From the NCBI GenBank assembly GCA_964592965.1, contig CAZQJX010000001.1, positions 1 to 53,656 of the forward strand: a stretch of 53,656 nt of DNA, in the 5' to 3' direction. This stretch comes from an uncultured bacterium. Lineage in GTDB: Bacteria; RBG-13-61-14; DRUE01. The translations under genes were made by a program, and so were the position numbers. The notes beneath the pieces were generated by a model. The model saw only the letters and a program-made list of their open reading frames with translations, was not told where the DNA came from and did not search any database. This document shows, piece by piece, positions 1-53,656 of the stretch; positions within the stretch are counted from its first letter, which is position 1; the number at the start of each line of letters is the position of its first letter.

Positions 1-65
1 TGGTTTAACTCCTTAAAAACTTCACTTCCCAAAAGCCCGCTCGCACCTAAAAGAAGAATTTTCAT
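1..65 (-). CDS. First 21 codons of an NAD(P)-dependent sugar epimerase/reductase, possibly dTDP-4-dehydrorhamnose reductase (gene runs off the window)
   Basis: The reverse complement of 1-65 reads MKILLLGASGLLGSEVFKELN, a GxxGxxG Rossmann start. It begins 15 nt after the rfbB stop. The rfbA/rfbC-like/rfbB context suggests rfbD, but 21 aa cannot prove it. Confidence 0.35.
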   Translation of the reverse strand, partial: MKILLLGASGLLGSEVFKELN

Positions 66-80
66 TCTTTATAAATGTTT

Positions 81-1091
81 TTAGGTTTTCAGGCGTTTTC
101 CGTATTGTCTTTCATAGTATTTAAGATATTCACCTGTTTTGATTTTTTGCCACCAGGGCTTGTTCTCTTGATACCACTTGATAGTTTTTCGCAAGCCTTC
201 TTCAAAGCTGGTCTGCGGTTTGAATCCGAGCTGGGCTTTTATCTTCTCAGAATTGAGTGCATATCTTCGGTCATGCCCCGGTCTGTCTTTAACAAATTGG
301 ATTAGACTTTCAGGTTTTTTCAGCTCTTTGAGAATCATTTTGGTAACTTCCAGATTGGTTTTAAGCTCGCCACCGCCCACATTGTAAATCTCGCCGATCT
401 TACCTTCTTCCAGCACAAGAAGAATTGCCTGACAGGCATCTTCTACATAAATCCAATCACGCACATAAAGCCCATCTCCGTAAAGTGGAAGAGGTTTACT
501 CTCCATAGCATTGGTGATAAAAAGCGGAATTAATTTCTCAGGAAATTGATAAGGACCGTAATTGTTGCTTAACCGAAGAATTATCACAGGAACCCCATAA
601 GTGCGATAATAAGCAAGAGCAAGCAAATCCGCTCCTGCTTTGCTCGCTGAATAAGGAGAGCTCGGATTTAAGGGATAGCTTTCATCTGCAAATCCGTCTA
701 AAACAGGACCATAAACCTCATCAGTGCTTATTTGAAGAAAAATTTTAATTGGATACTTGCGCGCACACTCAAGAAGAACAGCGGTTCCAAAATAATTTGT
801 ATTAAGAAAATTCTCTGGCTCAAGAATGCTTCTGTCCACATGGCTTTCAGCAGCAAAATTAACCACCGCATCTACACCTTGGCTCAGGATTTTTTCTACA
901 AGCTCTGCATCGCGAATATCACCCTTGATAAACTCATAGCGAGGATTGTCTTCAACATCTTTCAGGCTCTCCAGATTGCCAGCATAAGTAAGAGCATCAA
1001 GATTGATTATAGAATGACTTGTTTCAGCAAGCACAAGTCGGACAAAATTTGAGCCTATAAACCCAGCACCACCTGTGATGAGAACCTTCAT
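81..1091 (-). CDS. rfbB: dTDP-glucose 4,6-dehydratase
   Basis: MKVLITGGAGFIGSNF Rossmann start, STDEVYG and YSASK catalytic motifs, and a GHDRRYA tail typical of RmlB. The start is placed at the internal ATG (1091), which gives the canonical N-terminus. The ORF track extends to 1115. Confidence 0.9.
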   Translation of the reverse strand: MKVLITGGAGFIGSNFVRLVLAETSHSIINLDALTYAGNLESLKDVEDNPRYEFIKGDIRDAELVEKILSQGVDAVVNFAAESHVDRSILEPENFLNTNYFGTAVLLECARKYPIKIFLQISTDEVYGPVLDGFADESYPLNPSSPYSASKAGADLLALAYYRTYGVPVIILRLSNNYGPYQFPEKLIPLFITNAMESKPLPLYGDGLYVRDWIYVEDACQAILLVLEEGKIGEIYNVGGGELKTNLEVTKMILKELKKPESLIQFVKDRPGHDRRYALNSEKIKAQLGFKPQTSFEEGLRKTIKWYQENKPWWQKIKTGEYLKYYERQYGKRLKT

Positions 1092-1093
1092 CT

Positions 1094-1549
1094 TTAGCGG
1101 TCTTTTCTTGCCCAATCATAGGGGATATGGCTCTGATGTGGGTCTATCCTTTCTTCATCAGGCTGGTCGTAGTTATAAAGCTCGGTGGGAATATTCAGAC
1201 AAATGCATTCTGTTTCACTTATGCATTTATATCCGTGCCAGACCATAGCAGGAATTCGCACCAAAAGAGGATTATACTCGCCAATAAAAAATTCATTTAC
1301 CTCACCTTTGGTGGGTGAGTCTTCACGCTCATCATAAAGAACCAGCTTTGCCATTCCTTTAATACAGGTAAAATAATCGTTTTGATTTTTATGCCGATGC
1401 CAGGCTTTTACTACCCCCGGATAAGCAGTGGTAATATATGCTTGACCAAATTTTTCAAAAAACGCATCATCACTGCGAAGCACCTCCATAAGCCTTCCCC
1501 GCTCATCAGGAATGACCCTAAGCCTTTTTATCACTACTCCATCAATCAT
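1094..1549 (-). CDS. Short RmlC-like cupin (dTDP-4-dehydrorhamnose 3,5-epimerase family)
   Basis: VIPDERGRLMEV...KAWHRHKNQNDYF...DSPTKGE pattern of the short epimerase-type cupins. A strong SD (AAGGAGGT) lies 5 nt upstream of the ATG at 1549, so the longer track ORF to 1603 is probably not used. Confidence 0.75.
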   Translation of the reverse strand: MIDGVVIKRLRVIPDERGRLMEVLRSDDAFFEKFGQAYITTAYPGVVKAWHRHKNQNDYFTCIKGMAKLVLYDEREDSPTKGEVNEFFIGEYNPLLVRIPAMVWHGYKCISETECICLNIPTELYNYDQPDEERIDPHQSHIPYDWARKDR

Positions 1550-1559
1550 TTTTACCTCC

Positions 1560-2390
1560 TTATTTAATGCTTCTTTTTTGAGCGATAAGAACTTTTTCCG
1601 CAAAAGAAGTCTTAAGATTTATTATATCTAAAACTCTTTCCAAAGCGTATAGCCCTCCGCCTATAAAATTAGCAGTAAAATTATTCCGAGGAGCAAATTG
1701 GCTAATTAAATTCCAGAATTGCTTTAGGCGTTTTCCTGCTAATCGGTGTTCATTTCCTACTTGCTCGCTCATTAAATAAACTAAAGGCTTGACTTCTATA
1801 CGAGAAAATTCCGCACTGTTCAACACCTCCTGATAAGTAGCAAAAGAACGAAGCCTAACATGCTCAGCCCAATTTAAATCTTTGGGTGGAAATCGGTCAG
1901 TAATAACTATAATTCCAGCTGGAGCAAGGGATTTTTTTAAATTCTCCAACACTTTGAAGAAAAGCTCGTCCGAAACTATATGAAAAATGACATCAATAAC
2001 AGTGATTAAATTGTAAAAATTTTCTTGAAGCTGAATCTCACTAATATCTGCTTGAATAAACTTATAATCAGGAAATTTTTTTTGAAGATTTTTCACTGCC
2101 ACTTTTGCAATATCTATTCCTGTTAAATTTTTTACTCCTAGATTTTTAAAAATATTAGTATAATAACCAACCCCAGGTGCTACCTCTAAAATTTTTATTT
2201 GCTCCCAGTTTAATTTAAATCTTGCAAGCTCTTTAAAGAGCTTAAAACTTCTCCGTTTATAAAGCCAGCGATTATAAGCCTCTCCAAGAGGATAACAACC
2301 TACACCTTGAAGGCTAAAATCTTTTGACAATCGCTGTTCCCAATAAACTCTTGGCTTATATCCTTTTAATTCCATTTTAAATAAGGTCAA
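1560..2390 (-). CDS. Class I SAM-dependent methyltransferase
   Basis: ILEVAPGVGYYT motif I and a DVIFHI motif. The gene sits between rfbA and the rfbC-like gene. An alternative ATG lies at 2375. Confidence 0.75.
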   Translation of the reverse strand: MTLFKMELKGYKPRVYWEQRLSKDFSLQGVGCYPLGEAYNRWLYKRRSFKLFKELARFKLNWEQIKILEVAPGVGYYTNIFKNLGVKNLTGIDIAKVAVKNLQKKFPDYKFIQADISEIQLQENFYNLITVIDVIFHIVSDELFFKVLENLKKSLAPAGIIVITDRFPPKDLNWAEHVRLRSFATYQEVLNSAEFSRIEVKPLVYLMSEQVGNEHRLAGKRLKQFWNLISQFAPRNNFTANFIGGGLYALERVLDIINLKTSFAEKVLIAQKRSIK

Positions 2391-3441
2391 CCTCGGAGCT
2401 GTCGCCGATAATCAGCCGAAGCGCCTCTGGCTTCTTCTTTGAGCATTTAATCACTGCATTCCTTCCAACTAAACTATCTGAGAGCCTTTTTGGTAGGTTT
2501 TCTATTTTGCTCTCTGCCATTACAATGCTGTGTTCTATTTCTGCCCCTTTAATTAAGCAGTTCTCAGCAATAGAAGTAAAGGGTCCGATATAAGAATCCT
2601 CAATCACTGTGTCTTTGCCAATTATAGCAGGACCGCGAATTCTGCTTCTTATTATGCGGGCACCGCTTTCAATAATGACACGAAATTCTATTTTGCTTTC
2701 CCTGTCCACTTCTCCTTCAATCCGCTCGCCAAGGTCATACAGTATCATTCTGTTGGCTTCTAAAAGGTCTTCTACTTTTCCAGTATCTTTCCACCAGCCG
2801 TCAATGATTTGATAGTTTACTTTTAAGTTATGGTCAATCAGCCACTGAATAGCATCGGTAATTTCCAGCTCTCCCCGAAAACTGGGCTTGATTTCACGCA
2901 CCGCTTGATGAATGTGATGGTCAAAAATATAAACGCCGACCAGGGCAAGGTTGCTGGGAGGCTTGCTGGGCTTTTCTACCAGCCGAACCACCCGCTCGCC
3001 ATCAAGCTCAGCTACTCCAAACTGCTGAGGGTTTTTCACTCGGGCGAGCAAAATCTGACTGTTAGGTTTTTGCTCAGCAAACTGCTGGACGAATTTTTTT
3101 ATCCCGCTTTTGACAAGATTATCTCCCAGATACATAACAAAAGGCTCATCGCCGAGAAAATCTCTACTGATTAAAACCGCATGAGCAAGACCCAATGGCT
3201 CGGGTTGATAAATATATTCAACCTTGAGGTTGAATCTGCTTCCGTCTCCAACTGCGCTCTGCACCTCTTCCCTTGTTTCTCCCACAACAATTCCCACCTC
3301 TTTTATTCCTGCTTGAGAGATTGCTTCCAATCCATAAAATAAAACCGGCTTGTTGGCAACAGGTATTAATTGCTTGGCACGGGTGTGAGTTATTGGTCTT
3401 AACCTGGTGCCTCTTCCACCGCTTAAAACCAGCGCTTTCAT
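2377..3441 (-). CDS. rfbA: Glucose-1-phosphate thymidylyltransferase, long form with a C-terminal left-handed beta-helix
   Basis: MKALVLSGGRGTRLRPITHTRAKQLIPV signature. The 354 aa length and hexapeptide-like C-terminal third are typical of the long RmlA class. Confidence 0.85.
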   Translation of the reverse strand: MKALVLSGGRGTRLRPITHTRAKQLIPVANKPVLFYGLEAISQAGIKEVGIVVGETREEVQSAVGDGSRFNLKVEYIYQPEPLGLAHAVLISRDFLGDEPFVMYLGDNLVKSGIKKFVQQFAEQKPNSQILLARVKNPQQFGVAELDGERVVRLVEKPSKPPSNLALVGVYIFDHHIHQAVREIKPSFRGELEITDAIQWLIDHNLKVNYQIIDGWWKDTGKVEDLLEANRMILYDLGERIEGEVDRESKIEFRVIIESGARIIRSRIRGPAIIGKDTVIEDSYIGPFTSIAENCLIKGAEIEHSIVMAESKIENLPKRLSDSLVGRNAVIKCSKKKPEALRLIIGDSSEVDLI

Positions 3442-3444
3442 TTC

Positions 3445-4119
3445 TTAAAAACGACGCTTGATAAACGCATCTTTAAATTTCTGCTCACGAGCTTTAAAAA
3501 TAATCAGTGCTTTTTGCGCCTGCTCCTTTGTTGAATACTTGCCCACATAAACCCGCCAGTATGTGCCTTTGCCGGGTATCTCTGCTGGCTCTATAAAAGC
3601 ATTCCATTTTTTGCCCTTAAGCTCATCTACTAACTTTTGGGCACTTTCTTTTTCAGGAAAACTCGCCACCTGAATGGTATAAGCAGGCTCTTTTGGTTGT
3701 TCTGTTTTAGTCTCTTGTTGTTTAGTCTCTTTTGGCTTTTCTTCGGTTCCCTCAGATTTCTCTATTATTTTTTTAATCTCCTCTGATTCCTTTTTGGCTT
3801 CGGATTCAGCGCCTACTTTCTCTTCTTTTTTAGCTTGGACAAGTTGTTTGGGTGGCTTTTGCTCTTCAATCTTTTTCAAAATCTCCTTGGCAGATTCCTG
3901 CTTTTGTTGTTTTTCTGGGCTTGGCTTAGGAGTTTGCTTTTCTGGAAAGTAGGCTTTTTTGGCTATTTTTGCTTGTTCAGCTACCATTTTTCTGCTCGCT
4001 AAGTTTCTTCCAAAAAGAACTCCCAAAATAAAAACCAAAATAAGAGCAATAATCCCACCAGTAAAAAGTGCCACCAGTTGCCTTTTTTCTAAAATGACCT
4101 CTTTTCTTGTTTTTTTCAT
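3445..4119 (-). CDS. SPOR-domain membrane-anchored protein
   Basis: An N-terminal TM (LVALFTGGIIALILVFILGVLFG), a K/E/Q-rich linker, and a C-terminal SPOR-like YTIQVASF...YWRVYVGKY. Confidence 0.75.
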   Translation of the reverse strand: MKKTRKEVILEKRQLVALFTGGIIALILVFILGVLFGRNLASRKMVAEQAKIAKKAYFPEKQTPKPSPEKQQKQESAKEILKKIEEQKPPKQLVQAKKEEKVGAESEAKKESEEIKKIIEKSEGTEEKPKETKQQETKTEQPKEPAYTIQVASFPEKESAQKLVDELKGKKWNAFIEPAEIPGKGTYWRVYVGKYSTKEQAQKALIIFKAREQKFKDAFIKRRF

Positions 4120-4185
4120 CAGCGTCCTCCTTGCTTCTTCTGAGTTTTATATTATCTTGGAGAGGCAGGATAAGTCAAAGCCATT

Positions 4186-5181
4186 TTGTTGGCTTTTGAG
4201 CTGTATGATAAAATCTTTGAGCCAATGAGTGAGCGATATCATCTTCATCCTGAGCTTGAAAAGCTCTTAGAAGAACTCAGTGCTTTAAGGGAGCCTGAGC
4301 CTTTTCGCATTCCTTGGCTAAACATTATCCTTTTTCTGCTGACGGTTGCGTCAACTATGTTTTTTGGCTCCTATATGGCGCATTATGACCCAGATATCCG
4401 TCGCTTCTGGGTTTATTTAAAGTATCATCCTGAATGGTGGCTAGATGGTCTTCCTTTTTCCATTACCCTGATGGTGATTTTGCTTTCGCACGAGCTGGGA
4501 CATTTTCTCTTTTCCCGTTATCATCGTGTTCCTGCCAGCCTTCCCTATTTCATTCCCGCTCCTAATCTAGTAGGAACTTTTGGCGCGGTTATTCTTATGC
4601 GAGGAAGAATTAGAGACAGAAAAGCGCTTTTGGATATTGGCTCTGCAGGTCCTATTTGTGGATTTATTGTCAGCTTGTTCGCAATGTATATTGGCATTAA
4701 AACCGCTAGGATAGTTCCTTTTGAAAAATCCGAATCGCTTATTTTATTTCAGCCCAATCTTTTAATCCACTGGGCGCTTTTCAAATGGCTTCCTAATATT
4801 GAGCCTTCTAGTGTGATTCAAAGCGCTATTCTTGATGCCTCTTGGGTAGGATTTTTTGTGACGATGCTCAATCTTCTTCCCATTGGTCAGCTTGATGGCG
4901 GACATATTGCTTATGCCTGTTTTGGTGAGCGCACAACTTATCTTTCTTGGGGAATGATTGTAATTCTTTTTATTATGGGTTTTCTTTTCTGGGCAGGATG
5001 GCTATTTTTTGGAATATTTGCCCTTCTTTTAATGGGACCAAAAGGAATTAAACATCCACCGCCATTATATCCAGAAATAAAACTTGACTGGAAGAGAAAG
5101 TTAATTGCTCTTGCATCGTTTGCGATTTTTGTTTTAACTTTTATTCCAACGCCTTTTGTTGTGACTGCTCAGATTCCTTAA
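4186..5181 (+). CDS. Site-2 protease family (M50) membrane metalloprotease
   Basis: HELGH zinc motif in a TM segment, a second NLLPIGQLDGGH motif, and a multi-pass hydrophobic profile. The exact start is uncertain. Confidence 0.8.
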   Translation: MLAFELYDKIFEPMSERYHLHPELEKLLEELSALREPEPFRIPWLNIILFLLTVASTMFFGSYMAHYDPDIRRFWVYLKYHPEWWLDGLPFSITLMVILLSHELGHFLFSRYHRVPASLPYFIPAPNLVGTFGAVILMRGRIRDRKALLDIGSAGPICGFIVSLFAMYIGIKTARIVPFEKSESLILFQPNLLIHWALFKWLPNIEPSSVIQSAILDASWVGFFVTMLNLLPIGQLDGGHIAYACFGERTTYLSWGMIVILFIMGFLFWAGWLFFGIFALLLMGPKGIKHPPPLYPEIKLDWKRKLIALASFAIFVLTFIPTPFVVTAQIP

Positions 5182-5806
5182 GCTGGCTTTCTTCAAATAG
5201 CTTCTGAAAATAGCTAATTACACTGGGAGCAGACCAGTCAGCAGCACCGAATACCTTATCAACCAGCCTTCCCTGCGGGTCAATCACAAAACTGGTGGGT
5301 AAAAACATCACCCCATATCTGAGATACGCCTCGCCTGTGGTGTCAAAATAAACAGGGAGCTTGAGCTCGGTTTTTTGCAAAAACTCTTTGATTACTCTAC
5401 GGGAATCGCTGGTTATGGCAAGAAGAGCAAAAGGCTTTCCAGCAAGCTGTTGGGCAAGGCTTTCTAAGCTTCTCAACTCTATTAGACAAGCAGGACAGGA
5501 CACAGACCAGAAATTGAGCAAAACCGCTTTTCCACGAAAATCGCTCAGCCGAACCTTCTTGCCAGAAAGGTCATAAAGCTCTATATCTGGCGCCAAGCCT
5601 GTAATGGTAGCCTGTGAACCTGTTTGACTGGGAAGCTCTTTATATTGCGATGCGGAGCGGGAAAAGCTAAAAACCATCCCGCCTGCAAAAACCAAAACCA
5701 AAATCCCTAAAACCAGCCATTTAAGCCAAGAGCGTGAGCTTTGATTTTGTCTTAATTGACTATTTTTGTTTTGCATATCTTGTGTGATTAGTTTTTGGTT
5801 TTTCAA
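5141..5806 (-). CDS. TlpA/ResA-like thiol:disulfide oxidoreductase (thioredoxin fold, membrane-anchored)
   Basis: One TM followed by LLNFWSVSCPAC (CxxC). The 3' end overlaps the convergent M50 gene by 41 nt. An alternative start lies at 5776. Confidence 0.8.
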   Translation of the reverse strand: MKNQKLITQDMQNKNSQLRQNQSSRSWLKWLVLGILVLVFAGGMVFSFSRSASQYKELPSQTGSQATITGLAPDIELYDLSGKKVRLSDFRGKAVLLNFWSVSCPACLIELRSLESLAQQLAGKPFALLAITSDSRRVIKEFLQKTELKLPVYFDTTGEAYLRYGVMFLPTSFVIDPQGRLVDKVFGAADWSAPSVISYFQKLFEESQLKESEQSQQKALE

Positions 5807-6554
5807 GATATTTTAGCGGATTTACTGGTTCTTTACCAACCCTAACTTCAAAATGTAGATGCGGTCCTGTTGCTCTGCCTGTTTTGCCTACCTCGGCAAT
5901 CTTTTGTCCTCTGCGAACAAACTCTCCTTCTCTGACCAAATTCACCCGATTATGAGCATAAACAGTGCTTAAATTGCCTGAATGCTTGATTATAATCATA
6001 TTCCCATATCCACGAATTCTGTTATCGCTGTAAACAACTTTTCCATCATCTGCTGCCAATACAGGTGTGCCTACAGGAGCGGATATATCTATTCCCTCGT
6101 GAAATTCATTCCCACGAGGTCCAAAGGGAGAGTAAAGAATTCCGCCCGGAACAGGCCAGAGCAGTTTTTTTGAGCTAGATGTTCTTGGATGATATGAGCT
6201 GGGTTTGGGCTTAGGCTTGGATGCTGTTGATGAAGATGGAACAAAAGAGGCAGGAACTTTTTTTACCTTATCTGCTCCTGGTATAAAAATCTTCTGACCC
6301 GCCTTGATTTGAGACGGGTCTTTAATGCCATTTATTCTCGCCACCTCTTCCATATCCACGCCATAGGTCTTGCAAATCCGCCAAAGAGTCTGACCAGGCT
6401 CTACTGTATGCCATACGCCCTTTTTACCTCTAACCCTTTTCTTTACTTCTTTTGGTGGCGGGGTCTGAAGCTGGTTTTTGGTCTTTTTCTCCACGCAGGA
6501 AAAGAGCAAAGATAGAGTCAATACAAATGCGGAAGCGATTATGAGCCTTTTCAT
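5760..6554 (-). CDS. nlpD: LysM + M23 peptidase lipoprotein (NlpD-like)
   Basis: Lipobox LSLLFSC. LysM segment (WHTVEPGQTLWRICKTYGV...INGI). M23 motifs HEGIDI and GPHLHFEVR. Confidence 0.85.
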   Translation of the reverse strand: MKRLIIASAFVLTLSLLFSCVEKKTKNQLQTPPPKEVKKRVRGKKGVWHTVEPGQTLWRICKTYGVDMEEVARINGIKDPSQIKAGQKIFIPGADKVKKVPASFVPSSSTASKPKPKPSSYHPRTSSSKKLLWPVPGGILYSPFGPRGNEFHEGIDISAPVGTPVLAADDGKVVYSDNRIRGYGNMIIIKHSGNLSTVYAHNRVNLVREGEFVRRGQKIAEVGKTGRATGPHLHFEVRVGKEPVNPLKYLEKPKTNHTRYAKQK

Positions 6555-7018
6555 TTTTTTAGCTGTTTGAGCGCCAGCTCAACTGCGTCTTTTGGTGAGT
6601 TTGCTTTTATTATTCCTTGAATATCAAAAGTGTTTAAGCCCACAACAGGCTTTCCGATTTTAAGGGCAAAGGCAATCTCGCTTAAAGTCCCTGCACCACC
6701 AGAAAGGGCAATTAAAACATCTGAGCAGCGGACAAGAATTAAATTCCTAGCTTCTCCAAACCCACTGGGTATGGGAATTTGAATGTAAGGATTGGCATCA
6801 AATCTATCAAATCCTGGAAGGATGCCAATGGTAATTCCGCCTTGCTCGCTCGCTCCCTTTGCTACTGCTTCCATCACTCCGCCAAGACCACCGCAAACAA
6901 GCACTGCACCGCTTTTGGCAATTTCTTTTCCAAGCTCCTCAGCCAGAGCGTATAAACCCGCATCTGCCCTACCCGCACCACTAACACCAATCCAGATTTT
7001 ATCTCTCAAGCTCTCCAT
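6551..7018 (-). CDS. TIGR00725/LOG-like Rossmann-fold protein
   Basis: GVSGAG...CGGLGGVMEA...SGGAGTLSE (PGGxGTxxE-like) pattern. Confidence 0.65.
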   Translation of the reverse strand: MESLRDKIWIGVSGAGRADAGLYALAEELGKEIAKSGAVLVCGGLGGVMEAVAKGASEQGGITIGILPGFDRFDANPYIQIPIPSGFGEARNLILVRCSDVLIALSGGAGTLSEIAFALKIGKPVVGLNTFDIQGIIKANSPKDAVELALKQLKK

Positions 7019-8184
7019 TATTTTTGGCTCAAAGGAATTCTAATTTCTGCCCGAGAAATCTCCTTTCCCTGCTTCTCTGCTTGTGAATATTCTTTAACCA
7101 CCTCTTCCACTACAAGGAATTTTCTTGCCTCTTCTTCAACAATTTTTTGAGGAATAACCTCTCTGAGCAAATAAGTTCCTTTTTTCGCTTCTCTATAATA
7201 ATCATAGCTGTATTCAGCCAGTTTTTGCAATCCACCAGCATCAGGAAGATAAACCATAAGTATCCCTATGGTGCTCGGGCTTTTTTCAGAAAATATCTGG
7301 GCAATTAAATATTTTTTGTGCTGAAAATCAAGGCAGGTTATTTTTGGCTTTCCGTGCTTTGCAGGATGAAATTTAAATTTTGGGCTAAAAACCTTTTGGT
7401 GGAACAAAACCTTGCCATCAGATGAAATCGCTTCCATAAAATACTGCAATTCCTTATTTGGCTTTTCTTTGCTCCAAAAATGCACCCGCTCGGGCTTGGT
7501 ATCGCCATCTAAATCCCAGATATAATTCTGGTCAATAGTTGAATGCGGGAAAACAAATTTAAGTAAAATAAATCCACCGACCAAGAGCACAGTAAATACA
7601 ACCACAAGTTTATCAAAATATTTTTCTATAAATACTTTAATTGGGTCGCCAAATTTCCAGATGAGCCCACCGACAAGGAAAAACCTCGCGCCTCTGCTGA
7701 CAATAGAAGCAAAAAGAAAAATCCAAAAGTTTACTTTTGCCACTCCCGCAGAAATAGTAAAGACTTTGTAAGGCAGGGGAGTAAATCCGGCAGTGAAAAT
7801 AATCCAGAAGTTATATTTTTCATACCACAGCTGGAATTTATAATACTGCTCAAGCAGTCCATAGAATTCAATGATTTTAATTCCCACAGTATCAAAAAGG
7901 AAAAGCCCGATAAGGTAGCCAAAAGCACCGCCAAAGACCGAACCAACAAGGCACTCACCTGCATATCTAAATGACCTTTTGGGAATTCCGAGAGCTAGCA
8001 CAATTAAAAGCACATCAGGCGGAATAGGGAAAAAGCTTGATTCAGCAAAAGCAATGAGAAAAAGAGCTATCTCTCCATAAGGAGTTTCTGCCCAGTGAAG
8101 CACCCATTCATAAAGCGCCCGAAGCCAGCGCATAAAAAATATTCTTGCCAAAAAACCCTGTTCAGTCTTTGTGTCCATATTCAC
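7018..8184 (-). CDS. YqaA/DedA (VTT-domain) membrane protein fused to a C-terminal soluble domain of about 170 aa and unknown function
   Basis: AESSFFPIPPDVLL VTT signature with 4-5 TM segments in residues 25-215, then a hydrophilic tail beginning WDLDGDTKPE. Confidence 0.7.
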   Translation of the reverse strand: MNMDTKTEQGFLARIFFMRWLRALYEWVLHWAETPYGEIALFLIAFAESSFFPIPPDVLLIVLALGIPKRSFRYAGECLVGSVFGGAFGYLIGLFLFDTVGIKIIEFYGLLEQYYKFQLWYEKYNFWIIFTAGFTPLPYKVFTISAGVAKVNFWIFLFASIVSRGARFFLVGGLIWKFGDPIKVFIEKYFDKLVVVFTVLLVGGFILLKFVFPHSTIDQNYIWDLDGDTKPERVHFWSKEKPNKELQYFMEAISSDGKVLFHQKVFSPKFKFHPAKHGKPKITCLDFQHKKYLIAQIFSEKSPSTIGILMVYLPDAGGLQKLAEYSYDYYREAKKGTYLLREVIPQKIVEEEARKFLVVEEVVKEYSQAEKQGKEISRAEIRIPLSQK

Positions 8185-8806
8185 CCACCAGCTCCACGAA
8201 TCTAAAAGGTCCGAGCGATTCTTTTTTAAGCTCGTTCTTAACTTTTCTTATCCGTAGCATTGTTTGAGAGTATTTGTCGCCAACAGGGATAACCATTCTA
8301 CCGCCTTCATCTAATTGTTCAATCAAGGGCGGTGGCGGAGATGGCGCACCAGCAGTAACAATAATTGCCTGATAGGGAGCATACTCCTTCCAGCCAAGAG
8401 AGCCATCGCCAACTTTAATGTGAACATTTTTATAGCCAAGCTCAGAAAGCCTCTTTTTTGCCTGCTCTGCCAGCTCTGGGATTCTTTCAATTGAATAGAC
8501 TTCTTTTGCCAGCTCAGCCAAAATAGCAGTCTGATATCCACTGCCAGTGCCAATCTCCAAAACCTTTTCATCTTCTTTAAGCTCAAGCGCTTCGGTCATA
8601 AAAGCCACTGTATAGGGCTGGCTGATGGTCTGCTTGAATCCTATAGGAAGAGGGGTATCATCATAAGCCTGCTCAATAAGAGCTGGCGGAACAAAGAGAT
8701 GGCGAGGAACCTTTTCCATTGCCTTTAAAACACGAATATCACTTACTCCACGCTCAGCAATCTGCTCCCGCACCATTCTTCTTCTTTTTTCCTCAAAATT
8801 AATCAT
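8162..8806 (-). CDS. pcm: Protein-L-isoaspartate O-methyltransferase
   Basis: QTISQPY, LEIGTGSGYQTAILA and the downstream PCMT motifs. Adjacent to surE, as in many bacteria. Confidence 0.9.
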   Translation of the reverse strand: MINFEEKRRRMVREQIAERGVSDIRVLKAMEKVPRHLFVPPALIEQAYDDTPLPIGFKQTISQPYTVAFMTEALELKEDEKVLEIGTGSGYQTAILAELAKEVYSIERIPELAEQAKKRLSELGYKNVHIKVGDGSLGWKEYAPYQAIIVTAGAPSPPPPLIEQLDEGGRMVIPVGDKYSQTMLRIRKVKNELKKESLGPFRFVELVGEYGHKD

Positions 8807-9564
8807 CAGAAAAGTTCTTTGGGATTCAGCTTTTTAAGCTGGTCTAAAAGCTCATAATCAGTAAAGTCCAGCCCGAGCGGGGTTATGCTTATGTATCCTT
8901 GTTCAATGGCAACAATGTCTGAATCTTCTATGCGCCTACCGCCTTTAACTTCTCCATTCAGCCAATAGTATTTATTTCCACGAGGGTCTTCTCGTTCCCA
9001 GATTTTCGGCTCATAAACACGAATGCCCTGACGAGTAAATCTAATCCCTTTGATTTCATCTTTAGAAAGAGCAGGAAAGTTTATATTAAAAATAACCCGC
9101 CTGTTAATTTTTTTATCAAGCAGGTATCTGGCGAATTCTCTTGCAAACTGAGCAGGAAGGGAATAATCAGGCTCTGCTCCCTGCTTAACCTCAATGGAGA
9201 TGGCAAAAGCAGGCAGACCTAAAATGCCTGCTTCTCTTGCCCCAGCAACGGTTCCTGAATAAAAAATATCACAGCCGAGATTGGCTCCCCGATTTATCCC
9301 CGCAACAACCAGTTCGGGCTTTTCTTCCAAAAGCTTGTTTACCGCAAGATTTACACAGTCCACGCAGGTTCCAGTAACTGCCTTCCAGTTCGGTTTAAGC
9401 TCATATACCCAGAGAGGCTTGTGAAAGGTAATAGAATGGCTAGAGGCGCTTCTTTCCTTATCAGGAGCAACTACCTCAATTTCAAAATCCTTTGCCAGCT
9501 CATCTGCCAACGCCTTCAGACCAGGAGCAAATATACCATCATCATTGGTGATAAGTATCTTCAT
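8806..9564 (-). CDS. surE: 5'/3'-nucleotidase SurE
   Basis: MKILITNDDGIFAPGL start and GINRGANLG and YSGTVAGAREA motifs. Confidence 0.9.
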   Translation of the reverse strand: MKILITNDDGIFAPGLKALADELAKDFEIEVVAPDKERSASSHSITFHKPLWVYELKPNWKAVTGTCVDCVNLAVNKLLEEKPELVVAGINRGANLGCDIFYSGTVAGAREAGILGLPAFAISIEVKQGAEPDYSLPAQFAREFARYLLDKKINRRVIFNINFPALSKDEIKGIRFTRQGIRVYEPKIWEREDPRGNKYYWLNGEVKGGRRIEDSDIVAIEQGYISITPLGLDFTDYELLDQLKKLNPKELF

Positions 9565-9670
9565 CGGGCTTTATTTTAAGAGCAAGAGATTGCTTCGTCA
9601 AACCTAACCCAAATTTGTGACTCTCGCGATAATTTGCTGAAAATGAAAGTTTTGCTATGCTTAATCTGCT

Positions 9671-10258
9671 ATGATTAAAGGCGTGGCTTTTGATATGGAC
9701 GGCACTCTTACCAAGCCCAAGATAGATTTTGCTGGGCTGAGGAAAAAGCTGGGACTGGTTGATGAATCCCGCCCGCTTTTTGAATTAATTATGGAACTTG
9801 ATGAACCTGAGCGGAGCAAGGCGCTATCTGCCCTTGAACAGGCAGAGATAATGGCAGGAGAAAATGCTGAGGCTAATCCCGGTCTTTACGAGCTTATAGA
9901 TTTTCTTGAAGCAGAAGGAATTAAACGGGCAATTTTTACCAGAAGCTCAACCAAAGCTCTCAAACTCACCCTCTCCCGTTTGAGGTTGGAAGATAAGTTT
10001 CAGCCACTGATTACTAGAGATTTAGGTCTGCCTTTAAAACCCAATCCCGCACCTATACTGCATATCTTGGAAGAATGGAAACTAACTCCACAGCAAATTC
10101 TGGTAGTTGGAGATTATGTTTTGGATTTGCAATGCGGGAAGAATGCTGGGGCAAGAACAGTTTATCTTAATCACAACCCCGGCCAGCCTGCTCCCAAAGA
10201 GGCGGATTTTGTTATTCACAGGCTGGACGAGCTGGTTGAAATCATTAAAAAAATCTGA
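9671..10258 (+). CDS. HAD-superfamily hydrolase
   Basis: FDMDGTLT (DxDxT motif I), T/S motif II, and VGDYVLD motif IV. Confidence 0.8.
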   Translation: MIKGVAFDMDGTLTKPKIDFAGLRKKLGLVDESRPLFELIMELDEPERSKALSALEQAEIMAGENAEANPGLYELIDFLEAEGIKRAIFTRSSTKALKLTLSRLRLEDKFQPLITRDLGLPLKPNPAPILHILEEWKLTPQQILVVGDYVLDLQCGKNAGARTVYLNHNPGQPAPKEADFVIHRLDELVEIIKKI

Positions 10259-11010
10259 TGCCAGAAAAAAATTATAAAGAACTTTACAAAAAAGAATTAA
10301 AAAAATCCTGGCAGAAGCTAAAAGATGGCTTTTTGCTGGCAGGTGTTGCTCTAGTCAGCTCTGTTCCAAGAATTTACTATCAAAGCTATTACTTTTTTCC
10401 TCAAATCTCCACTAAGCCTGCCAATGCTCTGGTTCTGAGAATGGTTTTTCTTTATCATTTCATTCTTGGATTTTGCGTTCTGTTTATAATGATTCTGATT
10501 GGCTCTTATGCCTGCGAGCGGGCAAAAATCAAGCCCTTTGTATGGAAGGGAATATGGAAATTTTTGGGAGCAGTTCTGCTCGGTGTTCTGGTGATTGCAC
10601 CAGGATACTGGATTTTTGACCGAATTGTTTTAGCTTTAATCCCATCGCTTTATCCTGACAGGCTGTGGCTTGCGCTTGTATATCCATTTTCAGCAAGCTT
10701 TGCTGATGAACTTATCTGGCGCTATGGCTTTTTAAGCCTTGCGCTCTGGATTTTTGGTGGAGGTGTATGGCGAAAAAATCTTGCCAATGCATTTGTCTCT
10801 GCCATTGTTTGCGCACTGGCTCTGCAGGAGCTTTTTAGATTTACCAGCGAGATGCTTAAAGCTTCGGAAATTATCTTTCTTACCGGCGGATTGTTTATGA
10901 AAAACCTTCTAGTTGGTGAGGTCTATATGCGTTATGGCTTTTTTCAAAGCCTTGCTTTAAGAATAGGAATTGAATTTAGGTATATATTTTTCTTCTGGCT
11001 CTTGAGGTAG
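10258..11010 (+). CDS. Polytopic membrane protein, CPBP (CAAX-protease)-like but degenerate
   Basis: ADELIWRYGF resembles the CPBP EExxxR motif. I could not find the two downstream His motifs, so catalytic competence is doubtful. Confidence 0.4.
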   Translation: MPEKNYKELYKKELKKSWQKLKDGFLLAGVALVSSVPRIYYQSYYFFPQISTKPANALVLRMVFLYHFILGFCVLFIMILIGSYACERAKIKPFVWKGIWKFLGAVLLGVLVIAPGYWIFDRIVLALIPSLYPDRLWLALVYPFSASFADELIWRYGFLSLALWIFGGGVWRKNLANAFVSAIVCALALQELFRFTSEMLKASEIIFLTGGLFMKNLLVGEVYMRYGFFQSLALRIGIEFRYIFFFWLLR

Positions 11011-12190
11011 TGCTAATCAATCCGAAGCCTAAAAAAACCGCACCTAAAAGAACAATACCCAGAAGCAGAAAAATATCATTTAAAGACCATCTCTCACCAA
11101 TTATTCCAGCAATCCAGCTCATCACCGACCCGGCACCGAAATTCATAAAAAAGAACCAGCCATAAATTCTTCCTCTTACTCCCTTGCCTGTTAGTTCTGG
11201 TAATAAAGAATTCCCTATTGGCTGGGAAGCAAAATAAATAAAAGCAAATATCATTGCATCTAAAAGCAAAATCAGTCCTTCAAGCCTGCTGAGCAGGAAT
11301 AAAAATGGAAGCGAAAAAAGAAAGGCAAGAGTGTAAAGCTTTGGCTTACTATAATAGTCAGCAAGTCTTCCACCACTAAGCTGACCAAACATTCCCAAGA
11401 TTAAAATTAAAGTGGTAAATGCTCCTGCCTGTCCAACTCGGGATATGCCAAATGAGCGCTCAGGAAGATGATGAAAAATATAAGTGGGTAAAAATGCCAT
11501 CAGTCCCCGATAACACATTCCATTCAAAATCGCCATTAGAAATAAAAAAATTAAAGGAACAATTAAATAGTTTTTGGAAGGATTTTTGGGCTCAGCTGAT
11601 AGGTTTTTTTGAAGGGAATTTTCTTTTAATTCAATTTTTAGACTCGGCTCAAAGATTATCCACACGCTAAAAATAGCGGGAATCATACCCAGAAGAATAA
11701 ATGCCCATCTCCAGCCAAATACCCCTGCTAGCGCACTGGCAAAAAGCGGGCTGAGTGCCAGACCAAAATTCCCGCCCATACCGTGCCAGCCCATTGATGT
11801 TCCGTGCTTGGTTGTTCCCAGAGAAAGTAGGCTCAGTCCAGCAGGATGATATAATCCAATAGAAGCTCCCAAAAGCCCGAGCGTCAAAACCAGCATAAAA
11901 TAATTCTTTGCTAGACCAATCAAAATCATACTCAGTCCGCTTCCTAAAAGATAAATAAAAACCACCCTGCGTGCACCGAGCTTATCTGATAAAAATCCGC
12001 CGGGAATTGCCATTGCACCGTAGAAAAGTGTGGCAATAAAATAGGCAAATCCCACCTTTTCATAAGCATTTTCTCTTCCCAACAAATCTCCTGCCACTAC
12101 CACTGCAACCGCAGGAAAGCTGAGCTCGCATATATGCACAAGAAAATGGGCAAGAATGGTGATAAAAATTAGCCTTTGCTCTTTTCTCAT
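10976..12190 (-). CDS. MFS transporter
   Basis: About 12 TM segments and the MFS loop motif GFLSDKLGARRV between TM2 and TM3. Confidence 0.8.
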   Translation of the reverse strand: MRKEQRLIFITILAHFLVHICELSFPAVAVVVAGDLLGRENAYEKVGFAYFIATLFYGAMAIPGGFLSDKLGARRVVFIYLLGSGLSMILIGLAKNYFMLVLTLGLLGASIGLYHPAGLSLLSLGTTKHGTSMGWHGMGGNFGLALSPLFASALAGVFGWRWAFILLGMIPAIFSVWIIFEPSLKIELKENSLQKNLSAEPKNPSKNYLIVPLIFLFLMAILNGMCYRGLMAFLPTYIFHHLPERSFGISRVGQAGAFTTLILILGMFGQLSGGRLADYYSKPKLYTLAFLFSLPFLFLLSRLEGLILLLDAMIFAFIYFASQPIGNSLLPELTGKGVRGRIYGWFFFMNFGAGSVMSWIAGIIGERWSLNDIFLLLGIVLLGAVFLGFGLISTTSRARRKIYT

Positions 12191-14172
12191 CTTGAATTTA
12201 GTTTTTGGAAAAATTCTTCTACTCGCTTAATGTCTTGAGTGATGGGAATTTGAGGAAGGCTCTGAAGAAAAATTCTTCCATAATTACGCTTTAGCACTCT
12301 TGAATCCAAAATTGCCAAAACCCCCTTATCTGAGCGGGAGCGGATTAATCTTCCTATTCCTTGGCGAAGCATAATCACAGCGCTCGGAACCTGATAGTCC
12401 ATAAAAGCATTTCCACCACGAGAGTTTATAGCATTAATCCGAGCTTTGATTAAAGGGTCAGATGGAGAATCAAAAGGAAGCCTATCAATTACCACCAAAC
12501 TCAACGCAGGACCAACAACATCCACCCCCTGCCAGAAGCTGATAGTGGCAAAAAGCACGCTGGACTCTATTTCCCTGAATTTTTCAAGCAGGTGCGAGCG
12601 AGGAGCATCTCCCTGACGAAGCGAAAGATAGGGAATGTGGGGAGCAAGCCTCTCATAAAACTGCTCCAGATTCTTATAACTGGTAAAAAGCAAAAACGCT
12701 CTTCCTTTGCTTAAATCAAGTAGTTTTTTTACCAGCTCCACTGCCTGCTCAACAAACTGAGGAGAATCTGGCTCCGGTAGTTTGGGAGCTAAAAAAAGCA
12801 GTGCCTGATTTTTCCAATCAAAACTGCTTTCAAGCCAAAGCTCTTTTATATGTGGCGACTCGCTTAACCCCATTCTGCTTCGGAAATATTCAAAGCTGGG
12901 CTTGTCCTCATTAAAAACTGTAAGGGTGGCGCTGGTAAAAATAAGGCTATCAAGGTGAGGATATAAAACCTTTTGAAGCAAGCTTCCCACTTCAAGCGGA
13001 GATGCGCAAAGAATGGTTGCTCTGGGTTTGAGCTGAGCGTAATAAACATAATCTTTTTCATCTTGGCGAAAAAGAAAATCCAAATCCTGCGCCTGCTTTT
13101 CCGCACGCAATGCCATTGCTAGAATGCTGGGGTCGCTGGCTTGTGAATTTAAAATCTTTGCCACACCAAAAAGCTCATCTTTTAATTTCTTTGCCTGATT
13201 AAAAACCGCAAAAGGAAGCTCATCTATGTTAAAAGGCATTCTTTTTTCCTCCTCGTTTATCTTTTGCATAAATAGCTCTCTTAAGCTTTTAAAAAGGCTA
13301 GCTGAAAGTGATTCTATTTTTTGAGCCAAGCGAGAAAGCTCTTTTTGAGCAAAAGGCTCAAGGTCTTGGCTCTCAAAATTAAGGTCGCGAGCTAGCTCAA
13401 TGATTTTTCGGTCGCTGAGCTGAATGCCAAAATAATCTGTAATTACATCTTCTAAAATATGCGCCTCATCAAATACCACTGCTCGGTATCTGGGAATAAC
13501 CTCACCAAAGCCGAGTTGCCTAATAGCTAGGTCTGCAAAGAAAAGATGATGATTAACGATTATTAAATCTGCCTTTTGTGCCCGAGCACGAAGCTTGGAA
13601 ATAAAACATTCAGAAAAATGCGGACAATTGCTGGCTAAGCATAATTCAGAATCAGAGCAGATTTTATCCCAAATCGGCTCATCTTCGCTAAGCTCTTTAA
13701 GCTCTTCTTTATCACCAGTTTCTGTGGTTTGTGCCCAGTTTTGAATTAGCTCCAAAACCGCCTGTCCGCTAGCAAAATCAAAGCGAGGCTGAGCAAGAAA
13801 ACGATAAAACCTCCTCCAGCAAAGATAGTTCCTTCTCCCTTTCATCACCACAGCAGAAAATTCAAAATGCTTGGCAAGAAGAGGAAGGTCTTTGTAAAAG
13901 ATTTGCTCCTGAAGGTTTTTGGTTCCTGTGGAGATAACCACTCTTCTTGCTGAAAGGATAGCAGGAACCAAATAAGCCAAGGTCTTTCCTGTGCCTGTGC
14001 CTGCTTCTACTAAAAGGATTCCGCCATTAATCAGGTTTTCTAAAACCGCCTGTGCCATTTTAATCTGCTCAGGGCGATACTCATAGCCCCTTAGATGCTG
14101 AGAAAGCTCACCTCCCCTGCCCAGATATTGATAAAGCAGGTCAAAAAGTCTTGCCTGTGCCTGCTCCCGCAT
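12187..14172 (-). CDS. dinG: DinG/XPD-type ATP-dependent DNA helicase with an Fe-S domain
   Basis: Walker A (EAGTGTGKTLAYL), DEAH box (FDEAHILED), a four-Cys cluster (CWRRF...CSDSELCLASNCPHFSEC), and C-terminal helicase motifs (GRLIRS). Confidence 0.85.
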   Translation of the reverse strand: MREQAQARLFDLLYQYLGRGGELSQHLRGYEYRPEQIKMAQAVLENLINGGILLVEAGTGTGKTLAYLVPAILSARRVVISTGTKNLQEQIFYKDLPLLAKHFEFSAVVMKGRRNYLCWRRFYRFLAQPRFDFASGQAVLELIQNWAQTTETGDKEELKELSEDEPIWDKICSDSELCLASNCPHFSECFISKLRARAQKADLIIVNHHLFFADLAIRQLGFGEVIPRYRAVVFDEAHILEDVITDYFGIQLSDRKIIELARDLNFESQDLEPFAQKELSRLAQKIESLSASLFKSLRELFMQKINEEEKRMPFNIDELPFAVFNQAKKLKDELFGVAKILNSQASDPSILAMALRAEKQAQDLDFLFRQDEKDYVYYAQLKPRATILCASPLEVGSLLQKVLYPHLDSLIFTSATLTVFNEDKPSFEYFRSRMGLSESPHIKELWLESSFDWKNQALLFLAPKLPEPDSPQFVEQAVELVKKLLDLSKGRAFLLFTSYKNLEQFYERLAPHIPYLSLRQGDAPRSHLLEKFREIESSVLFATISFWQGVDVVGPALSLVVIDRLPFDSPSDPLIKARINAINSRGGNAFMDYQVPSAVIMLRQGIGRLIRSRSDKGVLAILDSRVLKRNYGRIFLQSLPQIPITQDIKRVEEFFQKLNSR

Positions 14173-14179
14173 CTGATTT

Positions 14180-14398
14180 TTATTCAGCTTTTCTCTTTCT
14201 CAAAAACCACCAGCCATAAAAAAGAAGAAAAATCGTCCCACAAACACCTACCAGCATCGCGCTCGTGGCTTTTTGACGCTCAAAATAAGCAAGCGGGGTT
14301 TGAGAATGAATAAAAGGCGAATAAATGTATGCTAGCAAAAACCCTATCAGCAAAATCACACCTATCATCAACCAGATATGCTTTAAGGTTATTTTCAT
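14180..14398 (-). CDS. Small two-TM membrane protein (hypothetical)
   Basis: A 72-aa ORF with two hydrophobic helices. Its start overlaps the mrdA stop (ATGA), which argues for coupled translation. No family recognised. Confidence 0.4.
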   Translation of the reverse strand: MKITLKHIWLMIGVILLIGFLLAYIYSPFIHSQTPLAYFERQKATSAMLVGVCGTIFLLFYGWWFLRKRKAE

Positions 14399-16251
14399 TT
14401 TTGCGAGATTTTTTCCGGATAGATTTCAAAATATTTTTCAATTAATTTTCTTGCCAGCGGAGCAGCGCCGGTTGAGCCGTGCCCTGCATTTTCCACCACA
14501 ACACTTAAAGCAATCTGAGGATTATCAAAAGGAGCAAAAGCAATAAACCAAGCATGGTCTCGGAATTTTTCTGGAATTTCTTCCAGCTTTTTGCCTTCAA
14601 ATTTTTTCAGCTTTATAACCTGTGCGGTTCCTGTCTTTCCTGCTATTTTTACTTTTGCGCTCCTTGCTGTCCAGTAGGCAGTTCCCTTTGGGTCATTCAC
14701 CACACCGAGCATAGCTTTTTTAATAATCTTCCAGGTGGCTTTTGAAAAATTTAATTGCTGAATTAGCTGGGGCGGTATCTCCTGAATATCACCTTCACTG
14801 CTCTCTACTCTTAAAGCTACTCTTGGCTTAAAAAGCTTTCCTTCATTAGCAATCACCATTGCCAAAAGCGCTGATTGAAGAGGAGTGACCAAAACATATC
14901 CCTGGCCTATTGCACAGTTAAGCGTGTCTCCCGGATTCCATTTTTCTCCTTTAAATTTTTCCTTCCAATAGGCTGTGGGGATAAGACCTGATTTTTCATT
15001 TTTAAATCCGATCCCACTTCTTAAGCCAAGACCGAGCAGATTCGCATATTTAGCAATCCTGTCTATACCAAGTTTCAAACCCAGCTGATAAAAATAAACA
15101 TCGCAGGATTGAATTATTGCCTGCTCAAGGTTTATCCTGCCATGACCATTCTTTTTCCAGCATCCAAAAGCTTTTTTCCCCAGCCAATAAATTCCCTTGC
15201 ATTTAATTTTTTTGAAAGGAGCTACCTCTCCCTCTTCCAGCCCTGCAATAGCAACCACCAGCTTAAAGACCGAACCAGGCGGATATATGCCCTGAACAGC
15301 CCGATTGTAAAGCGGATGCGTTGGGTCTTGCTCCAGCTTTTTCCAGCGTTCAGGATGAAGACGATTGATAAAAATCTCAGGATTAAACCCCGGGGAGCTA
15401 GCCATTACCAGCACATCACCATTTTTAACAGAAAGCATAACAATAGCTCCTTTTTTACCATCTAAAAGCTTTTGCGCATATCTTTGCAGTTCCAAATCAA
15501 TGGTTAGATAAATGTTTGCTCCTGGCTTGGGTGGCTGGGGGTTAAGATTTAGCCCCTTAAGAATCTCACTGCTTCTTTCCTTTCCTTGCGCATCCACTGC
15601 CTTAAACTTGTATCCATCTATTCCTCGAAGCTGATGCTCATAAATCTTTTCAATCCCAGATTTTCCCACCATATCTCCAAGATGATAATCCTTAAACTCT
15701 TCCTGAGCCAGCTCTTTAGGAGAAATTTCACCCAGATATCCAATCAAATGGCAGGCAACTTCTCTTTGAGGATAAGTGCGAATAGGCTCAAGCTCTATAT
15801 CCACTCCTGATAGATTTCTGAGACGCTCTTCAATCTTTGCCAACTCCTCCCAGCTCAGGTTCTCCTTGAGTTTTATTGGAACAAAAGGAGACCAGCGCTG
15901 GTTGTTTTTAATCCATTTTTTCAATTTTTCAGCATTAAATCCAAGAATATCTGCAAGGGCGTTTATTGTGTCTTGGTCAATATCTGCTGGAATAATGGTT
16001 ATGTTGAACCCAGGGCGGTTCCCAGCCAAAAGCCTTCCTTTGCGGTCAAGAATAAGACCTCTGCTGGCTGGAATGCGAATTTTACGAATCTGATTCTCTT
16101 TGGCTATTAACTGCCATTTCTCTCCTTGATGAATCTGAAGTTGCCAAAAGCGGAATAAAATCAAAATGCCAAAGAAAAAAATAACCCATCTAAATATCCT
16201 AAGCCTCTCTCCCAGCTTTTCTTTTTCCCGCTCGTCTAGGTATCTGGGCAT
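14395..16251 (-). CDS. mrdA: Penicillin-binding protein 2 (elongasome transpeptidase)
   Basis: N-terminal TM, GSVFK (SxxK), SCD (SxN-type position) and KTGTAQ motifs. Directly downstream of mreBCD. Confidence 0.9.
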   Translation of the reverse strand: MPRYLDEREKEKLGERLRIFRWVIFFFGILILFRFWQLQIHQGEKWQLIAKENQIRKIRIPASRGLILDRKGRLLAGNRPGFNITIIPADIDQDTINALADILGFNAEKLKKWIKNNQRWSPFVPIKLKENLSWEELAKIEERLRNLSGVDIELEPIRTYPQREVACHLIGYLGEISPKELAQEEFKDYHLGDMVGKSGIEKIYEHQLRGIDGYKFKAVDAQGKERSSEILKGLNLNPQPPKPGANIYLTIDLELQRYAQKLLDGKKGAIVMLSVKNGDVLVMASSPGFNPEIFINRLHPERWKKLEQDPTHPLYNRAVQGIYPPGSVFKLVVAIAGLEEGEVAPFKKIKCKGIYWLGKKAFGCWKKNGHGRINLEQAIIQSCDVYFYQLGLKLGIDRIAKYANLLGLGLRSGIGFKNEKSGLIPTAYWKEKFKGEKWNPGDTLNCAIGQGYVLVTPLQSALLAMVIANEGKLFKPRVALRVESSEGDIQEIPPQLIQQLNFSKATWKIIKKAMLGVVNDPKGTAYWTARSAKVKIAGKTGTAQVIKLKKFEGKKLEEIPEKFRDHAWFIAFAPFDNPQIALSVVVENAGHGSTGAAPLARKLIEKYFEIYPEKISQK

Positions 16252-16785
16252 TTATGACCTCTTTGCCCGAACCTCTTCTGGAATTAAGTCAAAAAACCCT
16301 TTTACCTGATTAAAAAGCATAAAAATTAAAATCGCAAAAATGCTGTTTATAACTCCTTCCAGCAAAATATAGATTGGAGTGATGGAAAAAAAATAATTTC
16401 TGCTTACAAAAATTCCTGAAAAAACTATCAGCAAAAGCTTATAGAAAACAATTATAATCAGCACAAAAAGCAATTGAGAAGCTGGTTTTTGAGGAGCAAA
16501 CCTTATTCGTAAGAATCTTGCCAAAAGATATATGCTCATACCTGCAAGCATATATATTCCGCTGTAAACACCGCTTATCACGCCTTCTAAAAAGGAAAGC
16601 ACAAAAGCCATAGGCGCTCCAAGTTTTTCCTGTTTAAAAAATCCCAGCCAGATAATTAAGCCAATAATAAAATCCAGCTGAATTTTATCCTTTAAAAGCG
16701 GTGCCAAAAGTTTTGATTGAATAAATATTCCCAAAAATCCGACCAGCAGAACCAAAGCCCAATCTCGCAAAAATCTTCTGCTCAT
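16252..16785 (-). CDS. mreD: Rod shape-determining protein MreD
   Basis: A small 5-6 TM protein between mreC and mrdA. The call rests on position and profile. Confidence 0.7.
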   Translation of the reverse strand: MSRRFLRDWALVLLVGFLGIFIQSKLLAPLLKDKIQLDFIIGLIIWLGFFKQEKLGAPMAFVLSFLEGVISGVYSGIYMLAGMSIYLLARFLRIRFAPQKPASQLLFVLIIIVFYKLLLIVFSGIFVSRNYFFSITPIYILLEGVINSIFAILIFMLFNQVKGFFDLIPEEVRAKRS

Positions 16786-17624
16786 TGCTCACCCACTCCC
16801 ACCACTACCAGCACCTCTTCTAAATGATTAAAATCTGCTTGAGGACGAACCTTTCCCAAAAGTGATACTGAAAACGGGTTGCTCTCTAGCTTAACAAGCT
16901 TTCCGATTAAAATGCCAGCAGGGAAGATTCCCCCCAGTCCGCTGGTGATAACCCTATCTCCTACTTTAACATCTGCCTCTGGAGAAAGATATTTAAAGTA
17001 AAGAAGCTCTTTTTTGCCGGTTCCCTGAATAATACCTTTTTCTCTGCTTCGCTGAACAATGGCACTTACTCTGCTGGTAGGGTCAATAATTAAAAGCACA
17101 GTTGCCTGATGATTGGTAAGCTCTCTTCCTGGCTCATCAACAATCTGTCCCACCAGTCCTTTTGGACAAATAACTGCCTGACCAGCTTTAATTCCATCAG
17201 CTTTTCCTTTGTTAATGAGCAGGGTTTTAGCAAAGCTGGAAATGTCCCAGCTTATCACCCGAGCGGGAATGGTTTTGAGAGCAAAGCGGTTTTTGAATTC
17301 AAGAAGTCTGCGAAGCCTCTCGTTTTCCAGAGCCTGCTCACGGAGCATTTGATTTTCCAGCTCCAAAATAGTTAGCTGTTTTTGCAGAGCAAGATTCTGC
17401 TGGCGAAGATTAACCAGATAAATATAATTTTTCCAAACCCTTCTCAGTGCTTGGCTTAAATATGAGTATGCCCGTGCTGGGCTGGAAATTAACTCTGCGA
17501 CCATTTGAGAAAAAGGACTTGAAGCGCTTCCTTTATATGACTGAACCGAAACAACAATCAAACTGAGAAACCAAAGGACTAAAGGCAGGATTAAGTTCCT
17601 GTGCCGAGAGATAAAGCTGGACAT
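16782..17624 (-). CDS. mreC: Rod shape-determining protein MreC
   Basis: TM segment, coiled coil (LQKQLTILELENQMLREQALENERLRRLL), then a beta-rich domain with GxGG(I/V)FP(A/K)G (GLGGIFPAGILIG). Confidence 0.85.
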   Translation of the reverse strand: MSSFISRHRNLILPLVLWFLSLIVVSVQSYKGSASSPFSQMVAELISSPARAYSYLSQALRRVWKNYIYLVNLRQQNLALQKQLTILELENQMLREQALENERLRRLLEFKNRFALKTIPARVISWDISSFAKTLLINKGKADGIKAGQAVICPKGLVGQIVDEPGRELTNHQATVLLIIDPTSRVSAIVQRSREKGIIQGTGKKELLYFKYLSPEADVKVGDRVITSGLGGIFPAGILIGKLVKLESNPFSVSLLGKVRPQADFNHLEEVLVVVGVGEQ

Positions 17625-17642
17625 TTCATTTTTCCGCTTAAG

Positions 17643-18725
<1,083 letters not shown>

Positions 18726-18779
18726 TCACAATCTTAAAAGAAAGCAAAGACTTATGCAACGATAGATTTACCAGCAAAT

Positions 18780-19838
18780 TTAATCAAACTTCCTTAAAAT
18801 CTGGTAATAAGCATTACGCTGGGCAGGGATAAATCCTGCGGTTTTAATCTGACGGATTATTTCCTCTTTGCTCATTCTAAAATCAGCGCCTGCTGAGCGA
18901 ACCACATTTTCTTCAAGCATAGTGCTTCCAAAATCATTTGCACCAAAAAAGAGAGCGGTTTGAGCAATTTTTGCTCCTTGCGTTACCCAGCTTGCCTGAA
19001 TGTTTGGGATATTATCAAGTATGATTCTGGAGATAGCTAATATCTGCAAATACCGCACTCCACCTGCTTTGGGAATGTGGCTTAACTTTGTATTTTGAGG
19101 CTGAAAGCTCCAGGGGATAAAAGCAACAAAACCACCTGTTCGGTCTTGAAGATGTCGCAGTGCTAAAAGATGGTCAATAATCTCTTCATCGGTTTCTATT
19201 GAGCCGAACATCATTGTTGCGCTTGAGCGAATGCCCAATTTATGCGCCCACTCCATTACCTCAAGCCAGCCTCTGGCAGATACTTTTTTGGGACATAGCT
19301 CGCTACGAAATCGCTCAGAGAGGATTTCAGCTCCACCGCCGGGAATGGTATCAAGACCAGCATCCTTTAAGCGAGAAAGAACTTCACTTATGCTTAAATT
19401 CTCTTTTTCTGCTAAAAAGAAAATCTCTGGCGGGCTTAAACCGTGAATATGAATTTCATAATTTTTCTTAATCTCTTTGAAAAGCTCTTCAAACCAGCCA
19501 AGAGACAGCTCAGGGTTCAACCCTCCCTGAATTAAAATCTGTGTTCCACCCTTTTCAATCAGCTCCTCAATCTTTGAAAAAATCTCTTCATAGCTAAGAA
19601 CATATCCTTCAGGATGACCGGGCGGACGAAAAAAAGCACAGAACTTACAGCCTGAAACGCAGATATTGGTGTAATTTATATTGCGGTCAACAACAAAGCT
19701 TACCAGTTTTTCAGGATGAAGCTCGTATCTGATTTGATTTGCCCTTTCAGCCAGCTCAAGCAGGCTCGCATTTTGAAAAAGTAAAAGAGCATCCTTTCTC
19801 TCAATCCTTGCTACCATACTTTCCGCACCCGATACCAA
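18780..19838 (-). CDS. mqnC: Cyclic dehypoxanthinyl futalosine synthase (radical SAM, CofH/MqnC/MqnE family)
   Basis: NYTNICVSGCKFCAF rSAM motif and an overall MqnC-like layout. The MqnC versus MqnE assignment is from remembered N-terminal patterns. Confidence 0.75.
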   Translation of the reverse strand: MVSGAESMVARIERKDALLLFQNASLLELAERANQIRYELHPEKLVSFVVDRNINYTNICVSGCKFCAFFRPPGHPEGYVLSYEEIFSKIEELIEKGGTQILIQGGLNPELSLGWFEELFKEIKKNYEIHIHGLSPPEIFFLAEKENLSISEVLSRLKDAGLDTIPGGGAEILSERFRSELCPKKVSARGWLEVMEWAHKLGIRSSATMMFGSIETDEEIIDHLLALRHLQDRTGGFVAFIPWSFQPQNTKLSHIPKAGGVRYLQILAISRIILDNIPNIQASWVTQGAKIAQTALFFGANDFGSTMLEENVVRSAGADFRMSKEEIIRQIKTAGFIPAQRNAYYQILRKFD

Positions 19839-20875
19839 GTATCTCTTTCAATCGGCTTTCTCTTAGCCTCTTTAATCAGCCGAATAAGCTCCTCTCTTGC
19901 CAGTGCCTCTGGAGTTTGCGCTCCTGCCATATGGGTGATTTTCTCCTGCTCAACTGTTCCGTCTAGGTCATCAGCACCGAACCAAAGCGAAACCTGTGCC
20001 AGCTTCTCTCCAAGCATAATCCAAAATGCCTTAATGTGCGGGAAATTATCAAGATAGATTCTGCTTACTGCTATGGTCTTTAAATCATCAATTCCTGTTG
20101 TGTAATAAGGATGGTCAATGCGGGTGTTCTTAGGGTGAAAAGCAAGCGGAACAAAAGCGGAAAACCCGCCGGTTTCATCCTGAAGCTGACGCAACCTTTC
20201 CAGATGGTCAACCCGATGCTCGTATTTTTCAATATGACCGTAAAGCATAGTTGCATTGGAAGGAATGCCTTTTTTGTGAAGTGCTCTATGAACCTCAAGC
20301 CATCTTTGGGCTGGAATTTTTTCCGGGCAGATGCGCTCTCTCACCTCAGGATGAAAAATCTCTGCTCCGCCACCAGGAACCGCATCCAGCCCTGCTTTTT
20401 TCAGCTCATCAATAACCTCATTCAGGCTCATTCCGCTAATCTGGCAGAAATGGTCAATTTCAACCGCGGTATATGCCTGAAGTAAGGTTTGTGGCTTTTT
20501 CTTTTTCAGGATGCGCAGAATCTCAAGATAATAATCAAAATCCCATTGGGGATGAAGCCCGCCAACAATGTGAAACTCATAAACCTCACCTGTTTGGTCA
20601 GCAATTTGTTCAATCTCTTTTAAACTGAGCTCATAACCATAAGGGTCGCCAAAGCTGGCGCTGAACGCACAGAACCGACACCGATTCTTACAATAATTGG
20701 TAGGATTTATATGACGATTGATATTAAAAAAAACTCTCTCCCCCCACTTCCTCTCTTTAACCAGATTAGCGAGTTTTCCCAGCCAGAGTAGGTCATCGGT
20801 TTCAAATAAAAAAACTCCTTCTTCAAAACTTATTCTTTTGCCTTCTTTGACCTTTTTTTCAATCTGCTCTTTCAT
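19811..20875 (-). CDS. mqnE: Aminofutalosine synthase (radical SAM)
   Basis: RISFEEGVFLFETDDLLWLGKLANLVKERKWG...NINRHINPTNYCKNRCRFCAF closely follows the remembered MqnE N-terminus. Confidence 0.75.
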   Translation of the reverse strand: MKEQIEKKVKEGKRISFEEGVFLFETDDLLWLGKLANLVKERKWGERVFFNINRHINPTNYCKNRCRFCAFSASFGDPYGYELSLKEIEQIADQTGEVYEFHIVGGLHPQWDFDYYLEILRILKKKKPQTLLQAYTAVEIDHFCQISGMSLNEVIDELKKAGLDAVPGGGAEIFHPEVRERICPEKIPAQRWLEVHRALHKKGIPSNATMLYGHIEKYEHRVDHLERLRQLQDETGGFSAFVPLAFHPKNTRIDHPYYTTGIDDLKTIAVSRIYLDNFPHIKAFWIMLGEKLAQVSLWFGADDLDGTVEQEKITHMAGAQTPEALAREELIRLIKEAKRKPIERDTWYRVRKVW

Positions 20876-20932
20876 CTTATTTAAGATAAAGGCAAGTGCG
20901 GTTCAATCAAATGGAGAGCTTCTAGAGAGCTT

Positions 20933-21595
20933 TTAAAACATATCTTTGTATTTATCTATTTCTTTTACATCTTCGGGAGTGCCTTTGGTTTCTTTTTCAA
21001 TTTGCGCAAAGATTTTATCTCGGTTCTGCATAATCATATTTAAGTGCATTATGGTTGTGATAAGACGCTTGGCGTTGATAAAAATAAAAACCTCAAAAAA
21101 CTTGGACAAAAACCGAATGTTCTTCTTCAACTGCTCAGATGAGAGTGAAGGTAGCTCACGATATGCTATGCGGAATTTTCCAGGGTCAAGATGATGGCGC
21201 TGGGCAATTGCCTCAAGCTCAGAATCACTAAGCCTTGCATCTTGATAAGGTCCTACTATCACCCTTCCCAGAGATTCAAACTGATGCTGAATGGAAAAAA
21301 CCGCGTATTTAGCTCCGCAGGCAGATTGAACCTGCAAGGCACTGCTTCCTGAAACAGGTTGAGTTAATAGCCTTTCTTTTACTCCTTGACAAAGAGCTTC
21401 CCCGCCCTGAGAGCTGGTTATCAAAGAGCAAAAAATGTCTTCTTCGCCTGTTTTAAAAAGCTCTTTATGCTCTCGGTCATAAATTCTTATTCTCAACCCG
21501 AGCACACTGGATAAAATGCGAATGAGCTCCCCTGTTGCAGAGAGGTCTAAAAGCTCATCCAGCTCAAACCTTCTGCCCAGCTCTTGGTCAATCAT
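20933..21595 (-). CDS. PocR-like sensory-domain protein with a C-terminal helical tail
   Basis: The pattern LGLRIRIYD...FCSLI...G..LCQ...ACGAKY....LGRVIVGPY resembles the Cys-containing PocR ligand-binding fold as I remember it. The start overlaps the stop of the MglA-like gene (ATGA). Confidence 0.45.
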   Translation of the reverse strand: MIDQELGRRFELDELLDLSATGELIRILSSVLGLRIRIYDREHKELFKTGEEDIFCSLITSSQGGEALCQGVKERLLTQPVSGSSALQVQSACGAKYAVFSIQHQFESLGRVIVGPYQDARLSDSELEAIAQRHHLDPGKFRIAYRELPSLSSEQLKKNIRFLSKFFEVFIFINAKRLITTIMHLNMIMQNRDKIFAQIEKETKGTPEDVKEIDKYKDMF

Positions 21596-22308
21596 TTTAA
21601 AAGCTCGCTTGCTTCTCCTGGGGTGACCATATATTTTTTCAAGTCCACAAACTTTTTTATCTTGTCGCTTTTGATTTGTTCAAGAAAGTCATTTGGGTCA
21701 AATCCAAACTTTTTATTAAAGTCATACTTTTTATCAATGCTAGCAAAAGCCATTTTGGCAATGGCTTCAAAGGTCTCAAATACTCCTCTTCCCTGCGTGG
21801 CAATAGATAAAAAGGTTGGAAAGCGAGTAGGACCCCAGTCTCTCCTGATTTCTTCAACTGGCTTTATGTTCTCAAGGTCGCGCTTGTTGAACTGGATAAG
21901 AATGGGAAGGGTCTCAAAATCAATATTATTGGCTTTGAGATTCTCTTTTAGGTTCTTAAAGCTGATGGAATTGCTCAGCGCCTGTGAGCGCTGACTATCA
22001 GCAACAAACACAACTGCATCCGCACCAGCTAAAACCGCTCTTCTTGTCTCATTGTGAATCACCTGACCAGGCACAGTAAAAAGCTTTATTTTTACTTTTA
22101 ATCCTGTGGGAGTTTGATACTGCAAAGGAAGAAGGTCAAAAAACAAGGTGCGGTCCATATGAGTTTCTAGGCTCATCAATCTGCCACGATGATGAGGGTC
22201 AAGCATCATATGAAGAGATTGAAGATTGGTGGTTTTTCCAGAAAGGGCGGGACCATAATAAACAATTTTTATGGCAACTTCACGAAGCTCTAAATTCATC
22301 TGCACCAC
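21592..22308 (-). CDS. MglA-like Ras-superfamily small GTPase with a C-terminal extension of about 40 aa
   Basis: KIVYYGPALSGKTTNLQ (P-loop), DRTLFFDLLP, FTVPGQV (the PGQ of MglA), VFVADSQ and QFNKRDL all track Myxococcus MglA as I remember it. Confidence 0.8.
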   Translation of the reverse strand: MVQMNLELREVAIKIVYYGPALSGKTTNLQSLHMMLDPHHRGRLMSLETHMDRTLFFDLLPLQYQTPTGLKVKIKLFTVPGQVIHNETRRAVLAGADAVVFVADSQRSQALSNSISFKNLKENLKANNIDFETLPILIQFNKRDLENIKPVEEIRRDWGPTRFPTFLSIATQGRGVFETFEAIAKMAFASIDKKYDFNKKFGFDPNDFLEQIKSDKIKKFVDLKKYMVTPGEASELLK

Positions 22309-22351
22309 TTTATTTCCTCCCTCAAATATAATAAACCAAAATCAATAGAAA

Positions 22352-22882
22352 TTAAATTAGGTTTTTTAAAATTGCTTTAATGTTTTCATAAACCTCATCT
22401 CGCTCTTTGGGCTTAATTTCAAAAAGCACAACATCGCTACGGGATTTGATTTTATCCGCAAATGGGTGAGATTTTTTCATAATAGTAGCGAGAACAGGTT
22501 TATTTGAATCAAAAACTTCTAAAATCAACTTTTTAAAATCCTCTGAAAAAAGCTCCATCTTGCCGATTTCATCAATGACCACAAGCTGTGCCTGAGAAAG
22601 AGCTCTCTCAACTGCCCTGAGCGCTATTTTTTCAAAGCCGAGTAAATTCACCCTATACTTTCCTACTTTAAGTTTTGAAGGGAAATCTACGCTGGCAAGA
22701 AGCTCCTTTTCTCCTTTAAAATCCTCCACCCAAAAGCCTACTCTCTTTCCCTTTTCTCTGATTTCAGAGGTAAAAAATCCATCAGCATCAATGCCCAGTT
22801 CCTTGATTAACCTTTTGACCAGGGTGGTCTTTCCAGAGCCAGGCGCACCAGTTAAAAGCAAATTCTTACTCTGCATTTGCAA
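22352..22882 (-). CDS. THEP1/NTPase-1 family nucleoside-triphosphatase
   Basis: LLTGAPGSGKTT Walker A, VVIDEIGKMELFS Walker B, and a size of about 175 aa. Confidence 0.7.
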   Translation of the reverse strand: MQMQSKNLLLTGAPGSGKTTLVKRLIKELGIDADGFFTSEIREKGKRVGFWVEDFKGEKELLASVDFPSKLKVGKYRVNLLGFEKIALRAVERALSQAQLVVIDEIGKMELFSEDFKKLILEVFDSNKPVLATIMKKSHPFADKIKSRSDVVLFEIKPKERDEVYENIKAILKNLI

Positions 22883-22942
22883 TTTTTCTAATTTTATCTG
22901 AAAATTAAAAAAGGTAAAAACCCAAACAAAGGGGGAATTTTA

Positions 22943-23197
22943 ATGGAGAAAAAAGAAATAGGGGTTATTACTCATTATTTTGGAAAGATAAGCGTGGCAG
23001 CAATCAAGCTCAGCGATGAGCTTTGTGTTGGCGATAAAATCTCAATTGAAGGTGCACACACCAATTTTGAGCAAACAGTGGATTCTATGCAAATAGAGCA
23101 TCAATCAATAGAAAAAGCCAAAGCAGGAGATGAGGTGGGGATTAAAGTAGCTGAGAGGGTAAGAGAGGGCGACCGAGTGTATAAGATTATTGAATAA
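22943..23197 (+). CDS. Small EF-Tu domain-2-like beta-barrel protein
   Basis: 84 aa. The GDKISIEG...QIEHQSIEKAKAGDEVGIKV pattern matches translation-factor domain II. The SD AGGGGGA precedes the ATG. Confidence 0.55.
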   Translation: MEKKEIGVITHYFGKISVAAIKLSDELCVGDKISIEGAHTNFEQTVDSMQIEHQSIEKAKAGDEVGIKVAERVREGDRVYKIIE

Positions 23198-23356
23198 TAG
23201 TATCAGATTTATTCATAAAGCCCCTCTTTTTAAGCCTTGTTTTTAGCCAATTAGTGCTTAAATTGTAAGCAGGAAGGTGCGAAAAAATAAATAAAATTTT
23301 TGAAACCAAAACCTATATTTTTGCATCTAAAATCCCAGTTTGAAAAAGGCGGAAAA

Positions 23357-24580
23357 ATGAGACGGGGAATTAACAAAATAGAGCAAAATTTAGACCCTGA
23401 GCTCCTTCAGGACCTAAAAGAGTTCTTTGCTGAGGACGAGGAAGAGGAGCAGAGGGAGGAGTTTGAATATGCTCCTGCTGAAGAAGAGGAGCCAGAGGAG
23501 CGGGAGAGCCTTTTTGAGCAGAAGCCAAGCACTGACCTTCTTTCCCTCTACCTTCAGGAGATGGACGAGCGGAGTCTTTTCACCCCTGAACAAGAGGTTG
23601 AAAAGGCAAGAGAAATTCAGGAGCTACGGGACAGGCTCTGGGATATAATAAAAAGCCTCAGCTTTATTGATGCCAGCAAGTATCCAGAGTTTTCTGACCA
23701 GCTAATTAATGAAGTCATAGCCAAGATGAAGGCTTGGCTTGATGACCTTCGCTATCATCGCAAGAGCGAATATACGGTTCGTAAGGAAAGTGGGCTGAGC
23801 AAGACCAAGCTTAAAAAGCTTTATCAGGAGATTGGGGAGCTTAAGAAAAAGCTTGATGAAAGGCGCAATGAGTTTGTGGAAGCCAACCTCAGGCTGGTAG
23901 TGAAAATTGCTAACCGATACCGCAATCAGGCGGTGAGCATTGCAGACCTTATTCAAGAGGGCAATCTCGGCTTGATTCGTGCGGTAGAAAAATTTGACTG
24001 GAGAAAAGGATTTAAGTTTTCCAGTTATGCTACTTGGTGGATTCATCAGGCAATAATTAGGGCACTGGCGGAAAAGAGCAAGCTCATCAAGGTGCCTGTG
24101 TATCTTACTGAAAAAATCCGTCGCTTGGACCGTGCCAGCAGAAGCCTTGCCCAGGAGCTTGATAAAGAGCCCAATGTGGAAGAGCTCGCCCGTGAGCTGG
24201 AAATGGAGCCCGAAGAGGTGCTCAATCTGCTTCGCATCAGCAAAGAGCCTATTTCCCTTGAAGGTCAGGTGGGAGATTTGGAAGAAGTCTCCATTGGAGA
24301 TTTAATAGAAGACCAGAGCGCTCCCCGTGCTGATGAATACACTGCACAGAAAGACCTTGTTGAGCACCTTGAAGAAGCACTGAAAAAGCTCACTCCCCGT
24401 GAAGAAAAGGTGCTCAGGCTCCGCTACGGTCTGGGCGGAGAAGAGGTGAAGACTCTGGAAGAAATCGGAAATATGTTTGGTGTGAGCAGGGAGCGTGTGC
24501 GCCAGATTGAGCAAAAAGGTCTTCGCAAGCTCCGCCACCCTTCCCGCTCCAAGGTGCTGAGAAGTTTTTTTAAAAATTAA
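23357..24580 (+). CDS. rpoD: Primary-type RNA polymerase sigma-70 factor
   Basis: Acidic N-terminus, region 2 (DLIQEGNLGLIRAVEKFDWRKGFKFSSYATWWIHQAI), region 3, and a region 4 HTH (TLEEIGNMFGVSRERVRQIE). The start is placed at the ATG at 23357 rather than the TTG at 23300. Confidence 0.9.
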   Translation: MRRGINKIEQNLDPELLQDLKEFFAEDEEEEQREEFEYAPAEEEEPEERESLFEQKPSTDLLSLYLQEMDERSLFTPEQEVEKAREIQELRDRLWDIIKSLSFIDASKYPEFSDQLINEVIAKMKAWLDDLRYHRKSEYTVRKESGLSKTKLKKLYQEIGELKKKLDERRNEFVEANLRLVVKIANRYRNQAVSIADLIQEGNLGLIRAVEKFDWRKGFKFSSYATWWIHQAIIRALAEKSKLIKVPVYLTEKIRRLDRASRSLAQELDKEPNVEELARELEMEPEEVLNLLRISKEPISLEGQVGDLEEVSIGDLIEDQSAPRADEYTAQKDLVEHLEEALKKLTPREEKVLRLRYGLGGEEVKTLEEIGNMFGVSRERVRQIEQKGLRKLRHPSRSKVLRSFFKN

Positions 24581-24620
24581 AATTCCTCTCTCAAATCGGT
24601 TGTTCAGAGCCAATATTTTA

Positions 24621-24649
24621 TTGACAAACATCCTCTTTTCAGTTAATTT
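24621..24649 (+). promoter_or_regulatory. Candidate sigma-70 promoter upstream of the XylF-like gene
   Basis: TTGACA (24621-24626), a 17-nt spacer, then TAATTT (24644-24649). It would give a very short or absent leader before the ATGs at 24655/24658. By-eye match only. Confidence 0.3.
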
Positions 24650-24654
24650 TGCTG

Positions 24655-25662
24655 ATGATGCGAAAACAGAGCTTACTGGTGTGTGTTTTTATTCTGCTAC
24701 TATTCTTTTCGTCCCTACTTTCTGCGCAGGAAGTTAAAATTGGCGTGCTTTTTGATTTTCTTTCCCAAAGGTGGCTCAAAGACCGAGACTATCTTTTAAA
24801 AGAAGCCCAAAAGCATTCAGTCAAGCTCATTATTAAAAGCGCGGAGCAAAACCAACAGCTCCAGATTGCGCAGGCAAAAGAGCTGATTGAGCAGGGCGTA
24901 AAAGCTCTTCTGGTTATTCCTCACCATCTTCAACTGGCAGGAAGAATTGTTGAGCTGGCTCATCAAAAAGGAGTTTTTGTTATTGCCTACGACCGAATTA
25001 TTAGGGGTTGCGATTTGGATTTTTATGTTTCCTTTGACAGCGAAAAAGTAGGAGAGCTTCAGGCTAAATATGCTCTCAAAAAAGTTCCTCAAGGAAACTT
25101 TGGCTTGGTTGGTGGCTCACCATCGGACTTTAATGCCCTTTTGCTGAGAAAGGGGCAGTTAAAAATATTAACCCCGCAGGTTAAAGCAGGAAGAATAAAA
25201 ATTCTTTTTGATTTTTATACTGAGGAATGGAAAGCAGAGGTTGCAAAGAGAAAATTCAAATCATTGCTTGCAGGCACATCTGAGCCTATTAACGCTGTTC
25301 TCTGCGGTAATGATATTCTCGCAGGTGCGATTATTGAGGTGATTGAATCAAAAGGTTTACAAGGAAAGGTTTTTGTTGCTGGTCAGGATGCTGAGCTTAG
25401 TGCTCTTCACCAAATACTTGAAGGAAAACAAAGCATAACCATTTATAAACCGATAAAAAAAGAGGCGCATTATGCAATGGAGCTGGCAGTAAAACTGGCA
25501 AGAGGAGAAAAGGTAAATTATCTTATCAACCGAACGGTCAATAACGGCTTTAAAGAAGTGCCCTCAATTCTGCTTGAACCGCTGGTCATAGACAAGAGCA
25601 ACATCCAGCTAATTATTAAAGATGGTTTTTATACAAAAGAGCAGGTATTTGGCAAAAAATGA
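24655..25662 (+). CDS. xylF: Periplasmic D-xylose-binding-protein-like (type I PBP) solute-binding protein
   Basis: Signal peptide. VKIGVLFD...RWLKDRDYLLKEAQK, YDRIIRGCDLDFYVSFDSEKVGELQAKYA, GQDAELSAL and TIYKPIKK track E. coli XylF along its length as I remember it. No xylGH genes are adjacent. Confidence 0.75.
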   Translation: MMRKQSLLVCVFILLLFFSSLLSAQEVKIGVLFDFLSQRWLKDRDYLLKEAQKHSVKLIIKSAEQNQQLQIAQAKELIEQGVKALLVIPHHLQLAGRIVELAHQKGVFVIAYDRIIRGCDLDFYVSFDSEKVGELQAKYALKKVPQGNFGLVGGSPSDFNALLLRKGQLKILTPQVKAGRIKILFDFYTEEWKAEVAKRKFKSLLAGTSEPINAVLCGNDILAGAIIEVIESKGLQGKVFVAGQDAELSALHQILEGKQSITIYKPIKKEAHYAMELAVKLARGEKVNYLINRTVNNGFKEVPSILLEPLVIDKSNIQLIIKDGFYTKEQVFGKK

Positions 25663-26555
25663 GTGAAGAGCAAGCTGGCCGGCTGAGCTTTCTCAGGTGG
25701 GGATTAAGATATTACAGTGTTTTATTTTTTCTCGGATATCCAATTTTAGGAGCCTTTTTCAGCCTTCCTGATTTTTCAATAAAAAACCTAATTAAGCTTA
25801 TATTCTTTGGCTTTTTTAATCTTTTATTTCTTTTTCAGGTTTTTATGTTTAATGATTGGGGTGATTATCAATTCAATCCTGATGAGGCACAAAGACGGTC
25901 TCGTCAGGCATTAAAGCATCCAGAGCTGGTTAGCGAGCGTCAGATTCTGGCATTGTGTATAATCTTAGCTCTGATTAGTATTCTGGGAATATTTGCTCTT
26001 TCATTGAATTCAGCAGCGGTGGTAATTGTGGTGTATCTTATTAATCTTTTTTACTCGCATCCCCGGCTGAGTCTAAAAAAAATGCCTGCATTGGCAGAGC
26101 TTGCGCATTTGTTAGGAGGCGGGCTTTACTTTCTTTCTGGATGGCTTTTGTTTGAGAAACCCAGTGGTTTTTCCCTTCTCCTTGCAGGATTTTTTGGCAC
26201 AATCCTTATGGCAGGAAATTTCCCCAATCAGATAGAGCATTTTGAAGAAGAGCTTAAAAGCGGTCTTCGCACCTCTGCAATTGCTTTTGGAAAAAGGCAG
26301 GTACATAATTTCTCCCTCTGGCTTTTTGTGCTTTCTTCAGTTTATCTTTTTGCAGTGATGATTTTTCATTCAAAAAATCCATTTTTTATTGGTTCAGGGA
26401 TATTTTTAATTATCAGTTGGCTGGGAGTAATTTTCTCAGCAAGAAATGACCTATTTTTAAAAAATATCTCTAAATTACGCCAGATAATAAGAATTATTTA
26501 TGCAATATTCAGCTTAATCCTTATTTTTGGTATTTTCTGGGAAAAATTGAGATGA
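25659..26555 (+). CDS. UbiA-superfamily prenyltransferase-like membrane protein (divergent motifs)
   Basis: 8-9 TM segments. The first motif is FNDWGDYQFNPDE, where the canonical third Asp of NDxxDxxxD is Asn. A YSHPRLSLKKMP loop is present. The second motif is Glu-rich (EHFEEELKSGLRT) rather than DxxxD. Confidence 0.6.
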   Translation: MSEEQAGRLSFLRWGLRYYSVLFFLGYPILGAFFSLPDFSIKNLIKLIFFGFFNLLFLFQVFMFNDWGDYQFNPDEAQRRSRQALKHPELVSERQILALCIILALISILGIFALSLNSAAVVIVVYLINLFYSHPRLSLKKMPALAELAHLLGGGLYFLSGWLLFEKPSGFSLLLAGFFGTILMAGNFPNQIEHFEEELKSGLRTSAIAFGKRQVHNFSLWLFVLSSVYLFAVMIFHSKNPFFIGSGIFLIISWLGVIFSARNDLFLKNISKLRQIIRIIYAIFSLILIFGIFWEKLR

Positions 26556-27412
26556 AAGGCGAGCTTTTTCTAGTTGCCACTCCCATTGGTAATTTAAAAG
26601 ACATATCTGAGCGGGCAATAGAAAGTTTAAATCAGGCAGATATAATTCTTTGTGAAGACACCCGCAGAACTCGGGCGCTTTTAAGCCATTTAGGAATAAG
26701 AGGCAAAAAGCTCATCAGCTTTAATGAGCACAATCAGGACAGGCGCATTCCGCAAATCCTTGCCCAGCTTGAGCAGGGGAAAAAAATCGCACTGGCAAGC
26801 GATGCTGGCACTCCAGCTATATCTGACCCAGGCGGAAAGCTTGTTGAGCTCGCTCACAAAAAAGGGATAAAAATTACACCCATACCCGGAGCAAGCGCCA
26901 TTACCACTGCTCTGAGCGCTAGCGGATTTCCAGCAGAGCGATTCCTTTTTCTAGGATTCCTTTCTGCAAAAGCCGGCGAGAGAAGAAAACTTTTGGAAAA
27001 ATATAAAGATTTTCCTGAAACAATCGTTATCTTTGAAGCACCGCATAGAATAGAAAAAACCATCAAAGACCTGCTAGATGTGCTCGGCAACAGAGAAGCC
27101 TGTCTTTGCCGAGAGCTCACCAAAGCATTTGAAGAAATCCGACGCACAAACCTAAGCGAGCTTCTTGATCACATAAAAACCAATCCTCCAAAAGGAGAAA
27201 TCACTTTGATTCTTGAAGGAGCTGAAAAAGAAATTTCTTTAGATTTCAATGAATTAGAGAAAAAACTTAAAGATATAATTACAGAAAAGCTAGCTCAGGG
27301 TAAAAAACTTAAAGAAATAGTTGAGGAAATTGCCAAATCTTACGAAATTTCAAAAAATAAAATATACAAGCTTGCTCTGGAGATAAAAAACTCCCTAGAG
27401 AAAAATTCTTAA
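26552..27412 (+). CDS. rsmI: 16S rRNA (cytidine1402-2'-O)-methyltransferase
   Basis: LFLVATPIGNLKDIS, CEDTR, SDAGTPAISDPG and FEAPHR motifs. Confidence 0.9.
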   Translation: MKGELFLVATPIGNLKDISERAIESLNQADIILCEDTRRTRALLSHLGIRGKKLISFNEHNQDRRIPQILAQLEQGKKIALASDAGTPAISDPGGKLVELAHKKGIKITPIPGASAITTALSASGFPAERFLFLGFLSAKAGERRKLLEKYKDFPETIVIFEAPHRIEKTIKDLLDVLGNREACLCRELTKAFEEIRRTNLSELLDHIKTNPPKGEITLILEGAEKEISLDFNELEKKLKDIITEKLAQGKKLKEIVEEIAKSYEISKNKIYKLALEIKNSLEKNS

Positions 27413-28779
27413 CCGGTGCTTTTGCTTTTTGCTAAAAGGGATTGGTAAATTTCAAAAAGCTCATTGTAATGATGGTTAATATCTTTAACTTGCGGGATTC
27501 TTTCAGCTAAAAGTGTTATTTCCTCTGGATTTTTCAGCAAGTGCTCAATTTTTTGGGCAAGGTCTTTTGGGTTGTTTGGTTCAAAAAGCGCTCCTCCGCC
27601 TTTTTCCAAAAGTTCTTTCATTCCGCCAAGGTTGCTGGCAAGGACTGGGGTTTTTGCAAGAAAAGCCTCGTGGATGATGAGCGGAGAGTTTTCATACCAC
27701 AGGCTTGGCACAACCAAAAGGTCAAGCTCGGAAAGGATTTTTGGAACTTGGCTGTGCTCTGCCCTTCCCATCCATTTTATTCTCTGGTCAGCTCCTGCAA
27801 TTTTTTTCAGCCAGCGGACATAACCGGGAAAATCCTCAAGTGCACCGTAAATTCTCAGCTCAAGCTCTTGGCTTTTAATCTGCTTGATTGCCTGAAGCAA
27901 AATGTGCACTCCTTTGTGCGCAACCAGAGTTCCGATGTATCCGAGCACAAGCCTGCCTTTTTCCCTTACCGCTTTCTCAACATAACCTTCAAGCTCAAAG
28001 CCGTAGTCTGAATGAATAATCTTTTTCACTGGAATCATTTTGGAGCTGACCATCATTTGTTTAAGAAAATTACTCGGAGAGATAATAAGGTCAAGTGCAT
28101 CCACAACCTTTTTCATCTCCTGCCATCGCTCTTTGAGCAATTTTTCTTTTTCTTCTAATTTTTGCTTGCGTCCGAGTTTATCCCTCAGCCAATCCACCCA
28201 TTTTGGTGGTAGGGTTCTTTTGATTTTATGAGCCAATCCCAAAGCATATTCAATTGACTTTTGAATTGTGGCTGGGAAACCGCCTGGAATCATTGCGCTC
28301 ATAGAATGTGGGCAACTAATACAGGCAGAAGATTGCTCTGGGTCTGGGCAGGGAACATATTGTGGTTTGAGCATTATAATTGCTGGGCAGATAAGCCAGT
28401 AATCAGCAAGGGTGAGTATGCAGGGAATACCTCTTTTTTTTGCTTTATGCACAAATCCCACGCTGAGCCGAAAAAGATGCTGAAAGTGAATTAGCTCTGG
28501 CTTGAGCTCATCTAGCACTTTGTCAAAGATTTCATCAAAATCTTCTCTTAGATAAGTTGAACGAAAATCTCTTGCGCCTGAATGATAAAGCCGAAAAACT
28601 TTAATTCCCTTGTATTCCTCTTCTTTAAGCTCAAATCCAGGCTGGGAGCGGTCTTCGCTTGTAAATATCCATACCTCGTGCCCTTTTTCGCTGAACTTTT
28701 TTGCTAAAGAATGCGTATAAATCTCTGTTCCTGCCTGATGACGAGGCAAATAGTAATGAACCACATAAAGGATTTTCAT
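27409..28779 (-). CDS. GT4-family (GT-B) glycosyltransferase with a four-Cys insertion
   Basis: MKILYVVHYYLP...GTEIY start and a C-terminal E..P......EA motif (ENSPLIIHEAFLAKTPVLAS). Insertion DYWLICP-x12-C-x8-CxxC at about 28312-28389. This is the last gene of the long operon. Its stop overlaps the rsmI stop (TTAA). Confidence 0.85.
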   Translation of the reverse strand: MKILYVVHYYLPRHQAGTEIYTHSLAKKFSEKGHEVWIFTSEDRSQPGFELKEEEYKGIKVFRLYHSGARDFRSTYLREDFDEIFDKVLDELKPELIHFQHLFRLSVGFVHKAKKRGIPCILTLADYWLICPAIIMLKPQYVPCPDPEQSSACISCPHSMSAMIPGGFPATIQKSIEYALGLAHKIKRTLPPKWVDWLRDKLGRKQKLEEKEKLLKERWQEMKKVVDALDLIISPSNFLKQMMVSSKMIPVKKIIHSDYGFELEGYVEKAVREKGRLVLGYIGTLVAHKGVHILLQAIKQIKSQELELRIYGALEDFPGYVRWLKKIAGADQRIKWMGRAEHSQVPKILSELDLLVVPSLWYENSPLIIHEAFLAKTPVLASNLGGMKELLEKGGGALFEPNNPKDLAQKIEHLLKNPEEITLLAERIPQVKDINHHYNELFEIYQSLLAKSKSTG

Positions 28780-29792
28780 TTTTTTCGCTTAAACAGCTTT
28801 TGGTAAATTTTATAAAAAATAGTTGATTTAACCTTTTGATGAAAATCCTCCAGCTCGGAAACATAAGCTCGCAAATGTTTTATCTCCTCATCTTTGTCTT
28901 TCAAAACTTGCTTGAGCTGGTCAATTTCTTCTGCTAGCTTTTTAAGCTCACCGTGCTTAAAAATTTCCAGCCACATTCGCATTTTTTCATAATCAGGCTC
29001 TTGGTCAGAGGAGATTTTTGCGATAAGGTCATCAAGGGCTGAAGGGTCGTTTTGGAGAAGCGAGCGAGATGCTACTATGAGATGCCTGTATGCAGGCTCT
29101 GATAAATCCTTCCAGAAAAAATGCTGATTGTAAAAGCGAGTAAGCTCATCTCGGATTTTATCTCCGGAAGGAATTCCCTCAAAAAAATAATAGCAAAGCA
29201 TCATAACAATCCAATTCTCAAGTTTTCCATTGGGGATAATGATGGTATCAAAGCCGAGTTTAACCAGCTCTGATTCAGTCTCAAACAAGCTTGGAGAAGC
29301 TATTTCTAAATGCTCCTTTAAATACAAATGCTCCCAGCCAAGCCACTCCTTGATGAAATCAAAAACTAATCTCTCTGCCTGACGAGCCAGCTTGTATTGA
29401 AAAGGAGCTGATATAAGAACCAGCTCCGCACTCACCCGAGCAAGCTCATTAATGGCAGTATTTCGCTCCTCTGGCAAAAGATGCTCCAAAAGGTCAACAC
29501 TAACCACCACCTTAAATGAGCGGTCAGCAAAAGGAAGTGAAAGCGCATTTGCCCGAACCCAGCGGTCTTTTTTCTCTGCAAGAAGGTCAACAATAAAAAG
29601 TGTGCTGGGCGCAAAAAACCTCTCGCCTATGCCAGGATGACCGCCTACTTCAAGTATTTCCGTTTCAGCTGTGCATAATCCCAATCGCTCCAAAACTTCA
29701 GCGCAAAGCCGATACCGCTGATACTGGTCAAAAGGAAAAGATAAAAGCTCTGGGCTGAGATATTTCATATTCAAAATCCTGCTTTTTATCAT
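28776..29792 (-). CDS. Class I SAM-dependent methyltransferase with a C-terminal coiled coil
   Basis: ILEVGGHPG motif I and VVVSVDLLEHL. The last 60 aa or so are heptad-like (LKKLAEEIDQLKQVLKDKDEEIKHLRAYVSELEDFHQKV). Confidence 0.7.
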   Translation of the reverse strand: MIKSRILNMKYLSPELLSFPFDQYQRYRLCAEVLERLGLCTAETEILEVGGHPGIGERFFAPSTLFIVDLLAEKKDRWVRANALSLPFADRSFKVVVSVDLLEHLLPEERNTAINELARVSAELVLISAPFQYKLARQAERLVFDFIKEWLGWEHLYLKEHLEIASPSLFETESELVKLGFDTIIIPNGKLENWIVMMLCYYFFEGIPSGDKIRDELTRFYNQHFFWKDLSEPAYRHLIVASRSLLQNDPSALDDLIAKISSDQEPDYEKMRMWLEIFKHGELKKLAEEIDQLKQVLKDKDEEIKHLRAYVSELEDFHQKVKSTIFYKIYQKLFKRKK

Positions 29793-29793
29793 T

Positions 29794-30375
29794 TTATCGC
29801 TGGCGAATTATCTTTGCAGGAATTCCGACTGCAATGGTATTTTCAGGAATATCATCCAGCACCACGCTTCCAGCACCGATCACAGCTCCTGAGCCAATTT
29901 TCACCCCAGGAAGAACAATTGCTCCTGCGCCTATCCAGACATCATCACCTATTTCTATTGGCTCGCTTATCTGCTCCTGAAGCTGATGAGGCACTCCTCG
30001 CTCAATACCATGATTAGCGCCAATAATCGCCACCCCAGGTCCCAAGCTTACCTTGTTGCCAATACGAATAGGTGCAGAGACCGCACGAATGGTAGAAAAA
30101 CTGCTGGCAACAAAATCATCGCCAATCTCTATCCATTCAAACCCCATAAAAACAACGAATGGCTCCACTCGGGGATTTTTCCCCACCTTCATTCCTTTTT
30201 TGATCGCATACTCAAGGGAATGATGATGAAAAAATCCTGCCCAGCGAATGAGCGCATCTTCAAGCTCAATGATTTGGGGAGAGGTTTTGCGCTCCTTGAC
30301 GATTTGATAAATCCGATTTAAATCAGGGTCGTCCATCAGACGCTTGAAAAACCTGAGCTTGTCAAAAATCCCCAT
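29794..30375 (-). CDS. Left-handed beta-helix (hexapeptide) O-acetyltransferase
   Basis: Hexapeptide repeats IGDDVWIGAGAIVLPGVKIGSGAVIGAGSVV, then the typical IP.NTIAVGIPAKII ending. Confidence 0.8.
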   Translation of the reverse strand: MGIFDKLRFFKRLMDDPDLNRIYQIVKERKTSPQIIELEDALIRWAGFFHHHSLEYAIKKGMKVGKNPRVEPFVVFMGFEWIEIGDDFVASSFSTIRAVSAPIRIGNKVSLGPGVAIIGANHGIERGVPHQLQEQISEPIEIGDDVWIGAGAIVLPGVKIGSGAVIGAGSVVLDDIPENTIAVGIPAKIIRQR

Positions 30376-32125
30376 CTTTTTCCCCCTGAGTTAGATAGGG
30401 TCTTGACCAAAAAGCAACGCACCAGTCATTGGAGCGCTCGGTTTTGGTCTCAAGAATAAGCCCAACCTTTTTCTCTGCAAATTGCCCAAGGTCAACCATA
30501 AAATCATTCCATTTTCTCTCATCAGGATTGTGTTTGGGGTCAAGATAATGAGAAAAAACCACTTTTTCTTTTCCAAGCCTTGTTTTGACTTTTACCAGAT
30601 ACCAGCATCCCTCTCCAGGCTTATCCCATACATCTGGGCTGAAACTAGCTCCAAAAATCAGCTTGGTATGAGGCTTAATCTCAACCTTCCAGCTCACCCT
30701 GCTCGGTGGGTGAATTAAAATGCTCATTCTATCTTTGCCCCTAACTCGTGTGAGCATAATTTGCACATAACCCTCTCCGCCTTCTTTGATTTTAGCCTTG
30801 TCAAAATTGGCGCAAAGGTCATAATAGCCCTTTGCTCGCTTTCTTGCTGACCAAATCCAACCCCATTTGCGGAATTCTTGGAAAAGCTGGTTGAATTTTT
30901 CATCAGAAAGGTCAGGTAATTTTACACGGGGCTGATAGAAAAAAATAGAAGTAGCAGGTCTTTCTAAAAGCAATCCTTCCCGTCTGCATTTTTCATAAAG
31001 CTCAGTGCCAGGAAATGGCTGAAATATAGAAAGAGAAAGATGGTCTGGGTTGAGAAGCCGGTTAAGCTCCATTGTTTTCTTTATGGTCTTTTCATTATCT
31101 CCTGGCACACCCACCATATTCATACTCCAAGTTTCTAGTCCAAGCTCATCTGCCCATTTGAAAAGCTGAATGATTTGTTCATTGGTCATTTTGCGGTTCA
31201 TTACCTCTTTTCTTATCCGCTCATCACCGCTTTCAACGCCGATAAGAATAGAATAAAGCCCGCTTTCTGCCATCAGCTTTAAAAGCTCATAATCAACTGT
31301 TCCCACCCGAACAAAAATCCTCCAAGGAGTGGAAAAATGCTTTTTGTATTCCTGACAGAACTCCACCACCCATTTTCTTGAGCTGGTAAAAACTTCATCC
31401 ATAAACATTAAAGTTTTTAGCTGGGGATATTGCTGGTGAAGAAGTTTTATTTCCGCAAGCATATTCTCAATTGACCTTCTCCTGTGCCACTTACTTACTC
31501 CACCTGCCAGCTGACTTAAAACCGAATTACAGCAATATGTGCAAGCAAAAGGACAGCCCCTGCTTGCCATTACTGTTATTTGATTATCGTTTTCTTCCAG
31601 AAGGCGAGCCTCATCATAAATTTTCCTGTCAGGAAAAGGAAGCTCATCCAGATTAACAGGCGAGCGAAGCGGATTTAGCTTTATCTGATTATTATCCTTA
31701 AAGCCGAGATTTTTTATCCTTTGAAAATCCCTTTCTTTTTCCAGCGCCTCTACCAGCTCAAGTAGAGGAAATTCTCCCTCTCCCCTGATTAAAAAATCAA
31801 AAACATCTTCTTTGAGCACTTCTTCTGGAACAATGGTCGGATGAATTCCGCCGATGACAATGGGAAGACCAAGAGCGGATTTTACTGCCCTAGCATATCT
31901 TTTCACAAATTGATACTGAAGAGTTGAACAGGAAAAGCCGAGCAGGTGGGGAGAGAATTTCTTTACCTCATAAATAAATTCTTCATCTGTTATTTCTTTT
32001 TCAACATACAAAAGCCCAACCTGATGACCGCTTTGCTTGAGAGTTGCACTTATCCAGCCAATTCCGTGCTGGTAATGATAAATCTGACCAGAGCCAATAT
32101 CTGTATATACCAAAAGTATGCGCAT
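30362..32125 (-). CDS. Class B (B12-binding domain) radical SAM enzyme with an extra C-terminal module
   Basis: N-terminal B12-binding-like fold (MRILLVYTD...LLGFSC...VIGGIHPT...IRGEGE), rSAM CPFACTYC, and a C-terminal module of about 123 aa (30365-30733) shared with two other proteins in the operon. Confidence 0.85.
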   Translation of the reverse strand: MRILLVYTDIGSGQIYHYQHGIGWISATLKQSGHQVGLLYVEKEITDEEFIYEVKKFSPHLLGFSCSTLQYQFVKRYARAVKSALGLPIVIGGIHPTIVPEEVLKEDVFDFLIRGEGEFPLLELVEALEKERDFQRIKNLGFKDNNQIKLNPLRSPVNLDELPFPDRKIYDEARLLEENDNQITVMASRGCPFACTYCCNSVLSQLAGGVSKWHRRRSIENMLAEIKLLHQQYPQLKTLMFMDEVFTSSRKWVVEFCQEYKKHFSTPWRIFVRVGTVDYELLKLMAESGLYSILIGVESGDERIRKEVMNRKMTNEQIIQLFKWADELGLETWSMNMVGVPGDNEKTIKKTMELNRLLNPDHLSLSIFQPFPGTELYEKCRREGLLLERPATSIFFYQPRVKLPDLSDEKFNQLFQEFRKWGWIWSARKRAKGYYDLCANFDKAKIKEGGEGYVQIMLTRVRGKDRMSILIHPPSRVSWKVEIKPHTKLIFGASFSPDVWDKPGEGCWYLVKVKTRLGKEKVVFSHYLDPKHNPDERKWNDFMVDLGQFAEKKVGLILETKTERSNDWCVAFWSRPYLTQGEKDGDF

Positions 32126-33150
32126 TATTCTCTCCTCATATAAAGCCCTATGCAGTCATCGCAGGCAGGACTAAAGCCTTTTTTTAGCATATCCTGCTGA
32201 AATTTTCTTGCTATGTCTTTTTGCCAGATTTCATCAAGAGATTCATCATTAAGATTGCCTAAAATCAATGTGGTTGGTTTTTTTGTTTTTTTATCTTTTT
32301 TCAAAAACCTTACAGGATATCCTAATGCACAGCAGGGACTAGCTTCTCCATTGGCTTTGATAAAAATCTGGTCAATGGGAAAAACCCCGCATCCCCACTG
32401 CCTTTCTTTATGCACCTTTTCAGGGAAAATAACCTCAAGCTCTCCTTTAAATTCCAAGGCAATATCATTGATAAGTTGAAAGAGCGCATCATCAGAAAAA
32501 TCAATATCATAATAGCCTGAATAGGTAATTTCATCTAGGTCTTTGGGAGAAAAAACACCGCCCATCTGCTGAAATAAAATTCCGTCCATTCCCCATTCTA
32601 GCATCTTCTGGGCAAAGGGCTTTAGGTCAAAAAGATAGGATTTTTGCAAAAGGTAGCTGGCATAAATTTTGGGCTTTTTTAGTCCGAGCTGATTTCTTCT
32701 TTTTAGCAAGCTTTTAATTTCTTTTTCTATTTTATCCCAGAACCTTCCTCTTCGCTTTTCATAAACAGCTTTACAAGAAGCATCTATAGAAAAGCAAATA
32801 ACATCCACCTGATTTTCAATAATGGAATTGATTTTTTCTTGGTCAAGTAAAATGCCATTTGAGGTAAAGCTCAAGGTTTGAGAAAACTGAGAGCGAATGA
32901 GCCTGAGCGCTCTTGCAAATTCAGGATGCATAAGAGGCTCGCCCCAGCCAGTAAGGTCAATAGTTTTTAGCTTAGAGATTTGGGGAAGGATTTTTCTAAG
33001 CAGTTCCATTTGCATATTTTGATTTTTGCCTGCACCTTCCCAAGCATTTCTCAGGCAGAACCTACAGGAAAGATTGCAATAACTGGAAAGCTCAAGATTA
33101 ACTGCCCGAAGCTTGGTTAAAGCTTGCGAGTTTTTTTGAGAAAAACTCAT
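32125..33150 (-). CDS. Radical SAM enzyme with a SPASM/twitch-like C-terminal Cys domain
   Basis: CNLSCRFC at residues 25-32. C-terminal WGC-x18-CC ... CDDC. The start overlaps the upstream stop (ATGA) and the stop overlaps the downstream start (TAATG). Confidence 0.8.
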   Translation of the reverse strand: MSFSQKNSQALTKLRAVNLELSSYCNLSCRFCLRNAWEGAGKNQNMQMELLRKILPQISKLKTIDLTGWGEPLMHPEFARALRLIRSQFSQTLSFTSNGILLDQEKINSIIENQVDVICFSIDASCKAVYEKRRGRFWDKIEKEIKSLLKRRNQLGLKKPKIYASYLLQKSYLFDLKPFAQKMLEWGMDGILFQQMGGVFSPKDLDEITYSGYYDIDFSDDALFQLINDIALEFKGELEVIFPEKVHKERQWGCGVFPIDQIFIKANGEASPCCALGYPVRFLKKDKKTKKPTTLILGNLNDESLDEIWQKDIARKFQQDMLKKGFSPACDDCIGLYMRRE

Positions 33151-34199
33151 TCAAATCCACCTCGCAAAAACTCGCTGATGCTCAAAGAATCTCCCAGAGA
33201 ACAGCTCAAACCGCATTTTGGGCAAAGTTGTTTTTGGATTCTTTTCCTTAGCTCCCTAGTAGTTTTGCTCTTCCAGAATTTTTCTGCAGAGACCTGCAAG
33301 AAATTTACCTTTTGCCAGTTGGAAGAAAGCGGGCAGGGAATCCAGCTTCCATCAGAATCAATGACCACTGTTGAATAAAGGCTTAAGCATCTTCTAGTGC
33401 GTCTTTTTCCGCTTAGAATTGAAATCAGGCTTTTATAATGACTTTTATAACCAGCTGGTAGCTTGTTGATAATTTCTTTCAAAAACTCAATGACTGCCTG
33501 CTTTTCGTCTGGAGAAAGGCTTAAGCTTTGAGCAAGCTCTATGTTGCTGTAATACTGGTCCGTTATCTCCACCAGATTAAAAGTTATGCTGGCGCTTTGG
33601 CTTTGGGCAAATTCAAAAATCTCTTTTAGCTGAAAATAATTTCCCTTTTGAATTACGCAGTTAAATCCCAGCTCCAGCCTGTGGCAGGGGAATTCTTCTT
33701 TTAATTTTTTAAACCTGTCTATTGTTTTAATAAGGTTTTCAAAAGCATCTTCTTTTCCACGAATTTTATTATGAGGCTCGCCAATACCATCAAGAGAGAG
33801 ATGAAGAAAAAATCCCTGTTTAGCTGGATTTAGCTTTTGGAGCATCTCTCGGCATCTTAAAATAATTCGCTCCGAATTATAGCCATTGCTTGCCATACCT
33901 AGTATCTGCATTTTGGGAAGGCTTTGATTAAAAACCTCTGTCAGCTCTGCTAAATCTTTGCGCAGGCTCGGCTCCCCGCCAGAAAGCCAGACCACCTCTA
34001 TTTTTTGAAAAAGTTTATTCTTTAAAAGTTCTCTAAGCTCATCTGAGCTAAGCTCTATCTTTTTTTCTGACTTCCATACTCCGCAATGCTGGCAGGCAAG
34101 GTCGCATCGCCGAGTGGGATTGAAAATAAAAAATCTGGGCAGGGGAATAAAAATTCTTCCTGCTCCATAATAAAAAGCAATTTTTACAAGGTCATTCAT
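33147..34199 (-). CDS. Radical SAM enzyme with a SPASM/twitch-like C-terminal Cys domain
   Basis: CDLACQHC. C-terminal RRC-x17-C ... CPKCGLSC. The start is placed at the ATG at 34199, 2 nt after the upstream stop. The track ORF begins at a TTG at 34253 and would overlap by 62 nt. Confidence 0.75.
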   Translation of the reverse strand: MNDLVKIAFYYGAGRIFIPLPRFFIFNPTRRCDLACQHCGVWKSEKKIELSSDELRELLKNKLFQKIEVVWLSGGEPSLRKDLAELTEVFNQSLPKMQILGMASNGYNSERIILRCREMLQKLNPAKQGFFLHLSLDGIGEPHNKIRGKEDAFENLIKTIDRFKKLKEEFPCHRLELGFNCVIQKGNYFQLKEIFEFAQSQSASITFNLVEITDQYYSNIELAQSLSLSPDEKQAVIEFLKEIINKLPAGYKSHYKSLISILSGKRRTRRCLSLYSTVVIDSDGSWIPCPLSSNWQKVNFLQVSAEKFWKSKTTRELRKRIQKQLCPKCGLSCSLGDSLSISEFLRGGFE

Positions 34200-35301
34200 T
34201 TTCTTCAAGGAGCTGGTGGAATTTTTCGTTCTCAAATATGTATCCGCATTCAAGGCAATCGCATTGCTGGGGCGGACCGAGCTGGGGAATTTTAAGCATC
34301 CTATCCCTTATTTTCTGCGCCTCTTCTCCTTTCCATATTTCATAAAAGCTTTTTTCAGTGAGCTTTCCCAAGACCTGCTCGCAGTTGCAACAAGGACGGA
34401 CAGAGCCGTCTGGATATATCATTGCAAACACATATCCTGAATAGCAAGGCAGTTTTTGATAAATATCTCCAGCACGAAGTTTGCCCAGATGCTCATCTTT
34501 GCCAGTAAAGCCAAGATATATGCCTGATTTTTCCGCCAAAGGCTTCAGCTCCTCAATTCTCGCTGAAAATTCCTGATACTCAGCTTCACTAAGAGCATAT
34601 TCTCGCACTGGCTCGCCTGCAAAAGGAAAATCCATAAGAGAAATAAAAGTAAGGGCATCTGCACCTGAGTTTCGGGTAAGCTCAAAAAGCTCTTTTACCT
34701 CAGAATAATTAAATCGGTTAAGAACAGCGGTTAAAGAAATAAAGGGTTTTTTGTTTTGCCGAAATTTAGAAACCTGTTCTATGCCTTCCCACAGCTCATA
34801 AAACTTTTCCTCTCCTATGCCCATCTGCCGGGAATAACTTTTAGAAGTGCCTGCATTTACGCTGATGGAAATTCGGTCAAGACCAATCATACAGATTGCT
34901 CGGGCAAATTGCTTAAGAAGTATGCCATTGGTAACAAGGGCAAGCTCAACATCGGGAAAGTCTCTCCGCAGAAGAAAAAGAAGCGGAATGATGTGCGAGT
35001 AAACAAGAGGCTCTCCGCCTGTTATATGCACTCTTTTAAGCCCGCCCAGCCGATACAGGTCATCAATTAGATGGTCAAGAATTCCGGGATTTAAATCCTT
35101 TGCCTGCTCCAGCCAGCGTGGTGCGAACTTTTGCTTGGCGCTCTTACTCACTGCAAACATCGGACAGAACACACAGCGGGCATTACAGCGGGTGGTAGGA
35201 AGAATCTGTAGGTCCAAAGGACCTTTAAAGACTCTGTGCTGGCTGAGCGCGGTTTTAAGATAGGCTATGCTTTCCTTACTAAACAATCTATCTCTCCCCA
35301 C
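34192..35301 (-). CDS. Radical SAM enzyme with a SPASM-like C-terminal Cys domain
   Basis: CNARCVFC. C-terminal LPC-x17-CCNC ... CDCLEC. The GTG start overlaps the upstream gene by 14 nt. Confidence 0.8.
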   Translation of the reverse strand: MGRDRLFSKESIAYLKTALSQHRVFKGPLDLQILPTTRCNARCVFCPMFAVSKSAKQKFAPRWLEQAKDLNPGILDHLIDDLYRLGGLKRVHITGGEPLVYSHIIPLLFLLRRDFPDVELALVTNGILLKQFARAICMIGLDRISISVNAGTSKSYSRQMGIGEEKFYELWEGIEQVSKFRQNKKPFISLTAVLNRFNYSEVKELFELTRNSGADALTFISLMDFPFAGEPVREYALSEAEYQEFSARIEELKPLAEKSGIYLGFTGKDEHLGKLRAGDIYQKLPCYSGYVFAMIYPDGSVRPCCNCEQVLGKLTEKSFYEIWKGEEAQKIRDRMLKIPQLGPPQQCDCLECGYIFENEKFHQLLEENE

Positions 35302-37078
35302 CTTCTTTTGCCACCAGCAGGGGACTGGAAAATCCAGCAGTGTTGTAAATGTTTTTTTCTGGGTCTTTGGGCTGAGTCTCTAGCTGAAGAAAAATCAATC
35401 CCTGCCAGCTGGAGAGGTCAAGTTTAAAATCAAATACTCCCCTGTCTTGTTTTTTTCCCTGAGCATCAAGGTATTTGGAAAATATCTCTATCAGCTCATT
35501 TGGTTTTTTGCCCAGCCATACTTTAAATATCACTCCTTTGTTCTGCGCCTTTTCATAAACTCCTGGGTGGATAAGTATTCCAAAATTAAGTTCAGCAGGC
35601 TCAGTTAAATTAATCTGATATAAAATTCTTGTTGGTGGATGCATAATCAGCACCCGGTAGACATTTTCATAAATCATCAGGTATTCTTCTCCCCAGTAAT
35701 CAGGCACAGGGGAGAAGATTTCTGCTTGGTCAAGCTCATCAATCAGGTCATAAAGGATTTTTTTATCTTGATATTTTCTTCGCAACCCCTTTTGATAACG
35801 GAAAAATTCGCCCAAGCGAACTAACCTTTGATGCCAGTTGTGAATTTCCTTTGGCGAGAGACTGGGAAATTTCAAGGCGGTCTCTGGAACAAAATAGCCG
35901 TCTTTGATTTGGTCTTTCAAATATCCTTTTTCCAGACAAACCTGATAAAGAGCAGTGCCAGGATAAGGATTAAAAACACTTACCTGCATATGGTCAGGAG
36001 CAAGCCTTCGGTTGAGATTATATGTTGCTAGAGCATCTTCGCTTGTCTCTTCAGGAAGACCAACCATATTAAACGACCATGTCTTAATTCCTGCCTGCTC
36101 CGCTTCTTCAAATGCCTTTATGATTTGCTTTTGTGAGATTCGGCGATTCATTATCTCCCTGCGCACTCGCTCACTTCCGCTCTCAACGCCAATCCTTACC
36201 ATCTCACAGCCAATCTCTTTTAGCTTCTGAAAAATCTCTGCATCAACAGTTCCGCAGTGAACATTTATTCTAAAAGGATATGAAAATCTCTTGGGATACT
36301 TTTCATAAAACTCTTCCAGCCAGGCTCGGTTGAGGGTGAAAATATCATCATTAAAATCCAAGCTTTTAATCTGATAGTTTTTTGAGCAGTTTTCTATTTC
36401 CGCAAGCAGATTATCAACGCTACGAAGCCTCACATACTTTCCCTTTCTTTTATAAAGCTCTTTTTTTGCCTGATTAGCACAATAAGTGCAATCAAATGGA
36501 CAGCCCCTGCCAACAAGAAGGCTCAAGCGCCTGTCATCTCCATCTAAAATCTCCTGATAGTTAAAAACCTCTCGGTCAGGAAAAGGAAGGCTGTCTAGGT
36601 CTGGAATTAATGGTCGGAGCGGATTTTTAATCACCCTGCCCTTCCATTTAATCCATAAATTTTCCACTTCAAGATAAGAGCGGTCTTGCTCAAGAGCTTG
36701 GGCTAGCTCAACAATAGCCTCTTCTCCTTCTCCTCGGCAAACAATATCTATTTCTGGCACAGATATAGTCTCTTCCGGCGCCAAAGTGGCATGCACTCCA
36801 CCGCAGATGATAAGGGTTTTGGGAAAATCCCTTTTTATCCACCGTCCCAATTTCACCAGATACCTGAATTGGTGGCTGGTGGCGCTAAAAGCGATTAAAT
36901 CTGGAGAAAAGCCTTTTATTTTTTCTCTCAGCTCATCTTCATTGGGAAAATGAGAAAGATATAAAAGCCCGCACCTATGCCCCTGTTTTTTCAAAACCGA
37001 AGATAAATATCCTATTCCGTGCTGATAGTGTTTTGGTAAAAAACTGCCTAAATCAGGATATATGAAAAGAATGTTCAT
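35288..37078 (-). CDS. Class B (B12-binding domain) radical SAM enzyme with an extra C-terminal module
   Basis: MNILFIYPD...LIAFSA...ICGGVHAT...CRGEGE, rSAM CPFDCTYC, and a C-terminal module (35291-35662) homologous to those of the 30362-32125 and 37301-38746 proteins. Confidence 0.85.
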   Translation of the reverse strand: MNILFIYPDLGSFLPKHYQHGIGYLSSVLKKQGHRCGLLYLSHFPNEDELREKIKGFSPDLIAFSATSHQFRYLVKLGRWIKRDFPKTLIICGGVHATLAPEETISVPEIDIVCRGEGEEAIVELAQALEQDRSYLEVENLWIKWKGRVIKNPLRPLIPDLDSLPFPDREVFNYQEILDGDDRRLSLLVGRGCPFDCTYCANQAKKELYKRKGKYVRLRSVDNLLAEIENCSKNYQIKSLDFNDDIFTLNRAWLEEFYEKYPKRFSYPFRINVHCGTVDAEIFQKLKEIGCEMVRIGVESGSERVRREIMNRRISQKQIIKAFEEAEQAGIKTWSFNMVGLPEETSEDALATYNLNRRLAPDHMQVSVFNPYPGTALYQVCLEKGYLKDQIKDGYFVPETALKFPSLSPKEIHNWHQRLVRLGEFFRYQKGLRRKYQDKKILYDLIDELDQAEIFSPVPDYWGEEYLMIYENVYRVLIMHPPTRILYQINLTEPAELNFGILIHPGVYEKAQNKGVIFKVWLGKKPNELIEIFSKYLDAQGKKQDRGVFDFKLDLSSWQGLIFLQLETQPKDPEKNIYNTAGFSSPLLVAKEGGER

Positions 37079-37079
37079 C

Positions 37080-37277
37080 TTAGATATGATGCTTCATAAA
37101 GTTCGCTATTGAGCGGTCCCAAGTTGCCTCACCCTCTTTGGTAAAAAAGCAGGCAGGTAGTTCCTTCATTCGCAGATGATAGCGAATGCACTCACAGCAA
37201 ATGCCTTTTCGCTCGCATGGCTCATAAGTGCAGTTGCAGAACTTGAGATTCTTCTCTTTGTTTTTGCACTCTATCAT
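37080..37277 (-). CDS. Small (65 aa) 8-cysteine protein, probably a metal or Fe-S binding accessory protein
   Basis: MIECKNKEKNLKFCNCTYEPCERKGICCECIRYHLRMKELPACFF... A strong SD (AAGGAGGTG) lies 5 nt upstream, and there is a 1-nt gap to the next gene. The CNCTYEPC..KG.CCEC..YH...LPACFF pattern resembles a conserved small Cys-rich DUF family, which I remember as DUF6485 (unverified). Confidence 0.7.
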   Translation of the reverse strand: MIECKNKEKNLKFCNCTYEPCERKGICCECIRYHLRMKELPACFFTKEGEATWDRSIANFMKHHI

Positions 37278-37300
37278 CTTTACACCTCCTTAAAGATTTT

Positions 37301-38746
37301 TTATGGATGACGAAGAGCTTTTTTTTCTATTTTCTTCTCAATAGCGCTGAGGAATCTTCTTTTAAAATCTATGGTTTTAGTCTGAGCTTTTGAGATAATT
37401 CTCGGTTCCGCCCATCCCACCCATCCATATTTTATCTCATTACTTTTGGTGATTAAATCCAGCCAGATTTTTTTGCCTGCCCAGTTTTTTAGCTCCAGCT
37501 CAAAATCCTGCCAGCTGGTAAAAACATCTTTTTTGGGCACAATGCGCTTTTTAAAGATTAACTCACCTTGCACTGCTACCATAAAATCAACTGGCTGGCT
37601 TCGCTTTAGCCATACTTTGGGATTAAATCCCAAGCTGAATTTAAAAACAGGCTGGCTGGGAAGGGTTAATTGAAAACTTATCATTGCTGGTGGATTGGCA
37701 AAAATCACCCTTTGCCAGCGCTCCCCTACAACAAAAGCGGTTTTAAATACTCGCTTTTTAGCATCTTTTGGATAAATATGAGCTTTTTTGAAAAGCTCAA
37801 GCAAAGATATATAAGAATCAGGTAGAAATGTTTTGCTGGCTAGGTATCTTCCAAGCATCTCCGCTCCCTTATAAAATGGCTCGCATATTCCTGCCCATAA
37901 TTTTTTTTGAAAAGGCTCTTCAAAATTCTCAAGTTCTTTTACAAAGGAATAGCTATCTTTAAAAAAAGCCCGACAAACTTCCTTCAAATCAGGATAATAA
38001 ATTGCTCCGAAATATTTGCCAGCTATTTTTTGGTCAATCCAGCCACGCTTGAACAGGTATAAAACATTGGGCTGGTGGCTATGATAAACCACAGAATCAG
38101 GACAGAAGGCGATTTTGTATCCAGCAAAAAGACAGGCTTTGCTCCAAAGCAAATCCTCTGCCCACTCCACACTTGGAATGGGAATTTTATCAAGAACATC
38201 TTTTCGCCGAAGTGAGCTCACATCATCAAAATCGCAAAACAAAATCCGCTCAATTGGCTCCAGCTTGTGGTATTGCATTAAATCTTTAAGCTCAGAGATA
38301 GCCGGTTGGTTTGAGTAAGCCTTTCTTTTCTTCAGCCGAACCTTTTCTGAAATCGTGGCATTTTCTCGGGGAAGTTGCCTGCTGTATGTTCCTGCGATTT
38401 TCTCATCTTTAAGAGCTGGCTTTACAAGATTAATCAGCCAGTATTCATTGGCAGGAAAAGCATCTGCTACCAGATAAACTAAAAATTCTCCTTGAGCCAA
38501 TTTAGAAGCATAAGCTCGGGTTGCGCCATGAGAAAAACTTTCTCTTGATACCTCAATTAAGCGAACAGAATGATTTTTAGCAAACCAGCGGACAATTTCA
38601 ACGGTCTGGTCAGAAGAGCCAGAATCCACCACCAAAACCTCATAGGCAAAATCTGTTTTCTGATTTAAAACCCTTTCTAGACAGGTCTTGATATTCTTTT
38701 CTTCATTAAGGGTAGGAATGATTATGCTGACCTTCGGCTCCATCAT
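37301..38746 (-). CDS. GT2-family (GT-A) glycosyltransferase with an extra C-terminal module
   Basis: VSIIIPTLNEE...VLVVDSGSSDQT...LVADAFP in the GT-A N-terminal half. The C-terminal module (about 37394-37717) is homologous to the tails of both class B rSAM proteins. Confidence 0.85.
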   Translation of the reverse strand: MMEPKVSIIIPTLNEEKNIKTCLERVLNQKTDFAYEVLVVDSGSSDQTVEIVRWFAKNHSVRLIEVSRESFSHGATRAYASKLAQGEFLVYLVADAFPANEYWLINLVKPALKDEKIAGTYSRQLPRENATISEKVRLKKRKAYSNQPAISELKDLMQYHKLEPIERILFCDFDDVSSLRRKDVLDKIPIPSVEWAEDLLWSKACLFAGYKIAFCPDSVVYHSHQPNVLYLFKRGWIDQKIAGKYFGAIYYPDLKEVCRAFFKDSYSFVKELENFEEPFQKKLWAGICEPFYKGAEMLGRYLASKTFLPDSYISLLELFKKAHIYPKDAKKRVFKTAFVVGERWQRVIFANPPAMISFQLTLPSQPVFKFSLGFNPKVWLKRSQPVDFMVAVQGELIFKKRIVPKKDVFTSWQDFELELKNWAGKKIWLDLITKSNEIKYGWVGWAEPRIISKAQTKTIDFKRRFLSAIEKKIEKKALRHP

Positions 38747-39801
38747 TCTAACAGCTCAGCATTAAACCAAGGACTGCGAGATTCAACAAGGCAAAGCTGA
38801 CAATAATTAGGATACTTCCCTTGTGAAATCCTTTTTCTTGCCTCTTTATATTTATCCCCGTTCCATATCTGCTCAAACCCTGCTTCTTTTAATGTGCCCA
38901 TAAATTCTGCGGTTCCACAGCAAAGAAAAATTCTTCCATTGGTTCTTACTCCAAAATTTATCCAGGGTTGAGGGCATCGCTTGATGCGCTTTTTTCCTTC
39001 CAAATATGTGCTGGTAAAGATTAATCTTTTGCCAAGAGCATCCTTTTTGAGATTTTCAAGCCTGCTCATCAACTCGGCATCAGCGGGAACATAATTCTTT
39101 TGAAAAAAATCCTGATACTTTGCATCAAAGCTGAAAATCGGACTGAGAGGTTCAACCACCAGATGATTTATACCCAAAGAGCTGGCGAATTCTACCACCT
39201 TATCCAGCTCTTTTAGATTCTCTTTGAAAAGCGTAAATTGCATATTAAGATAGGGCTTTGATTTTCCCTGTTTTTTCTTTTCCTCATCAAGCAGTTTAAT
39301 AGCCTCTACCACCTGCTCCAGCTCAGCCCCTCTGCGAATTCTCCGATAGGTATCTGGATTTATTGCATCAATGGAAAATGAAAGGCAGTCTAGCTCAAGC
39401 TCAACCAGTTCCTTTGCGCAGGCAGAATCAATTAAAGTTCCATTGGTATTTAAAATTACCTCCAGCTTAAGCTGTTTTACCTCTTTTGCCAGCTCAAAAA
39501 ACTTTGGATGCAAAAAAGGCTCACCACCACCGCTTAAAAAGCATCTTTGAGCATATTCCAAAACAGGTTTGAGCCTTTGGATAAAATCAAGGTCTAAAAA
39601 TTTCTCCTCATACTGATACTCGCTAACTCCCATTGCCACAGGACACATTGGACAGGAAAGATTGCACACGCTGGTTGCTTCAAGATAAACCACCAGCGGA
39701 AAATGTTTAACTTTTACTTTGCCTTTTTTCCAGGCTATCTGCGCCTGTTTTTTGTTCCAAGCTTTTTTCTCTAAAAGAGAGCTTTTAGCAAAAAAAATCA
39801 T
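38743..39801 (-). CDS. Radical SAM enzyme with a SPASM/twitch-like C-terminal Cys domain
   Basis: CNLSCPMC at residues 46-53. C-terminal KRC-x17-CC ... CQLC. Lies 3 nt after the wzt stop. Confidence 0.8.
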   Translation of the reverse strand: MIFFAKSSLLEKKAWNKKQAQIAWKKGKVKVKHFPLVVYLEATSVCNLSCPMCPVAMGVSEYQYEEKFLDLDFIQRLKPVLEYAQRCFLSGGGEPFLHPKFFELAKEVKQLKLEVILNTNGTLIDSACAKELVELELDCLSFSIDAINPDTYRRIRRGAELEQVVEAIKLLDEEKKKQGKSKPYLNMQFTLFKENLKELDKVVEFASSLGINHLVVEPLSPIFSFDAKYQDFFQKNYVPADAELMSRLENLKKDALGKRLIFTSTYLEGKKRIKRCPQPWINFGVRTNGRIFLCCGTAEFMGTLKEAGFEQIWNGDKYKEARKRISQGKYPNYCQLCLVESRSPWFNAELLE

Positions 39802-39804
39802 CTT

Positions 39805-41052
39805 TTAACTTATCTTCCAGCTTGCTTTGGGAATAAATACGCCTCGGTCAATAACCTTTGGGCTCTGCACCTCAAAACGAACCACATCAAAAACCTCATC
39901 AACGCACGCGCAGGCACCGCTTTTTCCTCTAAAAATATTCACTGATAGCTGATACCTTGCCGGTAAAAGCTCGTTTTGAAATTTATAGCTCACTTTGCCC
40001 TTATGACCAGCTGATATTTTCTCTGGCAAATCTATTTCAACTTTTTGACCAAATTCAGAAGCAAGCTGAGCACATTCCTGATTGGTGCTCAAAATCAAAA
40101 CCCCATCACTGCGGAAAATGTTAATCCCAAAGAGCAAATCACTAATATCCTTTTTAACCTCATATTCAAACTCTATCTCCACCTCCTCTCCGGTTTTGAA
40201 GACATAAACTTCTTCTCCCAAAGAATTCTTCATCTTTACAGATACCACCCTTGCCTCTCCTGTGCCTCTTCTTTTCCATTCACCTTCTTTTCTCTCCTCT
40301 CTCAACGCCTCTTGATAAATATCTTCCAGATAAGCAGATAAAACATCGTCTATCTTTCCCTGCGCGTAAATTCTACCTTCTTTTAAATAAATTCCACGCT
40401 CGCACAAACCCCGAATCATTGTTAAATCATGCGAGGCAATTATTAAAGTTTTTCCTTGCTCCTTCATCTCTAGCATTCTCCGCAGGCATTTGGAGCGAAA
40501 ATGCTCATCACCAACTGCCAGCGCCTCATCAATCAAAAAAATATCTGGCTCAAGCGCCTGTGCAAGGGAAAACCCCAAGCGAAGATACATTCCATCAGAA
40601 TAGGTGCGAACAGGAAGGTCAATAAAATCCCCCAGCTCAGAGAATTCTATCATCTGCTGAATTTTTTCATCTAGTTCTTTTGATGAAAAGCCTGCAATCA
40701 TTCCATTCAGCCTAAGATTTTCTCTCCCAGTAAATTCAGGATGAAAACCGCTTCCCAGCTCCAAAAGCGTAGCAAGCCTACCTAAAATCCCTATTTTACC
40801 TTTGGTAGGTGGACTAATTCCTGCTAGCACTTTAAGAAGAGTGGTTTTACCAGCGCCGTTTCTTCCCACAATTCCAAAGCACTCTCCTTTTTTGACTTCA
40901 AAGCTTACATCCCTAAGCGCCACCACCTGACAATGATATTTTCTTTTACCAAGTAAAATCCGCTCATAAAGCCAATGTCTGGGCTTGGTATATACCTTAA
41001 AGACCTTCCAGAGCTCGCTCGCTTTAACAGCTACCTCAGACACGGTCTGCAA
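39805..41052 (-). CDS. wzt: Glycan-export ABC transporter ATPase (Wzt/TagH type) with a C-terminal beta-sandwich extension
   Basis: GRNGAGKTTLLK Walker A, YSDGMYLRLGFS signature, IDEALAVGD Walker B. A C-terminal domain of about 155 aa (39805-40278) begins WKRRGTGEARVVSV, like the Wzt carbohydrate-binding domains. Confidence 0.85.
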   Translation of the reverse strand: MQTVSEVAVKASELWKVFKVYTKPRHWLYERILLGKRKYHCQVVALRDVSFEVKKGECFGIVGRNGAGKTTLLKVLAGISPPTKGKIGILGRLATLLELGSGFHPEFTGRENLRLNGMIAGFSSKELDEKIQQMIEFSELGDFIDLPVRTYSDGMYLRLGFSLAQALEPDIFLIDEALAVGDEHFRSKCLRRMLEMKEQGKTLIIASHDLTMIRGLCERGIYLKEGRIYAQGKIDDVLSAYLEDIYQEALREERKEGEWKRRGTGEARVVSVKMKNSLGEEVYVFKTGEEVEIEFEYEVKKDISDLLFGINIFRSDGVLILSTNQECAQLASEFGQKVEIDLPEKISAGHKGKVSYKFQNELLPARYQLSVNIFRGKSGACACVDEVFDVVRFEVQSPKVIDRGVFIPKASWKIS

Positions 41053-41884
41053 ACCCCTTTTTCAAGCGGTTGAAAATCCAAAAGCCTAAAACAAGAGAAA
41101 CAGCCATCATCGCTGTAAGAAAAACCACTGATTTTAATTCTGGCAAACTTTTTTCCAGCAAAAGCCTTCTGTATCCTTCTACAAGATGTGCCATTGGATT
41201 GAGCCAGATAAATATCTGGAATTTAGCAGGAACCATATTAGCAGGATAAAATATTGGCGTGGCATACATCCAAACTAAAAGTAGCACTGGCACCAGTTGA
41301 ATAATATCCCTTACCCAAACGCTGAGCCCTGAAATAAGATACCCCAGTCCCAAGCCAAAGCCCAGTTGAACCAAAATCCAAACAAAAACTAAAACCAAGC
41401 CCAAAAAACTCAGTTTTCCTTTAAAACCCGCCCATAAAATTAAAACCAAAAATCCAATCACCTGCCCGCAAAGACCGCTTAAAACAGGAACCGCAGGAAG
41501 AATACCAACTGGAAATTTAACTCTGCTGATGAGGTTGCGATGCTCAATAAGATAACTACCTGCTCTAATTAATCCTTCTTGAAACCCTAGCCAAGGGATA
41601 AGTCCGCAAAGAATATAAAGAGCACTTATTCCAACACCTTTTTCAGCACCGAATTTTGCCTGAAAAACTATGGCAAAGATAAAGGTGAAAATAAGAAGCA
41701 ATAAAAGCGGATGAATAACTGTCCAGAAAATTCCAATCAGGCTTCCAACATACTTACTGCGCAAATCCCGCTCAACCATTCGCCAAAGCAGGCGCCAGTT
41801 TGTCTTCCAGCTAGCCACACCCTTTAATAACCTATCATTTATTTTTGCAAAGATAAAATCTTTTAGCTTAAATTTTTGAGACAC
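41036..41884 (-). CDS. wzm: ABC-2 type glycan-export permease
   Basis: Six-TM ABC-2 profile. The 3' end overlaps the wzt start by 17 nt. Confidence 0.85.
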   Translation of the reverse strand: MSQKFKLKDFIFAKINDRLLKGVASWKTNWRLLWRMVERDLRSKYVGSLIGIFWTVIHPLLLLLIFTFIFAIVFQAKFGAEKGVGISALYILCGLIPWLGFQEGLIRAGSYLIEHRNLISRVKFPVGILPAVPVLSGLCGQVIGFLVLILWAGFKGKLSFLGLVLVFVWILVQLGFGLGLGYLISGLSVWVRDIIQLVPVLLLVWMYATPIFYPANMVPAKFQIFIWLNPMAHLVEGYRRLLLEKSLPELKSVVFLTAMMAVSLVLGFWIFNRLKKGFADRV

Positions 41885-41915
41885 TTATGAGCAAATTAGT
41901 TCCGAGCAGGCTTTT

Positions 41916-42373
41916 TCAAAACAGCAAAAAGCGAAACTCCAAAGCCAAGTTTGGCTCGTTGGCTTCTTCCCTGCCAAATAAAAGCCTCAAGCAAAATCTT
42001 ATTGAAGAGCTTTGAAGGAGGGGGTCTTCCAATCGCCTGCTTTTGCTAATTTTCAACTTGGTGCGAAGTTTGCGACAAACAAGAATAGGAAAGAAAGCCA
42101 GCGAGTTCACATAATACTTAAAAAATCAAATATCCTGAACCATAAAATACTTTCTCCAAAGATTTCCAAAACCAACCGTTGGAGCAAAAAGATTCTAAGC
42201 TAGCTTAAATCCCATACACCGATATAGGGTGGTAGGTGATAATGCTTCCACACCCAAACACCGTAGCAATAAATAGCTTGGTCAGCTCTTAATCCAAACC
42301 AAATGGTAAGCTATAAATTAAATGCACTAATTATTAAGCTCGGAATAAAAAATTTTGCCTGAAAAATTTTCAC
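41916..42373 (-). pseudogene. Decayed, truncated tandem paralogue of the upstream GT-C (ArnT/PMT-like) glycosyltransferase gene
   Basis: The minus-strand frame starting at the GTG at 42371-42373 reads VKIFQAKFFIPSLIISAFNL*LTIWFGLRADQAIYCYGVWVWKHYHLPPYIGVWDLS*LRIFLLQRLVLEIFGESILWFRIFDFLSIM*. This aligns with residues about 5-95 of the intact neighbour (...FWLALIAGGIFLLPSLWFGFTMDQAVGAYVAWVWKKYHLVPYVGAWDLSFPGMYIVHRLALEIFGESILGFRLFDFLAQL...). In-frame stops lie at 42311-42313, 42200-42202 and 42107-42109. A frameshift follows (NSLAFFPILVC against SSLAGFFSSIFY), and everything beyond about 150 codons is lost. Confidence 0.8.
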
Positions 42374-42376
42374 CCC

Positions 42377-43975
42377 TTACTCCTGCTCTATCTTTTCTGC
42401 ATCCTGCTTCAAAACATACACCTCAATTCCTTCTACCTCTCCCACCCTGCGATAATTTTTCAGCAAAAATTCTTTTAGCTTTGGAAAATATTTGTTTAGA
42501 ATTTCGCTCAGATAAGGGCTGGGAAGAGCAAACACTTCCCAGCCTGGAATTTGTTTGGCAAGCAGAAAGAATTTGGGACGGGATTTAATAACATCTCGTG
42601 TATATTCCTCAATCCATTTTTTCTGCTGACCAGTAAGCCCGTATCTGCCTGCCCCGATAAAAAGATGGTATATCACGCAGAATCTGCTTGGAAGTTTCTT
42701 TTTTAAAAGATAAGGCACAATCGGATGCCAGCCAAAAAATTCTATTTCGTCATCTCTGCCAATAAATCGTTTCAAATACTTGACTGCGCGATAGTAGCGG
42801 GCATCATAACTATTTCCTAAAGAATATGCTACATCCAACTTTCGAAAACTCGCTTTAATAAAAAAATTGTAAAGTTGGGGATGAATTCCGCCCAGAAAAA
42901 TTATCACTAAAACTAAAAGATAAAGAGTGGCTTTTGAAAGAATCAGCTTGACCTGCTCCTGCAAATACTCAGCAAGCTTTACCAGACCACCACCAGCAAA
43001 AAGCATCATCATTCCCCAAAAAGGAATTGAATGATAGTAAAAATACTTCCCCTGAACAAAAAAAGAAAACAAACCTATGAGCATAAAAACAATTGCTATC
43101 CAGAAAAGCGACCTGCTCTTCTGCTCCCTTCCAGCAAATACTATTCCTAAAATTCCCAAAAAGAATAAAATCTGAAAGCGTGAAAGAATAGCATAAAATC
43201 CTGCCAGAAGCTGAATTAATAAAGACCCTGCAAAAGGATTTGTCCGACCATAAACTTTAAAACCATACCAAAGGGTAGCAAAGTATAACTCCCGCAGAGC
43301 GCCCTTATCTGCATAATAAGCAATCACCAGCAAGCTGGGAACAAGGCAGAAAATCCCAAAAACACCTGCCAAAAGCCAAGAGCGAGGTTGAGCCTTTTCT
43401 TTGGCTAAAAACCAAATTGCCAAAACCAGCCAGCTTAGCCCATAAAAAGGCTTTAATAAAAAAGCAAAGCCAAGCGCAAGACCGCTTAACACAGCAAGAA
43501 CAATTCTTTGCCTGTTCAGCCCGACTATCAAAACCAAGCAGAAAAGAAAAAGCAAAAGAACATACCCATCTTTTTCTGCTGTTTCCAAAGCTCCACCACT
43601 TACATAATAAACTGCATAAAAAATTGAAGAGAAAAATCCAGCCAAGCTTGAGCTGAAAAGTTCTCTGGCAAGATAAAAAATCATTCCCAGCACGCTTAGC
43701 TGAGCAAGGAAATCAAATAAACGAAATCCTAAAATGCTCTCTCCAAATATCTCCAGAGCCAGCCGATGAACAATATACATTCCAGGAAAGCTTAAATCCC
43801 AAGCGCCAACATAAGGCACTAAATGATATTTCTTCCACACCCAAGCAACATAAGCACCAACTGCTTGGTCCATTGTAAATCCGAACCAGAGGCTCGGAAG
43901 CAAAAAAATCCCGCCAGCTATTAGCGCAAGCCAAAAATAGCGGTCTTGATAAAATGGCTTTGAAAAGCTACTCAC
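42377..43975 (-). CDS. Polytopic GT-C fold membrane glycosyltransferase (ArnT/PMT/GT39-like)
   Basis: 532 aa with about 12 TM segments, an acidic residue in the first periplasmic loop (FTMDQAVG) and a soluble C-terminal tail. The family call rests on architecture rather than a strict motif. Confidence 0.6.
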   Translation of the reverse strand: MSSFSKPFYQDRYFWLALIAGGIFLLPSLWFGFTMDQAVGAYVAWVWKKYHLVPYVGAWDLSFPGMYIVHRLALEIFGESILGFRLFDFLAQLSVLGMIFYLARELFSSSLAGFFSSIFYAVYYVSGGALETAEKDGYVLLLFLFCLVLIVGLNRQRIVLAVLSGLALGFAFLLKPFYGLSWLVLAIWFLAKEKAQPRSWLLAGVFGIFCLVPSLLVIAYYADKGALRELYFATLWYGFKVYGRTNPFAGSLLIQLLAGFYAILSRFQILFFLGILGIVFAGREQKSRSLFWIAIVFMLIGLFSFFVQGKYFYYHSIPFWGMMMLFAGGGLVKLAEYLQEQVKLILSKATLYLLVLVIIFLGGIHPQLYNFFIKASFRKLDVAYSLGNSYDARYYRAVKYLKRFIGRDDEIEFFGWHPIVPYLLKKKLPSRFCVIYHLFIGAGRYGLTGQQKKWIEEYTRDVIKSRPKFFLLAKQIPGWEVFALPSPYLSEILNKYFPKLKEFLLKNYRRVGEVEGIEVYVLKQDAEKIEQE

Positions 43976-44114
43976 TCTTGGTTTTAATTATAGTCTTCAA
44001 ATCCTTATCAGAAAACAGGCAAAATTTTGCGAAAAGGATTTTTATTTTTAAAAGGACGGGAAAAAAGAGCTAGGGGGACAAAAAGAAATTATCTGCCCCT
44101 CTAAAAAAGAAGGT

Positions 44115-44792
44115 TTAGCTTTCGCTCAGAACAACAAGAGCATCCACTGCCACAGGATTGCCAGTGCGAGTGAGGATAAGAGGATTTATATCAACCTCTT
44201 TGATTTGAGGAATATCTACGCCCAGCTTGCCCAATCCCACCATTGCCTTAGCCAGCTTTTTCCGATTAGCAGGAGCCATTCCTCTAAAAGCAGATAAAAT
44301 CTTTTTGGCACGAATCTCTTCCATCATCTGATAGGCATCTTCCTCTGTAATAGGAGCCACCCGAAAGCAGACATCCTTTAAAATCTCGGTGTAAATTCCG
44401 CCCAAGCCAAACATCACGCAGGGACCAAATTGCGGGTCACGAATTAACCCCAGCACCAGCTCCCGCTCGCCTTTTACCATCTCCTGCACGAGCACACCTT
44501 CTAGTTTATCGCCAGCATTGGCTTTGATTTCCTTAAAAGCCTGCCTTACCTCTTTGGCATTTTTCAAATTCAGCCTAACAATGTCCATTTCTGTTTTATG
44601 CAGAAGCTCTTTCCCAGAGCCTTTTAATACTACTGGATAGCCTATCTTCTCAGCCATCTCCACCGCTTCTTTGGGGCTATGAACCAGATACTCTTTTGTC
44701 ACAGGAACACCATAGCGGGCAAGTATCTTTTTGGACTCATATTCAGTTAAACTCATCCTTCCCTCTTTCAATGCCTGCTTGATAATCTTCAT
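44115..44792 (-). CDS. Stand-alone ATP-grasp protein resembling the beta subunit/domain of ADP-forming acetyl-CoA synthetase
   Basis: LTEYESKKILARYGVPV...GYPVVLK...VQEMV...ELVLGLIRDPQFGPCVMFGLGGIYTE...VDINPL is the typical ACD-beta/ATP-grasp_5 pattern. No CoA-binding alpha partner is adjacent. Confidence 0.7.
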   Translation of the reverse strand: MKIIKQALKEGRMSLTEYESKKILARYGVPVTKEYLVHSPKEAVEMAEKIGYPVVLKGSGKELLHKTEMDIVRLNLKNAKEVRQAFKEIKANAGDKLEGVLVQEMVKGERELVLGLIRDPQFGPCVMFGLGGIYTEILKDVCFRVAPITEEDAYQMMEEIRAKKILSAFRGMAPANRKKLAKAMVGLGKLGVDIPQIKEVDINPLILTRTGNPVAVDALVVLSES

Positions 44793-44849
44793 CTTTTACT
44801 CCTTTAAAAAATTATCATTTCAAAAATACGATTTATTTTTTAAATGTCA

Positions 44850-44872
44850 AGAACATTCTCCAAGAATGTTTT
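44850..44872. promoter_or_regulatory. Inverted repeat (possible operator) in a divergent promoter region
   Basis: AGAACATTCT cca AGAATGTTTT: 8 perfect bp (44852-44859 / 44863-44870), extendable to 10 with one G:T. It is flanked by direct TGTCAA copies at 44845 and 44881 and lies between divergently transcribed genes (44792 and 44918). Confidence 0.25.
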
Positions 44873-44917
44873 CTGCTTCTTGTCAAACAGAAAAAGGAAT
44901 GTTAATTTTAATCTAAA

Positions 44918-46390
44918 ATGAAAAAAATTTGGTTTATGATTTTTTTTAGCTTTTGTCTGAATGTCTGGGCACAGGGGCATTTTAAGCTTAATCAACTTAA
45001 AGTTAATGGCGAGATACGCTCTTTGAAAGTTGTTGACCTTGATGATGATGGCTTCAAGGAGCTAATTGTTTTATACACCTTACAAAAAAATAACCACAAG
45101 CAAAAATATCTTTCCATCTTCTCACCTGACCGCTCTAATGGTTATTCTCAAAATCGGCAGTTTAAAATGCCCATTCCTTCCAGCTATCTTATCATTGATG
45201 TGGGAAAACTTCCAGATAAAAAAAATACCTGCCTTGCTTTTTTAACAACCAGCTCTTTGCTCTGTTATTATTTCAAAGCAAAAAGCCTTTCTGCTAGTGA
45301 AAAAATTTTGAATATCTCCAACCCTGTTATTCAGGCTCCTTCTTCTGAATATATTATCAGCTACAAGCTTATTTACGATTGGAACGAAGATGGAAAGAAT
45401 GAGATATTCATTCTTCAGCTGGGTTCTGGCTTAATCTTTTACTACCTTGACCGTGGCTGGACATCGCAAAGAATTAATCTTCCTGTGGATGTGAGCTTTT
45501 TCTCCTTTGGACTGGCAGGACTCTTTCCCCATTCAGAGATAAATGTAAATTATCAAACTCCCAAGCTTTTTCTTGAAGACTGGGACGGTGATGGCACAAA
45601 AGAGCTCCTTGCCATCTGTAATGAACAGCTCTGGGTCTATAAACGCAACTCCAAAAACTTCTACTCTTCGCAACCAATCGCCAGATTAAGCTTTCCTCTA
45701 CCCACGCCTGACAAAAAGGCACAAAGACAGCAATTTAACATCTTAATCGCTGACCTTGATAATGATGGCTTCGCAGATGCGCTCACCAATCTTCAGCAGG
45801 GCGGTATTTTCAATCAAAAAGCTCAACTTTGCATATACAGCGGAAAAAATCTTTATCGTCATAAATTAAAGCCTAAGCGAAGCTGGGAATACAATGCCTG
45901 GATAATTGGTCCGTTTATTCGTGACCTAGATAATGATGGAGATGTTGATTTAATCATTCCCATTGTTGAAGCGGGATTTTTTACTACTGCTCGGGTGCTG
46001 ATTACTGGCTATGTCCCACTGCAATGGAATTATTATTTTAATCATCAGCATCATTTTAATGATTTGCCTGATTACACTGACCGAATTGACCTTCATCTTG
46101 ACCTATCTGAAGGCAAATTTACTACCGGCTTTCCTAATGTCTTTGCGGACTTTAATGGCGATGGTGTTGCTGACCTTGTTTACAGCAAATCTGAAGATGA
46201 GCTGATTATTGCTATCAAAGATAAAAGCGGTGCCAGAAAGTATAAAGAAACAGTTTCAGTTGCCAGCGTTGGCTTGCCCATTACCAAGGATTTTAATCAG
46301 GACGGGCTGGCAGATATTTTTATCTACTACCCTCAGTCTCCAGAGCACAGAGGGGAAATAAATGTGCTGGTCAATAAAGGTGGCTGGTAA
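44918..46390 (+). CDS. Secreted seven-repeat FG-GAP/VCBS-type beta-propeller protein
   Basis: Signal peptide MKKIWFMIFFSFCLNVWAQG. Seven spaced Ca-binding-like motifs: DLDDDGFKE, DWNEDGKNE, DWDGDGTKE, DLDNDGFAD, DLDNDGDVD, DFNGDGVAD and DFNQDGLAD. Confidence 0.8.
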   Translation: MKKIWFMIFFSFCLNVWAQGHFKLNQLKVNGEIRSLKVVDLDDDGFKELIVLYTLQKNNHKQKYLSIFSPDRSNGYSQNRQFKMPIPSSYLIIDVGKLPDKKNTCLAFLTTSSLLCYYFKAKSLSASEKILNISNPVIQAPSSEYIISYKLIYDWNEDGKNEIFILQLGSGLIFYYLDRGWTSQRINLPVDVSFFSFGLAGLFPHSEINVNYQTPKLFLEDWDGDGTKELLAICNEQLWVYKRNSKNFYSSQPIARLSFPLPTPDKKAQRQQFNILIADLDNDGFADALTNLQQGGIFNQKAQLCIYSGKNLYRHKLKPKRSWEYNAWIIGPFIRDLDNDGDVDLIIPIVEAGFFTTARVLITGYVPLQWNYYFNHQHHFNDLPDYTDRIDLHLDLSEGKFTTGFPNVFADFNGDGVADLVYSKSEDELIIAIKDKSGARKYKETVSVASVGLPITKDFNQDGLADIFIYYPQSPEHRGEINVLVNKGGW

Positions 46391-47240
46391 AGCTGGCTTT
46401 TTTGTGCTCATCTTTTTTTGTCTTTTACTTTTCAACTGCCAAAAAAGCTTTCTCCAGAAGAATTAATCGCTTCTTTTCCTCAGGCAGATACCAGCCAGAT
46501 TCTCCATCCTGTCAAAAACACAAAACTTGCTTACAAAAAAGTTAAGTTAAAAAATTCCACCAAAGACGCTTGGATTTTAGCGCCTGAAGATTACCTGCTG
46601 GCACAAGGAGATTTTAAAGGCGAGCTTGGGCTTTCTCTTGGCTTTTTAAAATCAGCAAATAAAAAGTCTGGGTTTGTTGCAAAACTCTGTTGTCATCATC
46701 ACTTCTGACTATGGCGAGGAATTTCTTGAGCATAAAGGTTTTGGTCATTCCCGCACTTTATATCAAGAGGTGCTCAAAGTAATTATTTACTTTCCAGGGC
46801 TTGAAGAAGCCGGGAAAAGAATCAATCTGCTGGCAAGAAGTATAGATATTTTTCCAACCGCGCTCGGACTTTTAGGAATTTCTCCACCGCCAAATATTCA
46901 TGGAAAAGACCTTATTCTGCTGGCTGATTCAGGAAGGGGAGCTGGTTTTGCCTACTCAGAGCTAGAGCCTTTTTTAGCGCCTCAAAAATTTATCAAAGCC
47001 TTTCAGGAAGAAGACTATAAGCTGATTTTAAATTTACCTTCTGGCAAAATTGAGCTTTACCAGCTATCTCAAGATGCAAAAGAAAAAAATAATCTCGCTG
47101 AGAAATATCCTCAAAAAGCCAAAAAGCTTTTGGAAAAAATGATGGATTTGGAAAAGAGCTTCCGAGTGGTGAAGGCAAAAAAGCCACCAGCCCCAGCTTC
47201 TACCAAAAAGATTTTAAAATCTCTCGGGTATATCCGCTGA
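46362..47240 (+). pseudogene. Frameshifted, N-terminally gutted sulfatase-family remnant
   Basis: A 34-codon ORF from the ATG at 46362 encodes a lipoprotein-like signal (FFVLIFFCLLLFNC) and stops just after an A6 run (46441-46446), where the reading frame continues at +2 (track ORF 46418-46708). From about 46668, the original frame reads GLLQNSVVIITSDYGEEF...SIDIFPT..., the C-terminal third of sulfatases. The catalytic N-terminal domain (C/SxPxR, metal ligands) is absent. Confidence 0.6.
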
Positions 47241-47277
47241 TTGTGCGATAAGACTGCTAAGATAAAATAAAAGTAAG

Positions 47278-48312
47278 ATGCCAAAAGTAAGTGCTATTAT
47301 CTGCGTTTACAATCAGCCTCTGGTAAAAGAGGCAATTGAGAGCGTGCTTTGTCAAACCTATCCTGACTATGAGCTGATAATTATTGATGATGGAAGCAAT
47401 GATGAGACAAAAGACATTCTCAAGCGCTATTCATCAAAAGCCCGCATTATTCATCTTGAGCAAAATCAAGGCATCGCCAATGCCAGAAACAAAGGGCTTA
47501 TCTATGCAAACAGCGAGTTGATAGCCTTTCTTGATGCTGATGATATATGGCTTGAGCGGTATCTTGAAGAGATGGTCAATTTTTTCTTAGCTCATCCTTC
47601 CTGCCTGCTCGCCTTCTCTGATGGATGGGTCTTTAAAAGAAAAGAAATTCCCCAAAATCTTGATACCTATCCCAGCTTTTATTCTCTATATCCTGCTCCG
47701 GCTGGAAAGAGATGCTTAGAAACATTTTTTGCCACTCCCATTGTCACTTCTTTTACGATGTTCAAGAGGAAGTTTTTTGAAAAAGTAGGATTTTTCTCAC
47801 CGGAAATGAAAATCCATGAAGATGCGGAGCTGATTATGCGAGGGCTTGAGCAGGATATTTATCCCTGCTTTTATCCAAAGCCTCTGGCAGTAAAAAGAAA
47901 CATCAAGGGCGGGCTTTCGCAAAATGCTTTTGACTATCTTTACTATTCTCGGCTGATGCTGAAAAAAAGCTATCACAGAAGCGGAAAGCTTCGGCGCTGG
48001 ATAAGAAAAAGCATTGCTCAGGCAAACCGCTATCTTGCCCGTGCTTATTATTGGAAAGGTGAGTATCAAAAGGCAAGGCAGGTTTTGATTGAGGTTTTTA
48101 GGTATAATCCTCTTTCCATAAGAACTGTTCTGCCAGCTCTCTGGCTCTCTCTTCCAAAACCTTTTTCCAGCTGGCTGATTAAAAAAACCTTTCTGGCACA
48201 AAAAGAGCTATGGCCGAAAAGCACGAAATACCAACAAAATGGAAAAAAGACTGCTCGCAAGAATAACAGCAAAAACGCCAAGCCCCACGCCCAGACCGAA
48301 AATTGGAATTAA
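47278..48312 (+). CDS. GT2-family glycosyltransferase with a TPR-like C-terminal region
   Basis: VSAIICVYNQ...ELIIIDDGSNDET...FLDADD GT-A motifs. The last 35 codons or so are low-complexity and overlap the convergent gene, so the functional C-terminus may be effectively shorter. Confidence 0.85.
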   Translation: MPKVSAIICVYNQPLVKEAIESVLCQTYPDYELIIIDDGSNDETKDILKRYSSKARIIHLEQNQGIANARNKGLIYANSELIAFLDADDIWLERYLEEMVNFFLAHPSCLLAFSDGWVFKRKEIPQNLDTYPSFYSLYPAPAGKRCLETFFATPIVTSFTMFKRKFFEKVGFFSPEMKIHEDAELIMRGLEQDIYPCFYPKPLAVKRNIKGGLSQNAFDYLYYSRLMLKKSYHRSGKLRRWIRKSIAQANRYLARAYYWKGEYQKARQVLIEVFRYNPLSIRTVLPALWLSLPKPFSSWLIKKTFLAQKELWPKSTKYQQNGKKTARKNNSKNAKPHAQTENWN

Positions 48313-50454
48313 AATCGCTGAGGTAAGAAAAGCACCCAGAGCACTTCCCAAATGGTCAGACGCATTTATCCAGCCAGCAGTTGCTCCCATTCCTTTTCCA
48401 GAAATCTTTTGAAACCAAAAGGCAGAGAGAGGAAAGCAAATTCCTGAAAAAAATGCAACCAAAATCAAAAGCCCTAAAATCAGGCTAATGGTGATAAAAG
48501 CGCTGGGAGTGATGCGAACCAGATAAAACAGCCCCAGCCAGCTCAACCCGATTGATGCCATCTCTCCTGCAAGAACAGCTGAAAATGTCCAAGTTCTGCC
48601 TTTTTGCCAAAAATCTTTATAGCGCTGATACAGCCAAGCACCAATTACCAGTCCAACCATAAACCCGCTGACCAGTCCACCAACCAGCTGGTAAACATAT
48701 CCATAAACCACCTGAAATCCGAGCATCAAAATTAGCTCTGCACCTATTCCAGTCAGTCCAACTGCAAAAATGCTAAGAGCACTAAATGCAGAGCCACCCC
48801 AAAAGCCAACCAAAACTAAAGCCAAAATAAAATATACGCCTAAAAAAACATAAAGGGGCTTTTGGTTGATTAAAAGAATCTTCTTTAATATGCCCCTTAT
48901 TCTCGGGTTGGTCTGCTCCAGCCACAAAAGACTGGAAAGATAATATCCTCTTGGCTTGAGGTCTGTGTTTTTTGGTTGATTGATAAAATGCTCAAGCCTC
49001 ATCTGAACAAAAAGCAATCGCTCCTCGCTTAAATTGTCTTTAAGATAATATTCCCTGACAAAATAGGTTTTGATTTGCCGTTTTTTGAGCTGAGCGAGAA
49101 TTTTCTCTGCATCAGCAGTTAAAAGCGGGCTGGTATCACCAGCAACAAGATAGTTCTGTCCCAAAGGTAAAATCACCACCTTTTTGAAAACAGCTTTTAA
49201 AGTCAAAACTCCATTGGCAAGAAGCGAAGCCTGCCCATCAGAAAGGTAATTTCCGCTCGTGCCTAAAGTTAATCCTAAAACCCCATCTTTTTTAAGATGA
49301 GATTTTGCCAGCTGGTAAAACTCTTGCGTGTAGTAGCGATTGATATGAGCGGTCTCTGGGTCAGGCAAGTTCAATATAATAGCATCAAAGCGCTCCTTTG
49401 TTCTTTTTAAAAAAATCCTTGCATCCTGATGATATATCTTTACAGGATAAACTTTCTCCAGCTCTTTTAGCTCAGGAATATATCTTTTTTCCAGCTCAGT
49501 TAGTTTGGGGTCAATCTGAACATAAACCAGCTTTTTTACTCTGTGCTTAAAAACTTCTTTTACAGCTCCTGCCAGCCCCCCGCCAATCAGCAAAACCTTT
49601 TCCGGATGTGCGCACATTGCTAGGGGCAGGTGAATGATTTTTTCAAAATGCTCCTGGTCTGGATAGCTAAAGGCAGGAAAGCCATCAATCCAGAAATTAA
49701 CCAGTTCCTCTCTCTTTGTCACAGAAAGGGTTGCGTATTTGCTTTCAGATTCATAAAGGACTTTTTGATTTTTCCAGCGAAGCTCAACCAGTTTTTTCTC
49801 AATAGCAGATGAAAGTCCTGCAAAAGCAAGCGCAACCAAAACGCAACCTATACTTGCAAAAAGCCTAGATTTTCTGCTGGTAAGAGCAATAGCACCTGCA
49901 AGCGCTGTTAAAAAAGCGCAAAGAACTATTTGAAAAAATGCCCCAACTCTACCAGCAATAAAGAGGCTGAAAACAATTCCAGCAATTGCCGAGCCAACCG
50001 CTTCCCAAAGATAAAGCCTGACCAGGTTGGTCTCGTCTGCTTCAAACAGCTTTGCTGAATAATTAAATCCTGCACCCAGCAGAAAGCATACCGGTGCGGT
50101 AAAAAGGAATCCTGCCAGAAGAATGGTTCCAAAGCCGAGCGCCTCTCCTTCTACCACTTTAAAAATATACTTAATCAGCCAGGTAAAAGCACCGCTTAGA
50201 ACAAAAAGCACTGCGCATAAAATCAAAATTAAAGCCAACTCTTTATCTGGAAATGCTGTTCGGTCCGCTCTTTTGGCAAAGGCGTATCCGCCTAAGGCGG
50301 TCCAAAACATCCATCCCGCAAAGAGTGCCCCAATGGTAAGCTCATTCCCATAAAAAACACTTAAAAGCCTGCGAATTAAAATCACCTGAACAAAAATAGA
50401 AACCAATCCGTAAAGCAGATAAATCAAAACCGCTCGCAATTTAAACTCCCTCAT
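48208..50454 (-). CDS. Fused polytopic membrane / spermidine-synthase-like (aminopropyltransferase-fold) protein
   Basis: About 7 N-terminal TM segments. The central domain has VLLIGGGLAGAVKE, VQIDPKL, DARIFL and IILNLPDP (spermidine synthase fold). About 5 more TM segments follow at the C-terminus. Confidence 0.8.
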   Translation of the reverse strand: MREFKLRAVLIYLLYGLVSIFVQVILIRRLLSVFYGNELTIGALFAGWMFWTALGGYAFAKRADRTAFPDKELALILILCAVLFVLSGAFTWLIKYIFKVVEGEALGFGTILLAGFLFTAPVCFLLGAGFNYSAKLFEADETNLVRLYLWEAVGSAIAGIVFSLFIAGRVGAFFQIVLCAFLTALAGAIALTSRKSRLFASIGCVLVALAFAGLSSAIEKKLVELRWKNQKVLYESESKYATLSVTKREELVNFWIDGFPAFSYPDQEHFEKIIHLPLAMCAHPEKVLLIGGGLAGAVKEVFKHRVKKLVYVQIDPKLTELEKRYIPELKELEKVYPVKIYHQDARIFLKRTKERFDAIILNLPDPETAHINRYYTQEFYQLAKSHLKKDGVLGLTLGTSGNYLSDGQASLLANGVLTLKAVFKKVVILPLGQNYLVAGDTSPLLTADAEKILAQLKKRQIKTYFVREYYLKDNLSEERLLFVQMRLEHFINQPKNTDLKPRGYYLSSLLWLEQTNPRIRGILKKILLINQKPLYVFLGVYFILALVLVGFWGGSAFSALSIFAVGLTGIGAELILMLGFQVVYGYVYQLVGGLVSGFMVGLVIGAWLYQRYKDFWQKGRTWTFSAVLAGEMASIGLSWLGLFYLVRITPSAFITISLILGLLILVAFFSGICFPLSAFWFQKISGKGMGATAGWINASDHLGSALGAFLTSAILIPIFGLGVGLGVFAVILASSLFSILLVFRAFRP

Positions 50455-50662
50455 TATTTATATGATATAGCTGAGATTTGATAAATGAAATATCTATAAA
50501 GCAAATAACTAGCAAAGTAGTTTTATTCTAGCAAAATAATCTTACTAGTGATTTGGAAAAACCATCTTTTTTATTCAGAATTGAATTATTTTCAAAAAAG
50601 ATTTAAACTTTGGGATTAGAAGCTTTTTTGATTTTAATGAAATCTGAGTCTTGACTGAGAGC

Positions 50663-50690
50663 TTGACAAATGGCTTATTGTTTTTATACT
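50663..50690 (+). promoter_or_regulatory. Candidate sigma-70 promoter for tRNA-Glu
   Basis: TTGACA (50663-50668), a 16-nt spacer, then TATACT (50685-50690), 12 nt upstream of the mature tRNA 5' end. Confidence 0.45.
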
Positions 50691-50702
50691 TTAAATCAAG
50701 GT

Positions 50703-50780
50703 GTCCCCATCGTCTAGCCAGGTCTAGGACACCGGGCTTTCAATCCGGCAACGGGGGTTCAAATCCCCCTGGGGACACCA
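50703..50780 (+). tRNA. tRNA-Glu (anticodon UUC), CCA encoded
   Basis: Manual fold. Acceptor stem GTCCCCA/TGGGGAC. D arm. Anticodon stem CCGGG/TCCGG with loop CTTTCAA (anticodon TTC). T arm GGGGG-TTCAAAT-CCCCC. Discriminator A, then CCA. Close to E. coli tRNA-Glu as I remember it. Confidence 0.9.
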
Positions 50781-51058
50781 AATTTTTTTACCCTTACCAG
50801 CTAAACCTCATAATGAAGAAATCTTAAAATCTTTTTAAAATGAAAAATAAACTGCTTCTTATGACCTCTTCCATAATGAAAAAACATAAATAAAATTTTC
50901 AACTATTACGCTTTGATATTTATCGCTAGCTAGATTGAAGCACTTTGTCGCCTCAACATACATCCCGTTCTTTTGGCAATCACATTCTACTATTTATAGC
51001 TGACTGGATTTAAATTATATACTTTATTGAATATTTTATACTTGACTATAATGAAAAC

Positions 51059-51877
51059 TTATCTTTGGCAAGAAGGGCAAAAATACGAGCTTCTCCCGCT
51101 GATTTTTGTTCTTCTTATCTTTTCTCCACATTTTAGGCAGGGCTCGCCTTCCCTACCATAAACCTTTGGCTGATAGCCTCCAGATTTTGAAAAAGCGGTC
51201 TGATAGTCACGAATGGTTGTGCCCCTAGAATCAATGGCATCTTTTAGCACCTTTTTTATTGACCGCACAAGCCTTGAGATTTCCTCTTTACCAAGACTTC
51301 CTGCTGGACGGGTAGGTAAAATTCCTGCCCTGTAGCACGCCTCATCTGCATAAATGTTCCCCACTCCTGCGCAAATATGCTGGTCTAAAAGCAAAGATTT
51401 AACCGGAGCTTTTCTTCCGCAAAACTTTTCAGCGAGCCAGCTTTTGTTAAATTCATCTGAAAATGGCTCAGGACCTAGCCCGGAAAGCTCTTTTATTTTA
51501 TTCAGCTCTGAATTATTTGTCAGCAGGATTTTTCCGAATTTTCTCAGGTCAGAAAAGCTGAGCTTGCAATCAGAAAAACACATCTCCAAATGAAAATGAA
51601 GCGCGGGTTTTTTATTTTTCTTCTCAAATTTAAATCCACCTGTCATTCCCAGATGAAAAACCAGAGCCTGCTTGTTATTGAATATGAAAATCAGGTATTT
51701 TGCTCTTCTTTTAATCTTAACAATTTTTTTGCCTTTTAGTTTATATATTTTTCGTGGATGGGAAAGCTTTCTGAATATTCTGGAATTTCTTTTTATCCAG
51801 ATTTTTTCTATTCTCTTACCAATCAGGTTTTGAGCCAGTTGCCTTTTTATTGTTTCTACCTCAGGCAGTTCTGGCAT
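51059..51877 (-). CDS. mutM: Formamidopyrimidine-DNA glycosylase
   Basis: The canonical MPELPEVE start (catalytic Pro2) fixes the start at 51877, not 51931. C-terminal zinc finger CLKCG...CPSCQ. Confidence 0.9.
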   Translation of the reverse strand: MPELPEVETIKRQLAQNLIGKRIEKIWIKRNSRIFRKLSHPRKIYKLKGKKIVKIKRRAKYLIFIFNNKQALVFHLGMTGGFKFEKKNKKPALHFHLEMCFSDCKLSFSDLRKFGKILLTNNSELNKIKELSGLGPEPFSDEFNKSWLAEKFCGRKAPVKSLLLDQHICAGVGNIYADEACYRAGILPTRPAGSLGKEEISRLVRSIKKVLKDAIDSRGTTIRDYQTAFSKSGGYQPKVYGREGEPCLKCGEKIRRTKISGRSSYFCPSCQR

Positions 51878-52712
51878 TTTTCTTCCACTCAGAATAATAA
51901 TTTGCCAGCTGGCAGATTTTTTCCAGCTCAAGCTCCTCTGCCCTTGCCTGCGGGTTAATGTTCACAGCTTTTAAAAGCTCCTCTGCCTCGTCCCTGCTCA
52001 GTTTTAGCTGGCTCTTGCTCAGGGCATTGCGAAGGGTTTTTCTCCGCTTGGCAAAGATTGCTTTGAGCACTTTTTTAAAATCAGAATAATTAATAAGAGG
52101 AAAGCGATAGTCATCTAAAATCTTAAATTTAACCAGTGCAGAGTCCACTTTAGGCTTGGGATGAAATGCATTAGGACCTATTCGCATAATTATTTCTGGC
52201 TCTGAGTGAATCTGCGAAATCACAGCTAAGATCCCGTAATCTTTGGTTTTTGGCTTGGCGCAGACCCTTTCCGCCACCTCTTTTTGAAGCATAAGATAAA
52301 GCTCGCTGAAAATACCCCTTGTTTCAAGAAGCCGAAAAATCACCTCGGTGGAGATGTTGTAAGGAAGATTTGCCACAACTTTTAGCTTCTTTCCTTTTGA
52401 TGCAATGGTTTTGAAATTAAACCCCAGCACATCTGCACAAATAACCTTAAGGTTGGGAGCGGAAAGTTCTTTTTTTAAAATCTCCACCAGCTCCTCGGAA
52501 ATCTCCAGCGCATAAACCTTGCCAGCACGCTCCACAAGGTATTTGGTGAGATTGCCAGGACCTGCTCCTATTTCTAAAACCTCATCTTCCTGAGTTAAAT
52601 TGGCAAGCAGAGCTATCCTCTTTAAAACCCCCTCATCAACAAGAAAATGTTGACCAAGACTGCGCCTTCCCTGATATCCGTATTGAAACAAAACCTTTTT
52701 GGTTCTTTTCAT
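51861..52712 (-). CDS. rsmA: 16S rRNA (adenine1518/1519-N6)-dimethyltransferase
   Basis: LGQHFL, VLEIGAGPGNLT and NLPYNIST motifs. Confidence 0.9.
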   Translation of the reverse strand: MKRTKKVLFQYGYQGRRSLGQHFLVDEGVLKRIALLANLTQEDEVLEIGAGPGNLTKYLVERAGKVYALEISEELVEILKKELSAPNLKVICADVLGFNFKTIASKGKKLKVVANLPYNISTEVIFRLLETRGIFSELYLMLQKEVAERVCAKPKTKDYGILAVISQIHSEPEIIMRIGPNAFHPKPKVDSALVKFKILDDYRFPLINYSDFKKVLKAIFAKRRKTLRNALSKSQLKLSRDEAEELLKAVNINPQARAEELELEKICQLANYYSEWKKNARTA

Positions 52713-53656
52713 TGCCAGTTCTTTAAAGGTAAGACTGCACGGGCATCCAAGCGAAGGTCATCTTTTATTCCCCTCTTGAGCTTTTCCTCTCCAACCAAAG
52801 CAATCATTCCTGCATTGTCACTGCAAAGCCTTGGGCTGGGAATAAAAAGCTCAAAACCTTTTTCTCTTGCCTTTTCCTCAAATGCCTGCCTGAGCCTCGT
52901 GTTGCTGGCAACTCCACCGCTTAAAACTATTCTTTCTATTTTGAATTTTTCCTGCGCCAAAATGGTCTTTTTTAAAAGCGCCTCCACCACCGCCTCCTGA
53001 TAGCTGGCAGAAATATCAGCAAGATTTTCCTTTGCGTCCGGATTCTCCCGCAAATAGCGCAAAAGAGAGGTTTTTAATCCAGAAAAGCTGTAATCAAGCT
53101 CATCTTTGCGGGCAAGCCCTATGGGAAATTTTATTGCCTGCGGATTGCCAGAGCAAGAGAGCTGGTCAATGGCTTTTCCGCCCGGATAGCTTAATCCCAG
53201 GAGTTTTCCCGCTTTATCAAGCGCTTCTCCTGCTGCATCATCTCTGGTTTCGCCCAGAACTTTATACCTTCCCCAATCTTCCACCAGACATAAAAGCGTA
53301 TGCCCACCACTGGCAAGCAAGCCAAGAAAAGGGAATTTTACCTCTGGGTTTTCCAGAAAAACAGCCAGCAGATGCCCTTCCAAATGGTTTACTCCTACGA
53401 ATGGAAGTTTTCTGCTCCAAGCAATTGCTTTGGCAAAGCTCAATCCCACCAGAAGGCAGACCACCAAGCCCGGTCCACGGGTAACCGCCACTCCTTCCAG
53501 GTCATCAATGCTCGCTCCTGCCTTTTCCAAAGCAAGCTTGGTTACCTGAGAAATTACCTCAATATGCCTTCTTCCTGCCAGCTCAGGCACAACCCCGCCA
53601 AAGCGAGCGTGAATTTCATCTTGGCTGAAAATCACATTGGAAAGAAGCCTGCGCTC
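52709..53656 (-). CDS. tsaD: tRNA N6-adenosine threonylcarbamoyltransferase (5' end outside the window)
   Basis: GGVVPELAGRRH, GVNHLEGH and SGGVASN motifs. The reading frame stays open to the window edge (...RLLSNVIFSQ), so the N-terminus is missing. Confidence 0.9.
   Translation of the reverse strand, partial: ERRLLSNVIFSQDEIHARFGGVVPELAGRRHIEVISQVTKLALEKAGASIDDLEGVAVTRGPGLVVCLLVGLSFAKAIAWSRKLPFVGVNHLEGHLLAVFLENPEVKFPFLGLLASGGHTLLCLVEDWGRYKVLGETRDDAAGEALDKAGKLLGLSYPGGKAIDQLSCSGNPQAIKFPIGLARKDELDYSFSGLKTSLLRYLRENPDAKENLADISASYQEAVVEALLKKTILAQEKFKIERIVLSGGVASNTRLRQAFEEKAREKGFELFIPSPRLCSDNAGMIALVGEEKLKRGIKDDLRLDARAVLPLKNWQ

Follow-up and report, generated by a model that had tools for sequence, protein, structure and literature searches.

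Gene content of the operon

We analysed a 53,656-nucleotide stretch of DNA from an uncultured bacterium (the window), in which a tightly packed run of 14 minus-strand genes extends from 41884 down to 27409. A first-pass annotation had described this run as a Wzm/Wzt glycan-export operon with six embedded radical-SAM genes. HMM searches with each protein bore this out: every Pfam domain call exceeded its gathering cutoff, the exporter is a genuine Wzm/Wzt pair with a carbohydrate-binding domain (CBD) on Wzt, and the six radical-SAM proteins comprise four SPASM-type and two B12-binding enzymes. The features are listed here in descending order of position.

42377 to 43975, minus strand: GT-C fold membrane glycosyltransferase, upstream of the operon (PMT_2, PF13231, 41.1 bits against a cutoff of 26.1)
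42116 to 42364, minus strand: pseudogene remnant, a decayed duplicate of the GT-C N-terminus (tblastn with the GT-C protein)
41036 to 41884, minus strand: Wzm, ABC-2 permease of the glycan exporter (ABC2_membrane, PF01061, 60.5 bits)
39805 to 41052, minus strand: Wzt, ATPase with C-terminal CBD (ABC_tran, PF00005; Wzt_C, PF14524, 72.6 bits)
38743 to 39801, minus strand: SP1, radical-SAM/SPASM (PF04055, 82 bits; PF13186, 38.9 bits)
37301 to 38746, minus strand: GT2 glycosyltransferase (Glycos_transf_2, PF00535, 80.9 bits)
37080 to 37277, minus strand: DUF6485 protein, 65 aa (PF20095, 45.6 bits)
35288 to 37078, minus strand: B12a, class-B (B12-binding) radical-SAM (PF02310, 68.9 bits; PF04055, 87.8 bits)
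34192 to 35301, minus strand: SP2, radical-SAM/SPASM (PF04055, 80.8 bits; PF13186, 39.5 bits)
33147 to 34253, minus strand: SP3, radical-SAM/SPASM (PF04055, 66.8 bits; PF13186, 25.9 bits)
32125 to 33150, minus strand: SP4, radical-SAM/SPASM (PF04055, 51.4 bits; PF13186, 46.5 bits)
30362 to 32125, minus strand: B12b, second class-B radical-SAM (PF02310, 68.2 bits; PF04055, 83.9 bits)
29794 to 30375, minus strand: LbH, left-handed beta-helix (hexapeptide) acyltransferase (Hexapep, PF00132, 56.4 bits)
28776 to 29792, minus strand: MT, SAM-dependent methyltransferase (Methyltransf_11, PF08241, 31.8 bits)
27409 to 28779, minus strand: GT4 glycosyltransferase, the operon's last gene (PF13692, 100 bits; Glycos_transf_1, PF00534, 97; Glyco_transf_4, PF13439, 50)

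The annotated coordinates match the ORFs, and the junctions recomputed from them range from -62 to +23 nt: wzm/wzt, -17; wzt/SP1, +3; SP1/GT2, -4; GT2/DUF6485, +23; DUF6485/B12a, +1; B12a/SP2, -14; SP2/SP3, -62; SP3/SP4, -4; SP4/B12b, -1; B12b/LbH, -14; LbH/MT, +1; and MT/GT4, -4. The SP2/SP3 value is counted from the first TTG; from the ATG at 34199 it is -8 nt, and, given the same 8-nt overlap in the L001 orthologue, SP3 probably starts at that ATG. No internal promoter or terminator rose above the shuffled background (26 terminator-like sites, where 20 +/- 4.4 would be expected), so that a single transcript for the whole operon is plausible. The operon itself contains neither an initiating polyprenyl-phosphate transferase nor a ligase, nor any nucleotide-sugar gene.

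Upstream, the GT-C gene had been counted as part of the system, but it is not conserved with the operon, its orthologue being absent from every related locus compared. The reported remnant between the two is real and matches GT-C residues 9 to 91 at 52% identity (tblastn, E 4e-25), with two in-frame stops.

Wzt aligns over its full length, CBD included, with Aquifex aeolicus Wzt (8dku, E 1.9e-76, residues 9 to 397). That CBD is described as recognising a modified O-antigen terminus (PMC9445017). Proteins distantly related to the catalytic domain of GT2 (30 to 39% identity) are frequently encoded next to wzm/wzt and GT4 genes. MT, which has no structural relative in the PDB, ends in a tail rich in Lys, Glu and Leu with a weak, sub-threshold coiled-coil match in Pfam (residues 284 to 320), and could possibly be a chain-terminating cap enzyme.

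Radical-SAM enzymes, a shared C-terminal domain and DUF6485

All six radical-SAM proteins keep an intact CxxxCxxC motif, spelled exactly as first quoted, and none reaches the cutoff of any NCBIfam family. The SPASM proteins thus fall outside anSME, PqqE, MftC and every other curated family, with scores far below cutoff. The four SPASM/twitch-type enzymes are mutually divergent. SP1 combines CNLSCPMC with five conserved C-terminal Cys (Cys conservation, 9/9), and SP2 has seven conserved Cys in its C-terminal part and a core closest to MoaA (TIGR02666, 83.9 bits against a cutoff of 284; 1tv7, E 1e-8). In NCBIfam, SP1 and SP4 score best with TIGR04317 and TIGR04311, putative metalloenzyme maturases, at 147 to 167 bits against cutoffs of 380 to 400 (for SP4, TIGR04317 at 166.8 against 380). 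Viperin-type nucleotide-acting enzymes are matched weakly by SP1, SP2 and SP4, and BtrN and BlsE are among the distant matches of SP4 and SP2.

B12b is 36% identical to B12a over its full length. Among solved structures, the aminoglycoside sugar dehydratase AprD4 comes closest to either protein (6fd2; E 2e-20 for B12a, 8e-18 for B12b), while the AprD4 family model gives 80 to 85 bits against a cutoff of 500. HpnJ is among the best NCBIfam matches of both proteins (154 to 170 bits against 577.6), and ApyD, a RiPP radical-SAM enzyme, is among those of B12a. By analogy, the kinship with AprD4 would further support a sugar substrate.

The same beta-sandwich of approximately 150 residues, for which Pfam has no model, closes GT2 (residues ~315 to 456; window 37379 to 37804), B12a (residues ~445 to 596; window 35291 to 35746) and B12b (about window 30386 to 30832). 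In blastp the C-terminal domain of GT2 matched those of B12a (9e-5) and B12b (7e-7) with their motifs aligned, and hmmsearch with the A2 profile recovered GT2 (2.4e-40) and B12b (3.2e-54). A profile of the domain also matches in the GT2 and B12 radical-SAM proteins of every cassette locus. An AlphaFold (AF2) model of the B12a domain (pLDDT 94.8) gave as best Foldseek matches a porphyran-binding CBM (8xmz, E 9e-6), CBM51, CBM4, CBM6, CBM35 and the Fbs sugar-recognition domain. Since this is a generic jelly roll (TM 0.5 to 0.6, at most 15% identity) that ephrin-receptor ligand-binding domains match equally well, sugar binding is not established. The family has 3836 representatives; in a sample of 54, fusions were to PMT_2 (10), Phosphodiest (7), Sulfatase (6), GT4 (1) and YfhO (1), all of them, judging by these domains, enzymes acting on envelope glycoconjugates. 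As modelled, the CBM-like domain on GT2 and both B12 enzymes lends new support to a sugar substrate.

The DUF6485 protein, first described as an 8-Cys miniprotein, is a member of a family that is widespread and found in unrelated settings too. Its 582 homologues, at 60 to 89% identity, span bacterial phyla and a Thermoplasmatota archaeon, and elsewhere it stands singly beside glycogen synthase, transketolase or cobalamin genes. All eight Cys are invariant. Between loci it is 71 to 82% identical, more than any cassette enzyme (31 to 65%). A protein so widespread and conserved, in such varied contexts, makes an improbable RiPP precursor; DUF6485 is probably a metal-binding accessory protein.

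The cassette in related loci

Counterparts of the entire operon are present on about nine metagenomic contigs, with GT2 identity down to 37%. Gene order is identical in L001/L090, L092, L093, L100, L101 and L083/L095 and partial in L096, L102 and L089 (37 to 82% identity); because it is repeated in independent contigs at such divergence, the arrangement is not a matter of chance. In these wzm/wzt-linked (type A) loci, orthologues are 57 to 71% identical for Wzm and 52 to 76% for LbH, and those of GT4 are 53 to 60% identical. The linkage of radical-SAM genes with wzm/wzt is therefore conserved within the clade of the window, but the cassette also occurs without the exporter: its core is found with no wzm/wzt within 8 to 10 kb in L002, L084, L099, L143 and L168. 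Type-B loci lack wzm/wzt, B12b, LbH, MT and GT4, and B12b is confined to type A. The unit of GT2, DUF6485, a B12 radical-SAM and three SPASM enzymes, with or without SP1, is the evolutionarily stable one. DUF6485 was not detected in L099. We propose that the set SP1-GT2-DUF6485-B12 radical-SAM-SP2-SP3-SP4 be regarded as a putative sugar-tailoring cassette.

The neighbours of the cassette vary. A TRAP-type dctP gene lies directly upstream of SP1 in L084, L168, L143 and L094, and an MFS_3 gene directly follows SP4 in L099. Sulfatase genes, which lack the shared beta-sandwich in profile searches, border the cassette in L168, L099 and L169; none lies within any version of the operon or adjoins the type-A loci shown. 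The window itself has a sulfatase fragment at 46674 to 47240.

Candidate function and closest known systems

We lean towards the view that the locus uses a conserved radical-SAM cassette within a Wzm/Wzt operon to modify, by radical chemistry, a glycan that is lipid-linked and exported. In the scheme we infer, GT2 and GT4 would build the glycan on the cytoplasmic membrane face, and the CBM-like domain would dock GT2 and the two B12 enzymes onto it. The docked enzymes might then modify sugar residues by radical chemistry, conjecturally C-methylation or an AprD4/HpnJ-like dehydration or ring rearrangement, while the SPASM enzymes, with either the polymer or a nucleotide-sugar donor as substrate, might add further radical steps (oxidation, epimerisation, deoxygenation or C-C bond formation); C-methylation, epimerisation and the like are pure conjecture for this locus. 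DUF6485 would serve as a small Cys-ligated accessory metalloprotein (e.g., an electron or metal donor) and not as a substrate. The acetyltransferase and methyltransferase would add conventional decorations, one of which may be the terminal cap that the CBD of Wzt recognises, before export by Wzm/Wzt. Counting against this reading are the absence of an initiating transferase, ligase or nucleotide-sugar gene from the operon and the fact that SPASM-type enzymes are mostly peptide-acting, typically peptide maturases.

The occurrence of the cassette without wzm/wzt, sometimes behind dctP or beside an MFS gene, could also mean that it makes a small molecule, such as a sugar, nucleotide-sugar, glycoside or cofactor-like compound remodelled by radical chemistry. 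The glycan operon of the window would then incorporate or co-opt this compound, and an MFS or TRAP component would handle it elsewhere. The MoaA-like core of SP2, the viperin-type matches and the small aminoglycoside substrate of AprD4 point the same way, whereas type-B loci retain the docking-type domain on GT2 and the B12 enzyme, GT2 is always in the core, and the cassette is translationally coupled to wzm/wzt in the window clade. We regard this as rather unlikely, and it overlaps with glycan tailoring without excluding it. We give still less credence to a RiPP-like or protein-modification system in which the SPASM enzymes cross-link, the B12 enzymes methylate, GT2 glycosylates and the ABC transporter exports DUF6485. 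A small Cys-rich gene does lie directly upstream of the B12 radical-SAM and SPASM genes, SPASM enzymes are typical maturases of peptides, and an ApyD match and weak MftF-, MftC- and MftM-like matches occur; however, the conservation and solitary occurrences of DUF6485, and the failure to detect it in L099, argue otherwise, as do the lack of a peptidase, the CBD-bearing glycan exporter, family scores far below cutoff, and radical-SAM cores beginning at residues 25 to 50, which leave no room for an RRE domain (none by Pfam).

Two further explanations seem very improbable. The SPASM enzymes might be maturases of sulfatases or other metalloenzymes (anSME-like or "tungsten/metalloenzyme maturase"-like), as the best matches of SP1 and SP4, the flanking sulfatase genes and the window's sulfatase fragment would suggest; but those scores fall well short of their cutoffs, with the anSME model TIGR03942 the score is 27.5 bits where the cutoff is 349, and the sulfatases neither enter the operon, nor adjoin the type-A loci shown, nor carry the shared domain. 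The disfavoured idea that an O-antigen-type exporter cluster and a radical-SAM cluster were juxtaposed by chance, with no functional link, draws on their separability in evolution, but must contend with wzt, SP1 and GT2 following one another at junctions of 3 and 4 nt, a fused order kept in about nine further contigs down to 37 to 57% identity, and the type-A-only B12b, LbH, MT and GT4 genes beyond the cassette, which is thus bracketed by glycan genes.

Among known systems, the operon resembles ABC-transporter-dependent O-antigen or glycan assembly with a CBD-bearing Wzt, as in E. coli O9a, Klebsiella O12 and Aquifex aeolicus WzmWzt (PMC9445017). The Wzm permease, Wzt with its CBD, cytoplasmic GT2/GT4 and a methyltransferase share one operon, which, unlike those systems, holds six radical-SAM genes and a GT2 with the extra CBM-like domain that it shares with B12a and B12b, and lacks an initiating transferase, a ligase and a recognisable WbdD-type kinase/methyltransferase terminator (no PDB match). 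In hopanoid cyclitol ether synthesis (HpnI/HpnK/HpnJ) and with calditol synthase Cds, the sugar that a glycosyltransferase attaches to a lipid is then remodelled by a radical-SAM enzyme, HpnJ being proposed to act on the GlcN head group installed by the GT2 HpnI (PMC13459092). The operon likewise couples a GT2 with a B12-domain radical-SAM enzyme; however, scores are far below the HpnJ cutoff, no shc or hpn genes are present, and four extra SPASM enzymes, the CBM-like domain and a polymer exporter stand in place of a hopanoid pathway. The operon also has the three enzyme kinds of mycofactocin synthesis (the SPASM enzyme MftC, the oligosaccharide-building GT2 MftF and the methyltransferase MftM), but the models for all three match weakly (47.6, 42.5 and 32.3 bits against 265, 280 and 200), equivalents of MftA, MftB, MftD and MftE are lacking, and B12 radical-SAM enzymes and Wzm/Wzt are present. 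AprD4, BtrN, GenK/GenD1, BlsE and DesII are sugar-modifying radical-SAM enzymes from aminoglycoside and nucleoside pathways; they target carbohydrate C-H bonds and occur singly or paired in actinomycete small-molecule antibiotic clusters. For all the kinship of both B12 proteins with AprD4 and the distant matches to BtrN and BlsE, here six radical-SAM enzymes accompany a Wzm/Wzt exporter, none reaches the AprD4 cutoff, and two carry the extra beta-sandwich.

In keeping with the initial impression that the combination was unfamiliar, our literature search found no paper describing such a system. The sugar-binding-like domain shared by the GT2 and two radical-SAM enzymes points to an undescribed chemical remodelling of a surface glycan.

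The operon, its exporter and its radical-SAM proteins

An ORF list and our own translation of the window reproduced the layout described in the first-pass annotation, with 14 minus-strand genes running from 41884 down to 27409 and junctions of -62 to +23 nt. The -62 value reflects the first TTG of SP3 being taken as its start (SP1 to SP4 denote the four radical-SAM/SPASM proteins of the operon); the ATG at 34199 gives an 8-nt overlap, as in the orthologue of L001, a related locus. Consensus scans for promoters and terminators inside the operon found no excess, and the gene string could plausibly be read as one transcript. The pseudogene remnant noted between the GT-C gene and wzm was also correctly called: 42116-42364 is a decayed copy of GT-C residues 9 to 91, with 52% identity to the GT-C protein (E 4e-25) and two in-frame stops. 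All six CxxxCxxC motifs quoted in that annotation were found in the translated proteins, and in the Pfam check that we ran every domain call exceeded its gathering cutoff.

Domain content of the operon and the adjoining GT-C gene
42377-43975 (-): GT-C gene, 532 aa, upstream of the operon; PMT_2
41884-27409 (-), exporter: Wzm, ABC2_membrane; Wzt, ABC_tran and Wzt_C
41884-27409 (-), radical SAM: SP1 to SP4, Radical_SAM and SPASM; the two class-B proteins B12a and B12b, B12-binding and Radical_SAM
41884-27409 (-), remainder: GT2; DUF6485 (the "8-Cys miniprotein" of the first-pass annotation); Hexapep (acyltransferase, LbH); methyltransferase (MT); GT4

As a Wzm/Wzt exporter with a carbohydrate-binding domain (CBD), the transporter is typical of its family. 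Wzm is an ABC-2 permease (PF01061, 60.5 bits against a cutoff of 26.9), and Wzt scores 73.6 bits for PF00005 and 72.6 bits for PF14524. The alignment of Wzt with Aquifex aeolicus Wzt 8dku (E 1.9e-76) spans the whole protein and takes in the CBD, residues 9 to 397 matching 8dku/7k2t at E ~1e-76. A cytoplasmic GT2 and a GT4 are encoded in the same overlapping gene string; distant homologues of the GT2 catalytic domain (30 to 39% identity) often adjoin wzm/wzt and GT4 genes, which assigns GT2 to a glycan-assembly lineage. PF00953 and PF02397, which mark initiating transferases, had no match among the window ORFs scanned, a set that covered all but a few short ORFs; genes for initiating polyprenyl-phosphate transferases often sit elsewhere in the genome. 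The methyltransferase, which has a coiled-coil-like tail, is no more than a candidate for the cap enzyme. Its Lys/Glu/Leu-rich tail is reminiscent of the coiled-coil ruler of WbdD, a likeness we keep only as an architectural analogy; homology to WbdD found no sequence support in the PDB.

B12a and B12b each carry an N-terminal B12-binding domain (PF02310, 68 to 69 bits) followed by a radical-SAM core (PF04055, 84 to 88 bits), with the cluster motifs CPFDCTYC and CPFACTYC. Their nearest solved structure is AprD4 (E 2e-20 and 8e-18), the sugar diol-dehydratase of apramycin biosynthesis, which by its NCBIfam name is a dehydratase, not a methylase. All four of SP1 to SP4 end in a SPASM domain (PF13186, 25.9 to 46.5 bits against a cutoff of 21.5). 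Across 9 to 10 orthologues, the invariant C-terminal cysteines number seven in SP2, five each in SP1 and SP4, and five in SP3, where one further cysteine, C199, is also invariant. Pairwise identity among the four is just 20 to 27%, which implies four different jobs, and their solved relatives are all remote (GDGT-MAS, viperins, MoaA, CteB, SkfB, BtrN and BlsE).

None of the six radical-SAM proteins reached a curated NCBIfam cutoff. The best matches included TIGR04317, a putative "tungsten cofactor oxidoreductase maturase" (147 to 167 bits against 380); the others scored 154 to 170 against 577.6 for HpnJ, 143 to 156 against 750 for ApyD, 84 against 284 for MoaA, 67 against 650 for NirJ1, 41 to 47 against 381 for PqqE, 30 to 48 against 265 for MftC, and 27.5 against 349 for anSME. 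The SPASM proteins therefore fall outside the established maturase families; membership of such families is what the first-pass annotation had said would count against its reading. By sequence, the six classify as class-B and SPASM/twitch superfamily members that belong to no curated subfamily. The window also differs from the hopanoid HpnH/I/J/K pathway: besides HpnJ, its proteins stay below cutoff for HpnH (34 to 55 bits against 225) and HpnB (32 against 379), and the window ORFs scanned included no squalene-hopene cyclase.

A beta-sandwich domain shared by GT2 and the class-B enzymes

GT2, B12a and B12b share a homologous C-terminal stretch of ~150 residues (blastp 9e-5 and 7e-7), with the aligned motifs HPPxR, FG..P.VW, DPK, W.DF.vDL..WaGK and W..P. 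A profile of this domain matches GT2 and the B12 radical-SAM protein or proteins of every related locus and no neighbouring gene. In Pfam scans the region lies outside the best-matched stretch of every listed family, and profile comparison found no sequence relationship to the CBD of Wzt (Wzt_C). AlphaFold2 confidently predicts an all-beta jelly roll (pLDDT 94.8, pTM 0.90). In a Foldseek search of the PDB, the porphyran-binding CBM 8xmz (E 8.9e-6, TM 0.56/0.62), CBM51 2vmg (TM 0.61/0.66), CBM4, CBM6, CBM35 and the Fbs glycan-recognition domain stood at or near the top, with ephrin-receptor ligand-binding domains, which have the same generic fold, ranking equal to the CBMs.

Among 1.84 billion representative proteins, the profile found 3836 members of the domain family, 1797 of them at E <= 1e-10. 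For 54 sampled members, the domain was fused overwhelmingly to envelope-glycoconjugate enzymes: TPR (about 11), PMT_2/GT-C (10), Phosphodiest (7), Sulfatase (6), radical SAM (5), GT4 (1) and YfhO (1). Predicted fold and fusion partners suggest that the beta-sandwich may be a substrate-docking module that brings GT2, B12a and B12b to the same glycan. The best-scoring carriers (proteins P0246-P0319) are 1000 to 1200 aa long and have two copies of the domain, often with TPR and PMT_2 (GT-C); such double-domain proteins form a large unannotated family.

Conservation of the cassette and genomic setting

Related loci on other contigs and genomes (L handles) fall into two types, with and without wzm/wzt.

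Gene order and members of the two locus types
Type A order: wzm-wzt-SP1-GT2-DUF6485-B12a-SP2-SP3-SP4-B12b-LbH-MT-(GT4)
Type A loci: the window, L001/L090, L092, L093, L100, L101 and L083/L095; on contigs ending early, L096, L102 and L089
Type B order: (SP1)-GT2-DUF6485-B12a-SP2-SP3-SP4 only
Type B loci: L002, L084, L099, L143 and L168

Protein identity to the window drops to 37 to 57% in L083. Within one clade, that of type A, the radical-SAM genes stay linked and translationally coupled to wzm/wzt. None of the type B cassettes has wzm/wzt within 8 to 10 kb. In four cassettes without wzm/wzt, a TRAP-type dctP gene lies directly upstream of SP1 (L084 6061-7200, L168 4906-5934, L143 7863-8870 and L094 3-728); the four copies are 71 to 84% identical to one another, and DctQ/M partner genes were not visible in L084 or L168. 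In L099, SP4 is directly followed by an MFS_3 gene and a sulfatase lies upstream, three sulfatases flank the cassette in L168, and sulfatases flank it in L169 too. The evolutionarily stable unit is the GT2-centred cassette, to which B12b, LbH, MT, GT4 and the exporter are add-ons. The GT-C gene is not conserved with the cassette in type A or type B loci.

About 55 sequence clusters, every one of metagenome or MAG origin, contain homologues of B12a with the extra domain, and homologues lacking it (~470 aa) are far more numerous. The B12a protein of the window is itself in the collection searched, and looking up its gene by exact sequence gave no match. When GTDB species genomes were scanned with a B12a alignment, the matches listed were mostly distant (32 to 43%) class-B radical-SAM proteins in unrelated contexts; among them, only L003 (Planctomycetota) and L004 (Bdellovibrionota) have the C-terminal domain, and neither has the cassette. 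These two MAG loci each encode three tandem paralogues with B12-binding, radical-SAM and beta-sandwich domains (L003 4531-9918, L004 5129-10589) and belong to another type of cluster built on this domain architecture. At L085 10001-21899, a 632-aa B12 radical-SAM and beta-sandwich protein precedes a GT2, with a SPASM radical-SAM protein nearby and a giant (>1670 aa) protein of repeated methyltransferase domains in the same region.

DUF6485, a 65-aa protein with eight invariant cysteines, is the most conserved member of the cassette (71 to 82% identity, versus 31 to 65% for the enzymes). It has 582 detectable homologues, which are stand-alone proteins of 63 to 70 aa (60 to 89% identity) in Desulfobacca, Desulfobacteraceae, Omnitrophota, Nitrospinota, Saganbacteria and one Thermoplasmatota archaeon. 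Elsewhere it adjoins glycogen synthase (L086) or transketolase (L087), and at L088 7834-10192 it comes directly after genes for a CbiA-like amidase and a cob(I)alamin adenosyltransferase, with a btuFCD-like importer upstream. The last context hints at a cobalamin-related role; the window copy directly precedes a B12-binding radical-SAM gene. A sequence search found no relatives in the PDB, the literature searched did not mention the family, and the AlphaFold model has low confidence (pLDDT 61.6). We consider it more likely to be a small Cys-ligated metalloprotein that acts as a redox or metal-donor accessory than a RiPP precursor tied to the cluster.

The window itself is ordinary chromosome of about 40% G+C, with mreB/mreC, fpg, ksgA, tsaD and genes for PBP2 and a sigma-70 factor. 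The nearest named homologues of its PBP2 (Nitrospinota, Thermodesulfobacteriota and Geobacteraceae) are only 43 to 46% identical, which points to a deep, metagenome-only lineage. Two adjacent CofH/MqnC-type radical-SAM genes (futalosine-route menaquinone) and, a few kb off, a UbiA gene occupy 18780-20875 (-) and 25659-26555 (+). The former are unrelated to the operon and bring the window's radical-SAM total to eight. UbiA, a prenyltransferase near these futalosine-pathway genes, and an RsmI-like TP_methylase lie beside the operon and are kept in L001; they look like housekeeping neighbours, and we judged them unrelated. At 20933-22308 (-), between the menaquinone radical-SAM genes and the sigma-70 gene, a PocR sensory-domain protein precedes an Arf-like small GTPase, the latter a weak Pfam match (29 bits). 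The sulfatase at 46418-47240 (+) is represented by its C-terminal part alone (SGSH_C, 188-aa ORF), preceded by an overlapping 96-aa ORF, and is probably truncated or frameshifted. The product of 48208-50454 (-) is 748 aa long and has a spermine/spermidine-synthase domain in its middle; its neighbours are a GT2 (47278-48312) and an FG-GAP repeat protein (44918-46390). Finally, a small nucleotide-sugar cluster at 81-3441 (-), 24 kb from the operon, comprises a 4,6-dehydratase, a cupin-type dTDP-sugar isomerase, a SAM methyltransferase and a sugar-1-phosphate nucleotidyltransferase, and could supply a donor sugar.

Proposed radical tailoring of an exported glycan, and alternatives

Because every homologue comes from an uncultured organism, any account of function draws on sequence, structure prediction and synteny. 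On that footing we lean towards a system in which radical chemistry serves to tailor a glycan or glycoconjugate; our confidence in any one specific reaction is low. The first-pass annotation had allowed that two clusters might merely lie side by side, yet since the radical-SAM and wzm/wzt genes remain syntenic and coupled throughout a clade, chance juxtaposition is highly improbable. Type B contexts lend something to a small-molecule or modified-sugar pathway, which overlaps with glycan tailoring and which we regard as unlikely, though the least so of the alternatives.

The presence of a Cys-rich miniprotein among SPASM enzymes might instead indicate RiPP-like modification of DUF6485. Its ubiquity in unrelated contexts and its conservation speak against a cluster-specific precursor; moreover, Pfam found no PqqD/RRE or peptidase domain in any operon protein, the radical-SAM cores start at residues 25 to 50, and the operon contains a glycan exporter, all of which leave this explanation improbable. 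Maturation of a sulfatase or another metalloenzyme has in its favour only the sub-threshold family matches and the sulfatase neighbours of some loci, and we give it very little weight.

For glycan tailoring, we propose that GT2 and GT4 would build a lipid-linked glycan at the cytoplasmic membrane face, to which the CBM-like domain would tether GT2, B12a and B12b. The two class-B enzymes could then act on sugar carbons, either by C-methylation, which many class-B enzymes catalyse, or by dehydration or ring rearrangement, for which AprD4, the proposed HpnJ reaction and calditol synthase serve as models. In the HpnJ and calditol-synthase lipid systems, a glycosyltransferase installs the sugar first (PMC13459092). 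SP1 to SP4 may supply further radical steps on the polymer or on a nucleotide-sugar donor, nucleotide-linked substrates being conceivable given that the cores of SP2, SP1 and SP4 resemble MoaA and viperins, and DUF6485 would help the radical enzymes. The LbH acyltransferase and the methyltransferase would add O- or N-acyl and methyl groups. CBDs of the kind that Wzt carries here recognise a chain terminus that has been modified (PMC9445017), so the export signal may be one of these groups. Wzm/Wzt would export the product, on which the lineage-specific upstream GT-C could act in the periplasm.

A more specific version we advance only tentatively: that the CBM-like domain, the same as that of the polymerising GT2, would recruit the cobalamin radical-SAM enzymes to a nascent lipid-linked glycan, a way of tailoring polysaccharides not recognised before. 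With the four SPASM enzymes and DUF6485 as a small Cys-ligated metalloprotein partner, they would edit the polymer itself ahead of its export by Wzm/Wzt, giving C-methyl, deoxy or carbocyclic sugars, and the cassette would be a mobile "radical glycan-editing module" that lineages connect to different export routes.

The literature searched held no relevant account of radical-SAM enzymes with Wzm/Wzt, of polysaccharide C-methylation, or of cobalamin radical-SAM enzymes with glycans. Within it, three features are undescribed: six radical-SAM enzymes inside an ABC-transporter-dependent glycan operon, a portable GT2-DUF6485-B12-SPASMx3 cassette, and an unannotated CBM-like domain linking a GT2 to cobalamin radical-SAM enzymes. 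To our knowledge, radical-SAM chemistry on sugars is confined almost entirely to small-molecule antibiotics and lipid head groups, and the diversity of surface polysaccharides is credited to conventional transferases, epimerases and nucleotide-sugar pathways. Through the locus, two families that lack annotation become accessible, namely DUF6485 and the beta-sandwich domain with its 3836 representative clusters, and the cassette may be a source of new enzymes for glycan engineering. An operon with a shared docking domain would bring radical chemistry to cell-surface glycans, and it predicts unusual sugars, whether C-methylated, deoxygenated or carbocyclic, in uncultured anaerobes.

Follow-up and report, generated by a model that had tools for sequence, protein, structure and literature searches.

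Two class-B radical SAM (rSAM) enzymes and a GT2 glycosyltransferase encoded in one stretch of DNA from an uncultured bacterium end in the same module of about 125 amino acids, present once in each enzyme. The three tails are homologous, and the window (the whole stretch of 53,656 nucleotides that was analysed) holds exactly three copies of the module, the next six-frame ORF reaching only E 0.04 with the family HMM. Its occurrence goes well beyond this locus, as it is found widely as an accessory of enzymes that assemble glycans, on either side of the membrane. As for its role, we give about an even chance (roughly 0.5) to the reading that it is an ancient mobile accessory domain which holds each enzyme on a polymer or membrane-bound substrate by non-catalytic capture.

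Three carrier proteins in a glycan cluster

The carriers, designated here A, B and C, belong to a co-directional cluster (Table 1) whose gene order is syntenic in loci L002 and L086/L087. A common C-terminal module on two class-B enzymes and a GT2 had been reported in a preliminary description of this DNA. Its tail spans lie on the minus strand and correspond to residues 465-587 of the 587-aa protein A (30733 to 30365), 473-596 of the 596-aa protein B (35662 to 35291) and 344-451 of the 481-aa protein C (37717 to 37394). Coordinates and translations were exact, and BLASTP, hhalign and an independent HMM agree on the shared module.

Table 1. Module copies, carrier genes and surrounding cluster in the window
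Feature	Coordinates	Strand	Description
Module copy 1	30383..30757	-	Profile envelope; aa 457-581 of class-B rSAM protein A
Module copy 2	35306..35686	-	Profile envelope; aa 465-591 of class-B rSAM protein B
Module copy 3	37382..37744	-	Profile envelope; aa 335-455 of GT2 protein C
Protein A, 587 aa	30362..32125	-	B12-binding, radical SAM domain, helical linker, module
Protein B, 596 aa	35288..37078	-	Class-B rSAM, paralogue of A; Pfam B12-binding and Radical_SAM
Protein C, 481 aa	37301..38746	-	GT-A (GT2) core, helical region, module, C-terminal helix ending RHP
DUF6485 protein, 65 aa, Cys-rich	37080..37277	-	Between GT2 and rSAM B; Pfam DUF6485 E 1e-11
Co-directional glycan cluster	27409..43975	-	Pfam; GT-C (PMT_2), Wzm, Wzt with Wzt_C, four SPASM/rSAM genes, hexapeptide acyltransferase, methyltransferase, GT4

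Proteins A and B are class-B (cobalamin-dependent) rSAM enzymes, in which a B12-binding Rossmann domain at the N-terminus precedes a radical SAM domain (Pfam E 8e-19 and 2e-23 in A, 5e-19 and 1e-24 in B) and whose translations show the CxxxCxxC cluster motifs CPFACTYC and CPFDCTYC. Against the NCBIfam class-B equivalogs (HpnJ, BchE, ApyD, PhpK and others), the hits fell far under the curated cut-offs, the top scores being 170 and 155 bits versus 578 and 750, so that the substrate of these enzymes cannot be inferred from such matches. The best of them for protein A (HpnJ, ApyD, BchE) span only about residues 1-430.

Protein C is a GT2 enzyme of the GT-A type (Glycos_transf_2, PF00535, E 1.3e-22). 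Its full-length AF2 model (pLDDT 92.2, pTM 0.88) shows the tail region as an all-beta domain, and TarS, TarP, RmlT and PcManGT were the best Foldseek matches of the whole model, SpsA being also matched. The approximately 26 residues beyond the module comprise a predicted helix, basic and amphipathic, which closes the protein, and a conserved C-terminal RH motif.

Homology and divergence of the tails

Proteins A and B are 36% identical over 599 aa (E 7e-132), that is over their full length, and the tail common to them is therefore simple paralogy. The tail of the GT2 is the non-trivial part of the resemblance. In BLASTP it matched A with 29% identity over 94 aa (E 7e-8) and B with 28% identity over 130 aa (E 9e-6). 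The profile-profile comparison that had been proposed was carried out with hhalign on 20 class-B tails and 33 GT2 tails, and gave a probability of 99.9% and E 5.2e-33 over 119 aligned columns. A family HMM trained on 228 copies of the module from other proteins, with every window sequence and all orthologues of A left out, recovered the tails of A, B and C with E 2e-36, 4e-30 and 1e-25. The alignments cover about 120 of its 136 positions, from position 4 or 5 to 132 or 134.

A trivial origin would make the module the ordinary C-terminus of class-B enzymes, a case that the preliminary description had itself raised, or would put the resemblance of the GT2 tail down to chance or composition. Gene duplication does account for two of the three copies, as A and B are paralogues, and the C-terminal domains of TokK/TsrM-type and DUF4080 class-B enzymes are placed alike, after the radical SAM barrel. 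Nevertheless, neither DUF4080 nor any other Pfam family matched the tails, and the module was present in just 4 of the 74 nearest class-B loci (counting only the informative ones, with room for a tail) and missing from the other 70. For the GT2, at least 33 full-length orthologues of C are found; the proteins that come next in similarity are about 320 aa long and have no tail. The independent profile, the hhalign result and the class-B count refute this explanation, which we find scarcely credible.

The window tails are 24-27% identical to one another, and each is nearer to copies in unrelated architectures (31-37%). The family has four conserved motifs, HP, P.VW..GDG, DPK..DR.W and DWAGW, which map in the model of the A tail to the beta2-3, beta4-5, beta6-7 and beta8-9 loops. 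Judging from the alternation of strands, these loops would all be located at the same end of the sandwich, where CBMs that bind through their loops usually have the ligand site. The B copy is without W47, GDG, P78, W87, DW and W123 of the family consensus. Much of the polar loop signature (GDG, DPK, DR.W, DW) is replaced in both B and C, which makes a single conserved sugar site unlikely, and GT2-lineage modules have their own invariant residues in those loops. This divergence fits old fusions evolving separately, possibly with different specificities. Within the GT2 family, the module has a mean column identity of 0.42, against 0.56 in the core and 0.35 in the middle region, and is thus conserved like the non-core parts of the enzyme.

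Fold, family and fusion partners

A beta-sandwich had been predicted from the alternating sequence pattern, and the AF2 model of the A tail bears this out with nine beta-strands (pLDDT 87.8). The proposed Foldseek search found CBM folds (CBM51, CBM22, CBM16, CBM4) beside MAM and BcsB domains, all as weak matches (E ~1e-3, TM 0.45-0.66). MAM-type structures came on top (8ziy, 8h3u, 4yu5, 4gwn, 7uai; TM 0.55-0.58). The CBM51 structures 7jrl, 7js4 and 2ygm reached E 2e-3 to 6e-3 and TM 0.55-0.60, MAM, CBM22 and CBM16 being equal to them. At the sequence level, Pfam NPCBM (PF08305) was matched by 5 of 43 family members (best E 2.5e-6) and InhA-like_MAM (PF20773) weakly by 11 of the 43 (best E 0.0023), while the third module copy of protein P0152 matched NPCBM at E 3e-8. 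In a profile search of PDB sequences, InhA2 came on top (E 0.016) over the segment 'W.D...DLS.F.GK.V.L.F'. The models thus describe a jelly-roll-like beta-sandwich of the galactose-binding-domain-like kind, with NPCBM/CBM51 and MAM-type domains as predicted nearest kin.

The window tails themselves matched no Pfam family, NPCBM and InhA-like_MAM included, even at E<=1; they did not reach the gathering score of PF08305 (23.9 bits), and none of the NCBIfam models covers them. NPCBM/NEW2 (PF08305), which corresponds to CBM51 in CAZy (PMC9513282), is likewise a galactose-binding-domain-like beta-sandwich of about 130-140 aa attached to carbohydrate-active enzymes. Known modules of that type bind host glycans and are part of secreted enzymes, namely glycoside hydrolases and peptidases (PMC9513282), whereas the partners here are biosynthetic enzymes, some of them cytoplasmic and including rSAM proteins, and most family members fall under the Pfam model. 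MAM and InhA-like MAM domains (enteropeptidase, meprin and InhA2 structures) gave the top Foldseek matches, but all matches of this type, those to PF20773 among them, were below the family thresholds; MAM domains mediate protein-protein contacts in extracellular proteases and receptors and not glycan biosynthesis. The C-terminal domain of Wzt (PF14524) is also a beta-sandwich encoded in the same operon (Wzt gene 39805-41052, Wzt_C E 4e-20), and it recognises finished polymer in the cytoplasm. It has no detectable relationship with the module, however, with hhalign probabilities of 0.4% and 4% and no match of the family HMM to Wzt. A CBM-like accessory family that is new, current Pfam and NCBIfam models missing it, is the best reading of these results. 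The proposal of a carbohydrate- or carrier-binding module stands as regards the CBM-like fold, given the Foldseek matches and those of some members to NPCBM and InhA-like_MAM; this fold class also serves in lipid binding (discoidin) and protein-protein adhesion (MAM).

An exhaustive profile search, which had also been proposed along with a list of fusion partners, retrieved at least 2,806 representative proteins at E<=1e-3, of which 1,133 reach E<=1e-10, representatives being clusters at 50% identity. A family of this size merits its own database entry. The sampled partners are GT-C-type membrane proteins (PMT_2, YfhO, Wzy_C with TPR), GT4, GT2, sulfatase/phosphodiesterase-type and class-B rSAM proteins, and all identifiable ones are glycan or envelope enzymes except P0120, which has a weak beta-helix match; 4 of 20 proteins scanned had no Pfam match at all. 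Loci flanking module copies are glycan loci. The module occurs singly or in tandem, tandem pairs being the commonest form, and most members are integral membrane proteins or exported lipoproteins.

Proposed role of the module

According to the mechanism that we favour, a single ancient and mobile domain would have been copied onto enzymes that build or decorate envelope glycoconjugates, which in the window cluster would be a TarS/TarP/RmlT-like polymer-decorating GT2 and two B12-dependent rSAM enzymes. Its most likely role would be to capture substrate without taking part in catalysis. The loops gathered at one end of the fold would bind the glycopolymer while it grows on its membrane anchor, or else the anionic, lipid-linked end of that polymer. 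A soluble cytoplasmic enzyme could in this manner be kept on the polymer ahead of Wzm/Wzt export, and the tethering would raise local concentration and processivity. Each fusion would be old and would have evolved alongside its own catalytic partner, so that the three modules need not share one epitope.

A parallel is offered by S. aureus TarS and RmlT, in which a GT-A (GT2) enzyme decorating a lipid-linked anionic polymer in the cytoplasm has a helical linker and a C-terminal beta-sandwich. The TarS tail is made of two CBM48/CBM68-like modules that form a trimer; they increase processivity and the affinity for polymer, and catalysis does not depend on them (PMC5156392). This is an analogy and not a homology, as no sequence relationship between the TarS tail and the module was seen. 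To our knowledge, TarS-type tails have not been reported on radical SAM enzymes.

The module may add to oligomerisation as the TarS domains do. The high pTM of the GT2 model suggests that it packs against the enzyme, and a structural or oligomerisation role would then fit as well as binding. A domain for oligomerisation or scaffold docking, which could gather the GT2 and the two rSAMs on one intermediate with ligand binding secondary or absent, would agree with that pTM, with the trimer interface of the TarS domains (PMC5156392), with the MAM domains leading the Foldseek matches, with the repeated finding of several carriers per locus and with the frequency of tandem pairs. Nevertheless, we hold it to be unlikely: loci have from 1 to 4 copies without a fixed stoichiometry, the window tails, at 24-27% identity, do not co-evolve as a set, and lone extracytoplasmic carriers exist, such as the YfhO protein in L089.

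The charge of the modules bears on another possibility, a peripheral membrane-binding domain with a discoidin- or C2-like function that would place soluble enzymes at the inner leaflet near undecaprenyl-linked substrates. The window modules have pI values of 9.6 (A), 8.2 (B) and 10.1 (C), and those on cytoplasmic enzymes (GT2 and class-B types) have a median of about 9.0, against an acidic 5.05 for the others, mostly on GT-C proteins. The basic amphipathic helix at the GT2 end and membrane-associated substrates for all carriers are in line with such a function, and lipid-binding discoidin domains belong to the same fold superfamily. However, most family members are already anchored or integral in the membrane and need no such device, discoidin and F5/8-C domains are absent among the Pfam and Foldseek matches, and an anionic polymer would suit the basic charge equally. 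We regard membrane binding as unlikely too and keep substrate capture as the preferred reading.

The preliminary description had further supposed that the common module unites three chemistries on one acceptor or scaffold. That the module recurs together on such enzymes is confirmed: the three-enzyme arrangement is seen again in syntenic clusters elsewhere, where the fusions are retained at 35-50% identity, with three carriers in the window, L002 and L086, and two in L088, L003 and L090. A single acceptor for all three tails is plausible but unproven. Loci L004 and L006-L008 have three or four tandem module-bearing rSAMs, and L004/L007, with four tandem class-B enzymes carrying the module, have no glycosyltransferase within 10 kb.

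If the module binds polymer or carrier, it would tell apart, within a glycan locus, the enzymes whose substrate is the assembled chain from those that use soluble precursors, giving a practical annotation rule for thousands of uncharacterised GT-C, GT2, GT4, sulfatase-like and radical SAM proteins. A bolder proposal, which we put forward as a rather unlikely one, is that it is the signature of an unrecognised, widespread system of envelope-polymer recognition, which would read an intermediate, lipid-linked or polymeric, at both membrane faces and tether radical SAM chemistry to the growing polysaccharide. In that event it would point to a class of surface glycans, made by uncultivated bacteria, on which B12-rSAM and SPASM enzymes carry out C-methylation or other radical tailoring, and would be a searchable marker for enzymes acting on polymer and not on nucleotide sugars.

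Finally, the operon, which places six radical SAM enzymes within an export cluster of the Wzm/Wzt kind, is conserved, mostly in metagenomes of uncultivated bacteria, and suggests radical chemistry on a surface polysaccharide; a literature search found no report of such chemistry from a Wzm/Wzt operon of this kind. The core cassette of L088 is without Wzm/Wzt, so that not all carriers can be taken with certainty to have a glycopolymer substrate. Of note, the core cassette also conserves the DUF6485 protein, which has no module and occupies an identical position in L003, L086 and L088.

Homology of the three tails

Three proteins of the window, namely two class-B (B12-binding) radical SAM (rSAM) enzymes, A and B, and a GT2 protein, C, had been proposed in a preliminary description to share one C-terminal module. 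The coordinates and peptides given there were exact on re-translation, and the homology of the tails was confirmed by BLASTP, hhalign and an independent HMM. The module has about 125 residues and spans aa 457-581 of A (30383-30757), 465-591 of B (35306-35686) and 335-455 of C (37382-37744). Even at E<=1, no Pfam family matches the ~125 C-terminal residues of A and B or residues ~335-455 of C, and the NCBIfam matches on A and B end near residue 430, far under every equivalog cut-off.

A and B are paralogues from end to end (36% identity, E 7e-132), so that a tail common to both needs no special explanation and the real test case for module homology is the GT2 tail. In pairwise BLASTP, it was matched to A at E 7e-8 and to B at E 9e-6. 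Similarity at the profile level was found as well, 20 class-B tails scoring 99.9% in hhalign against 33 GT2 tails (E 5.2e-33, 119 columns). A profile built from 228 copies in other proteins, with the window sequences and the orthologues of A excluded, recovered those of A, B and C with E values of 2e-36, 4e-30 and 1e-25. No other six-frame ORF of the window did better than E 0.04, so that the copies in it number three and no more. No further copy was found in the GT4 insert, the GT-C protein or Wzt, and the profile comparison of Wzt_C with the module revealed no relationship. Identity between the tails of A, B and C is 24-27%, and the closest relatives of each tail (31-37% identity) occur in other architectures and not in its two window neighbours. 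Recent domain shuffling within the locus was rejected because each tail is nearer to these copies than to its neighbours.

The module might also have been the ordinary tail of class-B enzymes, with a spurious likeness in the GT2 protein. Species-representative genomes were searched with a full-length class-B alignment, and among the 80 closest loci, 74 had enough downstream DNA for a tail. The module was present on the rSAM gene in only four of these 74: three tandem paralogues in a Planctomycetota MAG, four in an unclassified MAG, three in a Bdellovibrionota MAG and a single copy, weakly scored, in a Gemmatimonadota MAG. On the GT2 side, full-length orthologues of C form about 37 database clusters (461-487 aa, 36-56% identity; 33 aligned), and the next relatives are "rhamnosyltransferase"-type proteins of ~320 aa that end before the module. 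The tail is thus ordinary neither for class-B enzymes nor for GT2 proteins, and of the two outcomes that would have refuted the proposal, absent profile similarity and an ordinary class-B tail, neither was observed. A recent review of solved B12-rSAM structures describes other kinds of accessory domain, the beta-sandwich being absent on text search (PMC12931638).

In two loci (L004, 10001-17374, and L007, 9992-17436), four tandem class-B paralogues each carry the module (589-635 aa in L004); they adjoin rnpA, yidC and jag, and glycosyltransferases are absent within 10 kb. Three module-bearing class-B rSAMs lie in tandem in L006 (Planctomycetota) and L008 (Bdellovibrionota).

The arrangement of the window is found in other genomes. 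Two loci (L086/L087) have the same gene order and a third (L002) a closely similar one, with the module on the three equivalent proteins in each case, while in partial versions (L003, L088) the GT2 and a single class-B rSAM bear it. The L002 and L003 proteins share 33-51% identity with those of the window; for the GT2 proteins, identity to C is 47% in L086 and 36% in L088. With a mean column identity of 0.42, compared with 0.56 in the GT-A core and 0.35 in the helical middle region, the module is under constraint within the GT2 family.

Family size and fusion partners

Word-indexed homologue search found nothing with the GT2 tail alone and, with a three-tail profile, only three fragments orthologous to A. 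The family came to light only when a profile was run exhaustively against 1.84 billion representative proteins, of which 2,806 score at E<=1e-3, with 1,133 of them at E<=1e-10. For the best 150 of the 2,806, the sequence outside the module was clustered and sampled with Pfam (20 proteins scanned), which gave the list of fused catalytic domains that the preliminary description had called for: GT-C types, GT2, GT4, sulfatase and phosphodiesterase types and class-B rSAM. Of these best 150, 49 belong to a group of polytopic membrane proteins in which TPR repeats accompany a tandem pair of modules; a further 15, YfhO-type GT-C proteins, likewise have two copies, and six class-B rSAM proteins have a single one. 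Smaller groups include PMT_2 proteins with one C-terminal copy, proteins with Wzy_C and TPR, phosphodiesterase-type enzymes and GT2 proteins with one copy, sulfatase-type enzymes with two N-terminal copies, and GT4 proteins in which one copy interrupts the two Rossmann halves or three lie at the C-terminus. Four of the 20 sampled carriers were without any Pfam match, and one carrier (P0120) has a weak beta-helix match only.

The loci surrounding the carriers are glycan loci. Three carriers (L024, L031, P0067) have lipoprotein signal peptides and are clearly exported, and in YfhO-type proteins the copies lie between TM11 and the last TM; topology came from a crude Kyte-Doolittle scan, of which only these clear cases were used. 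To judge from their cofactors and donors, the rSAM, GT2 and GT4 carriers must be cytoplasmic. The evidence supports the view that the module is a general, ancient accessory of envelope-glycan enzymes, here unusually fused to radical SAM enzymes.

Some carriers deserve separate mention. In an unrelated glycan locus (L090, 6888-11913), a GT4 with the module between its Rossmann halves is accompanied by a sulfatase-type enzyme with two N-terminal copies. In L024, two adjacent, divergently transcribed sulfatase-type genes have one copy each, one of them with a lipoprotein signal, and the pair adjoins a class-B rSAM devoid of the module. In P0087 (1504 aa), two module copies occur together with a radical SAM domain, a putative GT (DUF6716) and FliW; this is an unusual fusion or else an artefact of gene calling.

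Fold and proposed role of the module

The AF2 model of the A tail (pLDDT 87.8, pTM 0.82) has nine strands, and Foldseek against the PDB gave moderate matches only (E ~7e-4 to 6e-3, TM 0.45-0.66), all of them galactose-binding-domain-like or jelly-roll folds, so the beta-sandwich initially guessed is borne out by prediction. The matches comprise MAM domains (enteropeptidase, meprin, InhA2), CBM22, CBM51, CBM16, CBM4 and the BcsB carbohydrate-binding domain. Of 43 diverse copies, five match Pfam NPCBM, the counterpart of CBM51 (PMC9513282), with a best E of 2.5e-6, and 11 weakly match InhA-like_MAM; one copy in P0152 matches NPCBM at 3e-8. Profile search of PDB sequences gave a marginal InhA2 match only (E 0.016). 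Taken together, the structural matches and the sporadic Pfam matches thus place the module in a distinct family, with no model of its own yet, on the NPCBM/MAM side of the superfamily.

The full-length AF2 model of C is confident (pLDDT 92.2, pTM 0.88) and its best structural matches are TarS, TarP, RmlT and PcManGT. To judge from their structure entry titles, TarP and RmlT are wall teichoic acid decorating enzymes. TarS decorates wall teichoic acid polymers. Its C-terminal tandem CBM-like domains, whose proposed ligand is poly-ribitol phosphate, form the trimer and increase both affinity and processivity, while catalysis is possible without them (PMC5156392). The design of C is equivalent, but its tail is not homologous to that of TarS. 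Substrate capture is the best guess for the module, with a probability of roughly one half. Oligomerisation or scaffolding, for which the TarS trimer speaks as the affinity effect speaks for capture, is a live rival to which we would give about one chance in five.

The most conserved polar and aromatic motifs of the family are HP (beta2-3), P.VW..GDG (beta4-5), DPK..DR.W.D (beta6-7) and DWAGW (beta8-9). As they join even- to odd-numbered strands, these four loops should lie at one end of the modelled sandwich, which is the usual ligand site in loop-binding CBMs. The motifs are largely kept by A, many are lost in B and in C, and in those loops the GT2 lineage shows invariant residues peculiar to itself (R382, P376, W442, P448). 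Such a pattern points to a functional site that was kept while its specificity diverged, and not to a single shared epitope.

The window modules are basic (pI 9.6, 8.2 and 10.1). Across the family, the GT2 and class-B rSAM modules have a median pI of ~9.0; for the 228 remaining copies, most of which sit on GT-C membrane proteins, it is 5.05. A basic module would be well matched to an anionic polymer, to a pyrophosphate-lipid end or to a membrane surface; the charge is compatible with substrate capture and equally with membrane targeting, a further live rival of about the same probability as oligomerisation. The initial proposal that one module brings three chemistries to one acceptor is partly supported. 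The CBM-like accessory domain on all three enzymes is genuine, while the evidence for one common target, from the identity between the tails and their loop motifs, is neutral to negative, and action on the same acceptor is a hypothesis.

The surrounding cluster

In transcription order, the operon runs from GT-C, Wzm, Wzt (with Wzt_C), a SPASM rSAM and the module-bearing GT2, through DUF6485, a class-B rSAM with the module, three SPASM/rSAM genes and the second class-B rSAM with the module, to a hexapeptide acyltransferase, a methyltransferase and GT4.

Coordinates of genes and features in the window
Feature	Position	Strand	Description
Wzm/Wzt + GT-C/GT2/GT4 cluster	27409-43975	-	co-directional; six radical SAM genes
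GT4	27409-28779	-	~140 residues (about aa 130-270) separate N- and C-terminal Pfam matches
A	30362-32125	-	587 aa; B12-binding + Radical_SAM (Pfam)
rSAM + SPASM	32125-33150	-	one of four
rSAM + SPASM	33147-34253	-	one of four
rSAM + SPASM	34192-35301	-	one of four
B	35288-37078	-	596 aa; B12-binding + Radical_SAM (Pfam)
DUF6485 ORF	37080-37277	-	65 aa, Cys-rich; Pfam DUF6485 E 1e-11; between GT2 and B
C	37301-38746	-	481 aa; Glycos_transf_2 (Pfam)
C-terminal helix of C	37301-37375	-	aa 457-481; predicted amphipathic, after module
rSAM + SPASM	38743-39801	-	one of four
Sulfatase-like ORF	46674-47240	+	188 aa; Sulfatase positions 230-301, plus SGSH_C
Another GT2	47278-48312		directly downstream of sulfatase-like ORF

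The set of four SPASM and two class-B rSAM genes is kept in L002 and L086, and none of the six proteins reaches an NCBIfam equivalog cut-off. An exported polysaccharide with extensive radical tailoring would be unusual; literature search found no report combining rSAM with CBM in polysaccharide clusters.

In all 33 aligned GT2 orthologues the chain terminates with [FL]RH and a single further residue (C itself has RHP); R and H are invariant, and the ending looks like a conserved docking or active-site tail. The small DUF6485 gene recurs at the equivalent place in L003, L086/L087 and L088, with high sequence conservation in L086 and L088. Its product might carry a metal or an Fe-S cluster, or be a partner of the rSAM enzymes; a literature search on DUF6485 found no paper. 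The GT4 insert has neither a module HMM match nor a Pfam match. Finally, the 188-aa ORF outside the cluster matches only the C-terminal part of sulfatases and could stem from a sulfatase gene that has been truncated or frameshifted.

Follow-up and report, generated by a model that had tools for sequence, protein, structure and literature searches.

Four RRE-less radical SAM paralogues in a conserved gene module of a putative polysaccharide-export operon

A conserved seven-gene core and its operon

The window analysed here, a 53,656 nt stretch of a contig from an uncultured bacterium (CAZQJX010000001.1, assembly GCA_964592965.1), contains a minus-strand operon in which four radical SAM genes, herein referred to as A–D, are found together with genes for glycan assembly and export (Table 1). 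Wzm and Wzt are encoded in the same operon as GT2 and GT4 glycosyltransferases. The products of A–D all score above the Pfam gathering thresholds, with 51–82 bits for Radical_SAM (PF04055) and 26–47 bits for SPASM, and each carries the CxxxCxxC motif of the radical SAM superfamily, which is invariant among orthologues.

Table 1. Features of the operon (core: member of the conserved seven-gene module)
Feature	Coordinates	Strand	Description
GT4	27409-28779	minus	Pfam; last gene of the acyltransferase–methyltransferase–GT4 set that closes the operon
Methyltransferase	28776-29792	minus	Pfam
Hexapeptide acyltransferase	29794-30375	minus	Pfam
Second class-B radical SAM (B12b)	30362-32125	minus	Found in families f1–f3 only
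Radical SAM A	32125-33150	minus	341 aa; Radical_SAM 51 bits, SPASM 46.5 bits (Pfam); core
Radical SAM B	33147-34199	minus	350 aa from ATG at 34199; Radical_SAM and SPASM (Pfam); core
Radical SAM C	34192-35286	minus	364 aa from TTG at 35286; Radical_SAM and SPASM (Pfam); core
Class-B (B12-binding) radical SAM (B12a)	35288-37078	minus	B12-binding and Radical_SAM (Pfam); C-terminal module of ∼150 aa; core
DUF6485 protein	37080-37277	minus	65 aa, 8 Cys; PF20095 45.6 bits; core
GT2 glycosyltransferase	37301-38746	minus	Glycos_transf_2 81 bits (Pfam); core
Radical SAM D	38743-39801	minus	352 aa; Radical_SAM and SPASM (Pfam); core
Wzt with Wzt_C	39805-41052	minus	ABC_tran, Wzt_C 72.6 bits (Pfam)
Wzm	41036-41884	minus	ABC2_membrane (Pfam)
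GT-C/PMT_2-type membrane glycosyltransferase	42377-43975	minus	PMT_2 41 bits; upstream of wzm

The start sites of two of the genes were refined by comparison with orthologues. The longest ORF of B begins at a TTG (34253), yet its orthologues are 349–352 aa in length, pointing to the ATG within the ATGAATGA overlap with C; similarly, the longest ORF of C begins at a GTG (35301), whilst the orthologue-type TTG start is preceded by GGGGAGAG, a Shine–Dalgarno-like run. With these starts, the overlaps amount to 8 nt between C and B, 4 nt (ATGA) between B and A, and 1 nt between A and the following class-B gene.

The gene order D–GT2–DUF6485–class B–C–B–A recurs in 10 loci from four families of the order, at 31–67 % identity, with B12a present in every one; judged from sequence, this seven-gene core is inherited vertically. 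In the present genome it is flanked by Wzm/Wzt (with Wzt_C) on one side and by the second class-B enzyme, acyltransferase, methyltransferase and GT4 on the other. The order of the last three is repeated in loci L001, L002 and L051, and that of the Wzm/Wzt–glycosyltransferase operon in L001 and L051; in relatives of family f4 the core lies away from Wzm/Wzt. The C-terminal module of the class-B enzymes is shared with GT2, the tail of which was matched to B12b by phmmer. The operon lacks genes for nucleotide-sugar synthesis from which the sugar could be identified, and a WecA-like gene is located elsewhere in the genome.

N-termini, cysteine patterns and kinship of the four paralogues

The preliminary description of this DNA had noted that the CxxxCxxC motif begins only 25–50 residues from the N-terminus in all four proteins. 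This is borne out: the first residue of the motif is at position 25, 50, 39 and 46 (A–D) in the ORFs as listed, and at 25, 32, 34 and 46 with orthologue-type starts, leaving only 24–45 residues ahead of it. As the stop-to-stop frames lengthen the N-termini by at most 18–26 residues, a hidden N-terminal domain is impossible. Furthermore, PqqD (PF05402) had no Pfam match in A–D, using either whole proteins or N-termini alone, and confident AF2 models of A and C (pLDDT 92 and 94) contain no winged-helix fold, with only a disordered stretch or a single helix before strand β1. An RRE acting in trans was likewise not detected in the operon, nor above threshold in a six-frame PqqD search of the window, in which the best match (13.7 bits) fell within an unrelated gene; the sole true PqqD ORF of the genome is on contig C64. 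Thus, an RRE-type search in cis and across the window supports the reported absence of this domain. The conclusion drawn earlier from the short N-termini, that a peptide is the less likely substrate, is weak when taken alone, because anSME has no RRE and yet acts on a protein, and the twitch enzyme SkfB has a peptide substrate (PMC6231123).

The canonical SPASM domain, which holds two auxiliary clusters, is defined by the seven-Cys motif CX9-15GX4C-gap-CX2CX5CX3C-gap-C (PMC6231123). A regular expression for this motif matched none of A–D, none of which has the CX2CX5CX3C...C portion, whilst the hairpin half (searched as CX9-15GX4C) is retained in all four as CX12-13GX4C; the full signature is therefore missing, as first proposed, and the Pfam SPASM match arises because that model also covers twitch-like tails. 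The tails read C254-x18-C273C274...C330xxC333 in A, C289-x17-C307...C344xxC347xxxC351 in B, C286-x17-C304C305xC307...C347xC349xxC352 in C and C276-x17-C294C295...C334xxC337 in D, with B combining its CxxCxxxC with an invariant upstream Cys (C199 in long-ORF numbering). The twitch domain is a truncated SPASM domain with one Cys before a β-hairpin, one after it and two beyond the next helix. Alignment to BtrN revealed this arrangement in A, C and D, whereas B has the pattern (C289, C307, C344 and C347) but gave no BtrN alignment in the profile search. Outside the radical SAM core, orthologue alignments contain five conserved extra Cys in A (invariant across 13 orthologues) and five in D, compared with six in B and seven in C. 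For this reason, the description of all four tails as reduced and twitch-type holds in part: a single-cluster twitch domain appears well supported for A and D only, and B and C may bind more than one auxiliary cluster.

A–D share only 20–27 % pairwise identity, and a phylogenetic tree placed them in four clades that are separated by long branches and mirror one another in internal topology. By these measures they are old paralogues in four separately conserved clades, and of the two origins left open by the preliminary description, recent duplicates or distinct subfamilies, the former is rejected. In profile searches against the PDB, BtrN ranked first among solved structures for families A, C and D (E-values of 1e-11, 9e-17 and 6e-12), with coincident twitch Cys (C276/C294/C334/C337 in D and their equivalents in A and C). 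MoaA was second best for C (62 bits), and B was closest to anSME and the SkfB core (56 and 44 bits); as such, kinship to BtrN extends to three of the four. Fold comparison did not distinguish sugar-acting from peptide-acting relatives: Foldseek TM values of 0.55–0.67 were obtained alike for the peptide maturases CteB, SkfB, SuiB and anSME and for the sugar or nucleotide enzymes DesII, BlsE, MoaA, viperin and BtrN. Sequence similarity is in any case a poor predictor of function in this subfamily (PMC6231123).

No curated NCBIfam cut-off was reached by any of the four. The best scores were those of A and D against TIGR04317 (167 and 147 bits, cut-off 380), followed by TIGR04311 (118 and 141 bits, cut-off 400), the names of these top-scoring models being 'tungsten cofactor oxidoreductase radical SAM maturase' and 'putative metalloenzyme maturase'. 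Such matches might suggest that A–D build a metal cofactor or insert it into a partner enzyme. We consider this highly improbable, as the scores are less than half of the cut-offs and the operon has no oxidoreductase or tungsten/molybdenum enzyme; to our knowledge, these family names are themselves context-based guesses. The MoaA model TIGR02666 gave 84, 66, 48 and 44 bits for C, D, B and A (cut-off 284). Separately, identity as sulfatase maturases was rejected, with only 20–27 bits for A–C against the anSME model TIGR03942 (cut-off 349) and no listed match for D; a true anSME (403 bits) is encoded on contig C63.

Protein and lipid as possible alternative substrates

The only small conserved ORF in the cluster is that of DUF6485, which lies within the core in every core locus, and it might be the target of a protein-modifying activity. 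Sactipeptide- and ranthipeptide-type SPASM enzymes act on small Cys-rich proteins, and DUF6485 is itself small and Cys-rich. A–D could modify a peptide or protein independently of an RRE, in the manner of anSME, introducing thioether or other cross-links into this eight-Cys protein or acting on a neighbouring enzyme. Protein substrates are compatible with the absence of an RRE, as in anSME, and with a twitch domain, as in SkfB, and these same two enzymes are the solved structures closest to family B. Against this, DUF6485 is 70–83 % identical over its full length across the order, compared with 31–59 % for the enzymes, a pattern more in keeping with a folded metal-binding protein than with a leader-plus-core precursor. 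It is also present as one copy per genome in 21 of the 41 genomes sampled, Thermotoga maritima and Methanocaldococcus jannaschii among them, and occurs in unrelated contexts without radical SAM neighbours, a distribution that argues against a precursor role. Moreover, the operon has no protease or peptidase-type exporter, its ABC transporter being of the Wzm/Wzt type, and all RiPP-maturase NCBIfam models remained far from their cut-offs with A–D. Taken together, we regard a peptide or protein substrate as unlikely.

Fusion partners of relatives point in the same direction. Among 17 long relatives of D, GT2 or GT4 is the fusion partner in three, and sulfotransferase and methyltransferase domains in one, whilst none is fused to an RRE or peptidase domain. 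The remainder comprise two with a B12-binding domain, one with TPR repeats and 10 with repeated Radical_SAM/SPASM matches alone; at least two Radical_SAM stretches were found in 15 of the 17. Those fused to glycosyltransferases share the C-x17-CC...CxxC tail of D.

The target of the module might alternatively be a lipid, for example the polyprenyl carrier, a branched or membrane-spanning species, or the lipid moiety of a glycolipid, in which case GT2 and GT4 would add only the head group. Consistent with this, the tetraether lipid synthase GDGT-MAS leads the single-sequence PDB search of D and recurs in the profile searches of A and D; HpnJ is the highest-scoring model for the class-B enzymes, which also match a 'lipid biosynthesis B12-binding/radical SAM' model; and a UbiA-family gene adjoins the operon here and in relatives. 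These scores are, however, far below the respective cut-offs: the Tes/GDGT-MAS model NF045702 gave 41, 40 and 26 bits for D, B and C (cut-off 450), HpnJ 170 (cut-off 577) and TIGR04072 121 (cut-off 360). In addition, no squalene–hopene cyclase was found in the genome (93.7 % complete), the transporter carries the Wzt_C glycan-binding domain, and the fusions within the clade involve GT2, GT4 and sulfotransferase but no lipid enzymes. A lipid substrate thus seems fairly improbable, if slightly less so than a protein.

Proposed sugar remodelling and comparison with known systems

As RRE-less enzymes in a conserved module inside an operon for sugar-polymer export, A–D are most likely sugar-remodelling enzymes, and from this context we favour a sugar or lipid-linked glycan as their substrate, with a probability of roughly 60 %. 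The preference for such a substrate over a peptide, as originally put forward, is strengthened by the glycan operon, the GT2/GT4 fusions and the BtrN kinship of A, C and D, and is weakened by the undiscriminating Foldseek ranking, the proximity of B to SkfB/anSME and the eight-Cys protein in the core.

For the sugar reading, we infer the substrate class, reaction types and order of steps as follows. Each of A–D would cleave SAM reductively and then abstract hydrogen from a carbohydrate carbon, with the auxiliary cluster accepting an electron or positioning the substrate. The latter might be a nucleotide sugar or, more probably, a sugar within a glycan that the adjacent GT2 and GT4 assemble on a carrier lipid. 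Judging from analogues, the outcome may be oxidation (as in BtrN), and epimerisation, deoxygenation, decarboxylation (as in BlsE) or C–C bond formation are possible; the two class-B enzymes may contribute C-methylation or rearrangement of the sugar. A–D would act sequentially on one scaffold, and the successive changes suggested by the preliminary description fit with the co-inheritance of A–D and the multi-radical SAM fusions of relatives. O-acylation would then be followed by a methyltransferase cap, recognition by the C-terminal domain of Wzt and export. More tentatively, and at somewhat less than even odds, the core may form a self-contained line for radical remodelling of sugars, in which a carrier-linked glycan undergoes successive C–H functionalisations before export (possibly oxidation, epimerisation, deoxygenation, C-methylation or C–C bond formation), with DUF6485 as its dedicated small redox partner carrying Fe–S or Zn.

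The closest solved counterpart is BtrN, the 2-deoxy-scyllo-inosamine dehydrogenase of the butirosin pathway (PDB 4m7t/4m7s) and prototype of the twitch enzymes. Its radical SAM core and twitch domain are both matched by A, C and D, with alignment of the pre-hairpin Cys, post-hairpin Cys and CxxC; like A–D it has no N-terminal RRE, and its substrate is small and carbohydrate-like. Nevertheless, the scores are just 47–64 bits, A–D are ∼80–100 residues longer, invariant extra Cys are present in A and D (the CC pair) with three more in C, and family B gives no match; instead of aminoglycoside genes, a polymer-export operon surrounds A–D. MoaA (GTP 3′,8-cyclase) also combines a twitch domain and a nucleotide substrate with the lack of an RRE, but C falls well below the cut-off of its model with no Mob_synth_C match, and has seven invariant Cys compared with three and an open iron site in MoaA. 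Of the enzymes nearest to family B, anSME (the anaerobic sulfatase-maturating enzyme) resembles A–D in lacking an RRE, but its SPASM motif is complete, with all seven Cys and an eighth in addition, whilst the twitch sactisynthase SkfB has an RRE (residues 1–107) without counterpart in A–D. Sugar radical chemistry is represented among the top Foldseek matches by BlsE (PDB 7vob) and DesII (PDB 8hzv). AprD4, NeoN and GenK likewise tailor sugars in natural-product pathways by radical SAM chemistry, and the class-B enzymes match the AprD4 model weakly; all scores against enzymes of these types are, however, far below cut-offs, and their substrates are small secondary metabolites rather than an exported polymer.

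At the operon level, the closest parallel is provided by O-polysaccharide pathways of the Escherichia coli O8/O9a type, in which Wzm, Wzt with Wzt_C, GT4/GT2 polymerising enzymes and a terminating methyltransferase form the same set as found here in one operon; the difference lies in the six radical SAM enzymes of the present operon. We know of no described ABC-transporter-dependent O-polysaccharide pathway with radical SAM enzymes, and literature searches returned no description of a Wzm/Wzt-type pathway containing them. If the core does form the self-contained remodelling line outlined above, it would represent a class of polysaccharide tailoring without described precedent, and each of the four paralogues would define a new functional family within the twitch-type enzymes. 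A-like genes are additionally found in other phyla (22–38 % identity), where a class-B radical SAM gene lies alongside in 19 of 42 loci; those in L013 and L029 are divergent from GT2 and GT4 genes, and that in L020 adjoins a gene for a DegT sugar aminotransferase.

Gene starts, age and family membership of the four radical SAM enzymes

Each of the four minus-strand proteins A–D exceeded the Pfam gathering thresholds for both the Radical_SAM domain (51–82 bits) and the SPASM iron–sulfur domain (26–47 bits). B and C were shortened relative to their longest ORFs by starts that orthologues and public gene calls use: the start of B falls within an ATGAATGA stretch that it shares with the stop codon of C, and the start of C comes two bases past the preceding gene's stop codon, behind a GGGGAGAG run. 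With these starts the first residue of the CxxxCxxC motif falls at position 25 (A), 32 (B), 34 (C) and 46 (D), and at 25, 50, 39 and 46, respectively, in the longest ORFs, as in the preliminary description, which had placed the motif 25–50 residues from the N-terminus. The stop-to-stop frames gain at most 18–26 residues, and the short N-termini are therefore genuine rather than an annotation artefact.

Features of the radical SAM operon and its flanks, in operon order (rSAM, radical SAM; class B, B12-binding)
Feature	Position	Strand	Remarks
GT-C/PMT_2 gene			upstream of operon
Wzm		-	
Wzt + Wzt_C		-	
rSAM D	38743-39801	-	352 aa; 3.4 kb upstream of contiguous A-B-C
GT2 with extra C-terminal module		-	module 37301-37760
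DUF6485	37080-37277	-	65 aa, 8 Cys
Class-B rSAM (B12a)	35288-37078	-	module 35288-35760
rSAM C	34192-35301 (longest ORF)	-	364 aa from TTG at 35286
rSAM B	33147-34253 (longest ORF)	-	350 aa from ATG at 34199
rSAM A	32125-33150	-	341 aa
Class-B rSAM (B12b)	30362-32125	-	module 30362-30830
Hexapeptide acyltransferase		-	
Methyltransferase		-	
GT4		-	
Sugar-binding-protein-like, UbiA-family and TP_methylase genes	24649-27412		flank the operon

Pairwise identity among A–D is 20–27 %. In a 44-sequence maximum-likelihood phylogeny drawn from families A–D only, each protein fell into a separate clade (support 99/97, 100/100, 100/100 and 94/93 for A, B, C and D, respectively), with long branches between the clades and parallel branching orders within them. 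This identifies them as old, distinct paralogues rather than recent duplicates; they were separate already before the order radiated and have been co-inherited since. None reached the cut-off of any NCBIfam model, the best scores being those of TIGR04317 for A and D (167 and 147 bits, cut-off 380), MoaA for C (84 bits, cut-off 284) and NirJ1 for B (67 bits, cut-off 650). A–D belong to none of the curated families; placement within a known peptide-maturase clade was also looked for, with a negative outcome.

Fold relatives and auxiliary-cluster cysteines

Foldseek searches of the PDB with two AF2 models (A and C) returned CteB, SkfB, SuiB and anSME interleaved with DesII, BlsE, MoaA, viperin and BtrN at TM scores of 0.55–0.67; as enzymes acting on peptides are mixed over this range with those acting on sugars or nucleotides, the comparison fails to discriminate substrate class. 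Family profiles were more telling, single-sequence PDB searches reaching the rSAM core only and profiles being needed for the twitch domain (a truncated SPASM domain of BtrN type with one auxiliary cluster). BtrN was the top profile match of A (E-value 1e-11), C (9e-17) and D (6e-12), and in a second matched stretch the Cys before the hairpin, the Cys after it and the CxxC were aligned with those of BtrN. Whereas A, C and D match BtrN first, the profile of family B aligned with SkfB in its rSAM core and with anSME from end to end.

The C-terminal tails read C254-x18-CC ... C330xxC333 in A, C276-x17-CC ... C334xxC337 in D, C289-x17-C ... CxxCxxxC in B and C286-x17-CCxC ... CxCxxC in C. These are the reduced patterns already described for the four proteins, with two additions, and the earlier statement that the full seven-Cys SPASM signature is absent also held: the canonical motif CX9-15GX4C-gap-CX2CX5CX3C-gap-C (PMC6231123) was matched by none of the four, and its first half is kept in all of them as CX12-13GX4C. 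In alignments of 9–13 orthologues, A and D each have five invariant Cys residues outside the SAM cluster, B has six, among them the upstream C199, and C has seven. A and D thus resemble twitch domains of BtrN type with a single surplus Cys, and B and C have ligands enough for something beyond a twitch domain. A and D can be called 'twitch-type' with confidence; the first cluster of C is likely of this type, and B may be.

The operon and its conserved core

All operon genes are tightly packed on the minus strand. The 13-gene arrangement was found with its order kept in metagenome contigs and one family-level relative (∼50–60 % identity), and a seven-gene core (D-GT2-DUF6485-classB-C-B-A) in four families of the order (31–51 % identity). 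Two of the ten core loci deviate, L055 showing no D gene and L058 (genome G008) no detected DUF6485. The exporter and tail genes are confined to the closer families; in the family f4 the core is bordered instead by a DctP gene and genes for membrane proteins of the sulfatase family, and no Wzm/Wzt was found at the core loci L054 and L057. The sulfatase-family proteins at these loci (L054:1243-4814, L054:13761-15836 and L057:11989-14070) are 520–700 aa in length and carry a long extension at the N-terminus (LtaS/EptA-like layout), and a DctP solute-binding protein stands beside the core. Outside the operon and its flanks the window encodes housekeeping functions, namely PBP2, MreBC and rSAMs of the futalosine pathway, and a WecA-like gene is present elsewhere in the genome. 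The sugar-binding-protein-like, UbiA-family and TP_methylase neighbours of the operon recur in L001 and ERZ1426824, both from relatives.

The GT2 and both class-B rSAMs end in a common module of ∼110–150 aa, for which Pfam gave no match; a relation to Wzt_C was undetectable (hhalign probability 1.9 %). Some 24 further ORFs of the source genome were best matched by the two class-B rSAMs of the window (e.g. C44:7178-8626, C48:6013-7419 and C166:2224-3630), an unusually large paralogue family for a 2.58-Mb genome.

Substrate of the four enzymes

The preliminary description had argued from short N-termini, too small for a PqqD-like peptide-recognition domain (RRE), that the paralogues more likely act on a sugar, nucleotide-sugar or lipid-linked intermediate than on a peptide. 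Pfam detected no PqqD/RRE in A–D or the other operon proteins, nor when the N-termini of A–D were searched by themselves, and the AF2 models (pLDDT 92 for A, 94 for C) place a nine-residue disordered stretch or one helix ahead of the first barrel strand. A six-frame PqqD search found nothing in the window but a 13.7-bit match within an unrelated methylase gene, and one true PqqD ORF in the whole genome, at the end of contig C64 beside ExbB/ExbD-like genes and with no link to the operon. The expected lack of an RRE in the N-termini and neighbouring ORFs was thus confirmed, yet these negative tests argue less than is apparent, because anSME has a protein substrate but no RRE, SkfB has a twitch domain and acts on a peptide, and, according to the authors of the SkfB structure, sequence clustering in this subfamily predicts neither fold nor function (PMC6231123). 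A–D warn against calling every rSAM/SPASM protein a peptide maturase; a missing RRE is, too, insufficient for assigning a sugar substrate.

Further links to glycans were found beyond the operon. An exhaustive search with D returned 249 cluster representatives at E ≤ 1e-30, and 17 long relatives taken from the top 150 were scanned for domains. Three carry glycosyltransferase fusions (GT4-rSAM/SPASM, GT2-rSAM/SPASM and rSAM/SPASM-GT4) and have the tail C-x17-CC ... CxxC, as in D; in one the fusion partners are sulfotransferase and methyltransferase domains, two have a B12-binding domain (a class-B enzyme joined to rSAM/SPASM modules), one has TPR repeats and ten show repeated Radical_SAM/SPASM matches alone. 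At least two Radical_SAM stretches were present in 15 of the 17, and an RRE or peptidase domain in none. Distant A-like genes of other phyla (22–38 % identity) have class-B rSAM neighbours at 19 of 42 loci; at L013 and L029, GT2 and GT4 genes lie divergently to a trio of order classB-classB-A, and at L020 the neighbourhood includes a DegT-type sugar aminotransferase.

Taken with the operon context, the conservation of the module and the BtrN-like twitch domain, the glycosyltransferase fusions make a carbohydrate the best reading of the substrate of A–D, at a probability of about 0.6; the earlier interpretation is partly supported, with the short N-termini alone contributing little. The Cys-rich DUF6485 protein encoded within the core could in principle be a peptide substrate. 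However, it is more strongly conserved than the enzymes, with 70–83 % identity from end to end; 21 of the 41 genomes sampled, Thermotoga maritima and Methanocaldococcus jannaschii among them, have it in a single copy; and in other phyla it lies in unrelated neighbourhoods with no rSAM genes. The role of a folded helper that binds metal, perhaps as a redox partner, would fit this protein better than that of a substrate. Its conserved pattern is CNCTY.PC.RKG.CCEC..YH...LPACFF, it usually occurs without rSAM neighbours, and nothing on it was found in the literature searched.

A reading of A–D as anSMEs, prompted by the sulfatase-family genes next to the core in a related family, was rejected because A–C score just 20–27 bits and a true anSME (TIGR03942, 403 bits) is found elsewhere in the genome. 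The match to that gene (C63:6525-7592) contains one in-frame TAA; the gene may be broken, the assembly wrong at this point, or two ORFs present. A hopanoid (HpnH/I/J-like) reading is less favoured, as the genome yielded no squalene-hopene cyclase; the substrate could conceivably be a lipid of another kind.

Radical SAM chemistry on sugars is known almost exclusively from small-molecule antibiotic pathways. The literature searched contained no paper on radical SAM enzymes in Wzm/Wzt glycan operons, the sole precedent encountered being a Campylobacter capsule locus whose rSAM gene is uncharacterised. Should an exported cell-surface polymer indeed be tailored by the four twitch-type and two B12-type radical enzymes, bacterial glycans would be able to carry modifications unpredicted by ordinary glycan enzymology, such as C-methyl, deoxy, keto or epimerised centres or carbon–carbon links. 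As the module is compact, conserved and equipped with its own glycosyltransferase and exporter, this is directly testable by heterologous expression.

A D-like paralogue on another contig of the source genome (C10:32500-33561), considered as a second glycan locus, was uninformative: it stands next to ftsZ in convergent orientation, where the dcw cluster of cell-division and cell-wall genes ends; its tail is C-x17-CC...CxxC, as in D. Two class-B rSAMs of ∼500 aa together with an A-like rSAM occur in unrelated MAGs (L013:3996-10915, L029:3720-10912 and L034:6960-10948), and in the first two of these the divergent side also encodes a YdjM-like membrane protein.
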